Source: Pyrodictium abyssi (GTDB taxonomy: Archaea; Thermoproteota; Thermoprotei_A; Sulfolobales; Pyrodictiaceae). From it: 32,000 bases of DNA. Location of the stretch: positions 1,230,001 through 1,262,000 of the forward strand of contig NZ_AP028907.1 of NCBI RefSeq assembly GCF_036323395.1, in the 5' to 3' direction. The position numbers and the translations under genes were made by a program. The notes beneath the pieces are model-generated. The model had not been told where the DNA came from. It ran no database searches and saw only the letters and a list, made by a program, of their open reading frames with translations. Numbering within the stretch: the stretch's first letter is position 1; the number at the start of each line of letters is the position of its first letter. Of this stretch, positions 1 through 32,000 are shown one piece after another.

Positions 1-270
1 GCTCCACTTCTCCACTCTGCTGAGGAGCTGTAGCAGCTTCTCCTCAGCCTCCCTGTACCGGCCTCTCCTCTCGAGGCCCCAGACTATGCGCCTGAGCAGC
101 CACGCCGTGATCAGCATCCTTAGCTTCGCGAGGAGCCGGGGCAACAGCTACCCCGAGAGAGACAGCTACAGAACAACCCAGTATTTCTATCCAGGGGGCT
201 ACGCTCTCCGCCGACCGCGGAAAGGCCCGGGGCAGACGGGGCGGAAAACAACGGGCGGCGCTGGTGTGTT

Positions 271-1818
271 TTAGCCTAGGTACTCGTGGAGCTTGCCGGG
301 GAGCTCCAGGTACTTCCACTCGAGGTACTCTACTAGGGCTCTTGCTGAGGGCTGCTCGCCTAGGCTCCGCTCGACTAGCTCCTTTGGCGGGAAGGTGGCG
401 CCCCAGCGGTGTATCCTCTCCCTCAGCCACTCGCGTAGCCTCGCCAGGTCGAGGCCTGCTAGTAGCTCTGGGTTGTCGCTCCATATCCGCCTCCATATCA
501 TGGCCGCTACTACGTTGCCTAGGGTGTATGTCGGGAAGTAGCCGAAGCTGCCGTGGCTCCAGTGTATGTCCTGTAGCACGCCCTCCCGTGGGCTGGGCGG
601 CCGGATGCCGAGCAGCTCCTCCATCATCGTGTCCCAGGCCTCGGGGAGCTCGTCGACCGTCATGCTGCCCTCTATCAGCTTCTTCTCGAGTGTGTAGCGT
701 AGGTATATGTGGAGGTTGTAGGTGACCTCGTCGGCGTCTACCCTTATGAGGTCTGGGCGGACCGTGTTGACGTAGCGGTACAGCTCCTCGGGCGCAGCGT
801 CTACGCCCATGTACTCTCTGAGCCTCTCGCTGAGGAGCCTCATGAACCAGGGGCCGCGGCCCACTATGTTCTCCCAGAACCGCGACTGGCTCTCGTGTAC
901 GCCCATGCTGGCGCCGCCGGCTATCGGGGTGCGGGCTAGCGCCCGGTCTATCTGGAGATGGTAGAGTGCGTGGCCGTACTCGTGTACTAGGCTGTAGACC
1001 GCCCTCTTTATGTCGTGGCCCTCGTACCTCACTGTTATCCTCACATCGTCTATGCCTAGATCCATGGTGAACGGGTGGGCTGACTCGTCGAGCCTGCCGC
1101 GGCTCCAGGGCCAGTCTAGGTCGTCGAGGAGCCTCTTCATCAGCGCCCTGGCCTTGTCCACGTCGTAGCTCTCGTCCTCTAGGGGGTGGCGCTGGGGGTA
1201 GAAGCCGCCGGAGAGCACCCTGTCGAGTACGCGGCGGGTTGCCGGCACTAGCTCGGAGAAGAGCGCGTCTAGGTCGCGGACCCTTAGACCCTCCTCGTAG
1301 ATGTCTAGGAGCGCGTCGTAGGGGTGGTCTTCGTAGCCTAGCAGCTCGGCTTTCCGGCGCTGTATCTCGACTATCTCCTCGAGGTACGGCTTGAACAGCT
1401 TGAAGTCGGCCTTCCTCTTGGCCTCCCGCCAGACCACGGTGGCCTTGCTGGTTACCCGGGCCTCGCGGCGGGCTAGCTCCTCCGGTATCGCCTTGGCTAC
1501 GCGTACTTCGCGGCCTAGGACGCGGACTACGCCGCGCTCGTAGACGTTTAGGCTGTCGAGCTTCTCCTCGGCTTCGCGTAGGAGCTGGCCTAGCTCGGGG
1601 TCGAGTAGCAGCCGGTGGCGGAGCCCCTCTAGCTCCTCGGCTGCTGCTGAGCGGTCGCTTATGCCGTCGCGGGGCATGTAGGTCTCCAGGTCCCAGCCCA
1701 TGAGGGCTACCGCGTGGTCTAGGGCCCATAGCAGCCGGTACTTGGCGAGTATCTTCTTCACTGTCTCGTCGCGGAATGGGTTTTCAGCACGCTCGGTGGC
1801 TGTCATAGCGCTGTGCAT
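271..1818 (-). CDS. Carboxypeptidase Taq-type zinc metallopeptidase (MEROPS M32)
   Basis: Track ORF 271..1926. It carries the HEYGHALY (HExxH) zinc site, SAHPFT, and LQDIHWSHGSFGYFPTYTLG, all signature blocks of M32. The first 36 aa of the track ORF look non-native, so the start is placed at ATG 1818 (ATG 1806 is also possible), giving about 515 aa, typical for the family. Confidence 0.9.
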   Translation of the reverse strand: MHSAMTATERAENPFRDETVKKILAKYRLLWALDHAVALMGWDLETYMPRDGISDRSAAAEELEGLRHRLLLDPELGQLLREAEEKLDSLNVYERGVVRVLGREVRVAKAIPEELARREARVTSKATVVWREAKRKADFKLFKPYLEEIVEIQRRKAELLGYEDHPYDALLDIYEEGLRVRDLDALFSELVPATRRVLDRVLSGGFYPQRHPLEDESYDVDKARALMKRLLDDLDWPWSRGRLDESAHPFTMDLGIDDVRITVRYEGHDIKRAVYSLVHEYGHALYHLQIDRALARTPIAGGASMGVHESQSRFWENIVGRGPWFMRLLSERLREYMGVDAAPEELYRYVNTVRPDLIRVDADEVTYNLHIYLRYTLEKKLIEGSMTVDELPEAWDTMMEELLGIRPPSPREGVLQDIHWSHGSFGYFPTYTLGNVVAAMIWRRIWSDNPELLAGLDLARLREWLRERIHRWGATFPPKELVERSLGEQPSARALVEYLEWKYLELPGKLHEYLG

Positions 1819-1975
1819 CCCTCCAGAACCTGCTGCAGCAGGACGACGCTTCCACGTGGTGAGGGCTTGATGCCCCTCCTCCGGGATATTCCGCGTTTCG
1901 TCGCGCGGCTTGGCCAGGGGTAGCATAATTTAGGGGGAATACCGGGCTCGGCCTAGCACCGAGGCCTGGAGTGCC

Positions 1976-3325
1976 TTGCGTGGAAAGAAGCTATACCTCG
2001 TAGTAGCCCTGGCTGCTGTCGCAGCCCTAGTAGCCGGCTACGTCCTCTACAGCAAGACCGGAGGCAAAACCCTGGGAGCAGGAGCCGTCACCGCTCCCGC
2101 TGAGTGCGGCAGCGGACCCGCCGTACTCGTGGTCTACAAGAAGGGCCAGGAAGACCTAGCAATGCTCGTCGAGGAGCTCCTAAAGAGGCAGCTCGTGGAC
2201 CACCTGCCGCAGGGCACGAGGTTCTGCCGAGCCACCGCTGGGGATACCGGGCTCACAGGGCTACGGGTCTATCCGGCTATACTGGTGCGCGCTGAGAACG
2301 TCAGCGCAATGCTGTCCAGCGCGCTCCTCAACGAGACCGTGGGCGGCGAGTGGCGCCCGATGCGCTACGACTACACAGCCGCGTTCGAGACGCAGATAGC
2401 GCTACAGTTCGGCCTACCGCTCCCAGTCTACCAGTACAGGGCTAGGCTCCTCGTGGTCGAGGGCTCCACGCCGCTCGCCACAATAGACCAGGCAGCCCTT
2501 GAGCCTGGTAGCCGCATAATGGCGCTGCTCTCAGCCGTGTTCGTGGCCAACATAACCGGGGTGGAGTACACCAAGGAGCCGCCAGCGGGCGCTAACCCCT
2601 CCAGCTTGCCGGCAGCATACGCGGTGTCGAGCGATCCGCTGGACCAGGGTGTCCCAGGGGTACAGAGGCTCGGGGACAACGTCTACGCCTCGACAGACAT
2701 AGACCTGGCCGAGGTGTTCCTCCAGCTAGGCGTAGCCAAGGCGGTCGAGAAGACCGGGGCGCCGCCGGGCATAGAGGGGCACCCCGCGATAGGCAGCGGC
2801 AGGATGCACATAGCGATATACGAGGACTTCGCCTGCCCCTACTGCGCCGAGTTCTACAACAAGACCTTCCCAGCCATAAAGGAGATGATAGACAGCGGCC
2901 AGGTGACGTTCCACATAGTAGACCTCATAGTACACCTCAACGAGAACGTGACCAAGCTACACAAGCTGCTACTATGCTACTACAACGCCACCGGCGACCC
3001 AGGGGCATACCTCGATGAGGCCATCCGCATATACAGCGAGGTAGCCAAGCTCTACCGTGACGCCAACATAACCTCCACGGCGGAGTTCTACAACAGGATA
3101 GGGGCGATACTAGAGGAGGAGAAGGCAAGGCTCGGCGTAGACCCCGACTGCGAGGCAGCAGCACTAGTAGACAAGGCGACCCACGACGCAGCCCAGGCCG
3201 GGCTACGCGGCACCCCCAGCTTCGCCATATGGGTAGAGGGGAGCGACCGGGTGCTCTACATAACCGGGTACCGCGACGCCGAGTTCTTCAAACAGCTAGT
3301 AGAGTCCTTGCAGCAGCAGGGCTAG
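1976..3325 (+). CDS. Membrane-anchored DsbA-like thiol:disulfide oxidoreductase with a long unassigned N-terminal domain
   Basis: TTG start. The N-terminal signal-anchor is KKLYLVVALAAVAALVAGYVLY. The C-terminal thioredoxin fold has a CPYC active site (IAIYEDFACPYCAEFY) and a cis-Pro-type loop (LRGTPSFAIWVEG). About 260 aa between anchor and DsbA domain have no motif I recognise. Confidence 0.75.
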   Translation: MRGKKLYLVVALAAVAALVAGYVLYSKTGGKTLGAGAVTAPAECGSGPAVLVVYKKGQEDLAMLVEELLKRQLVDHLPQGTRFCRATAGDTGLTGLRVYPAILVRAENVSAMLSSALLNETVGGEWRPMRYDYTAAFETQIALQFGLPLPVYQYRARLLVVEGSTPLATIDQAALEPGSRIMALLSAVFVANITGVEYTKEPPAGANPSSLPAAYAVSSDPLDQGVPGVQRLGDNVYASTDIDLAEVFLQLGVAKAVEKTGAPPGIEGHPAIGSGRMHIAIYEDFACPYCAEFYNKTFPAIKEMIDSGQVTFHIVDLIVHLNENVTKLHKLLLCYYNATGDPGAYLDEAIRIYSEVAKLYRDANITSTAEFYNRIGAILEEEKARLGVDPDCEAAALVDKATHDAAQAGLRGTPSFAIWVEGSDRVLYITGYRDAEFFKQLVESLQQQG

Positions 3326-3535
3326 AAGCCCACAAGGTAGCCAGACGGCCCACGGCGGGAGCCCACGAGGACACTCTTTTAGCACTAAGAGACCAAGCCT
3401 ACCACTCTCCGCTATGCGCACAACATTCTTCCGCACACTTACCGTCCCGCGATCCACACCGTCCATAGCGATTACCGGCTCTTGCATGCTCCTTAGGGGG
3501 CCTCTTCACCAAGGCTACGGCCTGGCCCTGTATAG

Positions 3536-4528
3536 TTATGGGCTCTGCGTCGCTCCGGGCTTTGCCGTGTACGCTACCATGTACACCGTGCAGTAGAAGA
3601 GGATGAACTCTGCTAGTATGATGAGCGAGGTTGCCGGGGGCGGGTAGAAGGCGTCTGCCCCTAGGGCTCCGTGGGCCCGGTATTTGAGGTAGACTAGGGC
3701 GGTGTACTCTGCGTGTAGCCCGCCGAACCCGGGGACCGGGAACATGGCCCACGTCGCCAGCGCCGCGTAGGCCTGGAGAGCGTCTAGCCCCGGGAAAGCG
3801 AACGGCCCCAAGGCTAGATGTTCTGCTAGGATTCGTAGAAGCCCATGATGACCTATGATCGGCGCAGCGACCAGGAACCGGGCCGGGCTACCACGGAGCC
3901 GCTTCAGCACCACAACGGACGACAGGCCAGCACCTATGTAGAAGACCGGGACCAGTGGGGCGGGGACCTCGCCGCCACCCACAGCGACGACATAGACTAT
4001 GAGGCCTGCCGCCAGCATCGGTATACCCGCGGCAGCGTAGACTATGAGCAGTATCCAGTAGAGCAGCGGGTCCACACTGCGCAGCTTTACCCTGCCCAGT
4101 AGGGGCTCCCACGCCTTCACCGCTAGAGCAGCATAGACTAGGTAGAACACGGGGTAGAGGAAGAGGATGTAGAGTAGGCCTAGCAGCCTAGGCACCTCTC
4201 CGGGAGGATACACCTCGGAGAAGACATCCACGCCTAGCCCGCAGGCCGCCCAGTCTGCGAGGAAGTAGGCGTAGAGAAGCAGGAAGCGTCTCCGCTGCAG
4301 CAGCCACGGGCGCAGAGCCGCCAAGACAAAGAACACGACACCGACAAAGTGGAAGCCCCAAGGAAGATACGGTAGAAGCATAGCATAGCCACTCTCCAGG
4401 CCGTACATCCCAGCGAGGTACACTATGAACCGGTGCTCAAGGACAATAGCCACAACCATACCACAAGCTACAAGGAGCGAGAAGAGGCGTAGAGCACTGT
4501 AGCCGCTCGCATCTCTATCTCCGCTCAT
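3536..4528 (-). CDS. Polytopic integral membrane protein, function unknown
   Basis: 330-aa ORF with roughly 8-9 hydrophobic helices (e.g. LFSLLVACGMVVAIVL, FHFVGVVFFVLAAL, LLYWILLIVYAAAGIPMLAAGLIVYVVAV). No CxxC or other catalytic motif. Convergent with the DsbA-like gene. Confidence 0.6.
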   Translation of the reverse strand: MSGDRDASGYSALRLFSLLVACGMVVAIVLEHRFIVYLAGMYGLESGYAMLLPYLPWGFHFVGVVFFVLAALRPWLLQRRRFLLLYAYFLADWAACGLGVDVFSEVYPPGEVPRLLGLLYILFLYPVFYLVYAALAVKAWEPLLGRVKLRSVDPLLYWILLIVYAAAGIPMLAAGLIVYVVAVGGGEVPAPLVPVFYIGAGLSSVVVLKRLRGSPARFLVAAPIIGHHGLLRILAEHLALGPFAFPGLDALQAYAALATWAMFPVPGFGGLHAEYTALVYLKYRAHGALGADAFYPPPATSLIILAEFILFYCTVYMVAYTAKPGATQSP

Positions 4529-4913
4529 TCACGGTCACCATAACAAGTGGGCGGGCCCTCCGCCTGCACCCCGTAGCCATCCCAGATGGCTGCATCCAGA
4601 CATATAGTAGTTCTTAGCACCGAACTAGAAGGACCCATAGAGAGCTGCGCCCAAGAGTCTACAGCACCTTTGCACGTAGCGCCCCCGGCCCAGGAGCTTG
4701 GCCCTTGGCAGGGGGTCGCTGGGAGCCCATGACATGTGCAGCCGCTTTTGGCACAGGCTATGGACAGCAGGGCCCTGCTCCTGCCGCTCAGCAGCTCGGC
4801 GTGGCCTAGCCCTCGAGCTGTAGGGCGTACAGCCCTAGAGTTGCCCTTCCGTCCGCCCTTGTCTAGTGAGGCGCACGCCAGCGCGTCTGCTATGATGTAG
4901 TTTATGTGTCCTC

Positions 4914-5954
4914 GTGCATCCTCTTAGGCTGTGGGGCTCTAGCGTGGTAGTCAGGTTCGTGGACCGTGTTGCCGAGCTATCCGTCCTCCAGGGGTTTGCT
5001 GAGCGCGGTGCTGGTGTGCCCATCTACCTCTACGGCCCAGAGGGCTGTGGCAAGACGCGGCTGCTGCGTGAGCTTGTCTCGAGGCTAGAGGGGGCGCGGG
5101 ACTACCTCGTAGTCTATGTTGACGCCCTGGAGGAGAGGGACCCTGGCAGGGCTGTCCGGGGCTCGGAGGAGCTGCGGCGCCTACTGCTCGACGCAGTCCG
5201 CGGTGCCGCCGGGGGCCCGCTTGGCGTGCTCCTGGCCTACGCTGTTACCCGCGTCGTGTCTAGCCTTGAGCGGCGGCTCGTCGAGGGCAGACACGTAGTC
5301 GTCATAGTGGATGACGTGGCCCGGCCGCTGGGCCTCGAGAGGCTCGAGGCTTATGTGAAGAGCCTTCTCCGGCTAGTAGAGTACGACCTAGCCGAGCTGT
5401 ATCCCGCCTCGGTGCTAGTCGTAGCCTCTACGAGCGAGGGGCTAAGCCTGGAGAGGCTACGGCGCCACCCTACGTGGGTTTCGCTACGGCTTCTCTGGGG
5501 CCTGCCCCGCAGTGCTTTCCACGAGCTCGCCACGGGCCTCGGGGCCCCGGATACGGGTGTTGCCGAGGAGGCGTGGAGGCTTACTGGGGGCAACCCCCGG
5601 GCCCTAATACAGATAGCTACGGTCTACATGTGGGACATCGACGCCTGGCTGAGGGGCCTCGACGCCAGCCTAGCCGCGCCCCTGGTAGCAGAGGCGAGGG
5701 CACGTGGGCTGCTGCACGCCCTCCAGCGGGTAGTCGCGGACCCAGACAGCATAGTAGCCGAGGCGGACCCGGCTCTCCAGCAGGTGGCCCGGCTCCTTCT
5801 CAAGAACAACCTCATCGTGTACAAGGCGGTAGCAACGCTGACGGGGGAAACCATACCGGCTGACCCCGGGCTGGGGATTGGCAGCTACTACGCGTGGCAG
5901 CTACCGGCGTACCGCGAGCTGTTGAGGAGGCGGCTCGGGGAAGCCGGGGGCTAG
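4914..5954 (+). CDS. Archaeal P-loop NTPase (Arch_ATPase-like), paralogue A
   Basis: FVDRVAEL N-terminal block, Walker A YGPEGCGKTRLL, Walker B HVVVIVDDV. About 45% identical by eye to ORF 29866..30879. GTG start at 4914, though GTG 4944 just before FVDR is equally plausible. Its TAG stop overlaps the purM stop in the palindrome CTAG (5951-5954). Confidence 0.75.
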   Translation: MHPLRLWGSSVVVRFVDRVAELSVLQGFAERGAGVPIYLYGPEGCGKTRLLRELVSRLEGARDYLVVYVDALEERDPGRAVRGSEELRRLLLDAVRGAAGGPLGVLLAYAVTRVVSSLERRLVEGRHVVVIVDDVARPLGLERLEAYVKSLLRLVEYDLAELYPASVLVVASTSEGLSLERLRRHPTWVSLRLLWGLPRSAFHELATGLGAPDTGVAEEAWRLTGGNPRALIQIATVYMWDIDAWLRGLDASLAAPLVAEARARGLLHALQRVVADPDSIVAEADPALQQVARLLLKNNLIVYKAVATLTGETIPADPGLGIGSYYAWQLPAYRELLRRRLGEAGG

Positions 5955-7012
5955 TACGTTATGCGGCCGTAAACCGTGTCAAGTATTATCCTCGGCTCGG
6001 CGGCCCCGGCTTGCTCGACCCTGCCGAGCACGTGAGCCCGGTGGCCGTGCCGCTTGGCTAGGCTGAGTAGCTCGTCTAGGCTGTCCCTGGGCGTTGCTAC
6101 TACTAGTCCTACACCCATGTTCCATACCCGGTAGGCCTCGCTGGGCTCCACGCCGCCGGCCTCCACTAGGACCTGGAACACCCGTGGCGGCTCCGGCATC
6201 TCCATCACTGCTGCCGCGCCCTGCGGGAGGATGCGCCGCATCTTTGTGAAGGCCCCGCCGGTGATGTGGGCGGCCGCGGTAAGCAAGCCCCGGCTCCAGG
6301 CCTCGAGGAGGAACCCTGTGTAGTCCCTCACGGGCTTGGCCAGCTCCTCGGCGAGGTCCAGGCCGTCTACCACCACGTTGTAGCCGCCTAGCCGCTCCAG
6401 GGCTATCCTCCTAGCCAGGCTATAGCCGTTGGCGTGCAGCCCGTTGCTCTCGAGGCCTACCAGCACGTCGCCTGGGCGGACGCGGTTGCCCCGCCAGCCT
6501 GGCTCGCGCAGGGCGAGGACCGTGCAGACTACGTCTACTCCCTGGGCGAGGCCTGGGAGTATCGCTGTCTCCCCGCCGAGGAGCAGAGCGCCGGTTGCCT
6601 CTGCAGCCTCCCTGACGCCTTCGAGTATCTCGCGGAACACATGCTCGTCGGCCCGCGGCATGGCTATGTAGTCTACAAGGGCTACCGGGCGAGCCGCGTC
6701 GCACGCGACATCGTTCGTGTTCATCACCACGCAGTCCCAGCCGGCTACGCGCAGCCTTCCGAGCCTCTCCAGCACGAGCGTCTTGGTGCCGACACCGTCC
6801 ACGTGGAGTACTAGCTCCCGCCCGTGCAGCTCTATGGACGACGTGTATGCCTCTCGGCGGCCGGCTAGCAGCCTGGATGCCAGGCCGTGGAGCACCTCGC
6901 TAGCGTCGAGGTCCACCCCGGCGTCCCGGTAGCTCAGACCCCTCCCGGTACCACTACTGTCCCGGGGCAAGGGCGGCCCATACCCCGCGAGACGCCAGTG
7001 CCAGGCAAGCAA
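5951..7012 (-). CDS. purM: Phosphoribosylformylglycinamidine cyclo-ligase (AIR synthetase)
   Basis: LSYRDAGVDLD N-terminal block, HVDGVGTKT, LLGGETA and NGYSL blocks typical of PurM. TTG start at 7012; the in-frame TTG at 6970 would give a more canonical N-terminus. Confidence 0.9.
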   Translation of the reverse strand: MLAWHWRLAGYGPPLPRDSSGTGRGLSYRDAGVDLDASEVLHGLASRLLAGRREAYTSSIELHGRELVLHVDGVGTKTLVLERLGRLRVAGWDCVVMNTNDVACDAARPVALVDYIAMPRADEHVFREILEGVREAAEATGALLLGGETAILPGLAQGVDVVCTVLALREPGWRGNRVRPGDVLVGLESNGLHANGYSLARRIALERLGGYNVVVDGLDLAEELAKPVRDYTGFLLEAWSRGLLTAAAHITGGAFTKMRRILPQGAAAVMEMPEPPRVFQVLVEAGGVEPSEAYRVWNMGVGLVVATPRDSLDELLSLAKRHGHRAHVLGRVEQAGAAEPRIILDTVYGRITY

Positions 7013-7064
7013 TAAGGGCTATCCCCGCTGCGCAGCAGGACTCCCAGGCCCGGGAAGACCAGGG

Positions 7065-8243
7065 ATGCACTCTACGGGGACGGGGGTCCTGCGCCGCTGC
7101 AGCCTCTGTGGCAGGGAGGCCCTCGTCTCGACCTCCATCGGTGTATGCGCCCGGTGTCTCCGCGAGAGGCCCCAGGAGGCGCTAGCGCTCGTCCGCCGGA
7201 GGCGCATGGAGTGGCGGGCCCGCTACGGGCTCCCGCCAGCTCCGCCCCGCGACCCGGAGGGGGTCCCGTGTAGGCTCTGCGTGAACGAGTGCCAGATCCC
7301 CCGCGGGGGACGAGGCTACTGCGGGGTATGGGCCAACAGAGATGGGCGCTTGGAGCCACTGGCGGGGCGTGGCCGGCTCCTAGTGTTCACGTACCTCGAC
7401 CCGCACCCTACGAACTGCGTGGCTGAGCCGGTGTGCCCCGCGGCGACGAGCCGCGGCTACCCGCGCTACACGTTCACCCGTGGCGTCGAGAAAGGGTTCT
7501 ACAACCTCGCCGTGTTCGCGGGCGGGTGTCCGCTCGACTGCCTCTTCTGCCAGAACCCCGAGCACAAGGCCATGGTTGCCCGGGGCCGGCTCGAGCCCCG
7601 GTACGTGAGGAGCGTAGAGGACCTCGTGGAGGAGGCGCTGGACCCCAGGGTGACATGTATATGCTTCTTCGGCGGCGACCCAACGCCGCAGATGCCCGTG
7701 CTGATAGAGGCCTCGCGAAGAGCGCTCCAGCGGGCTAGGGGCCGCGGGCTGCCCCTAAGGGTGTGCTGGGAGACCGACGGCCTGGCCAACCCGGCTGTGT
7801 TCCGCGAGGCTGCCCGGCTCAGTCTCGAGAGCGGCGGAGTAGTGAAGATCGACTGGAAGGCCTGGAGCCCCGGGGTATACGAGGCACTGACCGGCGTGGA
7901 CGGCCACCGGGCCCTAGAGAGGCTCCGCGAGAACACCAGGACCACCGCAGAGATGGCCGCCGGGAGGCCGGAGCCCCCGCTCCTCGTGGTGAGTATGCTC
8001 CTCGTCCCGGGCTACGTCGACGCTGAGGAGGTCAGGGGCGTGGCAGGCTACATAGCGGGCCTCATGGAGGAGTATGGCGTGAACATCCCCATGGTGCTGC
8101 TGGCCTTCCACCCGGACCACCGGATGCTGGACCTCCCGCCTACGAGCCGCCGCCACGCCCTAGAGGCCAAGAGGGCAGCACTAGAGGCCGGCGTACGAGA
8201 AGTCTACCTGGGCAACACATGGCTCCTCGGAGACCACTACTAG
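7065..8243 (+). CDS. Radical SAM enzyme of the PflA/PflX/AmmeMemoRadiSam-like activase group, with N-terminal zinc ribbon
   Basis: CxxxCxxC radical-SAM cluster in GGCPLDCLFCQNPEH. An upstream Cys cluster CRLCVNECQIPRGGRGYCGVW resembles the N-terminal cluster of activase-like radical SAM proteins. An extra CSLCGRE...CARCLRE ribbon sits at the N-terminus. Confidence 0.85.
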   Translation: MHSTGTGVLRRCSLCGREALVSTSIGVCARCLRERPQEALALVRRRRMEWRARYGLPPAPPRDPEGVPCRLCVNECQIPRGGRGYCGVWANRDGRLEPLAGRGRLLVFTYLDPHPTNCVAEPVCPAATSRGYPRYTFTRGVEKGFYNLAVFAGGCPLDCLFCQNPEHKAMVARGRLEPRYVRSVEDLVEEALDPRVTCICFFGGDPTPQMPVLIEASRRALQRARGRGLPLRVCWETDGLANPAVFREAARLSLESGGVVKIDWKAWSPGVYEALTGVDGHRALERLRENTRTTAEMAAGRPEPPLLVVSMLLVPGYVDAEEVRGVAGYIAGLMEEYGVNIPMVLLAFHPDHRMLDLPPTSRRHALEAKRAALEAGVREVYLGNTWLLGDHY

Positions 8244-8261
8244 GCTCCGCCCCGGAAGGCC

Positions 8262-8696
8262 CTAGGGGTCTAGCCCCTTCTCCTCCATGTAGCCTAGGAG
8301 CCTGCTGAGCAGCCTTCGGGCGTCGCTGCGGAGCCTCCGAGCATGCTCTAGCAGAAGCTCGTAGTCTATATCGGCGTATACATGCACTATCACGTTGCGT
8401 AGGCGGGCAAGCTGCGCTAGTAGCTCGCCCTCGCCACGGCTTAGCACCCCGTGGCGGGCGAGTACAGCGCCCACCTCGCTGTAGCTGCCCGGAGGCTCCC
8501 AGCCCATAACGGAGACTATGTAGCACCCGATATCCAGCAGCCCCTGAATAACCACCTCGACCTCGCGCTCCAGCAGAGGAGCCAAGTCCCTCTCCATAAG
8601 CTCCTCAAGGCCCATCTCGGCTACACGGTCGAGCCGCTCGATAGCCTTCAGGATTCTATCCACTCTACGTGCAACACCAGGCCTCAACCCGGCCAC
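8262..8696 (-). CDS. hepT: HepT (DUF86, HEPN-fold) RNase toxin
   Basis: 144 aa. The Rx4HxY HEPN motif is present as RNVIVHVY. It lies 27 nt downstream of a minimal nucleotidyltransferase gene. Confidence 0.85.
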   Translation of the reverse strand: MAGLRPGVARRVDRILKAIERLDRVAEMGLEELMERDLAPLLEREVEVVIQGLLDIGCYIVSVMGWEPPGSYSEVGAVLARHGVLSRGEGELLAQLARLRNVIVHVYADIDYELLLEHARRLRSDARRLLSRLLGYMEEKGLDP

Positions 8697-8723
8697 GCAC
8701 CCGCCAGAGAAGGCTACCAGCTA

Positions 8724-9122
8724 CTAGACTGCGAGCACGCGGCGGCGATAGGACCGGTGCATCTCCTCATAAGCTTCCCGGTAGTCCAGCCACTCTACTA
8801 GAGCCCTCCACCGGTCCTCCACAAAAGCCTGGTAGTCGCCACCCACAAAGGCACCCCTCACAAGCGCCTCGTAGAGCAGCGGCAGACTAGCTCTTTCAAC
8901 CAATACCACCTCCACACGCCTACCTGTTTCAGCCTCGACAGCCTCTGCTAGCCTACCAGCCTCCACCGGAGAAAAGCCGCGGACAGCAAGATCCACGTCA
9001 CTAAGCCCACTACACCGCCCTTCAGCAGCACTACCGAACACCACGACATAGCCACCAGGCCCTAGCCCAAACCCCTCTACAACACGCCTAACCACCCGGA
9101 GAAGCTTCCTACAGCCAACCAT
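8724..9122 (-). CDS. mntA: MNT minimal nucleotidyltransferase antitoxin
   Basis: The GSx(n)DxD motif is present as VVVFGSAAEGRCSGLSDVDLAV. The track ORF runs to 9386, but its upstream 88 aa are Cys/Gly/Arg-rich and non-native. The start is therefore placed at ATG 9122 (132 aa, normal for MNT). Confidence 0.8.
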   Translation of the reverse strand: MVGCRKLLRVVRRVVEGFGLGPGGYVVVFGSAAEGRCSGLSDVDLAVRGFSPVEAGRLAEAVEAETGRRVEVVLVERASLPLLYEALVRGAFVGGDYQAFVEDRWRALVEWLDYREAYEEMHRSYRRRVLAV

Positions 9123-9611
9123 CCTGCCACCACACAGCAGGCCAGGAGCCCTACGACCACAGCGTACCAGGTGCCCTCCACAGCCTATAAGCACAAAGCC
9201 CCGAGCACCACGAATAGCCATCAGTCCTCCGAACTCCTCGCCGATACCCTTGGCGCCACGCAGCAGCCTAGACACCGCCTCCTCGCGGAGATGCAGCAGT
9301 AAGACGCCCCAGAGCCCCTCTCTCGGAGACCCGGATAAAGTGCAAGACGATATATAGAAGAACGTGCAGATAAAGCTTGCCAGCAAGGAGAGATATCTAT
9401 AAGGTAGACGGTATGTATCAATCTACACGGTGAAGATTCCTAGTGAGATTTATTTAGTCCACCTTTCCCCGATATAGACGTCTACTTAATCTTCCTACTT
9501 GCAACAATCACTACAATTATAGCAGGTAATATCCTTCACCTGCAAAAGAGGAGGCAACAGCAACTCCTTTGGATAGAAGCCATGCACAAATGAATCTCGT
9601 CATACCTGCAA

Positions 9612-9968
9612 GTGAAAAGTAAAGCTAGTAGCACCATTACTGCCAGGTCTTCGTCGTACAAGCTCGCTATAGAAATCCTAAGGGAGGTTCTAAGGAAAGC
9701 AAAGGTCTATCTCCATACGATAGAGCGGAATAAAACTTGGAGAGCGAACATACTCTCATCCGAGCTTAATACTGCGCTTATACTCGACTCGACAATAGTT
9801 AACGACACTACACTAGTTGATTTTATGGTTGCAACTAGAAACCTTACAACCTCAGCGAGCAAGATCTGCGACAACATCTACAGTGTATCAATCATCGTGA
9901 ACCCGGGTAGAGACATAAGGACCTCCAAGGGCGTGTACCTAATACTGATACCAGCAAGCAAACCATAG
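9612..9968 (+). CDS. Hypothetical orphan protein inside an AT-rich island
   Basis: This is the only ORF over 60 aa in the roughly 42% GC stretch 9390..10110. GTG start, Ser/Thr/Asn/Ile-rich, no recognisable motif. An open frame of 118 codons in AT-rich DNA is mildly significant, and nothing else supports it. Confidence 0.25.
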   Translation: MKSKASSTITARSSSYKLAIEILREVLRKAKVYLHTIERNKTWRANILSSELNTALILDSTIVNDTTLVDFMVATRNLTTSASKICDNIYSVSIIVNPGRDIRTSKGVYLILIPASKP

Positions 9969-10078
9969 CTTTGTTGCACCATATAGAGAGCGATACGCCC
10001 CTAAGTTGTTGCCCCAAGCGTCTGGGCGAACAATAAGGTATGTGTAGATTCTCTACCTAGTTGTCCTGGTTGTCCTGA

Positions 10079-10101
10079 AACCTTGAAACATCATCAAGGT
10101 T
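10079..10101. repeat. Perfect 8-bp inverted repeat AACCTTGA-N7-TCAAGGTT, preceded by tandem 9-mers TTGTCCTGG/TTGTCCTGA (10061-10078)
   Basis: Read directly from the sequence. It lies at the boundary between the AT-rich island and the 3' end of the DUF89 pseudogene. Function is unknown; a terminator or recombination site are possibilities. Confidence 0.5.
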
Positions 10102-10190
10102 GTGGTGCAGGTGATGCGCCCTAGCCTTCGGGCCACGGGGTCTGCGGACCGTCGCCACATATCCGTAAAATTCTGTAGAGGCTTGATGAG

Positions 10191-11060
10191 TTATCCACGC
10201 TTGATGACTATGTCGCCTACCTTGACCCCTAGGTCCTCAGCCACTACCGGGCACTTGGCCATTGAGAGGAAGTATATTCCCTCCACGCTGCTTAGATCCT
10301 CGTAGTTTCCTTGCCCCTTGGCTACTGCTAGGTCGTGGCTCCTTATCCACGAGAGTACTTCTGGCGAGTAGCGCTCGGGCCATGTGCCGGGCTTCCCGCT
10401 CGAGACCCTCTTGAACTCTATGTTCGGCAGCCGGTCTAGCCCTCACGTAGAGTGCGTCCTCTATCGTGGCGTTGTTGATTATTGAGCCTTCCTTGACGAC
10501 GAAGGATATTTTCTTGAAGGGTCTTCCTCTGGCCCGGATCATCTCCTCTATTATGAGCTTGTCGAGGACTGTCTCTCCCGCGTTGTCGGCGAAGTATAGG
10601 AGGGTTTCCGCGCTCTGTACCTCCTCTCTCAGCCTGCTATAGTCGTCTATGGCTGGCTTCTGCTTCATGACCTTCTCGATAGTGGCTCTAAGGTCGTAGG
10701 TCTCGACAGCGGCGAAGTCGATTATGTTACCCGCTATAGCCGCCTTAACGGCAGCCCTTAGCGGGTCCTCGTGCCGGGCTATCATGGATTTAACCTCGTC
10801 CACTATTGCCGGGGCCTCATCGTTGCTCGCCTTCTTGAGCTCCCTATACGGGTCGAGGACGCCCGTTAGCTCCTCGACTAGCCCAGCGACCCCGAGGCCC
10901 TAACAAGCTGCGGCGGAGTGCCAGCCCATCCTATCTCGGTTAGATGGCGCATCACCCTACGTAGCACTTCCTCCTGTACCCGGGGGTCGTCCGTCGCTAG
11001 TCTAGCCGCTCTAAGCGCCTGCCTAGCTATACACACTACACAGTCCAGCCGGAGCTTCAT
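10191..11060 (-). pseudogene. DUF89 (ARMT1-like damage-control phosphatase) gene interrupted by two compensating frameshifts
   Basis: N-terminus MKLRLDCVVCIARQALRAARL...GTPPQL is in the frame of ORF 10878..11129. The middle part GLVEELTGVLDPYRELKK...AIAGNIIDFAA...LLYFADNAGETVLDKL...NNATIEDA is in ORF 10237..10803. The C-terminus, which I translated by hand, is GLDRLPNIEFKRVSSGKPG...HDLAVAKGQGNYEDLSSVEGIYFLSMAKCPVVAEDLGVKVGDIVIKRG with its stop at 10191-10193, and it returns to the N-terminal frame. Frame breaks lie near 10900 and 10445. Confidence 0.75.
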
Positions 11061-11189
11061 ACAGTACCAGCCACGGGTAGGGCGCCACACCATGCCACAA
11101 GGATATAAGCAATCCAACACCAGAGGCATAGAGCCCCGGTGAGCCTTATACCCGGTAGTAATGGCTAGGTGACTTATTGTAGATCCCTG

Positions 11190-11623
11190 CTACGGGATGA
11201 CTCTAAGCCACGGGATACGCTCAAAGTCCCGGTCAAGCGTCGCCATAGTGTCTATCCCTTGGTACTTACATGTCAATGCGATTATAGAGTCTGCGAGCAT
11301 GAGGCCGTACCTTTCGGTGACCTCGATTATCTCACGAGGCTCCGACGTTATAGGCAGGGCTATGAACAGCCCCAGTATGGGTTCTACTTCGTTTCTTATC
11401 AGCGTGATGAGCTTCTCGTCTCTTTTGCAAGCAGCTGTCTTATTCTCTTCGAGCTAAGCCCGGTGGCTAGTCTTAGATAGCCATAGATAACCTCATTCAC
11501 TACTATGGCGTTAATGTAGCCGGTAATAGCGTGGTCTTCAACCTTCTCGATAATCCTGTAGGCCCGCTGGTCCTGGCCTGCCAGGAAAGCCAAGATCACA
11601 CTAGAATCCACGAATATCCTCAT
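11190..11623 (-). pseudogene. vapC: PIN-domain VapC-type toxin with one frameshift
   Basis: N-terminus MRIFVDSSVILAFL (first catalytic Asp) is in ORF 11399..11623. The C-terminal half, translated by hand in another frame, is EKLITLIRNEVEPILGLF...YGLMLADSIIALTCKYQGIDTMATLDRDFERIPWLRVIP, with its stop at 11190-11192. The frame break lies near 11410-11440, and the span is not a multiple of 3. Confidence 0.75.
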
Positions 11624-11825
11624 TCTCTATCTCCTCAATAACCTCCAGGAACTCGCTCCTTGTCAGCTTTGGTCTATGCTTCCTCACAATACCGTAGAAC
11701 TTCTGGGCGAGGGAGCCTTCGCCGGCCTTTAGGACAATCACCACCTCCTCTCCTTCCTTCATCTCCAATGGTTCTAGTGGTTTGAGCACACCGTTCTCAT
11801 ACCTTGCTCTTATGACTCTGGGCAA
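11601..11825 (-). CDS. DUF104 (AF2212-like) antitoxin partner of the PIN gene
   Basis: 74 aa. IRARYENGVLKPLEPLEMKEGEEVVIVL is the characteristic DUF104 block. It overlaps the PIN start by 23 nt. Confidence 0.8.
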   Translation of the reverse strand: MPRVIRARYENGVLKPLEPLEMKEGEEVVIVLKAGEGSLAQKFYGIVRKHRPKLTRSEFLEVIEEIENEDIRGF

Positions 11826-12865
11826 CTCAACCCCCTCCTAAAGGTAGACGTTCTAGCCACTTAGCCTTTCCCCGCTAGAACCACCTACGCGCCACCAAAC
11901 GGTAACCATGCACGAAAACGCGCCCCAGTCCAGCGGCGCCAGACACAGGTAGGGGGCCTTTTGCCGCCCCGGCCCGGGGGCTCTATCCTGGCGCCTTCCC
12001 GTCAAGGGCTGTATGGCTGGGCTCGTACAGCGCCACCGTGTAGGTAATGGTCCCGCAGGGGCCTTCGAAGTAGCGGCGGACCACCATAGGCAGGTCGCCG
12101 CCCGGCTTTATGGGGTCGAGATGCCCGATAGACCATTCTTAGACGACATATAGTCATTACTATTTACTAGCACGACTTTTATACCTACAATCGCCATAGC
12201 CGCTATCGCTGCTAGGAGTATTACTGCACGACCACCACTACTATTACGTAGTACTCGTTCCACAACATCACCACCATATACGATGATTCTATACGTATAT
12301 ACTCAGTGAGAGTCCAAACTAACCTAGAAGCTGAAAAGCTGTTCCAGCTAGTAGATGAGCTACCCAATATTCTTCTTCATAAGATCAGATGCTAGCCGGC
12401 CCAAACACTGGCTGCTACATGTGTAGCAAGCTGCTAGCCCTTCTCTCCGACTATCTTTGCGTCCATGCGTCCCTTGGCGTATACCCAGTCTCCTACCCGG
12501 AGCTCCCTCCTCGGGTCTCCTCTTACTGATGGCCAGTTCGCTACGAGCACTATCCCGCAGTCGAACACTATCCAGTGCCTCTTCTCCGCTCTCCGCCGGG
12601 GCGTCCTCCACGATGTCAACTACCTGCCCGAGGCAGGCATAGCTCGGGGCAGCGGGTACCTTGTCACCTGCTTAATGAACTTCTCAGGGACATTAGCCCT
12701 GCCCATGTAGAAGGTCATTACTTCATCTAGAGCCTGCCCATGGCCGCGGAGACGCCGTCACGGCCGTGCCCACGGCTTGCCGAGGGAACCACTATGCATC
12801 GGGCCCGGCTGGTACAGGTGCATGGAGGGGCTAGGCGGGGGTGACAATGCAGCCCCCGGGAGGCT

Positions 12866-14236
12866 CTAGGCCTCATGTTGTGTGCTGGTTGCTGCCTTCT
12901 TTACGCAGCCTATCGCGGTCTCTGCTAGCTCTTGCGGCCCGAGTGCTTCGAGGCCTGGGGGTGGCGGTGACTCTATGCCGCCTAGGCAGGCTATGCCCAC
13001 TCTTCGGGCGCCTATGGCTTCTGCGCGCTGGAGAACGGTCTTCATGTCGCTTTGGCTGCATGGGCCGAGCTTGACCTCGTAGGCTGCTATGGCTCTGCGG
13101 CCCCCGTGGTCGAGTACCACGACGTCTACGTCGCCTTGGCCGTCTGGCAGGATTGTGTAGGCTTGTAGGCCTCCGTGGTGCTCGGCGAGTAGCTCGCCCA
13201 GCGTGAACTGTAGTTCTCTCGCGTAGAGGCTGCGGGTGGCGTCGAGGAGGAGTTCTGGATCGCGGTGTGGGTGCTCGTCTACGCCGTAGATCTCGGCCAG
13301 CCCGTAGACTATAGCTAGTAGTGGCGAGGAGTGGCGGTAGTAGACGCGGGCGCCCCGTGTGCGCCAGAGCCGGGTCTTGGCTACTAGCCCTATCTCGGAT
13401 AGCCGGTCGAGGAGCCCCGTAGCCGGGCCTGCTCCGGGGCTGGAGAGGAGGCCCCGCTGGTATAGGAGGCCTGCTAGCTTCGCGCTGCTCCATACCCCGG
13501 CTGCTAGTAGGCGGAGGGCTGCCTCGTAGAGTCTTGTTAGCCGTCTCTCCTCCTCCTCGAAGACCTCTCCTATGAGCCCCCGCGCCATTTGCGCCAACAT
13601 GTAGGCGTTGCCAGCAATGAAGCGCCAGGGCTCGCCCTCGAGCCCCGGGGCCAGTGGCAGGAGCCAGGGCTCTCGCAGCACGACGCCCCATAGCAGGGCG
13701 TGGCGAGGCCCAAGCCGGGGTAGAAGCGACGAGACCACGTCGGCGTAGCGTAGCGGGTCTACGCGGAGGGGTAGCACTAGGCCTAGTAGGGGGCTGCGGC
13801 GGTCGAATACGCGATTCGCGACCCCGAGGCTAGAGGCTACGAGGACAAGCCTGCCCTCGGGGTGGCGTGTGGCTAGTAGGTCCCAGTAGCGCTCCGGTAG
13901 CCGCTGGAACTCGTCGACAACCACTACACCGTCCTCGGCTAGCAGCTCCACAGCCCTAGACATGGCCTCCCCTATCTCGGTGACCGTAGGCTTCTTCCCG
14001 GGCTCCTCCACTACCGCTGATAGGTCGCGCGTCACAGTCACGTAGAGCCGCCATGGGAGGAGCAGGCGTGCCATGAAGCTCTTCCCGGTCTTCCTACGCC
14101 CGTAGACCAGGAGCCAGCCGCTGCGGCGCTTCAGCTCGAGGAACTCGCGCCGCCATAGTACATGTGTCTCCTCCAACGCTTCTGCCCGGTATACCCGCTG
14201 GAATATACCCGCGAGTATATACCCACCGGAATGCAC
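12866..14236 (-). CDS. Archaeal AAA+ ATPase (COG1672 / Arch_ATPase) with C-terminal DUF234 nuclease-like domain
   Basis: Walker A LLVYGRRKTGKSFM and Walker B VVVVDEFQRL. The C-terminal block GDVDVVVLD...AYEVKLG is typical of the DUF234 restriction-endonuclease-like module. Confidence 0.85.
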   Translation of the reverse strand: MHSGGYILAGIFQRVYRAEALEETHVLWRREFLELKRRSGWLLVYGRRKTGKSFMARLLLPWRLYVTVTRDLSAVVEEPGKKPTVTEIGEAMSRAVELLAEDGVVVVDEFQRLPERYWDLLATRHPEGRLVLVASSLGVANRVFDRRSPLLGLVLPLRVDPLRYADVVSSLLPRLGPRHALLWGVVLREPWLLPLAPGLEGEPWRFIAGNAYMLAQMARGLIGEVFEEEERRLTRLYEAALRLLAAGVWSSAKLAGLLYQRGLLSSPGAGPATGLLDRLSEIGLVAKTRLWRTRGARVYYRHSSPLLAIVYGLAEIYGVDEHPHRDPELLLDATRSLYARELQFTLGELLAEHHGGLQAYTILPDGQGDVDVVVLDHGGRRAIAAYEVKLGPCSQSDMKTVLQRAEAIGARRVGIACLGGIESPPPPGLEALGPQELAETAIGCVKKAATSTQHEA

Positions 14237-14490
14237 GGGGCACGGCCACGATAAGGGGTGGCTAGCCTTGTTGGGACGCGTCTAGGGGGCACGCCCATGG
14301 ACAGCTGGAGCCGGCGACTATGCTCCCCGGGTCCGGGGCAATGGTTTATGCTTGGCTTATGCTTGCAGCCGGCCTCCCCCGGGGCTACCCGTAGGGCGGG
14401 GTGGAGCCGTTAGGAGCTGGAGGGCGAGGCCCCATGGGCTGGCAGAACATAGTCAGCTAGGAGACGTCAATAAGGATAGCCCAGACTTCG

Positions 14491-14498
14491 AAGAAAAA
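14491..14498 (-). terminator. Oligo-T tract (TTTTTCTT on the minus strand) about 30 nt downstream of the purT stop
   Basis: The plus strand reads AAGAAAAA at 14491-14498. Archaeal RNAP terminates at oligo-T runs, and this is the only such run after the last operon gene. Confidence 0.3.
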
Positions 14499-14528
14499 CG
14501 GTGAGGTGAGCATATAGGTAGGATTGTT

Positions 14529-15749
14529 TTAGGTGTGGCTGCGTGGGAGTATCTTTAGCTTCTCTGCTGCCCGTCTGGCCTTGGCGCGGGCTTCCTCGGG
14601 TGTCTCGGCACGGGCTAGTACTACTGCCATGCGGCGGCCCCGGTAGGTTCTGGGCTTGCCGAACCAGCGCAGCTCTACGCCCGGCTCGGCTAGGGCCTGG
14701 TAGGCGCCGCTGAGCACGGGGTACCACTCGCCGTCGAGGTTTGTGTATACTGCTATGCTGGCTGCGGGGGTTAGGACACTGGGCCTGGGGACGGGTAGGC
14801 CTACTGCTGCGCGTACGTGGGCTTGGAACTCGCTGATGTCCTGGCTGGCTAGGGTGACTAGGCCTGTGTCGTGGGGCCTGGGCGCCACTTCGCTGAAGAG
14901 GAGCCGGCCGTCCCTAGTCTGTAGGAGCTCGACGCCGAATACCCCGACGCCGCCTAGGGCCTCTGCTACCCGTGCTGCTATCTCGCGGGCCCGGTGGAGC
15001 AGGCCCGTGGGCCTGGTGCTGGGCTGCCAGGACTCTATGTAGTGGTACTCGCCGTACCTCCAGTGCTCGACCGGCTCCATAGCGTCTGTTCTCGCCTTGT
15101 CGCCGTCGAGCCACCGGTAGGCGAGGACAGTGTACTCTGTCTCTAGCTCAACGTACTCCTCCACTATGACGCGGCGGCTCGCACCCCGGGCGTGGCTTAT
15201 CGACTCCATGTAGGCCTTCTCGACAGCCTGGCGGCTAGGCTCCGCGACCTTTACGTGGCCGTGGCCGCTACTGCTCATCTCGGGCTTGATTAGGCAGGGG
15301 TAGCCGACCTTCTCGCAGGCCTCGTAGGCCTCCTCAGGCGTCTCGGCGAAGGCATACCTTGTGGTGGGTAGGCCTAGCTCCTCGGCCGCCCAGCGCCGCA
15401 GCTCTATACGGTTCATCGCTATCCTGACTGCCCGCGCGTTGGGCACCACGTGGTAGCCCTTCTCCTCGAGCCTCTCCAGCGCCTCGGTGTTGATGGCCTC
15501 TATCTCGGGTACCACCGCTACCGGGTTCTCGCGCTCCACGATGGCCTCCACTGCGCCCGCGTCGAGCATGTCCACGACGTAGCGGCGGTGGGCTACGTGC
15601 ATCGCTGGGGCCCAGTCGTAGCGGTCGACAACGACCACCTCTAGGCCGAGCCGCTGCGCCTCTATCGCTACCTCCTTGCCTAGCTCGCCGCCGCCTAGTA
15701 GGAGCACCTTGGCTGCTCCGGGGCCCAGAGGGCTGGGTATGGAGTCCAT
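14529..15749 (-). CDS. purT: Formate-dependent phosphoribosylglycinamide formyltransferase (GAR transformylase 2)
   Basis: KVLLLGGGELGKEVAIEAQRLGLEVVVVDRY, ATP-grasp blocks and PEMSSSGHGHV. The track ORF extends to 16001, but that part overlaps purD and is Arg/Pro-rich. The start is therefore placed at ATG 15749 (MDSIPSPLGPGAAKVLLLGGG), giving 406 aa. Confidence 0.9.
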   Translation of the reverse strand: MDSIPSPLGPGAAKVLLLGGGELGKEVAIEAQRLGLEVVVVDRYDWAPAMHVAHRRYVVDMLDAGAVEAIVERENPVAVVPEIEAINTEALERLEEKGYHVVPNARAVRIAMNRIELRRWAAEELGLPTTRYAFAETPEEAYEACEKVGYPCLIKPEMSSSGHGHVKVAEPSRQAVEKAYMESISHARGASRRVIVEEYVELETEYTVLAYRWLDGDKARTDAMEPVEHWRYGEYHYIESWQPSTRPTGLLHRAREIAARVAEALGGVGVFGVELLQTRDGRLLFSEVAPRPHDTGLVTLASQDISEFQAHVRAAVGLPVPRPSVLTPAASIAVYTNLDGEWYPVLSGAYQALAEPGVELRWFGKPRTYRGRRMAVVLARAETPEEARAKARRAAEKLKILPRSHT

Positions 15750-15844
15750 CCTAGGGGGTATACCCACCGCTATGCACCCCGCCAGGGGCCGGCCTTGGAT
15801 CATACAGAGGGCACATACATGGGGTCTGAAAGAAACGTGCAGGC

Positions 15845-17350
15845 CTAGCTGTAGTCGTGGACTATTAGGCCGCGGCCGGGTATCCAGTCGTAGATCCTGG
15901 TCTCGCCTCGGGCGCGGCGCCTCGTGTAGGCCTTCCTCACGCGCTCGGCTAGCGCCACGCGGCTCTCTATGTGGCTCCTCTGGCCTATGTCGCGGCGCCA
16001 TACGAGGGGGTGGCCGTCGAGAAGCCTCACCGCCTCCGCCGCGCGCTGGGCCCTGGCGGCTGCGTCCTCGTAGCCCTGGCTGCTCCAGCAGACTATCTCC
16101 ACGAGACGGGAGCCCGTGGAGACGAGGCCGCGGGGGCCCTGGTCTACCCCGGCGTAGAGTAGCCTGCAGCCCTGGCGCTCGACAGCGTCTCTGTCTACGG
16201 CCACCGGGTGACCCCGGGCTAGGGCCCGGTTGTTGGGGTAGCCTGCGGGTGCTAGCGCGATGTTGACCACGTAGACGTCGTTGTCTACCTCTAGCCGGTA
16301 GCCGGCTAGCCTGCCCGAGGCTGCGCGGTCCAGCAGCTCTAGGAAGTCGCTCCGCAGCATGGGGAGCAGGTTGCCGGTCTCGGGGTCGCCAAACCTGGCG
16401 TAGTACTCTATGACCGTGGGGCCCCAGAGGCTGGTGAGCATCATCTGGCCGCTAATGGTGCCGCGGTAGGGCTCCCCGGTCTCCCGCCGGAGGGCCTCCA
16501 CGGTCTTCTCGAGTACCTCGACTGTCTCCCGGTACTCGCCGAGCTCGAGGAAGGGAGGCACAACGCCGGGCCCGCTGACCGCGCCCATTCCCCCAGTCTC
16601 GGGGCCGAGGTCCCAGCTGAAGAGGTGGGGGTGGTCCTGTACCACTGGCAGCGGCACCAGCGTGGAGCCGTCAGTGACCGCCATCACGGTGTACTCTACG
16701 CCCTCAACCCTCTCCTCGACTATAACCGAGTAGTCTATGTCGCTGTACTTCTCCCGCACCTCGCGGGCCAGCTTCTCCGCGTAGCTCCCCGCCGCCCCGC
16801 GCACCGCTGCCCCAAGGTGCTCCATGGGCTCCGCGAAGACGCGTACGCCGCGGCCGCCAGCCTGCCGGGCAGGCTTGACCACCACGTCGCCCGCTGCGCG
16901 GGCGTACTCCGAGGCCTCCTCGGGGTCCGTGAAGACCTGGTAGCGTAGCCGCCCCGGGATACGGTAGCGCCACATGAGCCCGCGGGCATAGGCCTTGTCC
17001 TTCTCTATCCGGGCCTGTGCCCTGCCGGGGCCGTAGACTGTGAAGCCCTTCTCCCGGAGCGCGTCCGCGACGCCCGCGAAGAGGGGCTCCTCGGGGCCTA
17101 TGACCACGAGGTCTGGGCTCCAGTCCTCGGCCGCCTGGAGGGCGTCGCCGGGGCTAGTGGGCTTGCCGGGGTAGAACCTTCCCCCGGTGTTCTCGGCGGC
17201 TTCTACTAGGCCTGGGTTCCTCTTGTCGCTTAGCACCGCTATGCGGGGCTCCATGCTGCTGCCCGCTATGAGCAGTGCGAGGGCGTGTTCGCGGCCGCCG
17301 CTGCCCAGTAGGAGCACCTTCACTCCCGGCTCACCTCCTCCAGCATGCAC
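15845..17350 (-). CDS. purD: Phosphoribosylamine-glycine ligase (GAR synthetase)
   Basis: VKVLLLGSGGREHALA N-terminal block and ATP-grasp core. GTG at 17350 opens the frame. GTG 17323 overlaps the TGA stop of the upstream purF paralogue as GTGA and is the more likely coupled start. Confidence 0.9.
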   Translation of the reverse strand: MHAGGGEPGVKVLLLGSGGREHALALLIAGSSMEPRIAVLSDKRNPGLVEAAENTGGRFYPGKPTSPGDALQAAEDWSPDLVVIGPEEPLFAGVADALREKGFTVYGPGRAQARIEKDKAYARGLMWRYRIPGRLRYQVFTDPEEASEYARAAGDVVVKPARQAGGRGVRVFAEPMEHLGAAVRGAAGSYAEKLAREVREKYSDIDYSVIVEERVEGVEYTVMAVTDGSTLVPLPVVQDHPHLFSWDLGPETGGMGAVSGPGVVPPFLELGEYRETVEVLEKTVEALRRETGEPYRGTISGQMMLTSLWGPTVIEYYARFGDPETGNLLPMLRSDFLELLDRAASGRLAGYRLEVDNDVYVVNIALAPAGYPNNRALARGHPVAVDRDAVERQGCRLLYAGVDQGPRGLVSTGSRLVEIVCWSSQGYEDAAARAQRAAEAVRLLDGHPLVWRRDIGQRSHIESRVALAERVRKAYTRRRARGETRIYDWIPGRGLIVHDYS

Positions 17351-18543
17351 GCCGTGCAGGGGTCTATGCCGTGGCTCTTGAGGTAGGAGACGGCCTCGCC
17401 TAGGGGGAGCCAGGCTAGGCTATCCACGTCGAGGACGCGCTCTATCGCATCGTCGCTTAGCTGGCGGGCTATCAGGCTGCCTGGCTCTAGGAGCTGGACG
17501 CGGTGGGGGCACGTGGCTACTATCTTGGGGCTCGAGACTGCTACGTGCAGCTCGCGGGGGGCCTGGCTACGCCACAGCCTGTGGATGAAGGTCTTCAGCG
17601 TGAGCCCGGTAACCACGCTATCGTCGACTACCGCTACCCGTCTCCCCTCGAAGACGCCGGGCACGGGGTTGAACTTGAGGCTGAGCATCATCAGCCTCTC
17701 CTCCAGCGACGCCTGGGCTATGGCGGTTCTCACACGGCCTATCGTGGAGACTAGCGCCAGCTCCATGGGGGCCTGCTTCTCCTCGGCGTAGCCTAGGGCG
17801 TAGGGGAGCGCGGTCTCCGGTACCCCTACCACGACGTCTACCTCCACGGGGTGGCTGCGGGCGAGCCGCCGGCCCATCTCCCGGCGGAACAGGTACACGT
17901 TCACGCCGTCCACGAGGCTGTCTGGGCGCGCCAGGTAGATGTACTCGAAGAGCGAGGTGGCGCGGCGGCCCCTGCCGGCGCTGTAGGTGTCGAGCGTGTA
18001 GCGGTCCCCGTAGACAGCCTCGCCCGGCTCGAGGTCGCGGCGGGGCTCCCCGCCCATCAGGGTTATGGGCGCTGTCTCCGTGGCGGCGTAGACTGCGTCG
18101 AACCCGTAGCCGCCTAGGCTGAGGGGCCGTACCCCGCTCCTCCCCCGGTACAGCACGTAGCCGCCGCTGCCTGTCAGCGCCGCTACCGTGCAGCCGTCGA
18201 ACCTGGTGCTAGAGGCCAGCGCCTCGGCTGCCTCGCGGGGGCTCCCAGCGGCCTCCACCAGCCTCAGTGCCTCCGCTGCGCTGCATGCACCGTCCACGGC
18301 CACGGCTGCGCTGCGTGAGGCGGCGAGGCTCCCAGTGGGCTCCACTGCCGCTAGTACCGCGCTGCCCTCGGGTAGGCTCCAGCCGTTGCTCCACGGGTTG
18401 AGCCTTCCCTGCTCTAGCCCGTCGCCGCGTAGAACCGCGTAGGAGACCCTTGGCCCGCGGTGCCGCAGCCCCATGACGCCGTAGCGGGCGTAGAGGCCGG
18501 CTGGCTGGTCTGGCTCGTAGAAGTAGACTAGCAGTACGCCCAT
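17320..18543 (-). CDS. Amidophosphoribosyltransferase paralogue with a degenerate glutaminase domain
   Basis: Collinear with PurF. It retains FEYIYLARPDS and the PRPP loop RRVAVVDDSVVTGLTLK. It begins MGVLLVYF, so there is no Cys after Met, and it lacks the NGN oxyanion block. Start placed at ATG 18543, 10 nt after the purF stop; the longer track ORF would overlap purF by 98 nt. Confidence 0.8.
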   Translation of the reverse strand: MGVLLVYFYEPDQPAGLYARYGVMGLRHRGPRVSYAVLRGDGLEQGRLNPWSNGWSLPEGSAVLAAVEPTGSLAASRSAAVAVDGACSAAEALRLVEAAGSPREAAEALASSTRFDGCTVAALTGSGGYVLYRGRSGVRPLSLGGYGFDAVYAATETAPITLMGGEPRRDLEPGEAVYGDRYTLDTYSAGRGRRATSLFEYIYLARPDSLVDGVNVYLFRREMGRRLARSHPVEVDVVVGVPETALPYALGYAEEKQAPMELALVSTIGRVRTAIAQASLEERLMMLSLKFNPVPGVFEGRRVAVVDDSVVTGLTLKTFIHRLWRSQAPRELHVAVSSPKIVATCPHRVQLLEPGSLIARQLSDDAIERVLDVDSLAWLPLGEAVSYLKSHGIDPCTACMLEEVSRE

Positions 18544-18553
18544 GCCGTATGGC

Positions 18554-19909
18554 TCACCTCCTGCCCTCTGTGAACACCTTCTCGAGACGGGGTACGTCCA
18601 GGGGGAGGGGGTAGGCTCCGCCGAAGCATCCGAGGCAGAGGCGGCGGCCAACAGCCTCCTCTAGGTCCCTCAGGCCGAGGTACAGTATGCTGTCAACGCC
18701 CAGGGCCCTGGCGACCTCGTCTACGCTCCTACCGTGGGCTACTAGCTCGCCGCGGCTTGGCATGTCTACGCCGAGGAAGCAGGGCATGACCACGGGCGGC
18801 GAGGCGACGCGTAGATGCACCTCGCGGGCCCCTGAGCGGCGGAGGATGTGGGCTAGCCACCTGCTGGTGGCGCCGCGGACTACGCTGTCGTCGACGAGGA
18901 TTATTCTGCGGCCCCAGGTCGTCGAGCGTATCGGGTTGAACTTGCGCTTGAGCCTCCCGTTCCTCTCGCCTGGGGGCGCTATGAAGGCGCGGCCAGCGTA
19001 CCGGTTGCGGTATAGGACCTCGGTGTAGGGGAGTCCCCGCTCCATGGCGTAGCCTATGGCCGCGCTCCGGCCGCTATCCGGGACCGGCGCCACCAGGTCG
19101 GCCTCCACTGTGTCGCGGCGGGCGAGCCGCCGGCCCATCTCGAGCCTGGCCGCGTGGGCCTCGACGCCCTCGAAGACGCTGTCGGGCCTGAGGAAGTATA
19201 CGTACTCGAACGCGCATGGCCGGGGCTCGTGCCCGGGGGCTAGCCCGGTCTCGACGCAGTCCTTGGGGGAGCCGTTGCAGTGGAGCATCCTCCCCGCGCC
19301 TACCTCTCTCCAGGGGAGCCCCATCGAGTCTAGCGCGGCCGTCTCGCTGGCCACGGCGGCGTAGCCGTCGCCCACCGCGTAGGCGAGAGGCCTGACCCCG
19401 TAGGGGTCCCGGGCGGCTGCTAGCTCGCCGCGGGCCGTGACTGCTACGAGGCTGTAGGCCCCGCGTAGGAGGCGCGCTGCCTCCCTGAGGGCGTCGGCGA
19501 GGCTCCCCTGCTCCAGGTAGAGGGCCTCCACGAGGTCTGCTACGAGCTGGGCATCCCAGGTGTAGCGGCGGCCTAGCAGCTCCCGGCCCAGCTCCCGGTA
19601 GTTGACAATGTTCCCGTTATAGGCTATGTAGACTAGCTTCTTGCTGCCAGCCACCGGCTGGTAGTGCTCGCCGCCGTACCCGCCGCTCGTGCTGTACCTC
19701 ACATGCCCAATAGCAGCCCAGGCGCCGGAGGCGGCCGTGGGGAGGCGTATAGCCTCCTGCACGAGCCCGGGGCCGCCGACGAGCCTTACGCCGCCGCCGG
19801 CTAGGAACGCTATCCCCGCGGCCTCCTGGCCCCGGTGCTGGAGCTCCAAGAGCAGCTCGTAGACCGCCGAGGCCGCGTCCCTGCCCAGCCAAGCTGCTAC
19901 GCCGCACAC
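18554..19909 (-). CDS. purF: Amidophosphoribosyltransferase (glutamine PRPP amidotransferase)
   Basis: Ntn-type MCGVAAW N-terminus, LQHRGQEAAGIA, HVRYSTSG and YNGNIVNY. PRPP loop RRIILVDDSVVRGATS. Fe-S Cys positions RPCAFEYVYF, MPCFLGVDMP and CLGCF. Confidence 0.92.
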   Translation of the reverse strand: MCGVAAWLGRDAASAVYELLLELQHRGQEAAGIAFLAGGGVRLVGGPGLVQEAIRLPTAASGAWAAIGHVRYSTSGGYGGEHYQPVAGSKKLVYIAYNGNIVNYRELGRELLGRRYTWDAQLVADLVEALYLEQGSLADALREAARLLRGAYSLVAVTARGELAAARDPYGVRPLAYAVGDGYAAVASETAALDSMGLPWREVGAGRMLHCNGSPKDCVETGLAPGHEPRPCAFEYVYFLRPDSVFEGVEAHAARLEMGRRLARRDTVEADLVAPVPDSGRSAAIGYAMERGLPYTEVLYRNRYAGRAFIAPPGERNGRLKRKFNPIRSTTWGRRIILVDDSVVRGATSRWLAHILRRSGAREVHLRVASPPVVMPCFLGVDMPSRGELVAHGRSVDEVARALGVDSILYLGLRDLEEAVGRRLCLGCFGGAYPLPLDVPRLEKVFTEGRR

Positions 19910-19919
19910 GGTGCCAGCT

Positions 19920-22103
19920 TCACCCCTCTCTCACCAGCTTCTCCAGAGTAGTGGCGTAGGCCTCCGAGAGCCCGTCCAGGGGGACCCTGGCCAGGGTTCT
20001 CCTGCCCGAGGCCAGCTCCACGTAGCTGCCGCCTGGCTCGCCTACGACGCGGGCCCACACGCCTGCCTCCTCTGCGCGGCGCAGAACCTCGCCAACGCTG
20101 TCGCGGGGCACCTCGAGGATGTAGCGGCCCGGTGTCTCCGAGAACCCCGCCTCGAGCGGGCTCCGGCACGCTGGGCAGAGGGCAGCGAGGTCGAGCCTTG
20201 CGCCGACGCCACCCGCCACGGCCATCCGGGCCACGGCTGCCGCTGCGCCGCCCAGCCCGACGGAGTGCGACGCGAGCACAAGCTCGTCCTCGATGAGCCT
20301 CCTCACCAGCTTGGCGGCTGCTGCCTCCTCCCTTGGCCGGGGCTCGGGCGGGAGCCCCGCTGGCTCGCCTAGGAGGAGCTCGGCCGCCTCGCTAGCGCCT
20401 AGCTCTGGCCGCGTCTCCCCCACAGCTACGAGTAGACCTTCCCCGGTCAGGGCTAGGCCCGTTGCCCGGGTGACGTCGCTTATCCTGCCGACGACGAGCA
20501 CTGAGGCAACCGGGTCGACCATATGGCCGTGCTCGTCCTCGTTGTAGAGGCTCACGTTGCCCCCGATGAAGGGTATGCCGAGGCCGCGGGCCATCCAGGC
20601 TAGGCCCTCTACTATGCGCTTGAAGTACCAGAACTGCCGCGGCTTCTCCGGGTTACCAGCGTTAATGTTGTCGAGCGCTGCCAGGGGCTCACCGCCCACA
20701 GCTGCTACGTGCCGGTAGGCCTCGGCTAGGCTGAGCGCAGCGCCCCGGAACGGGTCCTGCCGGGTGTAGCGCGGGTTCCCGGCGAGCGCTGCCACCACTC
20801 CGCGGCTCGTACCGTCGCGGAGCCATAGCACAGCCGCGTCGGCATAGCCCGGCGGCGCGGCTGTGCGGCCCTGGACGCCCCAGTCGTACTGCTCGTAGAC
20901 CCAGGCCTTCCCCGCCACCCGGGGCGAGGAGACCACGCGCTCTAGCAGCCAGCCCAGCTCCTCCTCGGCTAGGCTGAGGCCCGGCAGCTCACGGGGGGCC
21001 GGCGGGGGCTCCGCCTTCCTCTCCACGGGCGGCGCCGACGCGGCGAGCCCGACGGGGAGGTCTACCACTACTCTGCCTCGGTAGACGGCGCGGAGCCTCC
21101 CCGTGTCGTCGAAGTAGCCTATGACGCTCGCCTCGACACCGTAGCGGTCTAGCAGCCGGAGCAGCTCGCCCAGCTTACCCCTCTGCGGCACCAGTAGCAT
21201 GCGCTCCTGGCTCTCGGAGACCAGTATCTCCGCCGGCTCCATGTCTGGCTCGCGGAGGTGGACACGGTCGAGGTGCACCACGGCGCCGACGCCGCTGGAT
21301 GCAGCGGTCTCGGAGACCGCCGTGGCTAGGCCCCCGCCTCCTAGGTCCTTCACGTGGCGGAGTAGCTTCCTCTCGAAGGCCTCCGTGAGTGCGTCTATTA
21401 GCAGCTTCTCGAGGAACGGGTTCCCGACCTGGACGGCCGCTATGTCCTCCTCGCGGCTGCCCAGGGGGCGGCTAGCAAAGCTGCTCCCGAGCATACCGTC
21501 CCTACCGGTGGAGTTGCCCGCGAGGACCATCACGTCCCCGGGCTCTACGCGGCCTGGGAGCAGGTCCCCGGGCCGCGTGACCCCTATGCACGCCACGTTG
21601 ACCAGGGGCTGTCTCTCGTAGCTAGCGTGGAACCATGTCTCGCCCGCCACCGTGGGGACTCCTATCCTGTTCCCGTAGTCGCTTATACCCCGCACTATGC
21701 CCTTGGCGAGCCACCGGGAGACTGGTGTGCGGAGGCTCCCCAGGTAGAGGGCGTCGAGCAGCGCTATCGGCTGGGCGCCTAGGCTCAGCACGTCGCGGAC
21801 AATACCCCCTACCCCGGTCGCAGCCCCGTTGTAGGGGTCCACAGCCGAGGGATGGTTGTGGCTCTCTATACGGGCGACCACCGCCACGTCGTCGAACAGC
21901 TTTACCGCGCCCGCGTCGCGGCCAGGGCCCACGAGCACCCATGGCGCCTCAGTGGGCAGCATTCTTAGGAGCCGCCGGGTGCTCTTGTAGCTGCAGTGCT
22001 CGCTCCACGTGGCCTCGAAGAGGGCCAGCTCTTCCCGTGTCGGCTCGCGGCCTAGCCGGCGGCGTATCTCGCTCAGCTCGCTCTCGGAGAGCGGCATCAC
22101 CAT
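19920..22103 (-). CDS. purL: Phosphoribosylformylglycinamidine synthase subunit II
   Basis: 727 aa. EATWSEHCSYKST, ESHNHPSAVDPYNGAATGVGG and duplicated PurM-like domains. Overlaps the purQ stop by 7 nt. Confidence 0.95.
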   Translation of the reverse strand: MVMPLSESELSEIRRRLGREPTREELALFEATWSEHCSYKSTRRLLRMLPTEAPWVLVGPGRDAGAVKLFDDVAVVARIESHNHPSAVDPYNGAATGVGGIVRDVLSLGAQPIALLDALYLGSLRTPVSRWLAKGIVRGISDYGNRIGVPTVAGETWFHASYERQPLVNVACIGVTRPGDLLPGRVEPGDVMVLAGNSTGRDGMLGSSFASRPLGSREEDIAAVQVGNPFLEKLLIDALTEAFERKLLRHVKDLGGGGLATAVSETAASSGVGAVVHLDRVHLREPDMEPAEILVSESQERMLLVPQRGKLGELLRLLDRYGVEASVIGYFDDTGRLRAVYRGRVVVDLPVGLAASAPPVERKAEPPPAPRELPGLSLAEEELGWLLERVVSSPRVAGKAWVYEQYDWGVQGRTAAPPGYADAAVLWLRDGTSRGVVAALAGNPRYTRQDPFRGAALSLAEAYRHVAAVGGEPLAALDNINAGNPEKPRQFWYFKRIVEGLAWMARGLGIPFIGGNVSLYNEDEHGHMVDPVASVLVVGRISDVTRATGLALTGEGLLVAVGETRPELGASEAAELLLGEPAGLPPEPRPREEAAAAKLVRRLIEDELVLASHSVGLGGAAAAVARMAVAGGVGARLDLAALCPACRSPLEAGFSETPGRYILEVPRDSVGEVLRRAEEAGVWARVVGEPGGSYVELASGRRTLARVPLDGLSEAYATTLEKLVREG

Positions 22104-22774
22104 CCCCTGCGCAGCGCTTCGCCTATCGACGTGAAGAACGGGTGGCCCCCGGGCCTGCGGCCGCGGGGGACCTGGAGTGGGCTCGCCGCTCGCTCCGGGT
22201 GCGGCATTAGGCCGAGAACGGCTCCGTCCTCGGAGGCCAGGCCGGCGACGTCTGCGACGCTGCCGTTAGGGTTCTCGAGGTACTCTAGCCAGGGCCTGGA
22301 CCGGAGTAGCTCCCCGGGCGCGGGGTGGTAGAAGCGCCCCTCAGCATGGGCCACCGGCATGTCTAGCACAGCGCCGGGCTCCACGTGGAGTAGCCAGGGG
22401 CCGCGCGGGCTGTGCACCCGGACCCGGAGCCACCTGGCCACGAAGCGGCCGCCCTCGTTGGGTAGGAGGGCGCCGGGGAGTACGCCCGCCTCCACGAGGA
22501 CCTGGAACCCGTTGCATATCCCGAGGATAGGGGCGCCGTTCTCGGCCGCCTCGCGGAGCTGCCTGGCCGCGGGGCTCCAGGAGGCTAGGAGCCCAGCGCG
22601 CCCGTAGTCCCCGTAGCTGAAGCCTCCCGGCACAACTGTAGCGTCCCAGTCCCTCCAGCGGTACTCGGTGTGCCACACTACGCGCGCCTCTACGCCGGCC
22701 ACCTCGCGCAGCATGTAGGCTGTCTCCTGGTCGCAGTTAGTGCCGGGGAACCGGAGCACAGCGACTCTAGGCAA
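22097..22774 (-). CDS. purQ: Phosphoribosylformylglycinamidine synthase subunit I (glutaminase)
   Basis: VAVLRFPGTNCDQE, catalytic Cys in GICNGFQVL, and MPHPER. Confidence 0.95.
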   Translation of the reverse strand: MPRVAVLRFPGTNCDQETAYMLREVAGVEARVVWHTEYRWRDWDATVVPGGFSYGDYGRAGLLASWSPAARQLREAAENGAPILGICNGFQVLVEAGVLPGALLPNEGGRFVARWLRVRVHSPRGPWLLHVEPGAVLDMPVAHAEGRFYHPAPGELLRSRPWLEYLENPNGSVADVAGLASEDGAVLGLMPHPERAASPLQVPRGRRPGGHPFFTSIGEALRRGW

Positions 22775-23030
22775 GAGTGATCACCAGGAGCGTGTGGACC
22801 GCGGGGTTGAAGAGCCGGGTCTCGCGGGCCATTTCCTCTACGAGCCTCTCCGCCTCCTCCCTCGACTCAGCCTCGACCTCTACTATGAACGCCTTCCCGG
22901 CGCGGATCCCCTGGACCCAGGTGTAGCCTAGCCTTCTCAGCTCGTCTGCCAGCGTCTCGCCCTCAGGGTCCCGGGCCGACGGCTTGTAGGCTACTATTGC
23001 CAGCACACGGTGCCGGGTCAACCGGTGCAC
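22767..23030 (-). CDS. purS: Phosphoribosylformylglycinamidine synthase subunit PurS
   Basis: 87 aa, with DPEGETLADELRRLGY...IRAGKAFIVEVEA matching the PurS pattern. It sits between purC and purQ with 13-nt and 8-nt overlaps. Confidence 0.85.
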   Translation of the reverse strand: MHRLTRHRVLAIVAYKPSARDPEGETLADELRRLGYTWVQGIRAGKAFIVEVEAESREEAERLVEEMARETRLFNPAVHTLLVITLA

Positions 23031-23746
23031 CTCCTCTCGGGCTCGCCGGCTAGACGGGCTAGCTCCCTGTAGGCCTCCAGCAGGGCCTCGACGCCGCCAC
23101 CGCGCCTGTAGACCTCCTTGTCCAGGTGCCTACCCCCGCTGTCAACCAGCCTCATCGTGTCGCCTGTGACCTCGTCGACCACCACGAAGCCCGTGGCAGA
23201 CCGAGCCACCTCGATCTTAAGGTCTACTAGCCGGAGGCCCCGCCGGCGCCAGAACATCTCGAGGACGCTGCTTACCCGGAGGGCTAGGCTCTGGATGTCC
23301 CAGAGCTCCCGCCACGATAGGAGCCCGGCCTCGACAGCGTCCTCGGGGAGAACGAGCGGGTCGCCCCTCGCGTCGTCCTTGAGGTGCAGCTCCACCAGGG
23401 GCCGGAAGAGCCTCTCCATGGGCTTTAGGAGCGGCATCCTGCGAAGGAGCGAGCCATAGGCATAGTTCCTCACTATCACCTCGAGGGGGATGACCTCGTG
23501 CCTCCTAGCGAGGAGCCTGGAGCCGCCCATGTAGCACACATAGTGTGTCGGCACACCGTGCTCCTCTAGCAGCTCGAACATCCGGGCAGAGAGCCTGGCT
23601 GCTAGCTCGCCTTTGCCCGGCGCCGTGTCGCGGCGCTTGCCGTCGAACGCTGTGACCTCGTCCTTGAACTCGAGTACCACCAGGCCATTGCCCGCGTCGA
23701 GGACCCGCTTCGCCTTGCCCTCGTAGAGTAGCTCACCCGTGCGCAG
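23018..23746 (-). CDS. purC: SAICAR synthetase; the 5' end is uncertain because there is no canonical start codon
   Basis: The track ORF starts at GTG 23680 (MVLEFKDEVTAFDGKRRD). The same frame is open upstream and encodes the conserved PurC N-terminus LRTGELLYEGKAKRVLDAGNGL. The only start-like codon there is CTG at 23746, which would give a canonical length of 242 aa. Confidence 0.85.
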   Translation of the reverse strand: MRTGELLYEGKAKRVLDAGNGLVVLEFKDEVTAFDGKRRDTAPGKGELAARLSARMFELLEEHGVPTHYVCYMGGSRLLARRHEVIPLEVIVRNYAYGSLLRRMPLLKPMERLFRPLVELHLKDDARGDPLVLPEDAVEAGLLSWRELWDIQSLALRVSSVLEMFWRRRGLRLVDLKIEVARSATGFVVVDEVTGDTMRLVDSGGRHLDKEVYRRGGGVEALLEAYRELARLAGEPERRCTG

Positions 23747-23788
23747 CCCGGACCCCCGGGGTCCCGGAACTTGCCTGAGTAACTGGTC

Positions 23789-23798
23789 TAAAAATATT
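23789..23798 (-). promoter_or_regulatory. TATA-like element (minus strand AATATTTTTA) upstream of the pur operon
   Basis: This is the only AT-rich box between the upstream stop and purC. It lies about 45 nt upstream of CTG 23746. A 15-nt palindrome GGACCCC-C-GGGGTCC (23750-23764) lies between it and the putative start. Confidence 0.3.
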
Positions 23799-24149
23799 CC
23801 AGGATGTAGGACCCCGTAGCTCTTACTTAGCTAAGTGAATAAGCAAGCTACTCGGCCTAGTTACATGAACTACACGCGCGAATATCCTTGCAGATACAGA
23901 TGTGCACGGACTGCGTGCGAATACCATATAGTACGCTAGGCCGTGGTCCCCGGGCAAACGAGTGTAGAGTATCCTACAAGCGAGTGTTAATGATCGCTCG
24001 GCTATAGCCAATATAGTAGGCCCCTTTACTCGGTTTTAGCAGCGGTATTTGGACCGAACCGTGTAATTCACGCCCGAAGACCATAGGAATTGTATTAGAT
24101 GCCGATGTTAAAGGAGATCCCAATGGCGCCGTATCTCTGAATCCTGAAG

Positions 24150-24630
24150 GAGAATCTAGAGCTACCCGTCGGCTTCGTCTGGGTGCTGGCCAGCGCCTTC
24201 CCAGTATTCTTCATGCAGGCTTCGCCATGGTAGGAGCCGTTCACCAGGCTAAAGAACACGATAAGCGCGTTGCTTAAGAACCCATCATGCTTCACTGTGG
24301 CTGGCATGGGCTTGTCCGCCTAGTCGGCTACACATCCACGATGGACAGTGACTGGGAAGGCGTCGTTTGACCGGCTGCTTTGCGCTAATAGGAGGCAACT
24401 ATGGTGCTAGAGAGATGCTCTTATGGTTCTTCTATGCGAGTGTCTGCAGGAGCAGCTGCAACTATCGTCTCTGGCGCCATAGCCTAGAAGACGAAACTCA
24501 CAAGCTATCTGCTAGACAGCGTAACGATGACTGCTTTTCATCTAGCCGGTACATGGCCACCGGACACCGGATATGGGGGGTGACTGGGCTACCCCTAGGG
24601 AAGGCTCACCAGAGGCTGTCTGGCTAGGAG
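24150..24630 (+). pseudogene. amt: Ammonium transporter (Amt/MEP) remnant: N-terminal third only, with multiple frameshifts and stops
   Basis: Hand translation across the three plus frames gives Amt signature blocks. These are VWVLASAFPVFFMQA-GFAMV-FTRLKNTISALLKN and, further on, AGAAATIVSGAIA(stop)KTKLTSYLL...PVHGH, which compare with Amt MQAGFAMxEAGxxRxKN and ATIVSGAxAER. The track ORFs 24095..24307(-) and 24367..24627(+) are fragments or shadows of this remnant. Confidence 0.6.
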
Positions 24631-24639
24631 GCCCTTTGC

Positions 24640-25076
24640 CTATTCTGTGTCCGCCCTAGCGCCTTGCAGCCATGCGCTGGTGCCTACTGCTATGTCTCTC
24701 GCCTTTGCCAGTATTTCTTTGTCGCTTGTCAATAGCTTCGCCCCGTGTAGCCTCGCGTAGTAGACGTATGCCGCGTCGTAGGCTGTTAGGCCTAGCTGCT
24801 CTGCTAGCTTGCTAATCGCCTCCAGGTCTTCTGGCTTGATGCGCAATACCGCCAGGTGCCCGGCGAGCCTGGATACAGCAGCGGCTAGCCGGTGGGGCTC
24901 CTGTACGAGCCCTCTACGCGCCTCTATGACGGCGGCGTTGGCTGCCTCGTACAACGTTAGGTCGAGTACCGCTGCCTCTTCCTCGAGCAGCTTCTCGGCG
25001 ACCATGCATCGCTCACAGCGTCGCGGTACAGCAGCTTAGCGAGAGGATACAGGGCGGATGCATCGAGTATTATCAA
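24640..25076 (-). pseudogene. vapC: PIN-domain VapC-type toxin with one frameshift
   Basis: N-terminus (TTG)IILDASALYPLAKLLY is in the frame of ORF 24957..25310. The rest, AEKLLEEEAAVLDLTLYEAANAAV...GLTAYDAAYVYYARLHGAKLLTSDKEI, is in ORF 24640..25005. The break lies near 25005-25040. The TTG start overlaps the corrected vapB stop as TTGA (25073-25076). Confidence 0.75.
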
Positions 25077-25310
25077 GCCGTGGCCCTCCCTCGGCGGGAA
25101 GCTTTGACCGCCTCTACCCAGTCTTCCACGGTGAGATCCCCGCCAGCAGCGGCTAGTTCTCTCAGCGCTTCTGCTATCCTCTTCTTCCTCTCCTCTATGA
25201 CATGCGCGGCGTAGGGACTCCTCTACGACGCGGCGGATATCTATGCCTAGGCGCTCGGCCTCCTCCTTGAGCTTGCGGGGTACGCGGACAGAGACCACCA
25301 CGGTGGACAA
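25073..25310 (-). pseudogene. vapB: Ribbon-helix-helix VapB-type antitoxin with one frameshift
   Basis: TTG start. MSTVVVSVRVPRKLKEEAERLGIDIRRVVEESLRRA is a typical RHH strand plus helices. After about 25203 the plausible continuation VIEERKKRIAEALRELAAAGGDLTVEDWVEAVKASRRGRATA(stop 25073-25075) is in another frame. The span is 3n+1 nt. Confidence 0.65.
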
Positions 25311-25320
25311 CAGCCACGCC

Positions 25321-25343
25321 TGTCTACATGGAGGTAGTAGACA
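25321..25343. promoter_or_regulatory. Inverted repeat TGTCTAC-N9-GTAGACA, with a third GTCTAC at 25355-25360: candidate VapB operator
   Basis: Read directly from the sequence. It begins 11 nt upstream of the vapB TTG start, in the 238-nt divergent intergenic region shared with the 593-aa membrane protein gene. Confidence 0.25.
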
Positions 25344-25548
25344 CTGTACTTAAGGTCTACGTTGAGTACGCGGAGGCGTCCCGTAGCCCGTATACCGCGT
25401 GGCCTGTGGGGCGGCCACAGCCCTGGGGCCGAGGGATGCAGTTCCGCCCTGGAGCGTGCTTGGAGAGGGATGTGGGGCTGTGGTGGGACTCTTTCGCGCA
25501 TAGCATGGGTAAGCGTATATAGGGCCGTGGTGGTATATGTCCTAGGAC

Positions 25549-27330
25549 ATGCGGCGTAGGGTACGGGAAGGTATGACTGCAGAGCCTGGCTCTCGCCTTC
25601 TCCCGTTCCCCGCTGGCGTGTTATTCGCTGTTGTCATCGGGTCGCTTGTCTCCGGGGGCTATGTCCTCTACCTCCACGGGCTCGCCGTGGCGTTTGCCTC
25701 GGAGCCCCTCCTAGTCCTGGCGCTGAGGCTGGCACTAGCCGCTCTGGGGCTTGCACCGTTACTCTACGGGCTGGCCCGGGTGGGGCTCCAGAGGCTACTA
25801 GGGCTCGCCAGCGGGGGAAGGCTTGGAGCGGGGCTCGCCGGGTTCCTGGTGGGTGCTGGGGCTGCTGGGCTCCTGCTCCTGGGCGTCTATGGCGTCGCGA
25901 GTACTGCTGCCCTCGTGGTCTACTGGTTCACTGGCGGGTTGGTGTCGGCTGCCGCCGTCTACGAGATAGTAACGCGTAGCCGCCGCGCCGCCGCCGGCTA
26001 CTTCGCTGTGGCTGTTCTGCTCTTCGCCCTACTGGGGCTCGTGGAACTCTACGCCCCCGTGGAGGCCAGCAAGCACATAACTGTCGAGGCGCTCGACGAG
26101 CCTATAGACGTTAACGGGCTCAAGCGCTTCATACCACTGATGACCGCCTACGCGTATGCTAGCGACCGTATACAGATACCGACCCACCGAGTCTACCCCG
26201 GGGACAGCTACGTCTACTACCTCGGCAACCACAGCGTCTACAACTGGATAATAGAGCCGGAGGGCTTCTGGAACCAGCTCACCAAGACACCGCTCGGCGC
26301 CGTGTTTGTCTACGGCGACGAGTACCCGCCGCGCGTCCTGGTGGTCGAGAGGAGGCTCGAGTGGGGGCTCCACAACAAGAGGTTCCGGCTACTCTTCCTA
26401 GACACGCTCGAGCGCCGCATAGTCCTGGCCTCTGGGCTCCGGTACAAGCCGCTGCTAGAGGACAACATAGAGGTGCTCTACGGCGGGAGGATCTACATCC
26501 TCGTGCCCCTCGTCTCCTGGACCCGGGGCCTCCTCTACAGCCTCCCTGTGCTCCACGGCTACGCCATAGTGGACGAGGACGGGGACATAGAGGTGGTGGC
26601 CGGGGACAGGCTGGCGAGCGACCCGCGGCTGAAGGGCATGCCGCTGCTCCCCGAGGCCGTCGCCCGGGAGTGGGTCGAGGCCTACCGGTACAGGGTGGGC
26701 CTGCTGGGGTTCTACCTCTATCACAACACCTACGTAATCCGCGACACGGGCACCAACCCGCAGCCCTACCTAGAGCAGGGAAGCGACGGCCAGCTCTACT
26801 GGGTGTTCGTCGCCGAGCCTCCAGGGGAGACCTACAGCGCCAAGTACATCATCTACGTCGACGCCGCCAGCATCTCGGAGCCGAGGCTGCTCTTCTACGA
26901 GCTGCCCGAGCCCGTGATAGGCGTGAGCAAGGTGGAGAGCTACGTGAAGCAGGCACACCCGACCTACGACTGGGGCGAGCTCAGCATAGAGGAGCCAATG
27001 CCCACACTACTCAACGGGGCGCTCTACTGGAAGGCCACGGTGACGACCAGGGACCACCGTGGCCTAGTCTCGGTCGACATCATAGACGCTGCTAGCGGCG
27101 AAGTAGTCTCCCTACAGCCACGGCGCCGCGTGACGTACCTAGACGCGCTCCACGCGCTCCTCCAGGGCAGAGCCGCCGAGAAGCCCGCGGCCGAGAGCCT
27201 AGAGGAGAGGATAGCGGAGCTCGAGCACCGCGTAGCAGAGGCGATAAAAGCCCTCGAGGAGATACAGCGCGAGCTACAAGAGCTGAGACAGCTAGTAGCA
27301 AACAACACCCCATCCACCAGCCAGGGATAA
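25549..27330 (+). CDS. Large membrane protein: N-terminal multi-TM bundle, about 370-aa soluble/extracytoplasmic domain, C-terminal coiled coil; family unknown
   Basis: 593 aa. Five to six hydrophobic helices fall in residues ~15-175. A Tyr/Trp-rich central region includes PQPYLEQGSDGQLYWVFVAEP and LLNGALYWKATVTT. The heptad-like tail is ESLEERIAELEHRVAEAIKALEEIQRELQELRQLV. ATG 25573 is an alternative start. Confidence 0.7.
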   Translation: MRRRVREGMTAEPGSRLLPFPAGVLFAVVIGSLVSGGYVLYLHGLAVAFASEPLLVLALRLALAALGLAPLLYGLARVGLQRLLGLASGGRLGAGLAGFLVGAGAAGLLLLGVYGVASTAALVVYWFTGGLVSAAAVYEIVTRSRRAAAGYFAVAVLLFALLGLVELYAPVEASKHITVEALDEPIDVNGLKRFIPLMTAYAYASDRIQIPTHRVYPGDSYVYYLGNHSVYNWIIEPEGFWNQLTKTPLGAVFVYGDEYPPRVLVVERRLEWGLHNKRFRLLFLDTLERRIVLASGLRYKPLLEDNIEVLYGGRIYILVPLVSWTRGLLYSLPVLHGYAIVDEDGDIEVVAGDRLASDPRLKGMPLLPEAVAREWVEAYRYRVGLLGFYLYHNTYVIRDTGTNPQPYLEQGSDGQLYWVFVAEPPGETYSAKYIIYVDAASISEPRLLFYELPEPVIGVSKVESYVKQAHPTYDWGELSIEEPMPTLLNGALYWKATVTTRDHRGLVSVDIIDAASGEVVSLQPRRRVTYLDALHALLQGRAAEKPAAESLEERIAELEHRVAEAIKALEEIQRELQELRQLVANNTPSTSQG

Positions 27331-27385
27331 TCCTTAGGCGATAAGAGACCGAAAGAGGCTATTACAGATTTATGTAAATATAGAA

Positions 27386-27781
27386 TTATGAAAAGTCTAT
27401 ACCCCCCAGCTTTAGTTCTCTTGGAGGCTTATAGAGTAGGCCTAGCTTCTTGAGGACTTCTCTTCCGAGTAGGGCTCTCCTTGCGCCTAGTGTCGTGTAG
27501 GCGCTGCAGGTTATCTTCGAGCCGCCTATCTCTACCACCGCCCTGGAGACCCTGAGCTCTATCGTGTTGCCGACGGCGGTCTGTGCTACTGCTTTCGGCT
27601 CCTCAAAGAGGTTGAGATCGAGGAGAATGTAGGTCTTTAGTGGGATTAGTATCCCTCCCTGGAACCCCGTGTCTATAATGAACTCTACCTCGGCTTCTCG
27701 GTCACCTAGCACATTGTAGACCCTAGCTCTCACCACTGGGGCGTAGTTCTCCTCGTCGTTCCTAAAGTATGTGACAGTCAC
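27386..27781 (-). CDS. Retropepsin-like (clan AA) aspartic protease, COG5550-type
   Basis: 131 aa. Catalytic D-T-G in EVEFIIDTGFQGGILIP, followed by the downstream LLGREVLKKLGL block typical of single-lobe, homodimeric retropepsin-like proteins. Confidence 0.75.
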   Translation of the reverse strand: MTVTYFRNDEENYAPVVRARVYNVLGDREAEVEFIIDTGFQGGILIPLKTYILLDLNLFEEPKAVAQTAVGNTIELRVSRAVVEIGGSKITCSAYTTLGARRALLGREVLKKLGLLYKPPRELKLGGIDFS

Positions 27782-27788
27782 TCCAGGG

Positions 27789-28205
27789 TCACCAGGGCAG
27801 CCCTAGCTCCACTCTTCTCCCGTCCCCTTGGCGGGGAAGCTGGATTATCAGCGCTTGGTCTCTGCATTCTCTCCGCGAGGCCGCTGCTGCCTCCTCGTGG
27901 CTCGGGTAGACGCCTACTAGGCGCCCGTTGCACAGGAGGGCGTATCCCTTCTGGCCTTCTAGTAGCTGTGGGTTCTCTTCGAGTACTCTAAGGTTTTCCT
28001 GGTAGGCTTGTTCGAGGCGTGCCCAGAGGCGGGCTTCCTCGTAGTCTCCTCTGCTCTCTATCCACAGCCTAACGGCCTCCTCGAATATGGAGGTTACCGT
28101 CCTGCCCTCGAGCGATGCATAGGCCTTGACAAGCCGGTAAAGCTCCTCGTCGAAGTTCTTGACCGCTACTAGCCTTGTTCTACGCAGGCTTCTAGACCCA
28201 GCCAA
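27789..28205 (-). CDS. RHH DNA-binding domain fused to a DUF5678-like domain; upstream partner of the protease
   Basis: TTG start, 138 aa. VAVKNFDEELYRLVKAYASLEGRTVTSIFEEAVRLWIE matches the RHH pattern (beta strand plus two helices). The C-terminal GYALLCNGRLVGVYPSHEEAAAAS resembles DUF5678, which I am recalling from memory. Its stop lies 7 nt before the protease start. Confidence 0.65.
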   Translation of the reverse strand: MAGSRSLRRTRLVAVKNFDEELYRLVKAYASLEGRTVTSIFEEAVRLWIESRGDYEEARLWARLEQAYQENLRVLEENPQLLEGQKGYALLCNGRLVGVYPSHEEAAAASRRECRDQALIIQLPRQGDGRRVELGLPW

Positions 28206-28210
28206 TCTAG

Positions 28211-28223
28211 TTAACCCGGTTAA
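28211..28223. promoter_or_regulatory. Perfect palindrome TTAACC-C-GGTTAA: candidate operator of the RHH-protease cassette
   Basis: Read directly from the sequence. It begins 6 nt upstream of the TTG start at 28205, the position where archaeal repressors commonly act (between the TATA box and the start). Confidence 0.3.
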
Positions 28224-28310
28224 ACCAGATGCACCGGCTAGTCTTAAGCCTTGGGGTTGAAGCCGCTACGCCATAGCCCATAGCGCGTGGACTAGAGCCG
28301 TGAACGTCGT

Positions 28311-29682
28311 CTACAGCTTCTCCGCGATCTCTCTGGCTACTGCTTCTATGCGTCTCCGGTATCTCTGGAGGGCGTTTAGCAGTGCTTCGGGGCCTCCCTT
28401 GGCTAGTAGTTTTTCCCGGACCGCGTGGGAGGCTGCTGCCTCTGGGTTCTCTAGTATCTGCTCGAGGCTGTCTGCTAGGCTTGCCATGGCCAGGTTCCAG
28501 CGGAGGTAGTTCCTCACCTTCTCCTCGCCGTGCCTGGCGGCTGCTGCCCGTAGCGCTTCTGAGAGCCTGGTGTAGGCCTTTACCAGCTTCCGGTACTCCT
28601 CCCTGTACCTGGAGGCGAAGCTGGCGAAGGGCGTGCCTTCTAGGAGGGGGAGCAGGTCGTCTATCCTCCCTGCCGCGGCTAGCCGGGCTATGCGGCGGTA
28701 CATGCTCCTGCGGGTCGCCTCGTCTACCTCTGCTGCTCCTAGGAGGCTCTGGAGCACGTACCTCCGGTTCTTGATCTTCAGCATGTAGTTCCACCAGGGA
28801 AAGCCCAGATAGGTCTCGCCCGGGAAGAGGACGACTATCCCCTCGCCGCCCAGCTCCTCGGCAGCCCTAACCAGCTCCTGGATGGTCTCTGCCTCTACCC
28901 GGCGTGGCCTGGGGAAGCCCGTGTCTGGAGCGTGTAGCACACCTCCATAGTGTCGTGCCTCCTCGCTGCAAGGAGGTAGACTCTCCACCGGGGGTCGCCG
29001 GGCGGAGCCTCGAGCTCCCTCCCTAGGCACCGGCTAAGCAGGGCACCCGGCGTTCACAAGCTCGAACATCACCGTGGTGTCCTCCTTTACGAGGCTCTCG
29101 AGCTCCCAGCCCGCCACCCTTTACAGCCGCCAGGAGTCTCTCGACGTAGAGGTTCCGTGCTGCAGGCGGCCGGTGTAGGCTCCCCCGGGTGCTTAGGAGC
29201 AGCTCACCGGTATCCGGGTCGCGGTACGCTGCCACCAGTGTGCCGTCCAGCTTCTCGGTGGCCACGAACCCGGCTCCGGGTATCCTGGAGCACTCCCGGC
29301 ACTCACGGTAGTTGAAGAACTTGGCAAAGGGCATTGCGGGCTGCTTCACCGCGCCGCCGGGGTAGTGGCGCACCACGGCCCCACGCGCAGCCGCTAGTAT
29401 GAGTCTTCGGAGATAGTCCCGGGGCTGCAGGCTGTACTTGTAGAGCAGGATACACTCCTTGCCGGAGGGGAGGAGGCACCGCCTGCTCCACATGCGGTTG
29501 ACAGCAGCCATAGCCCTGCGGATCTCGTCTAGGCCCGCCCCTGGGCCGGCTCCTACTAGCCGGGCTAGGAGGCCCTGCTCGCCGCTACTGAGCCCCTCTA
29601 GGTCCCTATAGTACACCTCGAAGGGCATGAGCAAGGGCCGGCTACACCTCCGGGCCAGCGCCCTCGGGTCCATGTACGGCAC
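28311..29682 (-). pseudogene. ATP-dependent RNA ligase of the T4 Rnl1 type, interrupted by at least three frame changes and one in-frame TAG
   Basis: The following motifs were assembled by hand across frames. Pre-motif FAKFFNYRE (T4 Rnl1 KFFNLNE). Motif I TEKLDGTLV (KxDG). Motif Ia LSTRGS. Motif III TVMFELV. WRVYLLAARRHDT. Motif IV GEGIVVLFPG. Motif V MLKIKNRRY. There is also a helical C-terminal domain. Frame breaks lie near 29110, 29045 and 28940. The track splits the gene into 29023..29682 and 28311..29030. Confidence 0.75.
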
Positions 29683-29865
29683 AGTGTAGGGCCGAAGGGC
29701 GGCACAGGCTCTCTGCCGATACTGCTACAGCACAGCTCCTAAAGAGGGCCTCTGAGCCCCCGAGGCTGGCAAGAGACACGTCATAAGCCGGTACAGCAGC
29801 GCTGCATACACGATGCCGCCCTGGAAGGGCCGGGCAGGCTCCCGGGAGAGGCGTCTTTAGCCCTC

Positions 29866-30879
29866 GTGGCGGTGTACCGGGGGCTGGGGGGCTGGCTGTT
29901 CTCCTTGCTCCCGCGGTTCGTGGATCGTGTCGAGGAGCTGCGTAGGCTTGAGGCCTACGCGCTGGAGGGGTACTACCCGGTACTCTACCTCTACGGGCCC
30001 GAGGGCTGCGGCAAGACCCGGCTCCTCCGGGAGCTCCACCAGGTGCTGAAGCAGCGCGGCGACGTGGTAGCGGTCTACGTGGATGCTCAGAGCACGTCGG
30101 GGCCCTGGGAGGCTGTGGAGGCCCCTCCGGAGCTGGCCCGGCTCCTCGCGGAGGCTGCTGCGGAGTATGCTGGGCCCCCGGGCCGGGCGGCTGCGCTGGC
30201 TCTGCTCCGCGTCCTCGGCCGGGTCCGGGAGCGGCTCGTCCGCGGCAAGCACGTCGTGGTGCTCGTGGACGATGTGGCGCGCCCCCTGGGGCTAGAGAGG
30301 GTAGAGGCCTACACGAAGAGCCTCTTAGACCTCGTGGAGAGGCTCCAGGCCCAGGGCGCTGCGAGCGTGCTAGCCCTGGCGACTACGAGCGAGGCGGCGA
30401 GCCGCAGCATCTTGGCGAGGCACAGCCACGCCTCGCTAGCCCAGCTCTGGAACCTGGGCCCCGAGGCCTTCGAGGAGCTACTAGAGGTCCTCAGCGCGCC
30501 CCGCCACGTGCGGGAGCAGGCATGGAGGCTGCTGGGCGGCAACCCCCGGCTAGCCCTAGCCCTCCGTGCGAGAGGCTGGAGGGCTGAGAGGCTCATAGAG
30601 GACACGTATCCCCGTGTACGCGCCCTCCTCGAGGAGCTCCCCAGGAGCCTCCTCCGGGGCCTAGAGGAGGCCGTAGAGGACCCGGACGCCCTGAGGGAGA
30701 ACCAGGAGCTACGCCGACACCTCGTCGAGGCGAACCTCGCCACGCCGGTGGAGAGGCCATGCCTAGGCTACACGCCCCCGCCCGACCCCGAGCAGGGGGT
30801 GGGCAGGAGCTACGTCTGGCAGACACCGCTATACCGGATACTCGCCAAAAAGTACCTAGAAGAAGCGGGGAAGCCATGA
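29866..30879 (+). CDS. Archaeal P-loop NTPase (Arch_ATPase-like), paralogue B
   Basis: FVDRVEEL, Walker A YGPEGCGKTRLLREL, Walker B HVVVLVDDVARPLGLERVEAY, and AWRLLGGNPR. Collinear with ORF 4914..5954. Divergent from the RNA ligase pseudogene, with a 183-nt spacer. Confidence 0.75.
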   Translation: MAVYRGLGGWLFSLLPRFVDRVEELRRLEAYALEGYYPVLYLYGPEGCGKTRLLRELHQVLKQRGDVVAVYVDAQSTSGPWEAVEAPPELARLLAEAAAEYAGPPGRAAALALLRVLGRVRERLVRGKHVVVLVDDVARPLGLERVEAYTKSLLDLVERLQAQGAASVLALATTSEAASRSILARHSHASLAQLWNLGPEAFEELLEVLSAPRHVREQAWRLLGGNPRLALALRARGWRAERLIEDTYPRVRALLEELPRSLLRGLEEAVEDPDALRENQELRRHLVEANLATPVERPCLGYTPPPDPEQGVGRSYVWQTPLYRILAKKYLEEAGKP

Positions 30880-31096
30880 ACCCTCTCCACCCGCCGCAGC
30901 TACGGCGTGCCGAGCCACTCCTCCTAATGGATCTACGTGAACAGGACTCGCCATGCAGCCAGAGCCGGTGCCTTGGAGCACCCTTCAGCCCGGGCAGCGG
31001 CTAGCGCACCGGCATCCCATATGCCGTACATGATGGGTTGCAGGGATGAAGGCCAGCACTGCACGGCGCCACCGCTATACATGCTGTGAGCCCGGC

Positions 31097-31491
31097 CTAG
31101 CATGTAAGCTTGTTTATGAGCTGCTTGGCCTCCTGCAGGAAGCCCTCTAGGCTGGGTTCCTCTAGGGGCTCTACTCTGCCGCCTACATGCTTGTAGTGGG
31201 GAAACGTGGCGCCTCAGCGTGGCGGGGCGCATTGTTATACCGTAGCGCATCTACATGCACACTATCCTTATCGCCGCTACCATACCCCGTTATGACTAGC
31301 TGGTACCCATAGCCTATTAGGCGGCCGCTTCTCCAGACTTCTCTGGCCTCGAGCAGCGCTCGCCTATCCACGCGGAGCCTCAGCCGTAGGACGAATGTTT
31401 CTCTGCCAGCCCTTGTCTTCACGCCGGGTAGCCGCGCTTCCGGGAAATACCTCCTCACCAGGCCTACTATGTACTCTATCCTCGGCTTCAT
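31097..31491 (-). pseudogene. DUF6516 / TumE-like putative toxin with one frameshift
   Basis: ORF 31183..31491 ends ...YGYQLVITGYG...DALRYNNAPRHAEAPRFPTTSM. Shifting frame near 31195 gives FPHYKHVGGRVEPLEEPSLEGFLQEAKQLINKLTC(stop 31097-31099). This restores the family hallmark RYDNAPHH...FPHHKH as I recall it. The span is 3n+2 nt. Confidence 0.6.
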
Positions 31492-31496
31492 GCTGC

Positions 31497-31808
31497 TTAC
31501 CTCAGCCTGGAAAGCACCTTCTCTATATTCTCTACCTCCTCAACAATCTCTTCCCGGGCCAACGCTAGCCCGTGCCACTCTACGGCATCCAGGTCGGCTT
31601 CTTCGGGAAGCCTCCACTCCCCTCTAGCCCTGGCACACTCCTCGTACATCCTCATAAACTCCCTAGTCGGCATACCATACCGCTCCTCATACTCCCGTAG
31701 CTCCGCCTCGACCCTCTGAAGCCTCTTCCTTAGCCTCTCCAGCTCCCGCTCAAGAGCAGCAATCACTGATCCTATCTCCCTCCTCTCTAGCCTAACCTCA
31801 ATAGCCAC
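31497..31808 (-). CDS. Small coiled-coil protein, upstream partner of the DUF6516-like gene (putative antitoxin)
   Basis: 103 aa. Heptad region LERELERLRKRLQRVEAELREYEERYGMPTREFMRMYE, followed by an acidic W-containing tail. Its stop lies 5 nt before the downstream gene start, so the two probably form an operon. Confidence 0.55.
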   Translation of the reverse strand: MAIEVRLERREIGSVIAALERELERLRKRLQRVEAELREYEERYGMPTREFMRMYEECARARGEWRLPEEADLDAVEWHGLALAREEIVEEVENIEKVLSRLR

Positions 31809-32000
31809 TAAGGAGCCCCAGGAGCACTAGAATAACGGCTACCAGGGCTAAATAGCGCCACTACCCAGGATACTGTAGAGGATGGCCATACACCGTGGAG
31901 GCTCTAGACCCCGTAGATAGCGTGAAAACAGTACTGTGTGTCAGGGCCCGCAGCCCCGTTCCGAAGGACGGGGGAAGTTAAGGCGGCCATCATGGCAGCC

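Follow-up and report, generated by a model that had tools for sequence, protein, structure and literature searches.

Programmed frameshifting, or recoding, is exemplified among the archaea by the alpha-fucosidase of Saccharolobus solfataricus. Pseudogenes of prokaryotes are concentrated in flexible or horizontally acquired parts of the genome, a pattern described by Liu et al. (2004; Genome Biol 5:R64, PMC522871) as 'widespread gene decay and failure of putative horizontally transferred genes'. A survey by Makarova et al. (2009; PMC2701414) covers type II toxin-antitoxin modules of the chromosome, VapBC/PIN and HepT-MNT included, and in the TumE-TumA superfamily (DUF6516) the toxin gene follows immediately on a small partner gene (Durairaj et al., 2023; PMC10584680).

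A stretch of 32,000 nucleotides from Pyrodictium abyssi (contig NZ_AP028907.1, positions 1,230,001 to 1,262,000; hereafter referred to as the window), the genes of which correspond by exact protein matches to PABY_13580-13920 of the AV2 annotation, was analysed for interrupted genes. All the broken genes in the window sit in strain-variable island DNA, and the purine operon and the other core genes are intact. This pattern probably reflects the loss of variable genes under relaxed selection together with purifying selection on the core in the heterotrophic hyperthermophile P. abyssi AV2: genes of the variable parts would experience relaxed purifying selection and be lost through ordinary small indels and deletions, and the core would remain clean because selection removes the cells with core lesions. 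Lesions were examined by three-frame reading and by the Pfam scores of the rejoined proteins, and alignment with intact or related copies resolved seven indels to the nucleotide (DUF89 -1/+1, RNA ligase -5/+1/-1, vapB-2 +1, vapC-2 -4). Every lesion listed in a preliminary description of this DNA was recovered at or near its reported position.

Variable islands and the intact core

Conserved core blocks alternate in the window with lineage-variable islands, the segments missing in relatives being 3324-5949, 8245-14526 and 27303 onward. Variable island 1 (8245..14526), located between the radical SAM gene and purT, includes a HepT-MNT pair, a 0.8-kb AT-rich stretch free of ORFs, a DUF89 pseudogene, vapBC-1, a small-ORF remnant and ATPase (b), and has a GC content of 49-57% as against 63-71% for the core. 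The entire island is absent from the relative L087, in which the distance from the radical SAM gene to purT is 98 nt, and positions 8249-12858 are absent from L089 and L090. No tRNA gene, integrase or flanking repeats were found in island 1, and exact-sequence look-ups of the island proteins returned one NCBI record only.

The purC-purS-purQ-purL-purF-purF'-purD-purT operon (14529..23746, minus strand), used as the control, is intact, with full-length NCBIfam/Pfam matches. Its nucleotide identity is 93-95.6% to L087, L089 and L090 and 87% to Pyrodictium delaneyi, and its coding sequence shows no frame-breaking gap against any of them. Across 17 kb of conserved coding sequence, zero frame-breaking gaps were observed against three to four relatives and the profile matches of the intact genes run end to end, in agreement with the clean frames previously reported for the core genes. 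These data bear on the view that the single-base frameshifts, wholly or in part, are sequencing, assembly or polishing artefacts in low-GC or atypical regions, with the genes intact in the cell. We consider such errors unlikely to account for the pattern, as the intact coding sequence carries 289 homopolymer runs of 4 nt or more and none of these is associated with a frameshift.

Interrupted genes and the ages of their decay

The decay in the window is of at least three ages. Of the ammonium transporter gene amt, an old and heavily eroded 5' remnant is left (24089..24640, plus strand): it covers positions 1-125 of 399 of the Pfam Ammonium_transp profile, carries at least ten indels that are not multiples of three and a GAG to TAG change, and is 77% identical to the L089-L092 orthologues, as against 89-93% for its flanks. 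The rest of amt, its 3' two-thirds, is deleted along with all of glnK; in six of the six relatives, P. delaneyi included, both genes stand intact at this position (amt, 427-488 aa; glnK, 114 aa). As judged from these alignments the remnant is an evolutionary pseudogene, with the many lesions and the 3' truncation that had been proposed for it. Errors in the consensus leave it unexplained. Its proposed horizontal acquisition is contradicted, since amt-glnK is ancestral, syntenic and intact in P. delaneyi and the sister lineage. The ancestral operon would have lost about 1.3 kb or more by deletion, after which the 5' stump would have drifted. According to titles cited in PMC13140500, P. abyssi is a heterotroph and P. 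delaneyi an autotroph; the loss of amt-glnK may be tied to peptide heterotrophy.

Beside amt, vapBC-2 is a module in which, as previously proposed, both the toxin and the antitoxin genes are dead. The PIN-domain toxin gene vapC-2 (24640..25076, minus strand) is read in frame 2 over its N-terminal part and in frame 0 thereafter; at about 25023 it is 4 nt shorter than L090-L092, and its rejoined PIN domain spans profile positions 1-117 of 120. The antitoxin gene vapB-2 (25073..25310, minus strand) has one extra nucleotide at 25203, as judged against four relatives; in L090-L092, 'VVEESLRRAIMEERKKRIAEAL' lies in a single frame. A remnant of vapBC-2 is common to the window and four sister-lineage contigs from independent metagenome assemblies, but the lesions differ: the relatives have their own, namely the loss of 35 nt and that of one base from a C run, and retain only a truncated, diverged remnant of vapC. 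P. delaneyi is without the cassette. Lesions thus shared or paralleled in four other assemblies are left unexplained by consensus errors, and the comparison identifies both genes as evolutionary pseudogenes. Decay of the cassette had already begun in the ancestor common to P. abyssi and the sister lineage, and this part of the erosion is therefore old rather than 'ongoing'.

An intermediate age is suggested for the DUF89/ARMT1-like phosphatase pseudogene (10191..11060, minus strand), which carries two compensating frameshifts. Comparison with L084-L086 shows that an A has been lost after 10894 and a G gained at 10444, in close accordance with the shifts previously placed near 10900 and 10445. 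Once rejoined, the product of 289 aa reaches 185 bits and spans positions 4-310 of the 311 in the profile, as compared with 86 bits for the largest fragment alone, and is 89% identical to the homologue P0022. The gene has a GC content of 57%, shares 80-89% identity with genes from other Thermoprotei and was probably acquired from a lower-GC member of that group. The exact compensation of the two shifts, which restores a 289-aa protein, would fit an erroneous consensus; neither site is a homopolymer, however, and the gene has changed in other ways too. Seven private changes, including G191E, P193S, D197N and G227W, affect sites invariant in 32 homologues, against 0-2 in homologues of similar branch length, and nonsynonymous and synonymous codon changes number 19 and 22 on the window branch as against 3 and 15 on the sister branch (Fisher p = 0.04). 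The dN/dS-type comparison suggested earlier thus reveals an excess of nonsynonymous changes, indicative of relaxed selection, although the test is marginal at p = 0.04. The gene would have been frameshifted twice and then have accrued substitutions of the active-site type.

The remaining characterised lesions look recent, as frameshifts with little or no further substitution. The RNA-ligase-like gene (nucleotidyltransferase with a KxDG motif; 28311..29634, minus strand) has three frameshifts within 200 nt, consistent with the earlier count of at least three. Compared with three intact homologues (L081-L083), the gene has lost 5 nt after 29119, has gained a T at 29037 and lacks one nucleotide at about 28924. 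The rejoined protein gives a sub-threshold PF09511 match (21.5 bits; cut-off 28.3), and no PDB sequence match was obtained. No rate acceleration was detected in the lineage of the window's copy (28 changes vs 21, p = 0.39). Because intact homologues (P0001-P0005, 441-444 aa) are 61-77% identical and, in a more distant relative, the ligase gene has the same membrane-protein neighbour, it looks as if an older gene were being lost rather than a transfer having failed, and the horizontal acquisition proposed for it is not favoured.

In the first VapBC module, the PIN-domain toxin gene vapC-1 (11190..11623, minus strand) has one frameshift: frame 1 encodes the N-terminal part (11626-11402) and frame 2 the C-terminal part (11453-11193). 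Singly, the two pieces cover positions 1-56 and 91-119 of the PIN profile; rejoined, they cover 1-119 of 120 (62.6 bits). Frame reading places the shift within 11455-11402, an interval that includes the previously reported site near 11420, and the A4 run at 11426-11423 is the likely position. Its antitoxin gene vapB-1 (11601..11825, minus strand; PABY_13700, annotated as 'antitoxin family protein') is AF2212-like and intact (PF01954 1-59 of 59, E = 5e-19), and is thus orphaned by the inactivation of the toxin.

The TumE-like toxin pseudogene (31097..31491, minus strand), belonging to DUF6516, which is named TumE in the current Pfam, passes from frame 0 to frame 1 at 'RFP|HYKH', one base being missing in TTTCCCC(C)AC at about 31201-31198; a disruption had been noted near 31195. 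When rejoined, it matches PF20126 positions 5-80 of 81 (24.8 bits; cut-off 23.4) and is 46% identical across the junction to P0176, its one detectable homologue. The out-of-frame C-terminus is still highly conserved relative to this homologue, which is equally consistent with a very recent mutation and with a consensus error. Upstream lies an intact ORF of 103 aa (31497..31808, minus strand; PABY_13920) with no Pfam match, presumed to be a TumA-type antitoxin because it is directly upstream of the toxin gene, as in TumE-TumA pairs.

Among the four toxin-antitoxin modules, HepT-MNT (8262..9120, minus strand; HepT profile 1-118 of 120, MNT nucleotidyltransferase domain present) is the only one with an intact toxin. 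A toxin would be expected to be safely lost ahead of its antitoxin, and the inactivation of three of the four toxins with two partner antitoxins retained (vapB-1 and the TumA-like gene) fits this expectation.

The ligase, vapC-1 and TumE-like genes show no extra substitutions; we infer that their lesions are real in the DNA, although consensus errors would look alike. The absence of excess substitutions in the ligase and TumE-like genes is also what consensus errors would leave, and short homopolymers hold three of the lesions, namely the one at about 28924 in the ligase, the one in the TumE-like gene and probably the one in vapC-1. The same three genes might have been inactivated over the decades in which the type strain was passaged in culture collections rather than in the vent population, their frameshifts being without detectable further substitutions and the strain having been described in 1991 according to a reference cited in PMC13140500. 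Three independent indels in one 1.3-kb gene are many for laboratory passage, and we consider this very improbable; it would in any case be a special form of real decay and not an alternative to it.

A small-gene remnant of unassigned function (12437..12724, minus strand), in the part of the island absent from all relatives, is interrupted by a TAG at 12622-12620 and has only its 44-aa tail annotated (PABY_13720). It aligns across the TAG with residues 50-133 of P0146 (133 aa), its one distant homologue; between two well-aligned parts, frame 2 ('SYACLGQVVDIVED') is closer to P0146 than frame 1. The in-frame TAG previously noted is thus present, and the lesion may possibly be a double frameshift instead of a nonsense codon.

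Distribution of the lesions

Apart from those in amt, nine indels were counted, and each of them affects accessory coding sequence (P = 9e-5); the gene-level Fisher's exact test gives p = 0.007, the accessory and core classes having been assigned in both cases after the data were seen; with classes set independently through synteny with relatives, P = 0.001-0.011. The sparing of the core is therefore non-random, as had been argued. The lesion types, which comprise 5-nt and 4-nt deletions, indels outside homopolymers and a nonsense substitution, are mostly unlike consensus errors, and the homopolymer check proposed earlier places most of the mapped indels outside such runs.

A higher intrinsic rate of indels and deletions in lower-GC island DNA, for example through replication slippage or damage at around 100 °C, would make dispensability irrelevant. 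In its favour, the broken genes are all lower in GC and GC3 than the core (GC3 56-69% vs 78-85%) and the lesions cluster, as in the ligase. The ligase, however, is hit three times despite a near-core GC of 64%, most indels lie outside repeats and homopolymers, the nonsynonymous excess in DUF89 indicates relaxed selection, and the low-GC accessory genes vapB-1 (49%), the protease-like gene (52.5%) and the TumA-like gene (56%) are intact in the same islands. Such a bias is thus unlikely, somewhat more so than consensus errors, and selection would be the more plausible cause of the pattern.

Seven to eight of about 17 accessory genes are broken and nine are intact in the same islands; accessory status alone is therefore a poor predictor of decay, and the statement that most accessory genes are frameshifted is overstated, its counterpart on housekeeping genes being upheld. 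Likewise, of the real, ongoing erosion of horizontally acquired genes proposed at the outset, erosion sparing the core is retained for amt, vapBC-2 and DUF89, but 'ongoing' does not apply to vapBC-2, nor horizontal origin to amt.

Comparison with known systems

As in archaeal recoding, the window genes are split over two reading frames. Unlike in recoding, the interruptions are not conserved and homologues are read in a single frame; programmed frameshifting was rejected on this ground, and also since no slippery heptamer is present, several lesions occur per gene and losses of 5 and 4 nt are incompatible with it.

The TumE-like protein, once rejoined, resembles TumE-TumA in exceeding the PF20126 threshold and in its position downstream of a small partner gene. 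In contrast to the validated gammaproteobacterial pairs, it is crenarchaeal and frameshifted, with a partner of no recognisable family. The small two-gene cassettes of the window resemble type II toxin-antitoxin modules in their location in variable regions and in their gene order, antitoxin before toxin, and vapBC-2 shares with them a 4-nt TTGA start/stop overlap. As in decaying type II modules, toxins appear inactivated and antitoxins (vapB-1, TumA-like) persist; vapBC-2 departs from toxin-first loss, both genes being dead and the cassette of the sister lineage having independent lesions.

The copies with frameshifts, stops or truncations resemble the pseudogenes of Liu et al. (2004) in being enriched in non-core DNA of atypical composition next to an intact core, and DUF89 fits their 'failed transfer'. 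Not all are failed transfers, since amt-glnK is ancestral and syntenic and the ligase neighbourhood is shared with a more distant relative. The decay of dispensable genes in the window is thus an ordinary and already well-described phenomenon.

Conserved blocks and variable islands

The window was placed by exact sequence identity of nine of its ORFs within the complete 2,224,219-bp chromosome of P. abyssi (strain AV2, assembly GCA_036323395.1, 63.5% GC; PMC13140500), where it spans the locus tags PABY_13580 to PABY_13920. Its GC profile comprises high blocks of 62-71% and lower stretches of 49-57% at 9-13, 24-25, 27-28 and 31-32 kb. No tRNA genes, Rfam families or repeats of note were found in the window. 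Islands were recognised as segments that are missing at the same site in close relatives and have an atypical base composition; as for hallmarks of mobility in the window, there was neither a tRNA gene, nor an integrase among the Pfam matches, nor direct repeats flanking the islands.

The gene order in L087, a related Logan contig, is M32 peptidase, DsbA-like gene, purM, radical SAM gene, purT, purD, a purF-like gene, purF and purL, so that window positions 3324-5949 and all of 8245-14526 have no counterpart in this relative. The four sister-lineage ENA metagenome contigs (L089-L092) lack 8249-12858, and past 27302 the window and all relatives part ways. By these sequence comparisons, the window consists of conserved blocks with variable islands between them, the lesions being located in the islands or at their edges.

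Several other features of the variable segments were recorded. The segment 3324-5949 encodes a 330-aa membrane protein and an ATPase, both intact, and at its site in L087 a gap of 160 nt separates the DsbA-like gene from purM. Two paralogous 'archaeal ATPase' genes (PF01637; 4914-5954 and 29866-30879) occupy different variable segments, are both intact and share up to 87% nucleotide identity in stretches around the P-loop. A further ATPase of 456 aa in the island at 8245-14526 shows, near its N-terminus (14176-14190, minus strand), a 1-nt and a 2-nt gap relative to the sister-lineage contig L090, 12 nt apart and jointly frame-preserving; the gaps are close to the annotated start, the L090 gene is called 20 aa shorter, and the gapped stretch may lie upstream of the true start. 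In the same island, 0.8 kb of 45-49% GC at 9390-10190 has no convincing ORF, matches nothing in Pfam or Rfam and resembles none of the fetched loci; it may be what is left of a gene after complete decay, or one end of an element that was inserted. The 0.6 kb between vapB-1 and a small-ORF remnant (11826-12436) contains short ORFs only. Searches of the ORF-free stretches 9121-10190, 11826-12436 and 30880-31100 against Pfam and Rfam, and by blastn and tblastx against all fetched loci, returned nothing.

Disrupted genes and the nature of their lesions

The disruptions listed in the preliminary description were examined by reading all three frames of the relevant strand at each site and by rejoining the fragments and scoring them against Pfam. 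Each was found to be present, at the proposed position or within a few bases of it. For amt, DUF89, vapC-1, vapC-2, vapB-2, the RNA-ligase-like gene and the TumE-like gene, homology to intact proteins of full length runs on across the frame change, stop or truncation; for the small ORF, such homology is based on one remote homologue. Programmed frameshifting was considered and ruled out, the homologues being encoded in a single frame and the lesions including deletions of 5 and 4 nt. The eight loci, within PABY_13640-13920, should be annotated as pseudogenes and not as a series of short 'hypothetical proteins'.

The DUF89/ARMT1 gene (10191-11060) scores 185 bits when rejoined, covering profile positions 4-310 of 311, against 86 bits for its best fragment alone. 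Its homologues number dozens, nearly all of exactly 289 aa and 80-89% identical. Nucleotide alignment with three homologous genes revealed one A missing after 10894 and one extra G at 10444, which restore the net frame exactly, as expected of the two compensating shifts that had been proposed; neither site falls in a homopolymer. Seven private substitutions occur at sites invariant in 32 homologues (down to 68% identity), including G191E, P193S and D197N in the conserved KGGPxxND stretch and G227W, and homologues with comparable terminal-branch lengths carry 0-2 such changes. With L086 as the outgroup, the ratio of nonsynonymous to synonymous codon changes is 19/22 on the window branch and 3/15 on that of the homologous locus L084 (Fisher p = 0.04). 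These data point to relaxed selection on the gene, a signal that indel-type sequencing errors would not give. The GC content of 57% and the 80-89% identity to other Thermoprotei genes, compared with 57-64% for purF relatives among the matches listed, are consistent with acquisition by transfer.

The RNA-ligase-like gene (28311-29634) has five intact homologues of 441-444 aa (61-77% identical). Alignment with their DNA showed that 5 nt are deleted after 29119, that a T is inserted at 29037 and that one base is missing at about 28924; the remaining gaps are all multiples of three. The rejoined protein falls below the threshold of PF09511 (RNA_lig_T4_1; 21.5 bits, cut-off 28.3) and has no meaningful match in a PDB sequence search; the intact homologues carry precomputed PF09511 matches, some of them marked faint. 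The motifs KxDG ('EKLDGT'), 'FELV', 'EGIVV' and 'KIKN' are visible in the alignment, and all catalytic motifs are still legible. A relative-rate test detected no significant acceleration (28-33 vs 21-25 changes, p = 0.23-0.59; p = 0.39 for 28 vs 21), and this, together with the legible motifs, suggests that the three lesions are recent. In the more distantly related L082, the ligase follows a membrane-protein gene and a HEPN/MNT pair, and the ligase may be an older resident that is now being lost.

The remnant of the ammonium transporter gene amt (24089-24640) matches only positions 1-125 of the 399 of the PF00909 profile, about the first 0.5 kb of the gene having been kept. The comparison with related strains that had been suggested was informative here: in all six relatives, among them P. 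delaneyi Su06 and another assembly of that species, the interval between purC and a gene for a membrane protein of 582-594 aa is occupied by an amt that is intact (427-488 aa) and a 114-aa glnK/P-II gene, and a vapBC-2 remnant was recovered from the sister lineage too. In the window, homology to amt stops at about 24600-24640 and glnK is missing. The remnant carries a GAG to TAG change and at least ten indels whose lengths are not divisible by three; it is 77% identical to its counterparts, with flanks at 89-93%, and the 77% against 93% of the flanks is a sign of relaxed selection. The locus is accordingly regarded, by comparison with its relatives, as an old and real pseudogene of an ancestral gene. 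A failed horizontal transfer of amt was rejected, the gene being intact and at the same position in all six relatives.

Both vapC genes are predicted to encode PIN-domain toxins and lie directly downstream of small antitoxin genes. When rejoined, vapC-1 (11190-11623) covers positions 1-119 and vapC-2 (24640-25076) positions 1-117 of the 120 of the PIN profile. The vapC-1 frameshift was narrowed down to 11455-11402, where an A4 run is its likely position, and vapB-1 matches the AF2212-like family. The second antitoxin gene, vapB-2 (25073-25310), is upstream of and overlaps its toxin gene and has no Pfam match. When aligned with the sister-lineage contigs, vapB-2 shows a single surplus base at 25203 and vapC-2 lacks 4 nt at about 25023, which bears out the claim that in one pair both toxin and antitoxin are dead. 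The sister-lineage contigs hold the same vapB and the first vapC codons in a long spacer between the membrane-protein gene and glnK, with lesions that differ from those of the window: vapB has a 35-nt deletion, is one base short within a C run in two contigs out of three and reads through the site of the window's extra base, and vapC is truncated and diverged. The cassette is absent from P. delaneyi. A cassette common to the sister lineage with different lesions, and missing from P. delaneyi, indicates that the insertion is ancestral and has decayed independently in each of the two lineages.

The TumE-like gene (31097-31491), initially noted as DUF6516-like, reaches PF20126, a family presently named 'Toxin TumE', only as the rejoined protein (24.8 bits, cut-off 23.4; positions 5-80 of 81). 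Its partner gene (31497-31808) is upstream, the bicistronic partner-then-toxin arrangement described for TumE-TumA, a recently validated toxin-antitoxin family (PMC10584680) to which a frameshifted crenarchaeal member is a minor addition. The lesion is one base missing from TTTCCCC(C)AC, and the junction 'RFP|HYKH' is confirmed by the sole detectable homologue, P0176 (46% identical); the out-of-frame C-terminus is still highly similar to it, so the lesion appears to be recent. In L081, a relative's contig with an intact ligase homologue, the region 2440-3057 (minus strand) contains an 85-aa homologue of the TumA-like gene (36% identical), upstream of the ligase and followed by three short ORFs in different frames that resemble a fragmented TumE-like toxin ('YHYED...FCYNNA', 'PLYHKRL'), and the toxin may be decaying in that lineage also.

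Overall, the toxin is inactivated in three of the four modules (vapC-1, vapC-2, TumE-like), HepT being intact, and two cognate antitoxins survive (vapB-1 and the TumA-like protein). We infer that this agrees with the expectation that toxin loss is cost-free and prior antitoxin loss lethal. The decay of toxin-antitoxin cassettes in chromosomes is commonplace (surveyed in PMC2701414).

An in-frame TAG had been reported in the small ORF (12437-12724). The TAG is present at 12622-12620, and its nature as a nonsense lesion is questionable. An exhaustive search of 1.8 billion proteins gave seven matches, one of which is a 44-aa tail annotated in P. abyssi itself (PABY_13720). A protein of 133 aa (P0146) is a real distant homologue, its residues 50-133 aligning with 12724-12440 through the TAG. 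Around the TAG the alignment is poor in that frame, and the adjacent frame (SYACLGQVVDIVED) is closer to the homologue (EYLFVGEISEIDHE); the lesion may thus consist of two frameshifts instead of a nonsense codon, as judged from one remote homologue. With either type of lesion, the small ORF is a gene remnant. A 440-aa 'cluster mate' of the tail (P0149) was discarded as an unrelated low-complexity protein and a clustering artefact.

Errors in the consensus sequence offer another explanation of the lesions. They are possible for the single-base lesions in short homopolymers, namely that of the ligase at about 28924, that of the TumE-like gene and probably that of vapC-1. For DUF89 and the deletions of 5 and 4 nt they are unlikely, and they do not account for amt or vapBC-2. 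The lesions of amt, vapBC-2 and DUF89 thus have indirect support, from sequence comparison, as being real in the DNA of the organism.

Intact genes and distribution of the lesions

Essentially end-to-end NCBIfam or Pfam matches were obtained for the M32 peptidase, purM, the radical SAM gene, purT, purD, purF, purL, purQ, purS, HepT and two of the three ATPases, the third having weak profile matches only. Alignment with L087, L089 and L090 (93-95.6% nucleotide identity) and P. delaneyi (79-87%) showed no frame-breaking gap in the conserved coding blocks, about 17 kb, in agreement with the core frames having been described as clean; this check also took in the purF-like gene and, against L090, the third ATPase. 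Among the intact genes, 289 homopolymer runs of at least 4 nt occur, none of them associated with a frameshift.

The purF-like gene (17320-18545, minus strand; 407 aa) adjoins purF, and its match to the purF profile is limited to the profile's C-terminal part; its product begins 'MGVLLVYF...', without the N-terminal catalytic Cys. Its conservation in all relatives indicates a stable paralogue and no pseudogene. At the 5' end of purC (23732-23760, minus strand), no ATG, GTG or TTG was found upstream of the conserved ELLYEGKAK motif, and the codon aligned with the initiator Met in distant homologues is a CTG (23746-23744). A lesion was suspected and ruled out, as the CTG and the absence of a canonical start are retained in all six Pyrodictium-group relatives (L089-L094), which argues for a lineage-wide non-canonical start and not decay; by alignment, the CTG itself looks like the initiation codon throughout the lineage. 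The start chosen by gene callers is CTG, ATT or an internal ATG (202 aa). In purT, the near-identical contigs L089 (15369-16607) and L090 (15300-16538) differ by one base, AAG to TAG in L089, which splits this core gene into 152 and 249 aa; the change reflects either an assembly error or a nonsense mutation at strain level.

The nine indels outside amt all fall in the 9.3 kb of accessory coding sequence and none in the 17 kb of core and other sequence (P = 9e-5, for classes chosen after the data had been seen). With independent classes defined by synteny, eight of nine indels lie in the variable 46% of the window (P = 0.011), or nine of nine (P = 0.001) when the vapB remnant, which has no counterpart in P. 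delaneyi, is counted as variable. By genes, 7/16 accessory genes are broken compared with 0/14 others (p = 0.007), and the statement that most accessory genes are frameshifted was therefore an overstatement. A mutation bias of low-GC DNA could in principle produce such a pattern; this explanation is weakened by the intact low-GC neighbours and by the GC content of the ligase, which is near that of the core.

Gene loss and the flexible genome

Real erosion that spares core genes is supported by the relatives of amt and vapBC-2, by the selection signal in DUF89 and by the clean core. The explanation with the best support is that genes freed from purifying selection decay by ordinary mutation and their remains are removed gradually by deletion, with selection keeping the core genes clean. 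The proposal that the decaying genes are horizontally acquired suits DUF89, which is consistent with transfer, and does not extend to amt, which is ancestral, or perhaps to the ligase as a possible older resident. Similarly, the erosion may be called ongoing for the recent lesions of the ligase and the TumE-like gene, but not for amt and vapBC-2, whose decay is old.

According to titles cited in PMC13140500, P. abyssi is described as a heterotroph on peptides and P. delaneyi as an autotroph. The loss of amt-glnK plausibly fits this distinction and provides a concrete genomic difference between the two species. It is conceivable, if rather doubtful, that all the lesions belong to one lineage-specific episode of gene loss tied to obligate peptide fermentation, in which the ancestral Amt-GlnK operon for ammonium uptake became dispensable and was deleted beside the decaying vapBC, the ligase and the DUF89 damage-control phosphatase were shed in parallel, and toxins were systematically inactivated first, with orphan antitoxins that could protect against re-addiction. 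Were this so, the window would record genome streamlining as a small time series that can be dated, in an organism growing at up to 110 °C.

The general phenomenon, that pseudogenes gather in the flexible genome, is already known and no new question is opened by its occurrence here. Two decades ago, prokaryotic pseudogenes were already documented to be enriched in DNA that is horizontally acquired or flexible (Liu et al. 2004, PMC522871), and the pattern of the window illustrates this build-up of pseudogenes in the flexible genome.

Follow-up and report, generated by a model that had tools for sequence, protein, structure and literature searches.

The purine operon in the window (the 32-kb stretch of DNA analysed) is interrupted between purT and purM by a 7.5-kb segment containing low-GC blocks with pseudogenes. 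Very probably this is a variable segment in which accessory DNA from lower-GC Thermoprotei accreted in several events. An earlier note had described a mosaic of low-GC blocks with sharp boundaries at 9390-12720, and the blocks are real: GC is 52.0% in this region versus 64.7% in the remaining window, and the change points are significant. The real unit is wider than that region, as the inserted DNA spans 7013-14528 and includes genes of host-like GC.

The interval between purT and purM

The segment, its two anchors, and the intact genes that flank the low-GC region within it are as follows:

5951..7012, minus strand: purM (AIR synthase), the left anchor, from Pfam AIRS/AIRS_C matches, tblastn to relatives and the junction sequences
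7013..14528, no strand: the whole interval between purM and purT, 7.5 kb, missing at the same position in related loci
14529..15749, minus strand: purT, the right anchor, after which come a T5 run and DNA of lower GC in place of purM
7065..8243, plus strand: radical SAM gene, an intact ORF with host-like GC (69%) and GC3 (0.855)
8262..8696, minus strand: HepT-like toxin, intact, matching Pfam PF01934 over 1-118 of 120, with the Rx4HxY motif readable in RNVIVHVY
8724..9221, minus strand: MNT nucleotidyltransferase, the HepT partner, Pfam PF01909/PF18765, with a GSAAEG...DVD motif
12866..14236, minus strand: AAA ATPase, an intact frame with weak archaeal-ATPase-type matches

The operon order purC-purQ-purL-purF-purF-purD-purT-purM, in which purT and purM are neighbors in relatives, is matched gene for gene by locus L119, and other related loci share most of it. 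The three closest informative loci (L119, L081 and L082) are among the 19 of 34 informative related loci in which purM directly follows purT; in relatives the purM start lies 2-80 nt past the purT stop. None of the 34 carries the genes of 7013-14528 between purT and purM. The synteny comparison that the earlier note had called for thus shows that the blocks are not syntenically conserved. In the window, purT and purM bracket the segment on the same strand and with the same composition, and the pur genes are free of frameshifts. The nearest in-frame canonical start for the window's purM is a TTG at 7012, which places about 26 extra residues ahead of the conserved SYRDAGV motif.

A region ancestral to the family and odd only in its composition might have been suspected, since the purM gene of L082 is followed, about 3 kb further downstream, by a paralogous DUF104-PIN pair, and L119 has a 58%-identical homologue of the AAA ATPase beside its pur cluster, at the end opposite to that of the window's gene. 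As none of the 34 loci has these genes between purT and purM, and with the L082 pair being a distant paralogue (47% antitoxin identity), we consider this extremely improbable.

The insertion sets purM apart from the remaining purine operon. The purT transcript would now end at the T-run after the purT stop, and the biological consequence would be that for its expression purM has to rely on a new upstream region, one common to the divergent radical SAM gene. The radical SAM gene has different neighbors in each relative examined; because the gene order around it is conserved in no relative, part of the 7.5 kb may stem from rearrangement within the genome rather than from import. HepT and MNT form a toxin-antitoxin pair, a HepT with the Rx4HxY motif adjoining an MNT with the GS...DxD motif, as read from the translations; the MNT start is uncertain (9122 or 9221), and the GC of the pair is somewhat lower, 59-62%. 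This intact module, together with an orphan DUF104 antitoxin described below, may help the segment persist.

Composition, change points and small fragments

Penalised-likelihood segmentation of 7000-15000 gave change points at 9335, 10095, 11920, 12135, 12395 and 12730, the last appearing in a coarser segmentation run. The segments were:

8195-9334: GC 61.5%
9335-10094: GC 42.9%, low-GC block 1
10095-11919: GC 54.1%
11920-12134: GC 68.4%
12135-12394: GC 40.0%, low-GC block 2
12395 onward: GC 63.9%

The log-likelihood ratio at the 9335 edge was 156.9, versus a 99% null of 13.5. At the 3.3-kb scale, 9390-12720 is the GC minimum of the window, about 2.6 SD under the sliding-window mean, and the tetranucleotide distance to the pur-operon core peaks at 8751-10750 (top 5 of 125 windows). 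The GC and tetranucleotide scan proposed earlier therefore finds a highly significant deviation. The four GC values that had been counted by hand proved exact: 41.7% at 9421-9480, 45.0% at 10501-10560, 66.7% at 11881-11940 and 73.3% at 20041-20100. The abrupt switches placed near 9390, 12120 and 12420 have computed edges 15-55 nt away, whereas that placed near 11830 is a ramp running from the DUF104 start at 11825 to 11920; the edge at 10095, merely implied before, is explicit in the segmentation. GC3 is 0.83-0.85 in the core genes versus 0.32-0.71 in the compositionally deviant pieces. Low-GC block 1 is without codon periodicity in a GC frame plot. Since the ordinary intergenic gaps of the window have 59-68% GC, the 40-43% of the low-GC blocks is not explained by their being non-coding.

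Three small pieces lie in 11826-12730:

11983..12138, minus strand: 3' gene remnant with host-like GC3 (0.81), forming the bulk of the high-GC block 11920-12134
12108..12260, minus strand: N-terminal fragment, transmembrane-like and with a GC3 of 0.32, that falls within low-GC block 2
12434..12718, minus strand: small reading frame, host-like in its GC3 (0.72-0.75), broken by an in-frame TAG at 12620-12622

The frame break reported at about 12120, coincident with a switch in composition, is real: frame -3 (12108-12260) overlaps frame -2 (11983-12138), and their GC3 values, 0.32 versus 0.81, differ with a Fisher p of 8.5e-7. The two gene fragments, one very AT-rich and the other GC-rich, are fused in different frames at about 12135. 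Homologues were found neither for the 11983-12138 remnant nor for 12135-12394 and 12434-12718, and no family was found for 12434-12718; the latter two may be foreign, judging by their composition. When GC-rich 11826-12134 was examined for a structured non-coding RNA, there was no Rfam match even at E <= 1, and the folding z-scores were -0.04 and 0.03 against shuffled controls.

The decayed genes and their source

The identified genes of the low-GC region are the following:

9480..9968, plus strand: DUF8362-family pseudogene in low-GC block 1, from phmmer matches to P0207-P0211, PF27819 on P0207, tblastn and profile mapping, and alignment
10125..11826, minus strand: probably acquired block DUF104-PIN-DUF89, 50-57% GC, from blastn and alignments
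10191..11060, minus strand: DUF89 / ARMT1-like phosphatase pseudogene, from fragments matching PF01937 and alignments
11190..11623, minus strand: PIN (VapC-type) toxin pseudogene, PF01850, with a frameshift
11601..11825, minus strand: AF2212-like (DUF104) antitoxin, intact, 74 aa, Pfam PF01954

The earlier note had listed an orphan ORF, and while the ORF stands, it is not an orphan: it is the DUF8362 pseudogene, with phmmer E-values of 7e-19 to 1e-6 to the homologues P0207-P0211. A profile built from these proteins, of which P0207 is annotated with a precomputed PF27819 match, matches 9609-9818 and 9816-9950. The gene has an N-terminal anchor and is Ser/Thr-rich, with no characterised function. 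There is no canonical start ahead of the transmembrane segment, a TGA lies in frame at 9591-9593, and about 68 codons have been deleted at 9816-9818, where profile positions 132-199 are missing. Low GC is also a feature of the intact homologue (45%, in a locus of 53%), and the homologues sit among chromosomal housekeeping genes.

The note had also spoken of decayed DUF89 and DUF104-PIN genes. DUF89 and PIN are indeed broken; DUF104 is not decayed. Compared with L122, L123 and L124, DUF89 has lost 1 nt at about 10893/10894 and gained 1 nt at about 10444, neither indel being in a homopolymer. When repaired, it encodes 289 aa that align over 100% of their length, with 89% identity to P0001 and 82-83% to other 289-aa homologues. 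A 4-base homopolymer at 11424-11427 (T on the plus strand, A on the coding strand) holds the PIN frameshift, which is repaired by adding one A and could be a sequencing error. Two substitutions in PIN accompany it, D->N in the conserved VVDEV motif and P->L in MPADS; the D of V(V/I)DEV is present in all 16 full-length homologues inspected and is N in the window. The antitoxin, with GC3 0.60, shares 23 nt with the start of PIN, and the same arrangement is seen in L126 and L129, to which the nucleotide identity of the pair is 75% and 72.6%, respectively; the toxin-antitoxin genes of those two are 43-52% GC. The 144-aa homologues of PIN are 73-80% identical, Pyrolobus fumarii being among them (73%) and also having a 74-aa DUF104 homologue, 68% identical. 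The context of the pair differs from genome to genome.

An artefact, either a chimeric assembly or sequencing errors that mimic pseudogenes, would be consistent with the PIN frameshift in an A-run and with the abrupt GC steps between neighboring blocks. A chimera, however, would need to exit and re-enter the same operon, and with blocks as small as 215-260 nt. The DUF89 indels are outside homopolymers, the 68-codon deletion and lost start of DUF8362 are impossible by base-calling error, and the pur genes of the window are not frameshifted; in addition, DUF89 shows the excess of changes at codon positions 1 and 2 expected of true relaxed selection. An artefact is thus highly improbable.

The largest block speaks most directly for the claimed acquisition from a lower-GC donor. 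Positions 10125-11224 have 86% nucleotide identity to L124 and L125, 55%-GC metagenome contigs of 1.0-1.3 kb with the same PIN-DUF89 adjacency, up to the ends of these short contigs. The DUF89 match to L124, 86% over 1066 nt, takes in the 3' end of the upstream PIN gene; homology ends at about 10125, adjoining the GC change point, and the flanks beyond differ. DUF89 orthologues in six assemblies (L122, L123, L131 and L133-L135) all lie in another conserved context, between a TrkA-channel gene and Vut_1, and their GC is 54-55% in L122 and L123, the two measured. The best DUF89 match, at 86% nucleotide and 89% amino acid identity (80-89% aa for PIN and DUF89 together), compares with 75-78% aa for the best matches of core genes, these values coming from different collections and not being like for like. 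Several events, as the earlier note had proposed, are implied by the differing flanks in L124 and the window, the five internal change points, and the adjacent GC3 values of 0.32 to 0.81.

It might be asked if the low GC is instead secondary, native genes having been pseudogenised and then drifted AT-ward by a GC-to-AT mutation bias (e.g., cytosine deamination at high temperature). Every low-GC block is indeed a pseudogene or fragment, and when DUF89 substitutions were polarised, the window branch had 49 (codon positions 11:15:23) versus 12 for the L124 branch (2:0:10), i.e., it is about 4x faster with a relaxed codon-position bias. On that branch, however, AT>GC changes (26) exceed GC>AT changes (22), and the GC3 of the window copy, 0.69, is slightly above the 0.65 of the intact L124 orthologue. 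The DUF89 copy is thus under relaxed selection but without AT-ward decay, from which it follows that its low GC was inherited rather than made by decay. Further, intact homologues elsewhere are equally low in GC, DUF104 is intact at its low GC3, and ordinary non-coding DNA of the window keeps its higher GC. Secondary loss of GC is therefore very unlikely.

Nor did the segment show signs of a mobile element. The earlier statement that no integrase, tRNA target or long terminal repeat is visible was borne out by ARAGORN (no tRNA in the 32 kb), by Pfam searches (no integrase/recombinase-like domain in the predicted ORFs or in a six-frame translation of 11826-12870), and by a repeat search (no pair at the ends of the segment or of the blocks, and no long terminal repeat). 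The TTGTCCTGR tandem 9-mers (2.4 copies, TRF score 37) and the 8-bp inverted repeat at 10061-10101 are present at the edge as described, yet both are at chance level; by our estimate, chance gives about one perfect, short-looped 8-bp inverted repeat per 3 kb. Of the BLAST comparisons, blastn yielded the L124/L125 metagenome match, and none in phage and plasmid collections. There was no PHROG match either, and four scans of IMG/VR contigs were negative for relatives of the DUF8362 family, PIN and the small ORF.

That the segment, or its two AT-rich pieces, is a remnant of an integrated archaeal virus or plasmid is accordingly improbable. Both 12135-12394 and the uncharacterised DUF8362 gene are far from host composition, and toxin-antitoxin modules, which are often plasmid-borne, are present; but the searches just described argue against it, as do the chromosomal housekeeping neighbors of the DUF89 and DUF8362 homologues. 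Other Thermoprotei, Pyrodictiaceae-like and with 50-55% GC, are the likely donors, rather than Thermococcales, viruses or plasmids.

Accretion from lower-GC Thermoprotei is thus our preferred reading. The host is a high-GC Pyrodictiaceae-like archaeon in which the segment would have built up between purT and purM as a patchwork from several recombination events, with the direction and number of transfers as we infer them. Low-GC accessory imports would lie among host-like pieces, namely the radical SAM gene, the ATPase and two small gene remnants. DUF89 with its two indels, PIN with its frameshift and acidic-motif substitution, and DUF8362 with its lost start, gained stop and deletion would be non-functional, and the low GC would be a donor inheritance that has not yet drifted to host composition. 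L124 and L125 may belong to a close relative of the host that has the same block, in which case the last step would be vertical. Two further readings are tentative and rather unlikely: that DUF104-PIN-DUF89 travels among Pyrodictiaceae-like genomes as a recombinase-less cassette, the toxin-antitoxin pair carrying a chromosomal neighbor, and that an undescribed low-GC archaeal mobile gene pool supplied the 12135-12394 fragment and the DUF8362 family. As background to the former, the PIN-DUF89 junction is common to the window and L124/L125, which diverge past about 10125, and the six assemblies keep the native DUF89 context.

Comparison with known systems

The value of the analysis is chiefly in annotation: an orphan ORF and odd short frames have become mostly identified pseudogenes, and the segment is a small, clean case of a high-GC hyperthermophile with imports that have not ameliorated. 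It reveals no new mechanism and opens no new question.

DUF89 / ARMT1-like proteins are metal-dependent phosphohydrolases (PMC9062747). The window copy resembles them in its PF01937 match and in a repaired length equal to that of its homologues, and departs from them in its two frameshifts and in lying outside the TrkA-channel/DUF89/Vut_1 neighborhood. As in VapBC-type pairs, PIN is directly downstream of and overlaps a 74-aa AF2212-like gene, and the pair has a counterpart in Pyrolobus fumarii; unlike such pairs, the toxin is frameshifted with a D->N change in its acidic motif, and the antitoxin alone is intact. Compositional amelioration of horizontally acquired DNA is a concept associated with Lawrence and Ochman. 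The imports fit this concept in keeping a donor-like GC3 of 0.50-0.71 against the core's 0.83-0.85, with a slight net AT>GC shift in DUF89; they differ in that most are already pseudogenes, drifting without selection and not domesticated. The segment is like classical genomic islands in its atypical composition, its absence from the syntenic site of relatives, its accessory genes and its mosaic structure, but it lacks their integrase, tRNA target and direct repeats and includes genes of native composition.

A close parallel is with the variable (labile, "hyperplastic") regions of Acidianus hospitalis W1 (PMC3119797) and Sulfolobus islandicus LAL14/1 (PMC3718332), which are rich in vapBC pairs and in which toxin-antitoxin modules have been proposed to hold local DNA in place. 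Here too non-essential genes and degenerate elements are clustered, and VapBC-type pairs are gained and lost, with close homologues in other contexts elsewhere. Those regions span hundreds of kb, whereas this is a 7.5-kb islet inside a biosynthetic operon, without IS or MITE elements or CRISPR arrays, and its imports are conspicuous in a high-GC host. In sum, the segment is an ordinary archaeal variable region and not a new kind of system.

Gene order around purT and purM

The purine operon of the window and its detached member are laid out as follows.

23018-23680, minus strand, purC
22097-22774, minus strand, purQ
19920-22103, minus strand, purL
18554-19909 and 17320-18651, minus strand, two copies of purF
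15845-17350, minus strand, purD
14529-15749, minus strand, purT
5951-7012, minus strand, purM, 7.5 kb beyond purT

With purT as the anchor, synteny was compared against metagenome contigs, giving 34 informative loci. In 19 of these, purM lies directly after purT, at a distance of -45 to 450 nt, and the three closest informative loci (L119, L081 and L082) are all among the 19; ten other loci have purQ-purL-purF between the two genes. Toxin-antitoxin or ATPase genes were found between purT and purM in none of the 34, a result that refutes the idea that the region is ancestrally conserved. Judged by the purT-purM order in relatives, the segment 7013-14528 is an insertion relative to the conserved gene order, with 9390-12720 as its low-GC core. 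An earlier note had proposed acquired DNA at 9390-12720 only; the synteny comparison bears out the acquisition and widens the unit. The local consequence is that purM is separated from its operon. No canonical start codon lies close to the conserved SYRDAGV N-terminus of purM; the nearest one in frame is a TTG at 7012, about 26 codons upstream, and the divergent radical SAM gene starts only 52 nt from this TTG, at 7065. The tandem purF-like genes (17320-19909) overlap by about 100 nt; because most of the related loci that were inspected closely also have both copies, the duplication is ancestral to the group.

Within the segment, the radical SAM gene (GC3 0.855) and the AAA ATPase gene have host-like composition, and the intact HepT-MNT pair is somewhat less GC-rich (59-62%). 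The radical SAM gene has different neighbours in every relative: across 80 genome loci, no neighbour was common to a relative and the window, or to any relatives outside one genus, so that this gene was uninformative as a synteny anchor and purT served instead. Gene order outside operons is therefore fluid in the group. The 32 kb contain three archaeal-type AAA ATPase paralogues (4914-5954, 12866-14236 and 29866-30879). The PF01637 match is strong for two of them and weak for the segment copy, 12866-14236, to which L119 has a homologue of 58% identity at the other end of its pur cluster. The MNT ORF reaches about 100 codons upstream of its Pfam-matched domain, and the MNT region (8800-9250) is very strongly asymmetric between strands, with a GC skew of about -0.42 and an AT skew of about +0.46, the coding strand being G-/T-rich.

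Base composition and block edges

The 9390-12720 stretch has 52.0% GC versus 64.7% for the rest of the window (63.4% for the whole window), and is its lowest-GC 3.3-kb stretch. Four 60-nt GC counts made earlier by hand proved exact on recomputation (41.7, 45.0, 66.7 and 73.3%). Likelihood segmentation placed edges at 9335, 10095, 11920, 12135, 12395 and 12730, with segment GC across the edges of 61.5 / 42.9 / 54.1 / 68.4 / 40.0 / about 64%; the strongest edge has an LLR of 157 versus a 99% null of 13.5. The composition switches previously placed at 9390, 12120 and 12420 are near computed edges, but that at 11830 is the start of a ramp ending at 11920. Ordinary intergenic gaps elsewhere in the window have 59-68% GC, so non-coding status alone does not explain values of 40-43%. 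Tetranucleotide distance to the pur-operon core is greatest at 8751-10750. The two repeats reported at an edge, the tandem 9-mer (2.4 copies) and the 8-bp inverted repeat, are present, both only at chance level, and no terminal or target-site repeats above chance were found at block or segment edges. As the note had stated, a scan of the window found neither tRNA nor long repeat; no Rfam family matched. Relatives reached from the radical SAM and purT anchors (L001-L003, L007, L081, L082 and L119) span 52% to 66% GC; base composition is thus shifting fast in this group, with the window lineage at the high end.

There are other deviant spots in the window. Immediately past purC there is a second gap of low GC (23768-24544, 50.5% GC), and after it comes a further toxin-antitoxin pair (to 25310) that also looks decayed, in which a PIN ORF without its N-terminus (24640-25005) is overlapped by an ORF (24957-25310) having a ribbon-helix-helix antitoxin-like start and then a same-frame PIN-like N-terminus (GLIILDASALYPLAKLL). 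The third spot, 27251-28750, is where dinucleotide deviation reaches its maximum for the window, and contains a gag-Asp-protease-like ORF (27386-27781, 52.5% GC) and an unannotated ORF (27789-28205); the 55-nt gap 27331-27385 has only 34.5% GC.

Decayed genes of the low-GC core

The ORF at 9480-9968 had been considered an orphan. A word-indexed search with a chimeric query of three unknown fragments, this ORF included, gave no match. Exhaustive phmmer, however, retrieved related proteins of 227-256 aa (53-41% identity) and one truncated member of 170 aa, and one protein of this family carries a precomputed PF27819 (DUF8362) annotation; the ORF is no orphan. When the proteins and a derived profile were mapped on the window, homology began at the transmembrane segment, at 9480. 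The copy has an in-frame TGA (9591-9593), no canonical start upstream, and an in-frame loss of about 68 codons at 9816-9818. An intact homologue has 45% GC within a 53%-GC locus. A replication origin in the AT-rich 760 bp was considered and rejected, there being no repeated boxes and no cdc6 gene, and the stretch being explained by the DUF8362 pseudogene.

Farther along, GC frame plot and GC3 identified a host-like 3' gene remnant (11983-12138, GC3 0.81) overlapped out of frame by an AT-rich fragment with a transmembrane-like N-terminus (12108-12260, GC3 0.32). The frame break seen earlier near 12120 is thus confirmed as an overlap of frames of contrasting GC3 (Fisher p = 8.5e-7), and this overlap marks a recombination junction. 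A further frame, 12434-12718, is host-like in GC3 and contains a single in-frame TAG. Relatives of the three were absent from Pfam, PHROG and protein-database searches, six-frame Pfam of 11826-12870 gave nothing, and against PDB sequences the two remaining fragments gave only chance matches (E about 0.5-0.9). The GC-rich 11826-12134 was rejected as a non-coding RNA, having no Rfam match and no folding signal; it is mostly coding remnant. That the segment is an integrated virus or plasmid is improbable, given the lack of any hallmark (tRNA, long repeat, or Pfam domain in 11826-12870) or PHROG match. Further, blastn of 9300-12800 against phages and plasmids found no match, and IMG/VR scans with the DUF8362-related ORF, the 12434 ORF, the DUF8362 alignment and PIN found no relatives.

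The DUF104-PIN-DUF89 block spans 10125-11826. In its DUF104-PIN pair, the AF2212-like antitoxin (DUF104) keeps an intact frame of 74 aa. The PIN gene gives a 144-aa protein once the A-run 11424-11427 is lengthened by one A; homologues of the same length, among them those of Pyrolobus fumarii, Pyrofollis and Aeropyrum, are 73-80% identical to this protein. It also has D->N in VVDEV, a motif that is otherwise invariant, and P->L in MPADS. The pair has 75% nucleotide identity to locus L126 and 72.6% to P. fumarii; in both genomes the toxin-antitoxin genes have 43-52% GC, and their contexts are very unlike, with SfsA in one and a Cmr module plus HepT-MNT pairs in the other. The nearest named homologue, in P. 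fumarii 1A (CP002838.1 414038-430472), has a type III (Cmr) CRISPR module on one side and HepT/HEPN-MNT pairs on the other; there too, toxin-antitoxin and defence genes are clustered. L082 has a paralogous pair (7764-8455) after an intact purT-purM-purP-purE-purP, its PIN apparently split over two frames.

The DUF89 reading frame is broken across three frames. When repaired it encodes 289 aa, 89% identical to the nearest homologue and 82-83% to the next-best, and these homologues are all exactly 289 aa. Both lesions are outside homopolymers: a 1-nt deletion at about 10893 (CTCAGGGG -> CTCGGGG) and a 1-nt insertion at about 10444 (CGTAGGG -> CGTGAGGG). Window 10166-11224 is 86% identical in nucleotides to L124, a short 55%-GC metagenome contig from JGI 3300041922, over 1066 nt (89.5% inside the coding sequence). 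The homology extends past the end of DUF89 and stops at about 10125, within 30 nt of the 10095 compositional edge. Because a PIN 3' end (ERIVWLKVIP*) opens contig L124, PIN-DUF89 adjacency is common to L124 and the window. The DUF89 orthologues of loci L122, L123, L131 and L133-L135 share a conserved TrkA-channel / DUF89 / Vut_1 / DUF5591 context, with 54-55% GC in L122 and L123. L124 was rejected as this native context, as its tail did not match Vut_1, the native neighbour.

DUF89 substitutions were polarised against the outgroups L122 and L123. There are 49 changes on the window branch (codon positions 11:15:23) and 12 on the L124 branch (2:0:10), a distribution on the window branch that is characteristic of relaxed selection. 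Low GC might have arisen by AT-ward decay of native genes. This is contradicted by the window-branch changes, 26 AT>GC versus 22 GC>AT, which show that the low GC of DUF89 is inherited and not a decay product, and by the GC of intact homologues, which are themselves low. An assembly or sequencing artefact is unlikely, since operon genes bracket the segment, and given the DUF89 indels outside homopolymers, the large DUF8362 deletion and the window-branch substitution pattern.

A probable variable islet between purT and purM

In sum, the best-supported reading is a variable islet between purT and purM, assembled by several recombination events. It would consist of relocated native genes together with imports, mostly now decaying, that came from an accessory gene pool (45-55% GC) belonging to other Thermoprotei. 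The PIN toxin has been inactivated and the antitoxin persists, with the intact HepT-MNT module adjoining. Crenarchaeal vapBC pairs have been proposed to help retain DNA segments (PMC3119797), and the antitoxin and HepT-MNT may likewise be helping to retain this one. Acquisition from a lower-GC donor, as the note proposed, is supported by the significant composition shift, the 86% match to L124 and the direct purT-purM order in relatives. Sequence comparison refines that interpretation: the orphan is named, the unit is wider, two fragments matched no known family, and the probable donors, among the candidates suggested earlier, are related Thermoprotei and not viruses or plasmids. The segment is a fresh example of an already known kind of region, resembling both a small genomic islet without mobility genes and the labile vapBC-rich regions of Sulfolobales genomes (PMC3119797, PMC3718332).

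Follow-up and report, generated by a model that had tools for sequence, protein, structure and literature searches.

The second of two tandem purF genes in the window (the whole DNA stretch of 32,000 nucleotides that was analysed) codes for a PurF' family protein, an ancient and already described paralogue of PurF. Judged from its sequence, the protein is tentatively interpreted as a partner protein to PurF and PurD, dead as a glutaminase but with a PRPP site that would still work, making phosphoribosylamine (PRA) from free ammonia. The paralogue was named PurF' by Brown, Hoopes, White & Sarisky 2011 (Biol Direct 6:63), who described it in heat-loving archaea, proposed an ammonia-dependent activity for it and listed it together with canonical PurF in all 14 purine-synthesising Crenarchaeota, examples being SSO0633, Saci_1612, Msed_1982, DKAM_0524 and Cmaq_0666. 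No later characterisation of PurF' was found in the literature. The window protein resembles crenarchaeal PurF' in having the length of PurF without its N-terminal cysteine, in clustering apart from true PurF in the phylogeny, in the location of its gene beside purF and other pur genes, and in occurring once per genome next to one canonical PurF.

The genes and putative translation signals of the operon are the following:

23018-23680, minus strand: purC, upstream operon gene, NCBIfam match
22767-23030, minus strand: purS, upstream operon gene, NCBIfam match
22097-22774, minus strand: purQ, upstream operon gene, NCBIfam match
19920-22103, minus strand: purL, upstream operon gene, NCBIfam match
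18554..19909, minus strand: purF, glutamine PRPP amidotransferase of the B. subtilis type, 451 aa, GTG start
18554..18561, minus strand: GGAGGTGA, Shine-Dalgarno-like motif that overlaps the stop of purF and precedes the purF' ATG (18543) by 10 nt
17320..18543 including the TGA stop, minus strand: purF', Cys1-less PurF paralogue, 407 aa, ATG start
17331..17338, minus strand: second GGAGGTGA motif, within the purF' 3' end, preceding the purD GTG by 7 nt
15845..17323, minus strand: purD, GAR synthetase, TIGR00877 at 328 bits (cut-off 288)
14529..15749, minus strand: purT, formate-dependent GAR transformylase downstream of purD, NF006766 at 502 bits

The purL-purQ-purS-purC block, upstream in the operon, spans 19920..23680 (minus strand), and the likely start of purT is MDSIPS at 15749. 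The product of the upstream purF copy begins with M-C-G-V (encoded GTG-TGC) and carries four Fe-S cysteines and the motifs AYNGNIVNY, PCAFEYVYFLRPDS, LVDDSVVRGAT, PPVVMPCF and CLGCF. It scored 392 bits against TIGR01134 over residues 2-434 (cut-off 350) and matched 1gph/1ao0 at 1e-89 in phmmer, with 28/28 key residues canonical or conservatively replaced (K326 to R, T373 to A). Its description in the initial annotation as a canonical PurF with Cys1, NGN, Fe-S cysteines and PRPP loop is thereby upheld.

The PurF' protein begins with MGVLLVYF, carries TSLFEYIYLARPDS and VVDDSVVTGLT, and is 38% identical to PurF over 282 aa (BLASTP, E = 1e-33). The tandem pair noticed earlier is real and collinear, with the specification that both copies lie on the minus strand. 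The purF stop is followed by the purF' ATG after 10 nt and the purF' TGA overlaps the purD GTG as GTGA, both as originally read from the sequence; residue 1 of PurD aligns with position 1 of the TIGR00877 profile. AGGTGA-type motifs were also located 6-14 nt 5' of the purF' starts of loci L082, L083, L084, L087 and L001. Translation of PurF' proceeds from the operon that also encodes PurF. An upstream in-frame Met-Cys start, which had been named as grounds for abandoning the loss of Cys1, does not exist at purF': the in-frame extension reaches a TTG at 18651, overlapping the purF 3' end, and holds one Cys (…VSRRCSQRAGGEPYG-MGVLL) outside any C-G-[IV] context. The extension measures just 2-12 codons in six related loci and provides no Met-Cys there, and that of Pyrolobus (L081), at about 31 codons, has a single Cys, placed in a C-G-T context and without a preceding Met.

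Residues of PurF' were mapped with E. coli and B. subtilis PurF as reference and counted over 70 PurF' sequences, giving these features:

17974..18543, minus strand: degenerate Ntn (glutaminase-like) domain, residues 1 to ~190, from key-residue mapping
17323..17973, minus strand: type I PRTase domain, residues ~191-407, from phmmer against 1gph
17953..17955, minus strand: Ser197 at the first [4Fe-4S] cysteine position (B. subtilis Cys236), from residue mapping
17809..17826, minus strand: PPi loop GVPETA, residues 240-245, E/T in 66-67/70 PurF'
17665..17760, minus strand: PRTase flexible loop, residues ~262-293, keeping Arg272 (E. coli Arg332) and Lys290 (E. coli Lys349)
17599..17631, minus strand: PRPP loop VVDDSVVTGLT, residues 305-315, Asp, Asp, Ser, Gly and Thr in 68-70/70 PurF'
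17347..17511 (span), minus strand: retained cluster cysteines Cys345, Cys396 and Cys399, aligned with B. subtilis Cys382, Cys437 and Cys440

An AlphaFold2 model of PurF' (pLDDT 92.5, falling to 73-85 in the flexible loop; pTM 0.91) matched whole-length PurF structures in Foldseek at TM 0.79-0.86, including B. subtilis-type PurF (1GPH/1AO0; TIGR01134) at 0.79-0.82, and the two-domain PurF fold is predicted to be kept. Residues 134-383 matched 1gph in phmmer (E = 3e-41), PF00156 scored 25.2 bits on the PRTase domain, just below its gathering score of 26.3, and TIGR01134 reached 153 bits over profile positions 147-427, under its cut-off of 350. A Pfam profile search returned no GATase domain for PurF'. 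Compared with B. subtilis-type PurF, the Ntn domain has about 40 residues fewer, with a shortened glutamine loop and a segment deleted after the NGN position in the paired alignment. Equivalents of Cys1, Arg73, Tyr74, Thr76, Asn101 and Asp127 are absent, as is the NGN block; the Asn101 position holds Asn in 0/70 sequences, and the HRG motif (R29, G30) is retained in 70/70. Having lost its nucleophilic cysteine, the oxyanion Asn and the residues that bind glutamine, PurF' is predicted to be unable to hydrolyse glutamine.

The PRPP loop, PPi loop, FEYxYxARPDS motif, flexible-loop Arg and Lys and three of the four cluster cysteines are common to the window's PurF' and the B. subtilis-type enzyme. 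Retention in the family amounts to 69/70 for Asp366, 68/70 for Asp367, 68/70 for Ser368, 69/70 for Gly372 and 70/70 for Thr374 in the PRPP loop, and to 69/70 each for Tyr258, Arg332 and Lys349; PurF' of the window keeps all known PRPP-binding residues. Replaced are Arg371 of the canonical PRPP loop (Thr in the window) and, in the flexible loop, Lys326 (retained in 2/70), Arg328 (0/70) and Phe334 (0/70). In PurF enzymes PRPP binding and activity depend on the PRPP-site elements, and mutating the equivalent D/D/S of the PRPP loop markedly lowers activity in AtGPRAT2 (PMC7056826). The first Fe-S ligand is Ser in 29/70 sequences (all of the window's sub-clade) and Cys in 41/70, and the remaining three are Cys in 70/70, which leaves three or four apparent ligands. 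The initial annotation had claimed the loss of Cys1, the NGN block and the first cluster cysteine together with a kept PRPP loop, and had recommended an alignment against PurF. Residue mapping, profile scores and predicted fold agree on a lost glutaminase set and a kept PRPP set; the cysteine replacement holds for Ser197 but is a trait of the sub-clade and not of the whole family.

PurF' of the window belongs to a clade of 70 sequences, all from thermophilic Thermoproteota and without Cys1, that is monophyletic and in which it groups with Desulfurococcus (P0044), Sulfurisphaera (P0092), Sulfodiicoccus (P0100) and Caldivirga-type (P0102/P0256) proteins. Its closest named relatives, at about 60-63% identity, are those of Stetteria and Pyrodictiaceae in the same sub-clade. 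This sub-clade shows no essential difference from other PurF'; its Cys1 codon is deleted (M-G-L-L) whereas other PurF' substitute Cys1 (M-A/S/T/P-G), the first Fe-S ligand has become Ser, and two cysteines specific to the clade, Cys87 and Cys118, have been gained. Across genomes the N-domain has a mean identity of 0.30 in PurF' versus 0.37 in PurF, and purifying selection acts on the dead PurF' N-domain. The order purF-purF'-purD recurs in 7/8 complete loci examined, the genes lying very close together or overlapping slightly in the window, L001, L082, L083, L084, L085 and L087. Spacing between purF and purF' is 5-10 nt across loci, and purF' and purD overlap or abut at their stop and start codons in the window, L001, L082-L085, L087, L090 and the P0112 contig. 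The suggested survey of the gene beside purF thus yielded a recurrent arrangement, and the 70-member clade with its conserved synteny speaks against a relic missing from relatives.

The initial annotation had offered three possible roles for the paralogue, an NH3-dependent enzyme, a partner in heteromers with PurF and a scaffold for PRA, and all three stay candidates. In the proposed mechanism the PRTase site of PurF' would still be catalytic, converting PRPP and free ammonia to PRA, and the slimmed Ntn domain would be a mere lid for closure of the flexible loop. PurF' would act alongside PurF, probably in contact with PurF and/or PurD, and the thermolabile PRA would thereby be formed next to GAR synthetase. 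High temperature lowers the pKa of NH4+ and provides much more free NH3, which would explain the thermophile-only distribution of PurF'. The kept PRPP-binding and catalytic residues (68-70/70) are consistent with this, as is the selective loss of residues for glutamine use and coupling (Cys1, Arg73, Tyr74 and Asn101, and also Lys326, Arg328 and Phe334). Selection on the N-domain, the purF-purF'-purD synteny, a bacterial Cys-less PurF-like protein encoded at the place of purF in a pur operon that is ordinary in other respects (L089), and the presence of purF without purF' in mesophilic Thaumarchaeota point the same way. A precedent by analogy is given by Cys1 mutants of E. coli PurF, an engineered counterpart which (Mei & Zalkin 1989, as cited in PMC3261824) lose glutamine-dependent activity and keep NH3-dependent PRA synthesis. 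In those mutants the glutamine site and channel are otherwise intact, whereas in PurF' the whole site is dismantled and the channel residue Phe334 is replaced.

Several observations argue against ammonia-dependent catalysis. Wild-type PurF itself uses NH3, which makes a dedicated isozyme look redundant; canonical PurF accompanies PurF' in all 14 listed Crenarchaeota, co-transcription speaks against differential use of two nitrogen sources, and hyperthermophilic Euryarchaeota do without PurF'. In P0112, D-N-L replaces D-D-S. In P0122 the PRPP loop is destroyed (VECGNTPLTT) and Arg332 and Lys349 are absent, yet the operon is intact, a full ORF lying between canonical purF and purD-purT-purE and retaining the scaffold, the GGYGFD motif and the Fe-S cysteines. 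The nucleotide-inhibitor A and C sites of the homotetrameric PurF enzymes overlap the PRPP site (PMC7056826), and the residue conservation therefore also fits a nucleotide-sensing, non-catalytic subunit.

Such a subunit is the main rival explanation, possible though rather doubtful: a pseudoenzyme forming a hetero-oligomer with PurF in place of the usual homotetramer, stabilising or allosterically regulating PurF, with the PRPP/nucleotide pocket as ligand sensor. The co-occurrence with canonical PurF and the degenerate P0122 favour it, as do the dead but selected N-domain, the close spacing with a Shine-Dalgarno-like motif across the purF stop, and the finding that purF' replaces purF in no archaeal locus examined. 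P0122, however, is known from a single metagenomic contig, and purF' is away from purF in Thermoproteales, Ignicoccus and Pyrolobus. The retention of all PRPP-binding and catalytic residues, Arg332 and Lys349 included, also weighs against a non-catalytic role, and the loss of Lys326 and Arg328, which are reported to contact the allosteric-site nucleotide in the B. subtilis structure, is opposite to the pattern of a pure nucleotide sensor. Models for a partner of this kind are the trypanosomatid AdoMetDC prozyme and HisZ with HisG, impaired but conserved and co-expressed paralogues that work only in complex with the active enzyme. For PurF' such a complex is putative and, unlike typical prozymes, it keeps one full set of catalytic residues.

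It is unlikely that PurF' is a hand-off adaptor whose PRTase pocket binds PRA, a ribose-5-phosphate derivative, and which docks on PurD, coupling PurF to GAR synthetase and sparing the very unstable PRA at 70-100 °C. The confinement to thermophiles fits this, and the tightest linkage of purF' is to purD (stop/start overlap or abutment across loci): it adjoins purD rather than purF in Pyrobaculum calidifontis, P. arsenaticum and P. aerophilum, and the Pyrolobus gene is about 3 kb away from purD and has no purF in its vicinity. The PRTase-dead P0122 is likewise kept upstream of purD, but could not hold PRA if the pocket does the holding. Contact between PurF' and PurD is a prediction, the pyrophosphate-contacting residues (Tyr258, PPi loop, Arg332) are conserved though unneeded for PRA binding, and Aquifex reportedly couples PurF to PurD without a PurF'-like protein (Bera et al. 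2000).

Catalysis of another step through the nucleotide-monophosphate pocket, for example as the missing crenarchaeal IMP cyclohydrolase, is very improbable. No PurH, PurJ or PurO homologue has been found in Crenarchaeota, PurF' occurs in all of those that synthesise purines, and almost any enzyme with an NMP site could be the missing cyclohydrolase (Brown et al. 2011). Mesophilic Thaumarchaeota and Pyrococcus, however, have no known IMP cyclohydrolase and yet no PurF'; the conserved pyrophosphate-binding elements are unnecessary for FAICAR cyclisation, and purF' sits between the genes of steps 1 and 2, away from purP and purB. A decaying, functionless duplicate, as the loss of one of two active sites and the failure of GATase Pfam models on the N-domain might suggest, is refuted by family conservation, with an intact ORF in 70 clusters across Sulfolobales, Desulfurococcales, Thermoproteales and Aigarchaeota/Nitrososphaeria, many invariant positions, conserved synteny and Shine-Dalgarno-like motifs, and a confident fold prediction.

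Weaker Foldseek matches of the PurF' model were obtained to beta-lactam synthetase and carbapenam synthetase (1JGT/1M1Z/1Q15), AsnB homologues that, like PurF', are Ntn-amidotransferase homologues. In these enzymes the N-domain has lost its nucleophile cysteine and plays a structural, non-glutaminase role, and the C-domain is catalytic. They differ from PurF' in that their synthetase domain is adenylating and not a PRTase, and in that they are stand-alone secondary-metabolism enzymes, whereas PurF' is a paralogue expressed together with its parent enzyme.

All features described in the initial annotation of the tandem purF genes were found where it had placed them, on the minus strand. The two genes are:

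18554-19909, minus strand: purF, 451 aa, with a GTG-TGC start and a protein beginning M-C-G-V
17320-18543, minus strand: purF', a 407-aa ORF with its ATG at 18543

The upstream product carries the motifs AYNGNIVNY, PCAFEYVYFLRPDS, LVDDSVVRGAT, PPVVMPCF and CLGCF, reaches 392 bits on TIGR01134 (curated cut-off 350) and matches B. subtilis PurF at 1e-89. It shares 38% identity with PurF' over 282 residues (E = 1e-33). The gene order in the window is purC-purS-purQ-purL-purF-purF'-purD-purT. The ATG of purF' lies ten nucleotides past the purF TGA and its own TGA overlaps the purD GTG as GTGA, both as initially described; PurD reaches 328 bits on TIGR00877, its residue 1 aligning with profile position 1. 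A GGAGGTGA motif of the crenarchaeal ribosome-binding type lies 10 nt ahead of the purF' ATG, overlapping the purF stop, and a second, identical copy is situated 7 nt 5' of the purD GTG. The type of this motif and a G+C of 63-69% would fit a crenarchaeal (Thermoproteota) host. These motifs support the start codons and co-translation in the pur operon, and the arrangement, as read from the DNA, indicates that purF' is co-expressed with purF and purD.

The possibility had been raised that an upstream in-frame start supplies a Met-Cys N-terminus to PurF'. No such start was found, and the position of the Shine-Dalgarno-like motif agrees with initiation at ATG 18543. A start at TTG 18651 was rejected, as the resulting 36-codon extension overlaps purF and its single Cys stands in an unsuitable context. 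The upstream extension of purF' amounts to 2-12 codons in six related loci, in none of which it contains Met-Cys, while the extension of about 31 codons in Pyrolobus (locus L081) holds one Cys, in a C-G-T context and without a preceding Met.

Residues were mapped onto E. coli and B. subtilis PurF numbering using an alignment of 223 sequences; catalytic residues are cited here in E. coli numbering. The N-terminus of PurF' reads MGVLLVYF, with the initiator Met in the slot of Cys1, and Cys is found there in 0 of the 70 members of its clade. At Arg73, Tyr74, Thr76, Asn101 and Gly102 the residues of the window protein are E, P, G, D and G, respectively, and Asp127 is a gap, being part of a deletion. 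The oxyanion block NGN is lost as well: Asn101 is replaced by Asp in the window protein, and Asn is present in none of the 70 PurF' (Asp in 55) versus 120 of 123 canonical proteins. The Ntn (glutaminase) domain is about 40 residues shorter, with the glutamine loop cut down and the segment after the NGN position gone. Pfam GATase models gave no match to the N-domain of PurF', and on TIGR01134 the protein scores 153 bits, below the curated cut-off of 350, over profile positions 147-427 only. Based on these residues, the glutaminase site of PurF' is predicted to be dead.

Two other cysteines, Cys87 (18283-18285, minus strand) and Cys118 (18190-18192, minus strand) in the numbering of the window protein, are situated in this degenerate domain. 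They are kept in 38/39 and 39/39 members, respectively, of the sub-clade of the window (Pyrodictiaceae/Pyrolobus type), while elsewhere in PurF' and in canonical PurF these positions are occupied by Leu/Ile and Tyr/Phe. Candidate roles for the pair are a disulfide that adds stability or a new site for a metal.

In the phosphoribosyltransferase (PRTase) half, the PRPP loop is retained, as had been claimed, with D366, D367, S368, G372 and T374 in the motif VVDDSVVTGLT. The E-T PPi loop, Tyr258 and the flexible-loop residues Arg332 and Lys349 are also kept, and PF00156 scores 25.2 bits, slightly short of its gathering score (26.3). PurF loops with these residues bind PRPP, and mutation of D-D-S or of Tyr258 cripples activity (PMC7056826). 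The PRPP site of PurF' is judged to be preserved. Three Fe-S cluster ligands, C345, C396 and C399 of the window protein, are Cys and the first is Ser197. The reported replacement of the first cluster cysteine therefore stands for the window protein and fails as a family trait, since Cys is found at this position in 41 of the 70 PurF' and Ser in 29, all of them within the sub-clade of the window. An AlphaFold2 model of PurF', built on an alignment of 22 sequences, reached a pLDDT of 92.5 and a pTM of 0.91. Foldseek comparison of the model with 1ao0, 6lbp, 1gph, 8w7d and 1ecb gave TM values of 0.79-0.86 over 450-480 aligned columns, and GlmS, AsnB and beta-lactam synthetase were retrieved only as distant matches to the Ntn domain. 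According to this model, the two-domain Ntn and type I PRTase fold is intact. Scored for catalytic and cluster residues, as had been suggested, the window protein has lost the glutamine site, has kept the PRPP site and has Cys at three of four cluster ligands; residue mapping and fold agree with the structural interpretation of the initial annotation.

A word-indexed homology search retrieved about 50 proteins of 400-430 aa with PRTase as the sole Pfam domain, canonical PurF ranking after them. Named sources were Stetteria, Pyrodictiaceae, Pyrolobus, Desulfurococcus, Zestosphaera, Ca. Aramenus and Acidilobaceae, the nearest named homologues being those of Stetteria hydrogenophila and Pyrodictiaceae (60-63% identity). 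About 20 further PurF' clusters came from a profile search against 1.8 billion representatives, with named members from Sulfurisphaera, Sulfodiicoccus, Caldivirga, Aigarchaeota and a MAG labelled Thermococci. A search of contigs with the PurF' alignment returned mostly canonical PurF of bacteria, since the two families share the back-translated motifs FEYxYxARPDS and GVPETA; the useful match was locus L001 of a Nitrososphaeria MAG. A phmmer search of PDB sequences for a solved PurF' structure gave canonical PurF entries only. In a neighbour-joining tree of the 223 PurF-like sequences, the window protein grouped in a clade of 70, all without Cys1 and with no Cys-bearing sequence inside, which also includes the Desulfurococcus, Sulfolobales and Caldivirga-type members.

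Canonical residues (E. coli numbering) retained among the 70 PurF' sequences
Arg26 and Gly27: 70/70 each
Tyr258: 69/70
Arg332: 69/70
Lys349: 69/70
Asp366, Asp367 and Ser368: 69, 68 and 68 of 70
Gly372 and Thr374: 69 and 70 of 70
Fe-S ligands 2-4: Cys in 70/70 each
Lys326: 2/70
Arg328: 0/70
Phe334: 0/70 (Ala in 49, Met in 12)
Arg371: 12/70

Lys326, Arg328, Phe334 and Arg371 are nearly invariant in the 123 canonical PurF of the same alignment. Across seven genomes, mean identity was 30% for the N-domain of PurF' versus 37% for that of PurF, and 42% versus 47% for the C-domains. The value of 30% points to purifying selection on the dead N-domain. The possibility that PurF' is a pseudogene-like relic absent from relatives, also raised initially, was ruled out by conservation, synteny and the confident fold.

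A cysteine-less PurF paralogue is already known in the literature as PurF'. Two PurF-like genes were described for each purine-synthesising Crenarchaeon, one with the N-terminal cysteine and the other, PurF', without it; purF' is found near purF and further pur genes, its products form a separate tree cluster, and a role as ammonia-dependent phosphoribosylpyrophosphate aminotransferase was suggested, pending experiment (Brown, Hoopes, White, Sarisky, Biol Direct 2011, 6:63). The window protein shares these properties: it lacks the N-terminal cysteine, falls apart from the canonical PurF cluster and coexists with one canonical purF among purine biosynthesis genes. By its sequence it is a new member of PurF' with the traits of its sub-clade, namely a deleted Cys1 codon, Ser at Fe-S ligand 1 and the conserved Cys87/Cys118 pair. 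A search of the open-access literature gave no subsequent biochemical work on PurF'.

The initial annotation had asked how often the paralogue adjoins purF in Crenarchaeota. In Additional file 1 of Brown et al. (2011), the purF' column is filled for 14/14 purine-synthesising Crenarchaeota, each with a canonical purF, and has no entries for Cenarchaeum, Nitrosopumilus and nearly all Euryarchaeota. According to the same file, the locus tags of purF, purF' and purD follow one another directly in 4/5 Sulfolobales and in Desulfurococcus, with one tag intervening in S. solfataricus (SSO0632, SSO0633, SSO0635); purF' stands beside purD or purM in most Thermoproteales and beside purF and purM in Caldivirga, and the genes are dispersed in Ignicoccus. 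Among the loci retrieved here, purF-purF'-purD, the genes either overlapping or a few nucleotides apart, occurs in Stetteria (L082), Desulfurococcus (L083), Ca. Aramenus (L084) and Zestosphaera (L087), all four of which repeat the complete order purC to purT of the window, and also in the 'Thermococci' MAG (L085) and the Nitrososphaeria MAG (L001). AGGTGA-type motifs precede the purF' start in five of the related loci. In Pyrolobus fumarii (L081, CP002838, 329630-346892) purF' stands alone, on the strand opposite to purD and about 3 kb away from it, with an ABC transporter operon in between, and the 17-kb locus contains no purF. Here the common purF-purF'-purD unit has come apart, and purF' is still retained. 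The comparison shows that purF' is linked more tightly to purD than to purF.

The best explanation, put forward tentatively, is that the PRTase site of PurF' still makes phosphoribosylamine (PRA), from PRPP and free NH3, and that the Ntn domain would be retained as a surface for closure of the flexible loop. Phe334, Lys326 and Arg328 are presumably channel-lining and coupling or allosteric-binding residues, and their selective loss would fit an enzyme uncoupled from glutamine hydrolysis. The pKa of NH4+ drops by roughly 0.03 units per degree, so that free NH3 is far more abundant at 80-100 °C, which offers a rationale for the thermophile-only distribution of PurF'. In PurF, the channel and the closed active site form only upon PRPP binding and loop closure (PMC7056826), and a precedent exists in E. 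coli PurF Cys1 mutants, in which NH3-dependent activity survives (cited in PMC3261824).

A bacterial protein also bears on ammonia-dependent synthesis. The 396-aa PurF-like product P0286/P0086 of a Clostridiales MAG (GCA_018729555.1, locus L089:7001-8191) has no N-terminal cysteine and a shortened Ntn domain, with fully canonical PRTase motifs (KNPYAGRAFL, VDDSIVRGAT), and in this single locus it fills the purF slot (X) of a purE-purC-purL-X-purM-purN-purH-purD operon. This hints that Cys-less PurF-like proteins are able to serve as the first enzyme of the pathway. The adjacent PurL of L089 is only 574 aa long and neither purQ nor purS is present within the locus; this organism may run both amidotransfer steps on ammonia. 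A separate group from Tissierellia/Bacillota MAGs (P0105, P0132, P0138, P0157, P0181, P0183, P0192, P0214), outside the archaeal PurF' clade, starts with M-S-G-[IV]-x-G; Ser takes the place of Cys1 and Asp that of Asn101, and the PRTase domain is wholly canonical. Firmicute PurF-like proteins beginning MSG... had looked Cys-less as well, but the Oribacterium representative of a 1282-member cluster (P0166/P0272) was rejected as such a form: a Cys stands at its position 5, spaced canonically from the HRG motif, so that an ordinary PurF carrying a propeptide of 4 residues is probable.

The chief alternative, a role of PurF' as a non-catalytic partner subunit, is a serious possibility, somewhat less likely than the ammonia-dependent enzyme. 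It is consistent with the co-listing of PurF' and canonical PurF in 14/14 purine-synthesising Crenarchaeota (Brown et al. 2011), with the ability of wild-type PurF to use NH3 already, with the overlap of PurF inhibitor sites and the PRPP site (PMC7056826), and with one member of the PurF' clade, P0122 (L090:679-1878, metagenomic contig SRR32459161_32927), whose PRTase site is wrecked and whose gene is nevertheless kept in the operon. The PRPP loop of P0122 reads VECGNTPLTT, versus VDDSxVTGxT, its flexible loop is shortened with no equivalent of Arg332/Lys349, and FEPLSLARTHS replaces FEYxYxARPDS. It is encoded by a full 399-aa ORF, about 37% identical to its nearest relatives, with GGYGFD and the three invariant Fe-S cysteines kept, and the gene lies 7 nt past the 3' end of canonical purF and 3 nt before purD-purT-purE. 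P0122 may be a natural 'double-dead' PurF', which would argue for a non-catalytic role. Another member of the clade, P0112, has D-N-L in the PRPP loop and a gene directly upstream of purD.

A variant of the partner model, a PRA hand-off adaptor to PurD (GAR synthetase), is improbable as such. Somewhat less unlikely is a pseudoenzyme adaptor, not primarily an enzyme, that would physically link PurF to PurD as a channel for the highly thermolabile PRA in thermophilic Thermoproteota. This PurF-PurD link is hinted at because purF'-purD linkage is stronger than purF-purF' linkage, because the P0122 lineage (L090) lost the PRPP site and kept an intact purF-purF'-purD operon, and because mesophilic Thaumarchaeota are without the gene. 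Partner and adaptor models are compatible with catalysis by PurF' and are not mutually exclusive with it. That PurF' is the missing crenarchaeal IMP cyclohydrolase is very improbable, for Crenarchaeota are without PurH, PurJ and PurO but the phyletic pattern fails in Thaumarchaeota and Pyrococcus, Nitrosopumilus, Cenarchaeum and Pyrococcus being without both a cyclohydrolase and PurF'. Should PurF' prove to act as a non-catalytic partner or as an adaptor between PurF and PurD, prokaryotes would offer a clear example of a dead paralogue that organises a metabolon, built around an intermediate with a lifetime of mere seconds. PurF' has been a loose end of purine biosynthesis in archaea for fifteen years, its functional question having been posed in 2011. 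The window adds no new phenomenon; the question is sharpened by the list of kept and lost residues over 70 members, by the natural PRTase-dead variant, by the tighter linkage to purD and by the absence from mesophilic relatives.

Elsewhere in the window, the stretch 10800-12900 is gene-poor, with all ORFs at or below 103 aa; the 8-12 kb block around it has a G+C of 0.55, versus 0.63-0.69 in the rest of the window, and its GC skew is strongly negative. No Rfam family, tandem repeat, or direct or CRISPR-like repeat came out of scans covering the low-GC region at 8-13 kb. Directly 3' of purT, a 456-aa ORF (12866-14236, minus strand) without a Pfam or NCBIfam match occupies the position of purM, purE or purP in related operons; it may be a spurious high-GC ORF or an unknown gene. 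An AIR-synthase-type protein (AIRS and AIRS_C Pfam domains), probably purM, is encoded about 7.5 kb from the main pur operon. The window also encodes two archaeal ATPase_2 (PF01637) proteins, a protein with an MntA-like antitoxin domain and a damage-control phosphatase fragment matching only profile positions 89-198 of 282. Jointly, the AIRS-type, ATPase_2, MntA-like and phosphatase-fragment genes occupy:

5951-7012, minus strand
4914-5954, plus strand
29866-30879, plus strand
8724-9386, minus strand
10237-10803, minus strand

Follow-up and report, generated by a model that had tools for sequence, protein, structure and literature searches.

A conserved gene pair of an RHH/DUF5678-like protein and a predicted retropepsin-like protease in Pyrodictium abyssi, a candidate type II toxin-antitoxin-like module

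Introduction

What does a small retropepsin-like protease do when its gene directly follows that of a DNA-binding protein? To our knowledge, sequences of prokaryotic single-domain retropepsin-like proteases have been available for over 15 years, yet almost no biology has been assigned to them in archaea. A 32,000-nt stretch of the P. abyssi genome (contig NZ_AP028907.1, positions 1,230,001 to 1,262,000), hereafter the window, carries such a gene pair. A preliminary description, made from the sequence, had read it as a cassette laid out like a type II toxin-antitoxin (TA) operon, with a protease as effector and its own palindromic operator. We followed up this reading with profile, structure and genome comparisons.

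Results

Layout of the gene pair

The two genes, A and B, run in the same direction with 7 nt between them (CCCTGGA, 27788-27782), as first described, and both gene models agree with the GenBank annotation of P. abyssi (Table 1). The GGTGA stretch upstream of B is presumably complementary to the archaeal 16S 3′ end. Both genes had been regarded as intact and under selection, and the comparison with relatives bears this out: dN/dS values of 0.05-0.19 indicate purifying selection on both, with 0.19 for A (against its closest relative, L083) and 0.10 and 0.055 for B. The GC content of the A-B cassette is 0.52-0.57 vs. 0.65-0.73 in the flanks. No tRNA gene marking an integration site was found within the 32-kb window.

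Table 1. Positions in the window of genes A and B, their predicted domains and motifs, and the elements upstream of each gene
Feature	Position	Strand	Remarks
Gene A (PABY_13870)	28205-27789	-	138 aa, TTG start; identical to BES81820.1
Gene B (PABY_13860)	27781-27386	-	131 aa, GTG start
RHH domain of A (predicted)	28050..28178	-	about residues 10-52; beta-strand RLVAVKNF, helices 20-33 and 37-51
Long linker helix of A (predicted)	27960..28043	-	about residues 55-82; W61 invariant (AF2, alignment A2)
DUF5678-like domain of A	27834..27956	-	about residues 84-124; GYALLCNGRLVGVYPSHEEA...ALIIQLP
C-terminal tail of A	27792..27824	-	residues 128-138, end VELGLPW-COOH; proposed protease contact
GGTGA, Shine-Dalgarno-like for B	27789..27793	-	from sequence; overlaps the stop of A, 7 nt before the GTG of B
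Catalytic D37-T38-G39 of B (predicted)	27665..27673	-	T38 and G39 invariant, D37 at least 90% (38 family members)
G106-R107-E108 of B	27458..27466	-	R107 invariant; G106 and E108 at least 90% (38 family members)
Operator-like element	28208..28225	-	tandem 9-nt repeats GTTTAACCG (28225-28217) and GGTTAACTA (28216-28208)
CTTAAGA, possible promoter element	28242..28248	-	-44 to -38; only TATA-like stretch upstream; conserved in L083

Gene B, a predicted retropepsin-like aspartic protease

The reading of B as a single-lobe aspartic protease with a DTG triad (FIIDTGFQGG) is supported, and we predict a single-domain, retropepsin-like protein of clan AA. Its score for the TIGR03698 model (clan_AA_DTGF), 57.6 bits (E 1.4e-15), exceeds the cut-off of 57.35 by a small margin. 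The Pfam families that had been proposed as a check on this assignment stayed below their gathering scores –22.7 vs. 28.2 bits for PF13975 (E 1.5e-4) and 19.5 vs. 24.3 bits for PF13650 (E 1.7e-3)–, with E-values that are still significant.

At the structural level, the AF2 model of B (pLDDT 86.6, pTM 0.79) matched the EIAV, HIV-1, SIV, XMRV and HTLV-1 proteases in Foldseek with probability 1.0, and there were 75 matches at E ≤ 1e-3. The TM score to target was 0.66-0.74 against the EIAV, HIV-1 and XMRV proteases. The model places terminal strands at residues 4-7 and 122-124, and we take G106-R107-E108 to be the counterpart of G86-R87-N88 of the HIV-1 protease (the retropepsin GR(D/N) motif). 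A PDB sequence search with the protease profile returned nothing; the link to retropepsins comes from the fold search only.

Nearly all members of the B family are small stand-alone proteins that carry no other domains. Among the best 150 of 443 family representatives, nearly all measured 54-156 aa, and no A-B (Rosetta-stone) fusion was found. Two long multi-stretch proteins, of 2057 and 3011 aa, also occur among these 150.

Gene A, a DNA-binding protein with a DUF5678-like domain and a conserved tail

From its N-terminus, A is made up of an RHH DNA-binding domain, a long helix, a DUF5678-like domain of the beta-beta-alpha-beta type and a conserved disordered tail; the AF2 model has a pLDDT of 76.5, and the protein carries the motif GYALLCNGRLVGVYPSHEEAAAAS. 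An RHH N-terminus had been recognised from the sequence alone, and the profile searches agree with it: A has an N-terminal beta-strand followed by two helices, and the profile of alignment A2 matched the RHH proteins ORF E73 (4aai, E 2.2e-4) and SvtR/56B (2kel, E 5.9e-3) in the PDB. The top Foldseek matches were SvtR (probability 0.93), Arc and RHH antitoxins, all short and with E of about 1 or more. Pfam RH3_dom was matched by 25/26 homologues of A (best E 5e-6) and PSK_trans_fac by 12/26; for the window protein alone, the Pfam RHH matches were sub-threshold (E 0.008). The best Pfam matches of A include the antitoxin families PSK_trans_fac, FitA-like_RHH and ParG. PHROGs gave a weak match to an Arc-like repressor (E 0.0038), and the PADLOC defence library no match for A.

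The likeness of the C-terminal domain to DUF5678 stood as remote homology, but the window protein did not reach the family model itself. PF18929 (gathering score 23.2 bits) had no match to A at E ≤ 1, and the isolated C-terminal domain matched no Pfam family at E ≤ 5; eight of the 26 orthologues matched PF18929 weakly (best E 6.3e-4). The remote homology is shown by a profile built from 65 distinct C-terminal domains of A. In hmmsearch, it scored a DUF5678 protein at locus L081, a bona fide member (PF18929, 38.7 bits), at 17.0 bits, against a maximum of 9.2 bits in 1000 shuffles. UniRef also names the A protein ‘DUF5678 domain-containing’. The predicted beta-beta-alpha-beta fold of this domain has a pLDDT of 85-93.

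The tail of A is predicted to be disordered (pLDDT < 50), and across the 26 orthologues G135, P137 and W138 do not vary and L134 hardly does. Other A subfamilies keep hydrophobic tails of their own –VELGWSLVEIE, VEFGMSLFEGTL, (G)EW[WL]GGS[IL].. and GEWLWSSIASE–, so that the conservation holds within each subfamily.

An operator-like repeat array upstream of A

The perfect palindrome TTAACC-C-GGTTAA, described as starting 6 nt upstream of A, lies at 28211-28223, its last base 6 nt ahead of the first start-codon base. By itself, the palindrome is no evidence: the window contains 15 perfect 6-1-6 palindromes, and 73 when spacers of 0-4 nt are counted. It goes beyond chance because the underlying repeats are conserved. 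Its 13 nt are the junction of the tandem units GTTTAACCG and GGTTAACTA. The operator first described stands as an operator-like element, which is conserved, but not as a single palindrome: tandem 9-nt repeats form an array, of which two units remain in P. abyssi.

The closest relative, L083, retains both units. Orthologues have two to four repeats, three or four in most, with the consensus GTTTAACTA, a 9-nt period and CTAG-type cores, flush with the start codon and downstream of the TATA box. A distant subfamily has TTACCTAG repeats at the corresponding position. A repeat PWM trained on five loci and evaluated on 17 held-out loci matched 20/663 upstream positions vs. 143/143,303 background positions, a 30-fold enrichment (Fisher p 1.6e-22). 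Its strongest match in the whole window is GGTTAACTA, with 14.8 bits. From the conserved repeats together with the RHH domain, we infer that A binds the array at 28208-28225.

A second candidate operator site at 11482-11492 (PWM 13.8 and 8.7 bits) coincides with coding sequence, that of a truncated PIN gene, and was rejected as a chance match. Most orthologues have TATATA or TTATAA at about -30, and the P. abyssi locus has no canonical TATA there.

Conservation, distribution and genomic context of the pair

That the two families also occur together in other genomes was borne out at several levels of divergence. B lay directly downstream in 67/75 A-like ORFs, the other eight being contig ends or decayed copies, and an A homologue lay directly upstream of B in all 18 genome loci that had upstream DNA. 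The order A-then-B was also found in the six distant relatives looked up (29-35% identity) and in 39/47 metagenome loci of a third subfamily, where the eight misses were contig edges or weak, partial B matches. The pairing persists down to about 25-30% identity, and across loci the two genes overlap or lie within about 10 nt of each other.

No flanking gene other than A and B was common to the loci. TA genes (PIN/RHH, HEPN/MNT, HepT) were found within 5 kb at L021, L024, L078 and L081 and in the window, and TA-type neighbours in 4/10 annotated contexts; about half of the contexts examined (L026, L027, L029, L079, L080) were ordinary housekeeping neighbourhoods. The distribution is patchy, with 20 genome loci found by pattern among 185,579 species and only two contigs above 1 Mb among the matches. 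Decayed copies of the module occur at L018, L069 and L081. No relatives of the module were found in IMG/VR, PLSDB plasmids or GenBank phages, and a viral or plasmid origin was rejected on these grounds.

Two loci showed other arrangements. At L081, the gene of the 68-aa bona fide DUF5678 protein overlaps that of a 140-aa protein, which is retropepsin-like and has a DSG motif, and the pair adjoins a PIN gene; only the motifs DSG and ILGR and a weak match to PF13650 (E 1.6e-3) mark the 140-aa protein as a protease. At L079, a related aspartyl protease stands alone, with no partner.

The window itself had been described as an island of degraded TA modules. This holds for a frameshifted VapBC-like pair (24640-25310), a truncated PIN gene with a DUF104-like partner (11399-11825) and a split RNA-ligase-like gene (28311-29682), but the module is also adjoined by ORFs of other kinds. 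Some of these are presumably purine-biosynthesis genes, named by eye from their translations, and an adjacent 593-aa ORF, which we read by eye as a membrane protein, had no Pfam match.

Discussion

At the level of the whole system, we see about an even chance that A-B is a self-contained, autoregulated type II TA-like module with a retropepsin-like protease as effector. A TA- or Abi-type role is suggested by its architecture, variable context and patchy distribution. In such a module, dimers of A would bind the tandem repeats GTTTAACCG and GGTTAACTA through the RHH domain, as the conserved features of both DNA and protein suggest. With the repeats between promoter and start codon, this binding would repress the A-B operon. 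The DUF5678-like domain of A would bind B, and the VELGLPW-COOH tail would lie in the cleft where the B homodimer takes its substrate, acting as a pseudo-substrate or mimicking a product, and so leave the protease inactive. Upon stress or infection, or after the locus is lost, A might be degraded or no longer replenished; B dimers set free in this way could conceivably cleave cellular or viral proteins and stop growth.

Several observations argue for the TA-like reading: the pair is kept together, B has a retropepsin fold, A combines an RHH domain with upstream repeats, the subfamilies keep their tails, selection is purifying, the genomic context varies, and a DUF5678 protein is linked to a retropepsin-like protein also outside this family, at L081. 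The likeness to a type II TA operon that was first pointed out also stands, as a conserved operon of two small proteins has its DNA-binding gene upstream and a conserved operator-like element at its promoter. The variable context, patchy distribution and low GC content are those of an accessory or mobile element, but no copies turned up on plasmids, in phages or viruses or in IMG/VR, and this makes a mobile addiction module less likely. Other points against the TA-like reading are the housekeeping neighbourhoods around about half of the contexts examined, the folded partner domain of A –classical antitoxins have a purely disordered toxin-binding region–, and the TTG start codon and lack of a canonical TATA at about -30 in P. 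abyssi, which make expression of the pair there less certain. Besides, the tail of A could act as a degron or serve another partner.

A more specific version of the TA-like reading is possible, and we put it forward tentatively. A-B would be the first TA/Abi-type module with an aspartic (retropepsin-like) protease as toxin, and DUF5678 a dedicated inhibitor domain of archaeal retropepsins, docked on the dimer with its hydrophobic C-terminal tail as a P-side ‘product’ in the active-site cleft. The fused RHH domain would couple this inhibition to repression via the tandem 9-bp repeats. Under this version, the DUF5678 and DSG-protease pair of L081 would be a minimal, RHH-less form of the system. 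We know of no protease established as a type II toxin, and the papers searched describe none in that role, which counts against the TA-like reading.

The same layout of repressor gene and then protease gene is known from ImmR/ImmA and COG2856-Xre pairs (PMC2701414), and A-B might be a switch of that kind: A would repress its own operon and perhaps distant GTTTAACTA-type targets, and B would be a non-toxic anti-repressor protease that cleaves A –for example in its tail or linker– on a signal and derepresses the regulon. Cleavage of a type II antitoxin by a caspase homologue is documented (PMC7935541). The tails ELGLPW, ELGWSL/VEIE, EFGMSL/FEGTL and EWWGGSI resemble retropepsin-type substrates, with the W-group A protein stopping where the tails of other subfamilies continue, and a PIN gene sits beside the DUF5678-protease pair of L081. 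However, only A and B are conserved across loci, with neither cargo nor mobile-element genes linked to them, which leaves no obvious regulon. The best matches to the operator motif elsewhere in the window fall within coding sequence (11482-11492), and none of the pairs was found on plasmids, viruses or identifiable integrated elements. We consider such a switch rather unlikely. An ordinary cellular role seems improbable as well: B would process one or a few specific host proteins, the DUF5678-like domain and tail of A would recruit substrates or stabilise the B dimer, and the RHH domain would provide dosage feedback only, with no addiction or defence involved. The housekeeping half of the contexts fits this picture, as do the strong purifying selection on A and B, the small stand-alone proteins that make up nearly all of the family and the partnerless protease of L079. 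Against it stands the patchiness of the module, with its 20 genome loci by pattern among 185,579 species and few complete genomes. The absence of synteny, the atypical GC content, the decayed copies and the TA neighbours would be unexpected for a core processing enzyme, and an adaptor needs no invariant free C-terminus.

A relation to CRISPR is far less probable. B could be an accessory protease related to the type III-D aspartic proteases of Sulfolobales, acting downstream of CRISPR signalling, and it matches the PADLOC model PDLC01133 (‘Aspartyl protease, in the type III operon in Sulfolobales’, E 7.9e-6); the Asp_prot family of Saci_1895 is listed in PMC3973734. The match is weak, however, and for B PADLOC returned nothing beyond weak matches to generic peptidases and PEPT_D. 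The known proteins measure about 100 aa and come with no mention of an RHH-DUF5678 partner. No cas family was found among the neighbours in annotated loci or the scanned ORFs of the window, and this absent linkage largely refutes a CRISPR-linked protease for the B family.

The B family now has an obligate partner, a conserved operator-like element and a candidate inhibitory tail, and this gives a concrete model that can be tested. If B is toxic and A neutralises it, aspartic proteases would be a new enzymatic class of TA or defence effectors, DUF5678 would gain a function, and the module would supply a naturally occurring protein that inhibits a retropepsin active site. Such an inhibitor would bear on how dimeric proteases of this kind were regulated before their recruitment by retroelements. 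If B is not toxic, the pair would still be a compact repressor-protease circuit of hyperthermophiles with a well-defined operator.

The preliminary description knew of no characterised system with this composition, and we found none in the literature searched. Papers on DUF5678, on TIGR03698/COG5550 and on retropepsins in TA systems, archaea and defence yielded no description of the A-B pair, and aspartic proteases go unmentioned in a survey of TA systems (PMC2701414) and in archaeal dark-matter and immunity papers. On the protease side, B belongs with the TIGR03698/COG5550 pSNCAPs, which share its length of about 130 aa, DTGF motif and retropepsin fold. The account of these proteins treats single-domain clan AA peptidases of prokaryotes as orphan ORFs without an assigned role, about which ‘little is known’ (PMC2642776). 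Accounts of the family make no mention of an obligate RHH-DUF5678 partner, of an operator or of a conserved tail.

B shares with the HIV-1, EIAV and XMRV proteases the fold, the DTG and GR(E) motifs and a flap-like hairpin in which one Gly is invariant; strands at both termini are a potential dimer interface in B as in these proteases. Unlike them, it shows an identity of only 15-24%, belongs to no polyprotein or retroelement context, and is proposed to be regulated by a separate partner rather than by autoprocessing. The CRISPR type III-D Asp_prot (Saci_1895; PADLOC PEPT_D) is likewise small, archaeal and built on a retropepsin domain, and its profile resembles B weakly, but B has 131 aa vs. 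about 100 aa, lies apart from cas genes and has the RHH-DUF5678 partner.

A-B resembles ImmR/ImmA and Xre-COG2856 (PMC2701414) in that one operon contains a gene for a repressor and, after it, one for a small protease, and in that the DNA-binding protein is the likely substrate or partner of the protease. The proteins themselves differ: the protease is a Zn metalloprotease there and a predicted aspartic, retropepsin-like dimer in B, and the DNA-binding fold is HTH there and RHH in A. The A-B pair also differs in having no linked mobile-element genes and, among the best 150 of 443 family representatives, no fusions.

Finally, the type II TA systems with RHH antitoxins (VapBC with RHH VapB, RelBE, ParDE, FitAB, AtaRT) resemble A-B in placing the DNA-binding protein first and the effector second, with genes that overlap or nearly do so, and in having an RHH domain with an operator, here predicted, on their own promoter. 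Variable context, TA-rich neighbourhoods, patchy distribution and decayed copies are shared as well. The effectors of those systems are RNases, kinases, acetyltransferases and the like, whereas a retropepsin-like aspartic protease in this place is one for which we found no precedent, and they also differ from A-B in that no plasmid or viral copies of the latter were found. In both, the C-terminal region of the first protein is available for partner binding; in A, this part would be a folded DUF5678-like domain together with a short invariant tail.

Results

Two co-directional genes, A (RHH and DUF5678-like protein) and B (retropepsin-like aspartic protease), lie 7 nt apart in the window (see table). 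The product of A shares 100% identity with a P. abyssi protein. The deposited annotation holds the same gene models and labels each one 'hypothetical protein'. By reading the sequence, a GGTGA overlaps the stop codon of A, 7 nt 5' of the GTG of B, which fits the expectation for a translated second cistron.

Features of the gene pair and its surroundings (window coordinates, or residues of protein A)
Feature	Position	Strand	Remarks
Gene A (PABY_13870)	28205..27789	-	ORF, TTG start, 138 aa
Gene B (PABY_13860)	27781..27386	-	ORF, GTG start, 131 aa
Repeat unit 1	28225-28217	-	GTTTAACCG
Repeat unit 2	28216-28208	-	GGTTAACTA
A, helices	residues 20-33, 37-51		AF2 model
A, long helix	residues 55-82		AF2 model
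A, beta-beta-alpha-beta domain	residues 87-123		AF2 model, pLDDT 85-93
A, disordered tail	residues 128-138		AF2 model
DUF104-like antitoxin ORF	11601-11825	-	MPRVIRARYENGVLKPLEPL..., assigned by eye
PIN-like ORF	11399-11623	-	cut short at 74 aa, after the DUF104-like ORF, assigned by eye
VapBC-like pair	24640-25310	-	frameshift-broken; Pfam PIN and RHH/CcdA-like segment
RNA-ligase-like gene	28311-29682	-	directly upstream of the cassette; KLDG motif; PF09511/PF09414 weak, E 0.01-0.04
Archaeal ATPase	29866-30879	+	PF01637 ATPase_2, E 4e-35; weak NACHT/STAND-like matches

The preliminary description had expected both families to be adjacent in other genomes, and they are. In the genome collection (Desulfurococcales MAGs, Staphylothermus, Ca. 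Methanodesulfokora, and MAGs labelled Thaumarchaeota or Nitrososphaeria), the co-directional gene directly 5' of B was A at 18/18 loci with upstream DNA. The six distant relatives of B, which share 29-35% identity and include one from Sulfurisphaera javensis, each follow and overlap a gene for a 119-139-aa protein that the A profile matched (E 1e-16 to 1e-28). A third subfamily, from metagenomes, had the pair at 39 of 47 loci, the misses being four contig edges and four weak or partial B matches. Across all loci fetched, B directly followed 67 of 75 A-like ORFs; the other eight either lay at the end of a contig or had plainly decayed. When all flanking ORFs were clustered, no other gene proved common to the loci, except among near-identical genomes. 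Since the pair is conserved and nothing else is shared, A-B is a self-contained two-gene module. Decayed copies (loci L018, L068, L069, L074-L076 and, on L081, the A gene at 3600-3961) have A or B split by frameshift, or a B match confined to the first 54-70 residues though the contig goes on.

As proposed, B is an aspartic protease with a retropepsin fold. It scored 57.6 bits against NCBIfam TIGR03698 (clan_AA_DTGF; cut-off 57.35) and significantly, yet under the gathering scores, against Pfam PF13975 and PF13650. Its sequence profile had no match in the PDB; its AF2 model (pLDDT 86.6, pTM 0.79) retrieved the EIAV, HIV-1, SIV, XMRV and HTLV-1 proteases with Foldseek at probability 1.0. Among 38 relatives, with identity down to 24%, T38, G39, F40, G42 and R107 were invariant, and D37, G106 and E108 were retained in at least 90%. 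G71, invariant in a closer 26-sequence alignment, is at the tip of a hairpin that we read as a flap-like element in the model. An exhaustive profile search gave 443 clusters at 50% identity; among the best 150, nearly all stood alone with lengths up to 156 aa, and no fusion to an A-like domain occurred. Around the DTG region, the protease profile matched two much larger proteins repeatedly, P0262 (2057 aa) in 7 and P0293 (3011 aa) in 10 short, separate segments; both may be repeat or retroelement-type proteins.

The RHH N-terminus described for A is borne out by profile matches to the archaeal-virus RHH proteins E73 and SvtR/56B, by the top Foldseek matches (SvtR, Arc, FitA and VapB-type antitoxins), and by RH3_dom in 25/26 homologues. 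The segment ahead of the helices is unstructured in the monomer model (pLDDT 76.5), as expected if the RHH strand pairs only in the dimer. The DUF5678-like assignment stands in part. The window's A protein does not match PF18929, and 8 of 26 orthologues match it weakly; a profile of 65 distinct A C-terminal domains scored 17 bits against a bona fide DUF5678 protein, versus at most 9.2 bits in 1000 shuffles. The C-terminal domain thus relates to DUF5678 only remotely.

After this domain, the A proteins end in a hydrophobic motif that differs between subfamilies and is kept within each. The window's group ends in VELGLPW-COOH (ELGLPW-COOH with little or no variation across 26 orthologues), where the tails of other subfamilies go on (VELGWSLVEIE, VEFGMSLFEGTL, LALGMGVLE, (G)EW[WL]GGS[IL]xx and GEWLWSSIASE).

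That DUF5678 protein, of 68 aa (PF18929, 38.7 bits) and without RHH, overlaps a 140-aa protein at 1991-2619 (-) of L081, a contig that also carries the A-B module; the two adjoin a PIN gene (2686-3084). From its DSG and ILGR motifs, together with a weak PF13650 match (E 1.6e-3), we tentatively consider the 140-aa protein retropepsin-like and the two a possible second, divergent DUF5678-protease pair. This one example suggests that DUF5678 is a protease-partner domain in general and RHH an addition in the A family. On another contig (L079, 8857-9216), a stand-alone 119-aa PF13650/PF13975 aspartyl protease, with no DUF5678 or RHH partner upstream, is 3.5 kb downstream of the module.

The TTAACC-N-GGTTAA palindrome put forward as operator is present at 28211-28223, but the window holds 15 perfect 6-1-6 palindromes, so it means little alone. 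Upstream regions aligned on the start codon showed a tandem array of 2-4 repeats of 9 nt, consensus GTTTAACTA, whose CTAG-type cores recur with that period. The array abuts the start codon and has TATATA or TTATAA in front of it, at about -30. A PWM trained on five loci matched 20/663 upstream positions of 17 held-out loci versus 143/143,303 elsewhere (30-fold, Fisher p 1.6e-22), with a spacing of 9 nt, and GGTTAACTA was its best match within all 32 kb. What is conserved is the repeats; the palindrome is the junction of two units. Both units persist in L083, the closest relative (85-90% protein identity), where the palindrome is imperfect, and a distant subfamily has TTACCTAG repeats with period and position unchanged. 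P. abyssi and L083 lack the -30 TATA box, their sole AT-rich stretch being CTTAAGA at -44. An RHH autorepressor would need short, partly palindromic subsites arrayed between TATA box and start codon, as the repeats are, and we infer that A binds them.

The suggestion that the cassette is under selection agrees with dN/dS against closest relatives (0.19 for A; 0.10 and 0.055 for B). Its GC (27200-28400) is 0.52-0.57 against 0.65-0.73 in flanking genes, consistent with horizontal acquisition. GC is also low (0.53-0.57) at 23600-24800, where there is no convincing ORF. The window has no tRNA gene near the cassette, and searches of plasmids, phages and IMG/VR found no module copies. Only two contigs above 1 Mb, of P. 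abyssi and S. javensis, were among all module matches.

TA genes occur within 5 kb of the module in L021, L024, L078 and L081; other contexts are housekeeping. In the window the TA-like neighbours are degraded, as first noticed. In the VapBC-like pair, the PIN match of ORF 24640-25005 begins at profile position 21, and the missing N-terminus (IILDASAL) ends ORF 24957-25310, which starts with the RHH/CcdA-like segment. The ORFs at 11399-11825 look like another decayed TA pair. The upstream gene looks like an ATP-dependent RNA ligase; its split into overlapping ORFs (29023-29682 and 28311-29030) suggests a frameshift. The ATPase_2 gene lies some 1.7 kb from the cassette, on its upstream side; such archaeal genes are common in variable islands.

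Discussion

We give about an even chance to A-B being a type II TA-like module with autorepression: A would repress the operon and bind or block the B dimer. Hydrophobic or aromatic residues at P1/P1' are favoured by retropepsins, and we propose that the A tail could occupy the cleft of the protease as a pseudo-substrate or, in the VELGLPW-COOH group, as a product mimic.

An ImmR/ImmA-like switch, with A cleaved by B, seems unlikely given that no regulon is linked to the pair. We hold a regulated cellular protease with its adaptor to be just as doubtful, in view of the patchy distribution, the lack of synteny and the existence of decayed copies. That B is a CRISPR-linked accessory protease is very improbable: the PADLOC similarity reaches only E 7.9e-6, and cas linkage is absent.

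Regarding novelty, the family of B is already named (TIGR03698, COG5550), with little known about it (PMC2642776), and the partner domain of A is already annotated as a DUF, but the accessible literature holds no description of the pairing, its operator or any function; DUF5678 has one mention there, unrelated. Aspartic proteases are not among the entries of a comprehensive TA survey (PMC2701414). Compared with known systems, the module would be TA-like in architecture and new in that its effector and partner domain have no precedent, with toxin-antitoxin as its candidate function.

What the first reader, a model, noticed from the sequence alone, without database searches (positions are those of the whole stretch)
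31097..31808. Coiled-coil protein plus DUF6516/TumE-like protein: a poorly characterised TA-like pair, with the toxin frameshifted
Two genes lie 5 nt apart. The downstream one regains the hallmark RYxNAPxH...FPHxKH only after a frame correction near 31195. The mechanism of this family is, to my knowledge, not established. The upstream partner is not a classical DNA-binding antitoxin but a 103-aa coiled coil with a YGMPTREFMRMYE block. The pair may represent a distinct variant of the family, with a non-HTH partner.
Basis: partly seen in the sequence, partly recalled or inferred. Interest (0 to 1): 0.5.

Follow-up and report, generated by a model that had tools for sequence, protein, structure and literature searches.

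The report
Broken TumA–TumE toxin–antitoxin pair
This is an ordinary member of the already described TumA–TumE toxin–antitoxin family in the archaeon Pyrodictium abyssi, with an intact antitoxin gene and a toxin gene broken by a one-base deletion; the partner is the family's usual antitoxin, not a new kind.

Summary
On the minus strand, a 103-aa gene (31808-31497) lies 5 nt upstream of a TumE/DUF6516 gene. That gene reads 31491-31183 in one frame and continues in the -1 frame to the stop at 31097-31099.

The repaired 131-aa protein passes Pfam TumE (PF20126, 24.8 bits, cut-off 23.4). It is 52% identical to an intact metagenomic orthologue, and its model has the published TumE fold.

The "distinct non-HTH partner" idea fails. 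A profile built from upstream partners of other TumE genes scores the window partner at 42.7 bits (E 7e-12). Half of those partners match NCBIfam TumA and PADLOC PDC-M44A. In all, 155 of 166 TumE genes examined carry such a partner upstream.

TumE-TumA was validated in 2023 as a translation-blocking toxin-antitoxin system; its chemistry is still unproven.

The frameshift is most likely real decay:
- three near-invariant motif residues are also changed;
- a second toxin gene in the window is broken;
- about fifteen housekeeping genes are intact.

A sequencing error cannot be excluded. Programmed frameshifting is unlikely.

Verdict: new, degenerate member of a known kind; low interest.

The parts
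31497..31808 (-). tumA-like antitoxin gene, intact (103 aa, GTG start, TAA stop). Core motif EYEERYGMPTREF (residues 39-51), then LPEEADLDAVEW with the family-invariant Trp78.
   Evidence: ORF listed. A profile of partners of other TumE genes scores it 42.7 bits, E 7e-12, against 12.5 bits for the best of 2000 shuffles. An exhaustive search finds a 53%-identical, full-length orthologue, P0104, at E 7e-28. P0104 lies directly upstream of an intact TumE gene. AF2 model: three helices, pLDDT 87. Orthologues start at the equivalent position, which supports the GTG start.
31499..31503 (-). Shine-Dalgarno-like GAGGT inside the end of tumA, 7 nt before the tumE ATG. Suggests translational coupling within one operon.
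   Evidence: Read directly from the sequence. Its function is inferred, not tested.
31183..31491 (-). tumE 5' part as annotated: a 102-aa ORF (P0001) ending at a premature TAG (31185-31183). Codons 1 to about 95 are authentic TumE; the last 5-9 codons, depending on where the base was lost, are out of frame.
   Evidence: identical to a P. abyssi 'hypothetical protein'. TumE profile positions 35-97, 24.6 bits. No Pfam hit on its own.
31205..31218 (-). Site of the 1-nt loss: 14 nt lie between the His codon of NAPRH and the Phe codon of FPH, where homologues have 15 nt. The loss is most likely at 31206-31212.
   Evidence: The spacer is 5 residues in 53 of 54 homologues. The best repairs are AEVAT (score 6.41) or AEAPT (4.90). 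DNA comparison with the intact orthologue in L162 agrees.
31097..31210 (-). tumE 3' part in the -1 frame: (A)TFPHYKHVGGRVEPLEEPSLEGFLQEAKQLINKLTC, with stop TAG at 31099-31097. It encodes the FPHxKH motif, strands 6-7 and the C-terminal helix.
   Evidence: TumE profile positions 94-126, 37.1 bits, E 1.4e-9. The C-terminal stretch from FPH to KQL is about 85% identical to P0002. Secondary structure from the AF2 model.
31198..31204 (-). T_TTC_CCC, formally an X_XXY_YYZ -1 slippery heptamer in frame 0. Judged incidental, a by-product of the Phe-Pro-His codons.
   Evidence: Sequence. A product read through the heptamer would be AEAPR-FPH, with Arg where 100 homologues have T/N/S/G and never R; it scores -0.06. 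The downstream RNA fold is unremarkable, z = -1.1.
31827..31856 (-). Candidate archaeal promoter region upstream of tumA. A/T-rich TATA-like elements: TATTTA at 31854-31849 and TTATTC at 31835-31830, 22-46 nt before the GTG.
   Evidence: Read from the sequence. Not tested. No inverted repeat or operator was found, and the bacterial promoter scan is not applicable.

Best explanation
The locus is a two-gene type II toxin-antitoxin module of the TumA-TumE family, also catalogued as PADLOC candidate defence system PDC-M44. It lies in Pyrodictium abyssi AV2.

How intact relatives work.
- The upstream gene makes TumA, a small helical antitoxin. TumA binds and neutralises TumE. Whether it also represses the operon is inferred, not shown.
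- The downstream gene makes TumE, a 120-130-aa alpha+beta protein carrying the RYDNAPHH and FPHHKH motifs. TumE stops protein synthesis when it is freed from TumA.
- Toxicity, neutralisation and translation arrest were shown in E. coli for gammaproteobacterial members. RNA cleavage is only the authors' suggestion.

State of the copy in this window.
- The toxin gene has lost one base at about 31206-31212. Translation therefore ends at residue 102, and the FPHxKH motif, the last two strands and the C-terminal helix are missing.
- Three near-invariant motif residues are also replaced (D->N, H->R, H->Y).
- A 10-residue insertion follows strand 4.

The toxin is therefore most likely dead. The antitoxin gene is intact. 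It either persists as an orphan, possibly giving immunity to incoming TumE modules (inferred), or has not yet decayed.
For: Organism. The 102-aa ORF and the partner are identical to P. abyssi 'hypothetical proteins' on a 2,224,219-bp contig. The genome is NZ_AP028907.1.

The repaired protein is a TumE.
- Pfam PF20126: 24.8 bits against a gathering score of 23.4.
- NCBIfam TumE: E 1.5e-7.
- PADLOC PDC-M44B: E 5.9e-10.
- 52% identity (E 2e-44) to an intact 122-aa TumE in L162.
- The AF2 model (pLDDT 81, pTM 0.77) has helix, seven strands, helix. That is the fold published for DUF6516.

The partner is a TumA.
- A profile of 71 partners from other loci gives 42.7 bits, E 7e-12. A profile of the subgroup carrying the G-x-[ML]-G-D motif alone gives 28.6 bits. 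The best of 2000 shuffles scores 12.5 bits.
- 18 of 36 family members hit NF045776 TumA, best 1.2e-18. 18 of 36 hit PDC-M44A, best 7e-20.

The pairing is conserved.
- 155 of 166 TumE ORFs have such a partner upstream. Ten of the 11 exceptions sit at a contig edge.
- 74 of 82 do so in metagenome loci that were not used to build the profile, and 11 of 11 in archaeal genome loci.
- The closest partner orthologue, P0104 (53% identity), overlaps an intact TumE gene by 4 nt, inside an island of other toxin-antitoxin pairs.

The family's function is taken from PMC10584680.

The frameshift looks like real decay.
- The window protein has N where 109 of 110 homologues have D, R where 107 of 110 have H, and Y where 110 of 110 have H.
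- A second toxin gene in the window, a PIN domain at 24640-25310, is also split across frames.
- About fifteen housekeeping genes in the window, about 18 kb in all, are full length.
- Seven of 161 other TumE loci are also split across two frames.
Against: - No reads or independent assembly of P. abyssi could be examined, so a single-base assembly error is not excluded.
- The stretch after the shift is still highly conserved: its FPH-to-KQL stretch is about 85% identical to P0002. Any real mutation must therefore be recent.
- The window partner alone does not reach the curated TumA thresholds. NF045776 gives E 0.19 and 11.9 bits against a cut-off of 100. It has no PDC-M44A hit at E <= 0.01.
- The loci used to judge motif conservation were retrieved with patterns built on those same motifs, which inflates apparent invariance at some positions.
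- No member from archaea or from this clade has been tested experimentally.
- Binding of TumA to TumE or to DNA is not shown here.
Confidence: 0.65

Rival explanations
1. The frameshift is a sequencing or assembly error. In the living organism the tumA-tumE module is intact and potentially active.
For: - A single missing base with no further stops or decay downstream. The -1 frame is open to a normal stop, and its FPH-to-KQL stretch is about 85% identical to P0002.
- The indel overlaps a GC-rich inverted repeat at 31209-31230, a context in which base-calling and polishing can fail.
- No independent data could be obtained.
Against: - About fifteen housekeeping genes (about 18 kb) in the same window are full length, while the two clear frame breaks both fall in toxin genes. 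Random errors would not be distributed that way.
- The best-scoring repair (AEVAT) places the lost base outside any homopolymer; the next best (AEAPT) would extend only a 2-base C run.
- The toxin also carries substitutions at three near-invariant motif residues and a 10-residue insertion. A base-calling error cannot explain these.
Confidence: 0.25
2. Programmed -1 ribosomal frameshifting at U_UUC_CCC (31204-31198) produces a small amount of full-length TumE from the two frames, dosing the toxin below the antitoxin.
For: - The heptamer fits X_XXY_YYZ in frame 0, and slipping gives F-P-H exactly.
- The frame-0 stop follows 4 codons later.
- The -1 frame is well conserved.
Against: - The product would carry AEAPR before FPH. 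Arg at that position occurs in 0 of 100 homologues (T 71, N 17, S 10, G 2). The -1 frame already encodes the consensus Ala-Thr upstream of the heptamer.
- The heptamer follows automatically from the Phe-Pro-His codons; intact relatives also have TTTCCCCA.
- The downstream 88 nt fold no better than shuffles: z = -1.1, and 25 of 200 shuffles fold at least as well.
- The closest orthologues are single-frame genes.
- Other split TumE genes break at different places.
Confidence: 0.03
3. The pair is not a toxin-antitoxin system in archaea. The TumE-like protein would be a non-toxic nucleic-acid or metal-binding enzyme, and the helical partner its regulator or chaperone. Alternatively the pair acts mainly as an anti-virus defence system.
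For: - No archaeal member has been tested.
- The biochemical activity is unknown.
- Neither protein has a solved structural relative.
- PADLOC lists the pair only as a candidate defence system, PDC-M44.
Against: - Six of six tested bacterial pairs were toxic and were neutralised by the partner.
- The architecture is that of type II modules: a small upstream gene that overlaps or abuts the downstream one.
- The intact orthologue sits among PIN/AF2212-like and DUF4258/DUF2283 pairs.
- Repeated inactivation of the downstream gene only is what one expects for a toxin.
Confidence: 0.07

Closest known systems
TumE-TumA toxin-antitoxin superfamily (Durairaj et al., Nature 2023, PMC10584680; Pfam PF20126 TumE, formerly DUF6516; NCBIfam NF045777 TumE and NF045776 TumA)
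   Same: - Same toxin domain, motifs and predicted fold: two helices on a seven-stranded sheet.
- Same gene order, with the small partner upstream on the same strand and adjacent or overlapping.
- The partner shares the [FY]E-x-[KR]YG...F...W core with TumA.
   Different: - The window copy is from a hyperthermophilic crenarchaeon; the validated members are gammaproteobacterial.
- Both proteins score far below the NCBIfam equivalog cut-offs: 31 against 90 bits, and 12 against 100 bits.
- The toxin is frameshifted, has substitutions at three near-invariant motif residues and carries a 10-residue insertion.
- This clade's partner has LPE[DE]AD[LM]D-x-[IV]EW in place of G-x-[ML]-G-D...W.
PADLOC candidate phage-defence system PDC-M44 (components A and B)
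   Same: The repaired TumE hits PDC-M44B (E 5.9e-10). Half of the partner family hits PDC-M44A (best 7e-20).
   Different: - The window partner itself does not reach E 0.01 against PDC-M44A.
- PDC-M44 is only a candidate system, and no paper in the searchable library mentions it.
Classical type II modules with ribbon-helix-helix or HTH antitoxins (RelBE, ParDE, VapBC)
   Same: - Bicistronic layout with the antitoxin first, and a translation-targeting toxin.
- Some TumA relatives carry an N-terminal extension with weak NikR/ParD ribbon-helix-helix similarity.
   Different: - The window partner has no HTH. It has no complete ribbon-helix-helix either, only a short beta-strand-like N-terminus (MAIEVRL) before a 36-residue helix.
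- The TumE fold is unrelated to RelE, ParE or PIN.
Haloarchaeal DUF6516 genes next to an HTH-domain gene (Halococcus dombrowskii plasmids, bioRxiv 10.1101/2022.08.16.504008)
   Same: An archaeal DUF6516 gene beside a small partner gene. One copy there is also broken, by an ISH3 transposase.
   Different: - The neighbour there is described as an HTH protein, not a TumA-type helical protein.
- I did not examine those sequences.

Membership tests
TumE (Pfam PF20126 / DUF6516) | Score at or above Pfam's gathering cut-off (23.4 bits) | tested here: met
   The repaired 131-aa protein scores 24.8 bits, E 2.2e-5, covering profile positions 5-80 of 81. The annotated 102-aa ORF gets no hit.
TumE (NCBIfam NF045777, equivalog) | Score at or above the curated cut-off of 90 bits | tested here: not met
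   31.4 bits, E 1.5e-7. This is a family relative, not an equivalog of the validated gammaproteobacterial TumE.
TumE | Conserved motifs R/G-Y/W-D-N-A-P-H-H, a 5-residue spacer, then F-P-H-H-K-H | tested here: inconclusive
   Both motifs and the spacing are present only after repairing the frame. Three near-invariant residues differ: N for D (1 of 110 share N), R for H (0 of 110) and Y for H (0 of 110). The homologue sample was retrieved with motif-based patterns.
TumE | Alpha+beta fold: two helices packed on a seven-stranded antiparallel sheet | tested here: met
   AF2 model of the repaired protein: H2-15, seven strands, H115-130; pLDDT 81.4, pTM 0.77; alignment of two sequences only. It matches the published description.
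TumE | Uninterrupted reading frame | tested here: not met
   Two frames are needed.
TumE | Toxic on expression and inhibits translation | not testable with these tools
   Shown only for six gammaproteobacterial members.
TumA (NCBIfam NF045776, equivalog) | Score at or above the curated cut-off of 100 bits | tested here: not met
   Window partner: 11.9 bits, E 0.19, residues 33-58 against profile positions 18-43. Relatives reach 1.2e-18.
TumA-type partner family (as found upstream of TumE genes) | Significant match to a profile built from partners of other TumE genes, beyond what composition explains | tested here: met
   42.7 bits, E 7e-12. The best of 2000 shuffles of the same protein scores 12.5 bits. 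The profile search of 5.8 billion proteins returns it at E 2.8e-11, but it was in the query alignment. A single-sequence exhaustive search gives 19 relatives, best 7e-28.
TumA-TumE module | Partner immediately upstream of TumE on the same strand, and this pairing conserved in other genomes | tested here: met
   The gap here is 5 nt. 155 of 166 TumE ORFs have such a partner, 74 of 82 in independent loci. The orthologous pair in L162/L163 overlaps by 4 nt.
TumA-TumE module | Antitoxin neutralises the toxin by direct binding | not testable with these tools
   No complex prediction or assay was available.
PADLOC PDC-M44 | Both components match the A and B models | tested here: inconclusive
   Component B is matched: E 5.9e-10. 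Component A is matched by 18 of 36 relatives but not by the window partner at E <= 0.01.
Programmed -1 frameshift site | Slippery heptamer, a downstream stimulatory structure, and conservation of the two-frame arrangement in relatives | tested here: not met
   The heptamer is present. The downstream structure is no better than shuffles. Relatives are single-frame genes. The slipped product would not fit the family.

The most novel reading that the evidence does not exclude
The two-frame toxin gene is functional. Rare -1 slippage at U_UUC_CCC, or another recoding event, would yield trace amounts of full-length TumE in a hyperthermophile, with the 102-aa frame-0 product as the default. This would be a recoding-based way of keeping toxin below antitoxin.
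Probability: 0.03. Interest if true: 0.6.

Novelty: new member of a known kind. Interest (0 to 1): 0.15.

Why it matters
The practical value is mainly annotation.
- Two P. abyssi 'hypothetical proteins' can be renamed. One is a TumA-type antitoxin. The other is a frameshifted TumE toxin pseudogene that the reference annotation presents as a complete 102-aa protein.

Two smaller points may interest specialists.
- In this sample, almost every TumE gene has a recognisably related TumA-type partner: 155 of 166, including every archaeal genome locus. The family paper instead speaks of diverse, unrelated antitoxins. My sample is biased towards TumE genes with motifs like the window's.
- TumE genes are fairly often found broken: 8 of 162 loci, counting this window. 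A second toxin in this window is broken too. This fits the general picture that chromosomal toxins decay while antitoxins linger.

None of this opens a new question.

Tried and rejected
1. Programmed -1 frameshifting. Rejected as unlikely: the slipped product does not fit the family, the downstream RNA is unremarkable and orthologues are single-frame genes.
2. Partner as a new, unrelated protein. The first searches suggested this: Pfam gave only coiled-coil noise and the word-index search found only the protein itself. It was rejected once loci were collected and a profile was built.
3. Solved-structure relatives. Nothing was found by sequence for TumE or for the TumA profile. Foldseek against PDB gave nothing for either model. 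No mechanistic lead came from structure.
The model therefore rests on two sequences.
5. Independent copies of the P. abyssi genes, to test whether the deletion is real. None is on record.
6. Rfam and tRNA scans of the window found nothing.
7. A search for an operator-like inverted repeat upstream of tumA found none. The sigma-70 promoter scan is not applicable to archaea.
8. Literature on the TumE mechanism after 2023, and on PDC-M44. Nothing was found in the searchable library.
9. The supplement of the family paper lists accession numbers of the validated TumA proteins but no sequences, so no direct comparison was possible.
10. Reconstruction of the neighbouring VapB-like antitoxin across two frames gave no Pfam hit. 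A second shift there stays unconfirmed.

Full report
**What is in the sequence**

Both genes lie on the minus strand. The upstream gene runs 31808-31497 and encodes 103 aa from a GTG start. Its TAA stop is followed by 5 nt (GCAGC) and then the ATG of the downstream gene at 31491.

The downstream gene reads ...LRYNNAPRHAEAPRFPTTSM* in frame 0 and stops at 31185-31183. The -1 frame carries on with GATFPHYKHVGGRVEPLEEPSLEGFLQEAKQLINKLTC* and stops at 31099-31097. A GAGGT inside the end of the first gene sits 7 nt before the second ATG, so the two look translationally coupled (read from the sequence; function inferred).

**Organism**

The 102-aa frame-0 product and the 103-aa partner are identical to 'hypothetical proteins' of Pyrodictium abyssi on a 2,224,219-bp contig. 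The complete AV2 genome is NZ_AP028907.1. The reference annotation therefore presents the truncated toxin as a complete gene.

**The downstream gene is TumE**

The repaired 131-aa protein gives these matches:
- It passes Pfam PF20126 'Toxin TumE' (formerly DUF6516) at 24.8 bits against a cut-off of 23.4. The truncated ORF hits nothing.
- It matches NCBIfam TumE at E 1.5e-7, well below the equivalog cut-off.
- It matches PADLOC PDC-M44B at E 5.9e-10.

A profile of 91 full-length TumE proteins hits the two window frames at complementary positions: 35-97 (24.6 bits) and 94-126 (37.1 bits). The closest relatives are an intact 122-aa gene on metagenome contigs L162/L163 (52% identity, E 2e-44) and P0002 (46% by BLASTP, 44% over the alignment).

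It still reaches pLDDT 81 and pTM 0.77. It shows helix 2-15, seven strands and helix 115-130, which is the fold published for the family. The truncation removes FPHxKH, strands 6-7 and the C-terminal helix.

**Where the frame breaks**

Homologues have exactly five residues between NAPxH and FPHxKH (53 of 54). The window has 14 nt there instead of 15.

In 100 homologues the residue before FPH is T, N, S or G and never R. The position before that is mostly P, E or A. The -1 frame already reads Ala-Thr at those two positions, whereas frame 0 reads Pro-Arg. The lost base therefore lies upstream of the Thr codon, at about 31206-31212. The best repairs are AEVAT and AEAPT. The intact orthologue in L162 reads PEIET, with ACC aligned to the window's ACG.

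**Programmed frameshifting was considered**

T_TTC_CCC at 31204-31198 is formally a slippery heptamer. I judge it incidental, for four reasons:
- Its product, AEAPR-FPH, fits the family poorly: score -0.06 against 4.9-6.4 for the repairs.
- The heptamer is a by-product of the Phe-Pro-His codons, and intact relatives have it too.
- The downstream RNA folds no better than shuffles (z = -1.1).
- Orthologues are single-frame genes.

**The partner is an ordinary TumA-type antitoxin**

Early searches made the partner look like an orphan. Pfam gave only coiled-coil noise. The word-index search found only the protein itself.

Collecting TumE loci changed the picture:
- The one close TumE relative, on L001, is preceded by a gene ending ...LREYEERYGMPTEEF....
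- Scans of genome and metagenome contigs gave 160 further loci.
- In these, 155 of 166 TumE ORFs have an upstream same-strand ORF that matches one partner profile. Ten of the 11 exceptions lie at a contig edge.
- The proportion is 74 of 82 in the metagenome loci, which did not contribute to the profile. It is 11 of 11 in archaeal genome loci: Bathyarchaeota, Thermococcus, Methanoperedens and Methanophagales.

That profile was built without the window or L001. It scores the window partner at 42.7 bits (E 7e-12), against 12.5 bits for the best of 2000 shuffles of the same protein. Composition therefore does not explain the match.

Half of a 36-member sample of the family hits NCBIfam 'antitoxin TumA' (best 1.2e-18) and PADLOC PDC-M44A (best 7e-20). 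The window protein alone stays sub-threshold (E 0.19). An exhaustive single-sequence search of 1.84 billion representatives finds 19 relatives. The best, P0104, is 53% identical over the full length (E 7e-28). It sits 4 nt overlapped with an intact TumE gene, in an island of PIN/AF2212-like and DUF4258/DUF2283 pairs.

**Partner structure**

The AF2 model, from a 50-sequence alignment, has pLDDT 87. It shows three helices (9-44, 48-62, 69-102) and a low-confidence N-terminus. There is no HTH, and Foldseek finds no solved relative.

The N-terminal MAIEVRL pattern is conserved in the subfamily. Some longer relatives show weak NikR/ParD ribbon-helix-helix similarity. DNA binding through a short N-terminal ribbon is therefore possible but unproven.

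The inference that this marks a distinct variant is not: it is what TumA looks like.

**What is known about the family**

Durairaj et al. 2023 (PMC10584680) reported the following:
- Six gammaproteobacterial DUF6516 proteins arrest E. coli growth.
- The upstream partners neutralise them.
- The Allochromatium tepidum toxin reduces methionine incorporation.

They named the system TumE-TumA. They suggested, without proof, an RNase activity, and they found no PDB relative. My searches of PDB sequences and structures up to 2026 still find none. I found no later mechanistic paper.

**Real mutation or assembly error?**

I could not reach reads or a second assembly. Three indirect arguments favour a real mutation:
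- The toxin differs from near-invariant motif residues at three positions and has a 10-residue insertion.
- A second toxin in the window is also split between frames. It is a PIN domain at 24640-25310, and joining the pieces extends the PIN match from profile positions 21-117 to 1-117.
- About fifteen housekeeping genes in the window, about 18 kb in all, are full length. They include the M32 peptidase, the purine biosynthesis genes, two PF01637 ATPases and a radical-SAM protein.

Against this, the post-shift frame is still well conserved. The indel also overlaps a GC-rich inverted repeat. My estimates are about 0.65 for real decay, 0.25 for an error and 0.03 for recoding.

**Verdict**

This is a known toxin-antitoxin family in a new host, with the toxin probably dead and the partner typical of the family. 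Interest is low. The useful outputs are the re-annotation, the conserved TumA-TumE pairing seen in this sample, and the note that TumE genes are often found broken.

Noticed in passing
window 24640-25310 (- strand): A second toxin-antitoxin locus, VapBC-like, is also broken. The PIN ORF 24640-25005 matches Pfam PIN only from profile position 21. The missing N-terminus (GLIILDASALYPLAKLLYRD) lies in another frame, at the end of ORF 24957-25310, which starts like a ribbon-helix-helix antitoxin. Joining the pieces extends the match to profile positions 1-117. A third frame holds a VapB-C-terminus-like stretch, so the antitoxin may be shifted too; that is unconfirmed.
   Followed up: partly
L007, L009, L065, L073, L081, L157, L160: Seven of 161 other TumE loci have the toxin split over two frames. 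Each has a different indel, one of them in a T run (L065). Most fall within about 10 codons upstream of the RYDNAP motif. This may be a detection bias, assembly errors, or recurrent toxin inactivation.
   Followed up: partly
window 31209-31230 (+ strand): A GC-rich inverted repeat (GCGCCTCAGCGTGGCGGGGCGC) was flagged as terminator-like on the antisense strand. It overlaps the site of the TumE indel. Such sequences are prone both to replication slippage and to sequencing error.
   Followed up: no
proteins P0009, P0018, P0022 and many others: About half of the TumA-type partners carry a precomputed Pfam label, PF27273.1. It is absent from the local Pfam copy, so I could not resolve its name. It is probably a recent Pfam entry for this antitoxin family.
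   Followed up: no
L162 1199-4686 (ENA ERZ23491094; same contig family as Logan SRR13622961): The intact orthologous TumA-TumE pair sits in a dense island of small two-gene modules (DUF4258/DUF2283, AF2212-like/PIN), followed by an AAA_15/AAA_21 ATPase gene. There is no synteny with the P. abyssi window, which suggests the module moves on its own.
   Followed up: partly
window 4914-5954 (+) and 29866-30879 (+): Two paralogous 'archaeal ATPase' genes (PF01637), both full length. The second converges on the TumE gene and weakly matches PADLOC mad8 and STAND-type models.
   Followed up: no
window 14529-23680 (- strand): A purine biosynthesis cluster: PurT/PurK-like ATP-grasp, purD, two tandem ORFs of about 450 aa with amidophosphoribosyltransferase-type domains (one matches only the GATase domain, the other only the PRTase domain), purL, purQ and purC. 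All appear intact.
   Followed up: partly
window 8724-9386 (- strand): A nucleotidyltransferase (Polbeta / NTP_transf_2) of the kind found in MNT-HEPN toxin-antitoxin pairs. The neighbouring small ORFs were not examined.
   Followed up: no
window 44-1729 versus 271-1926 (- strand): Two overlapping ORFs of more than 550 aa lie on the same strand. Only 271-1926 is real (M32 carboxypeptidase, full profile). The other is a shadow ORF, typical of this GC-rich genome.
   Followed up: yes
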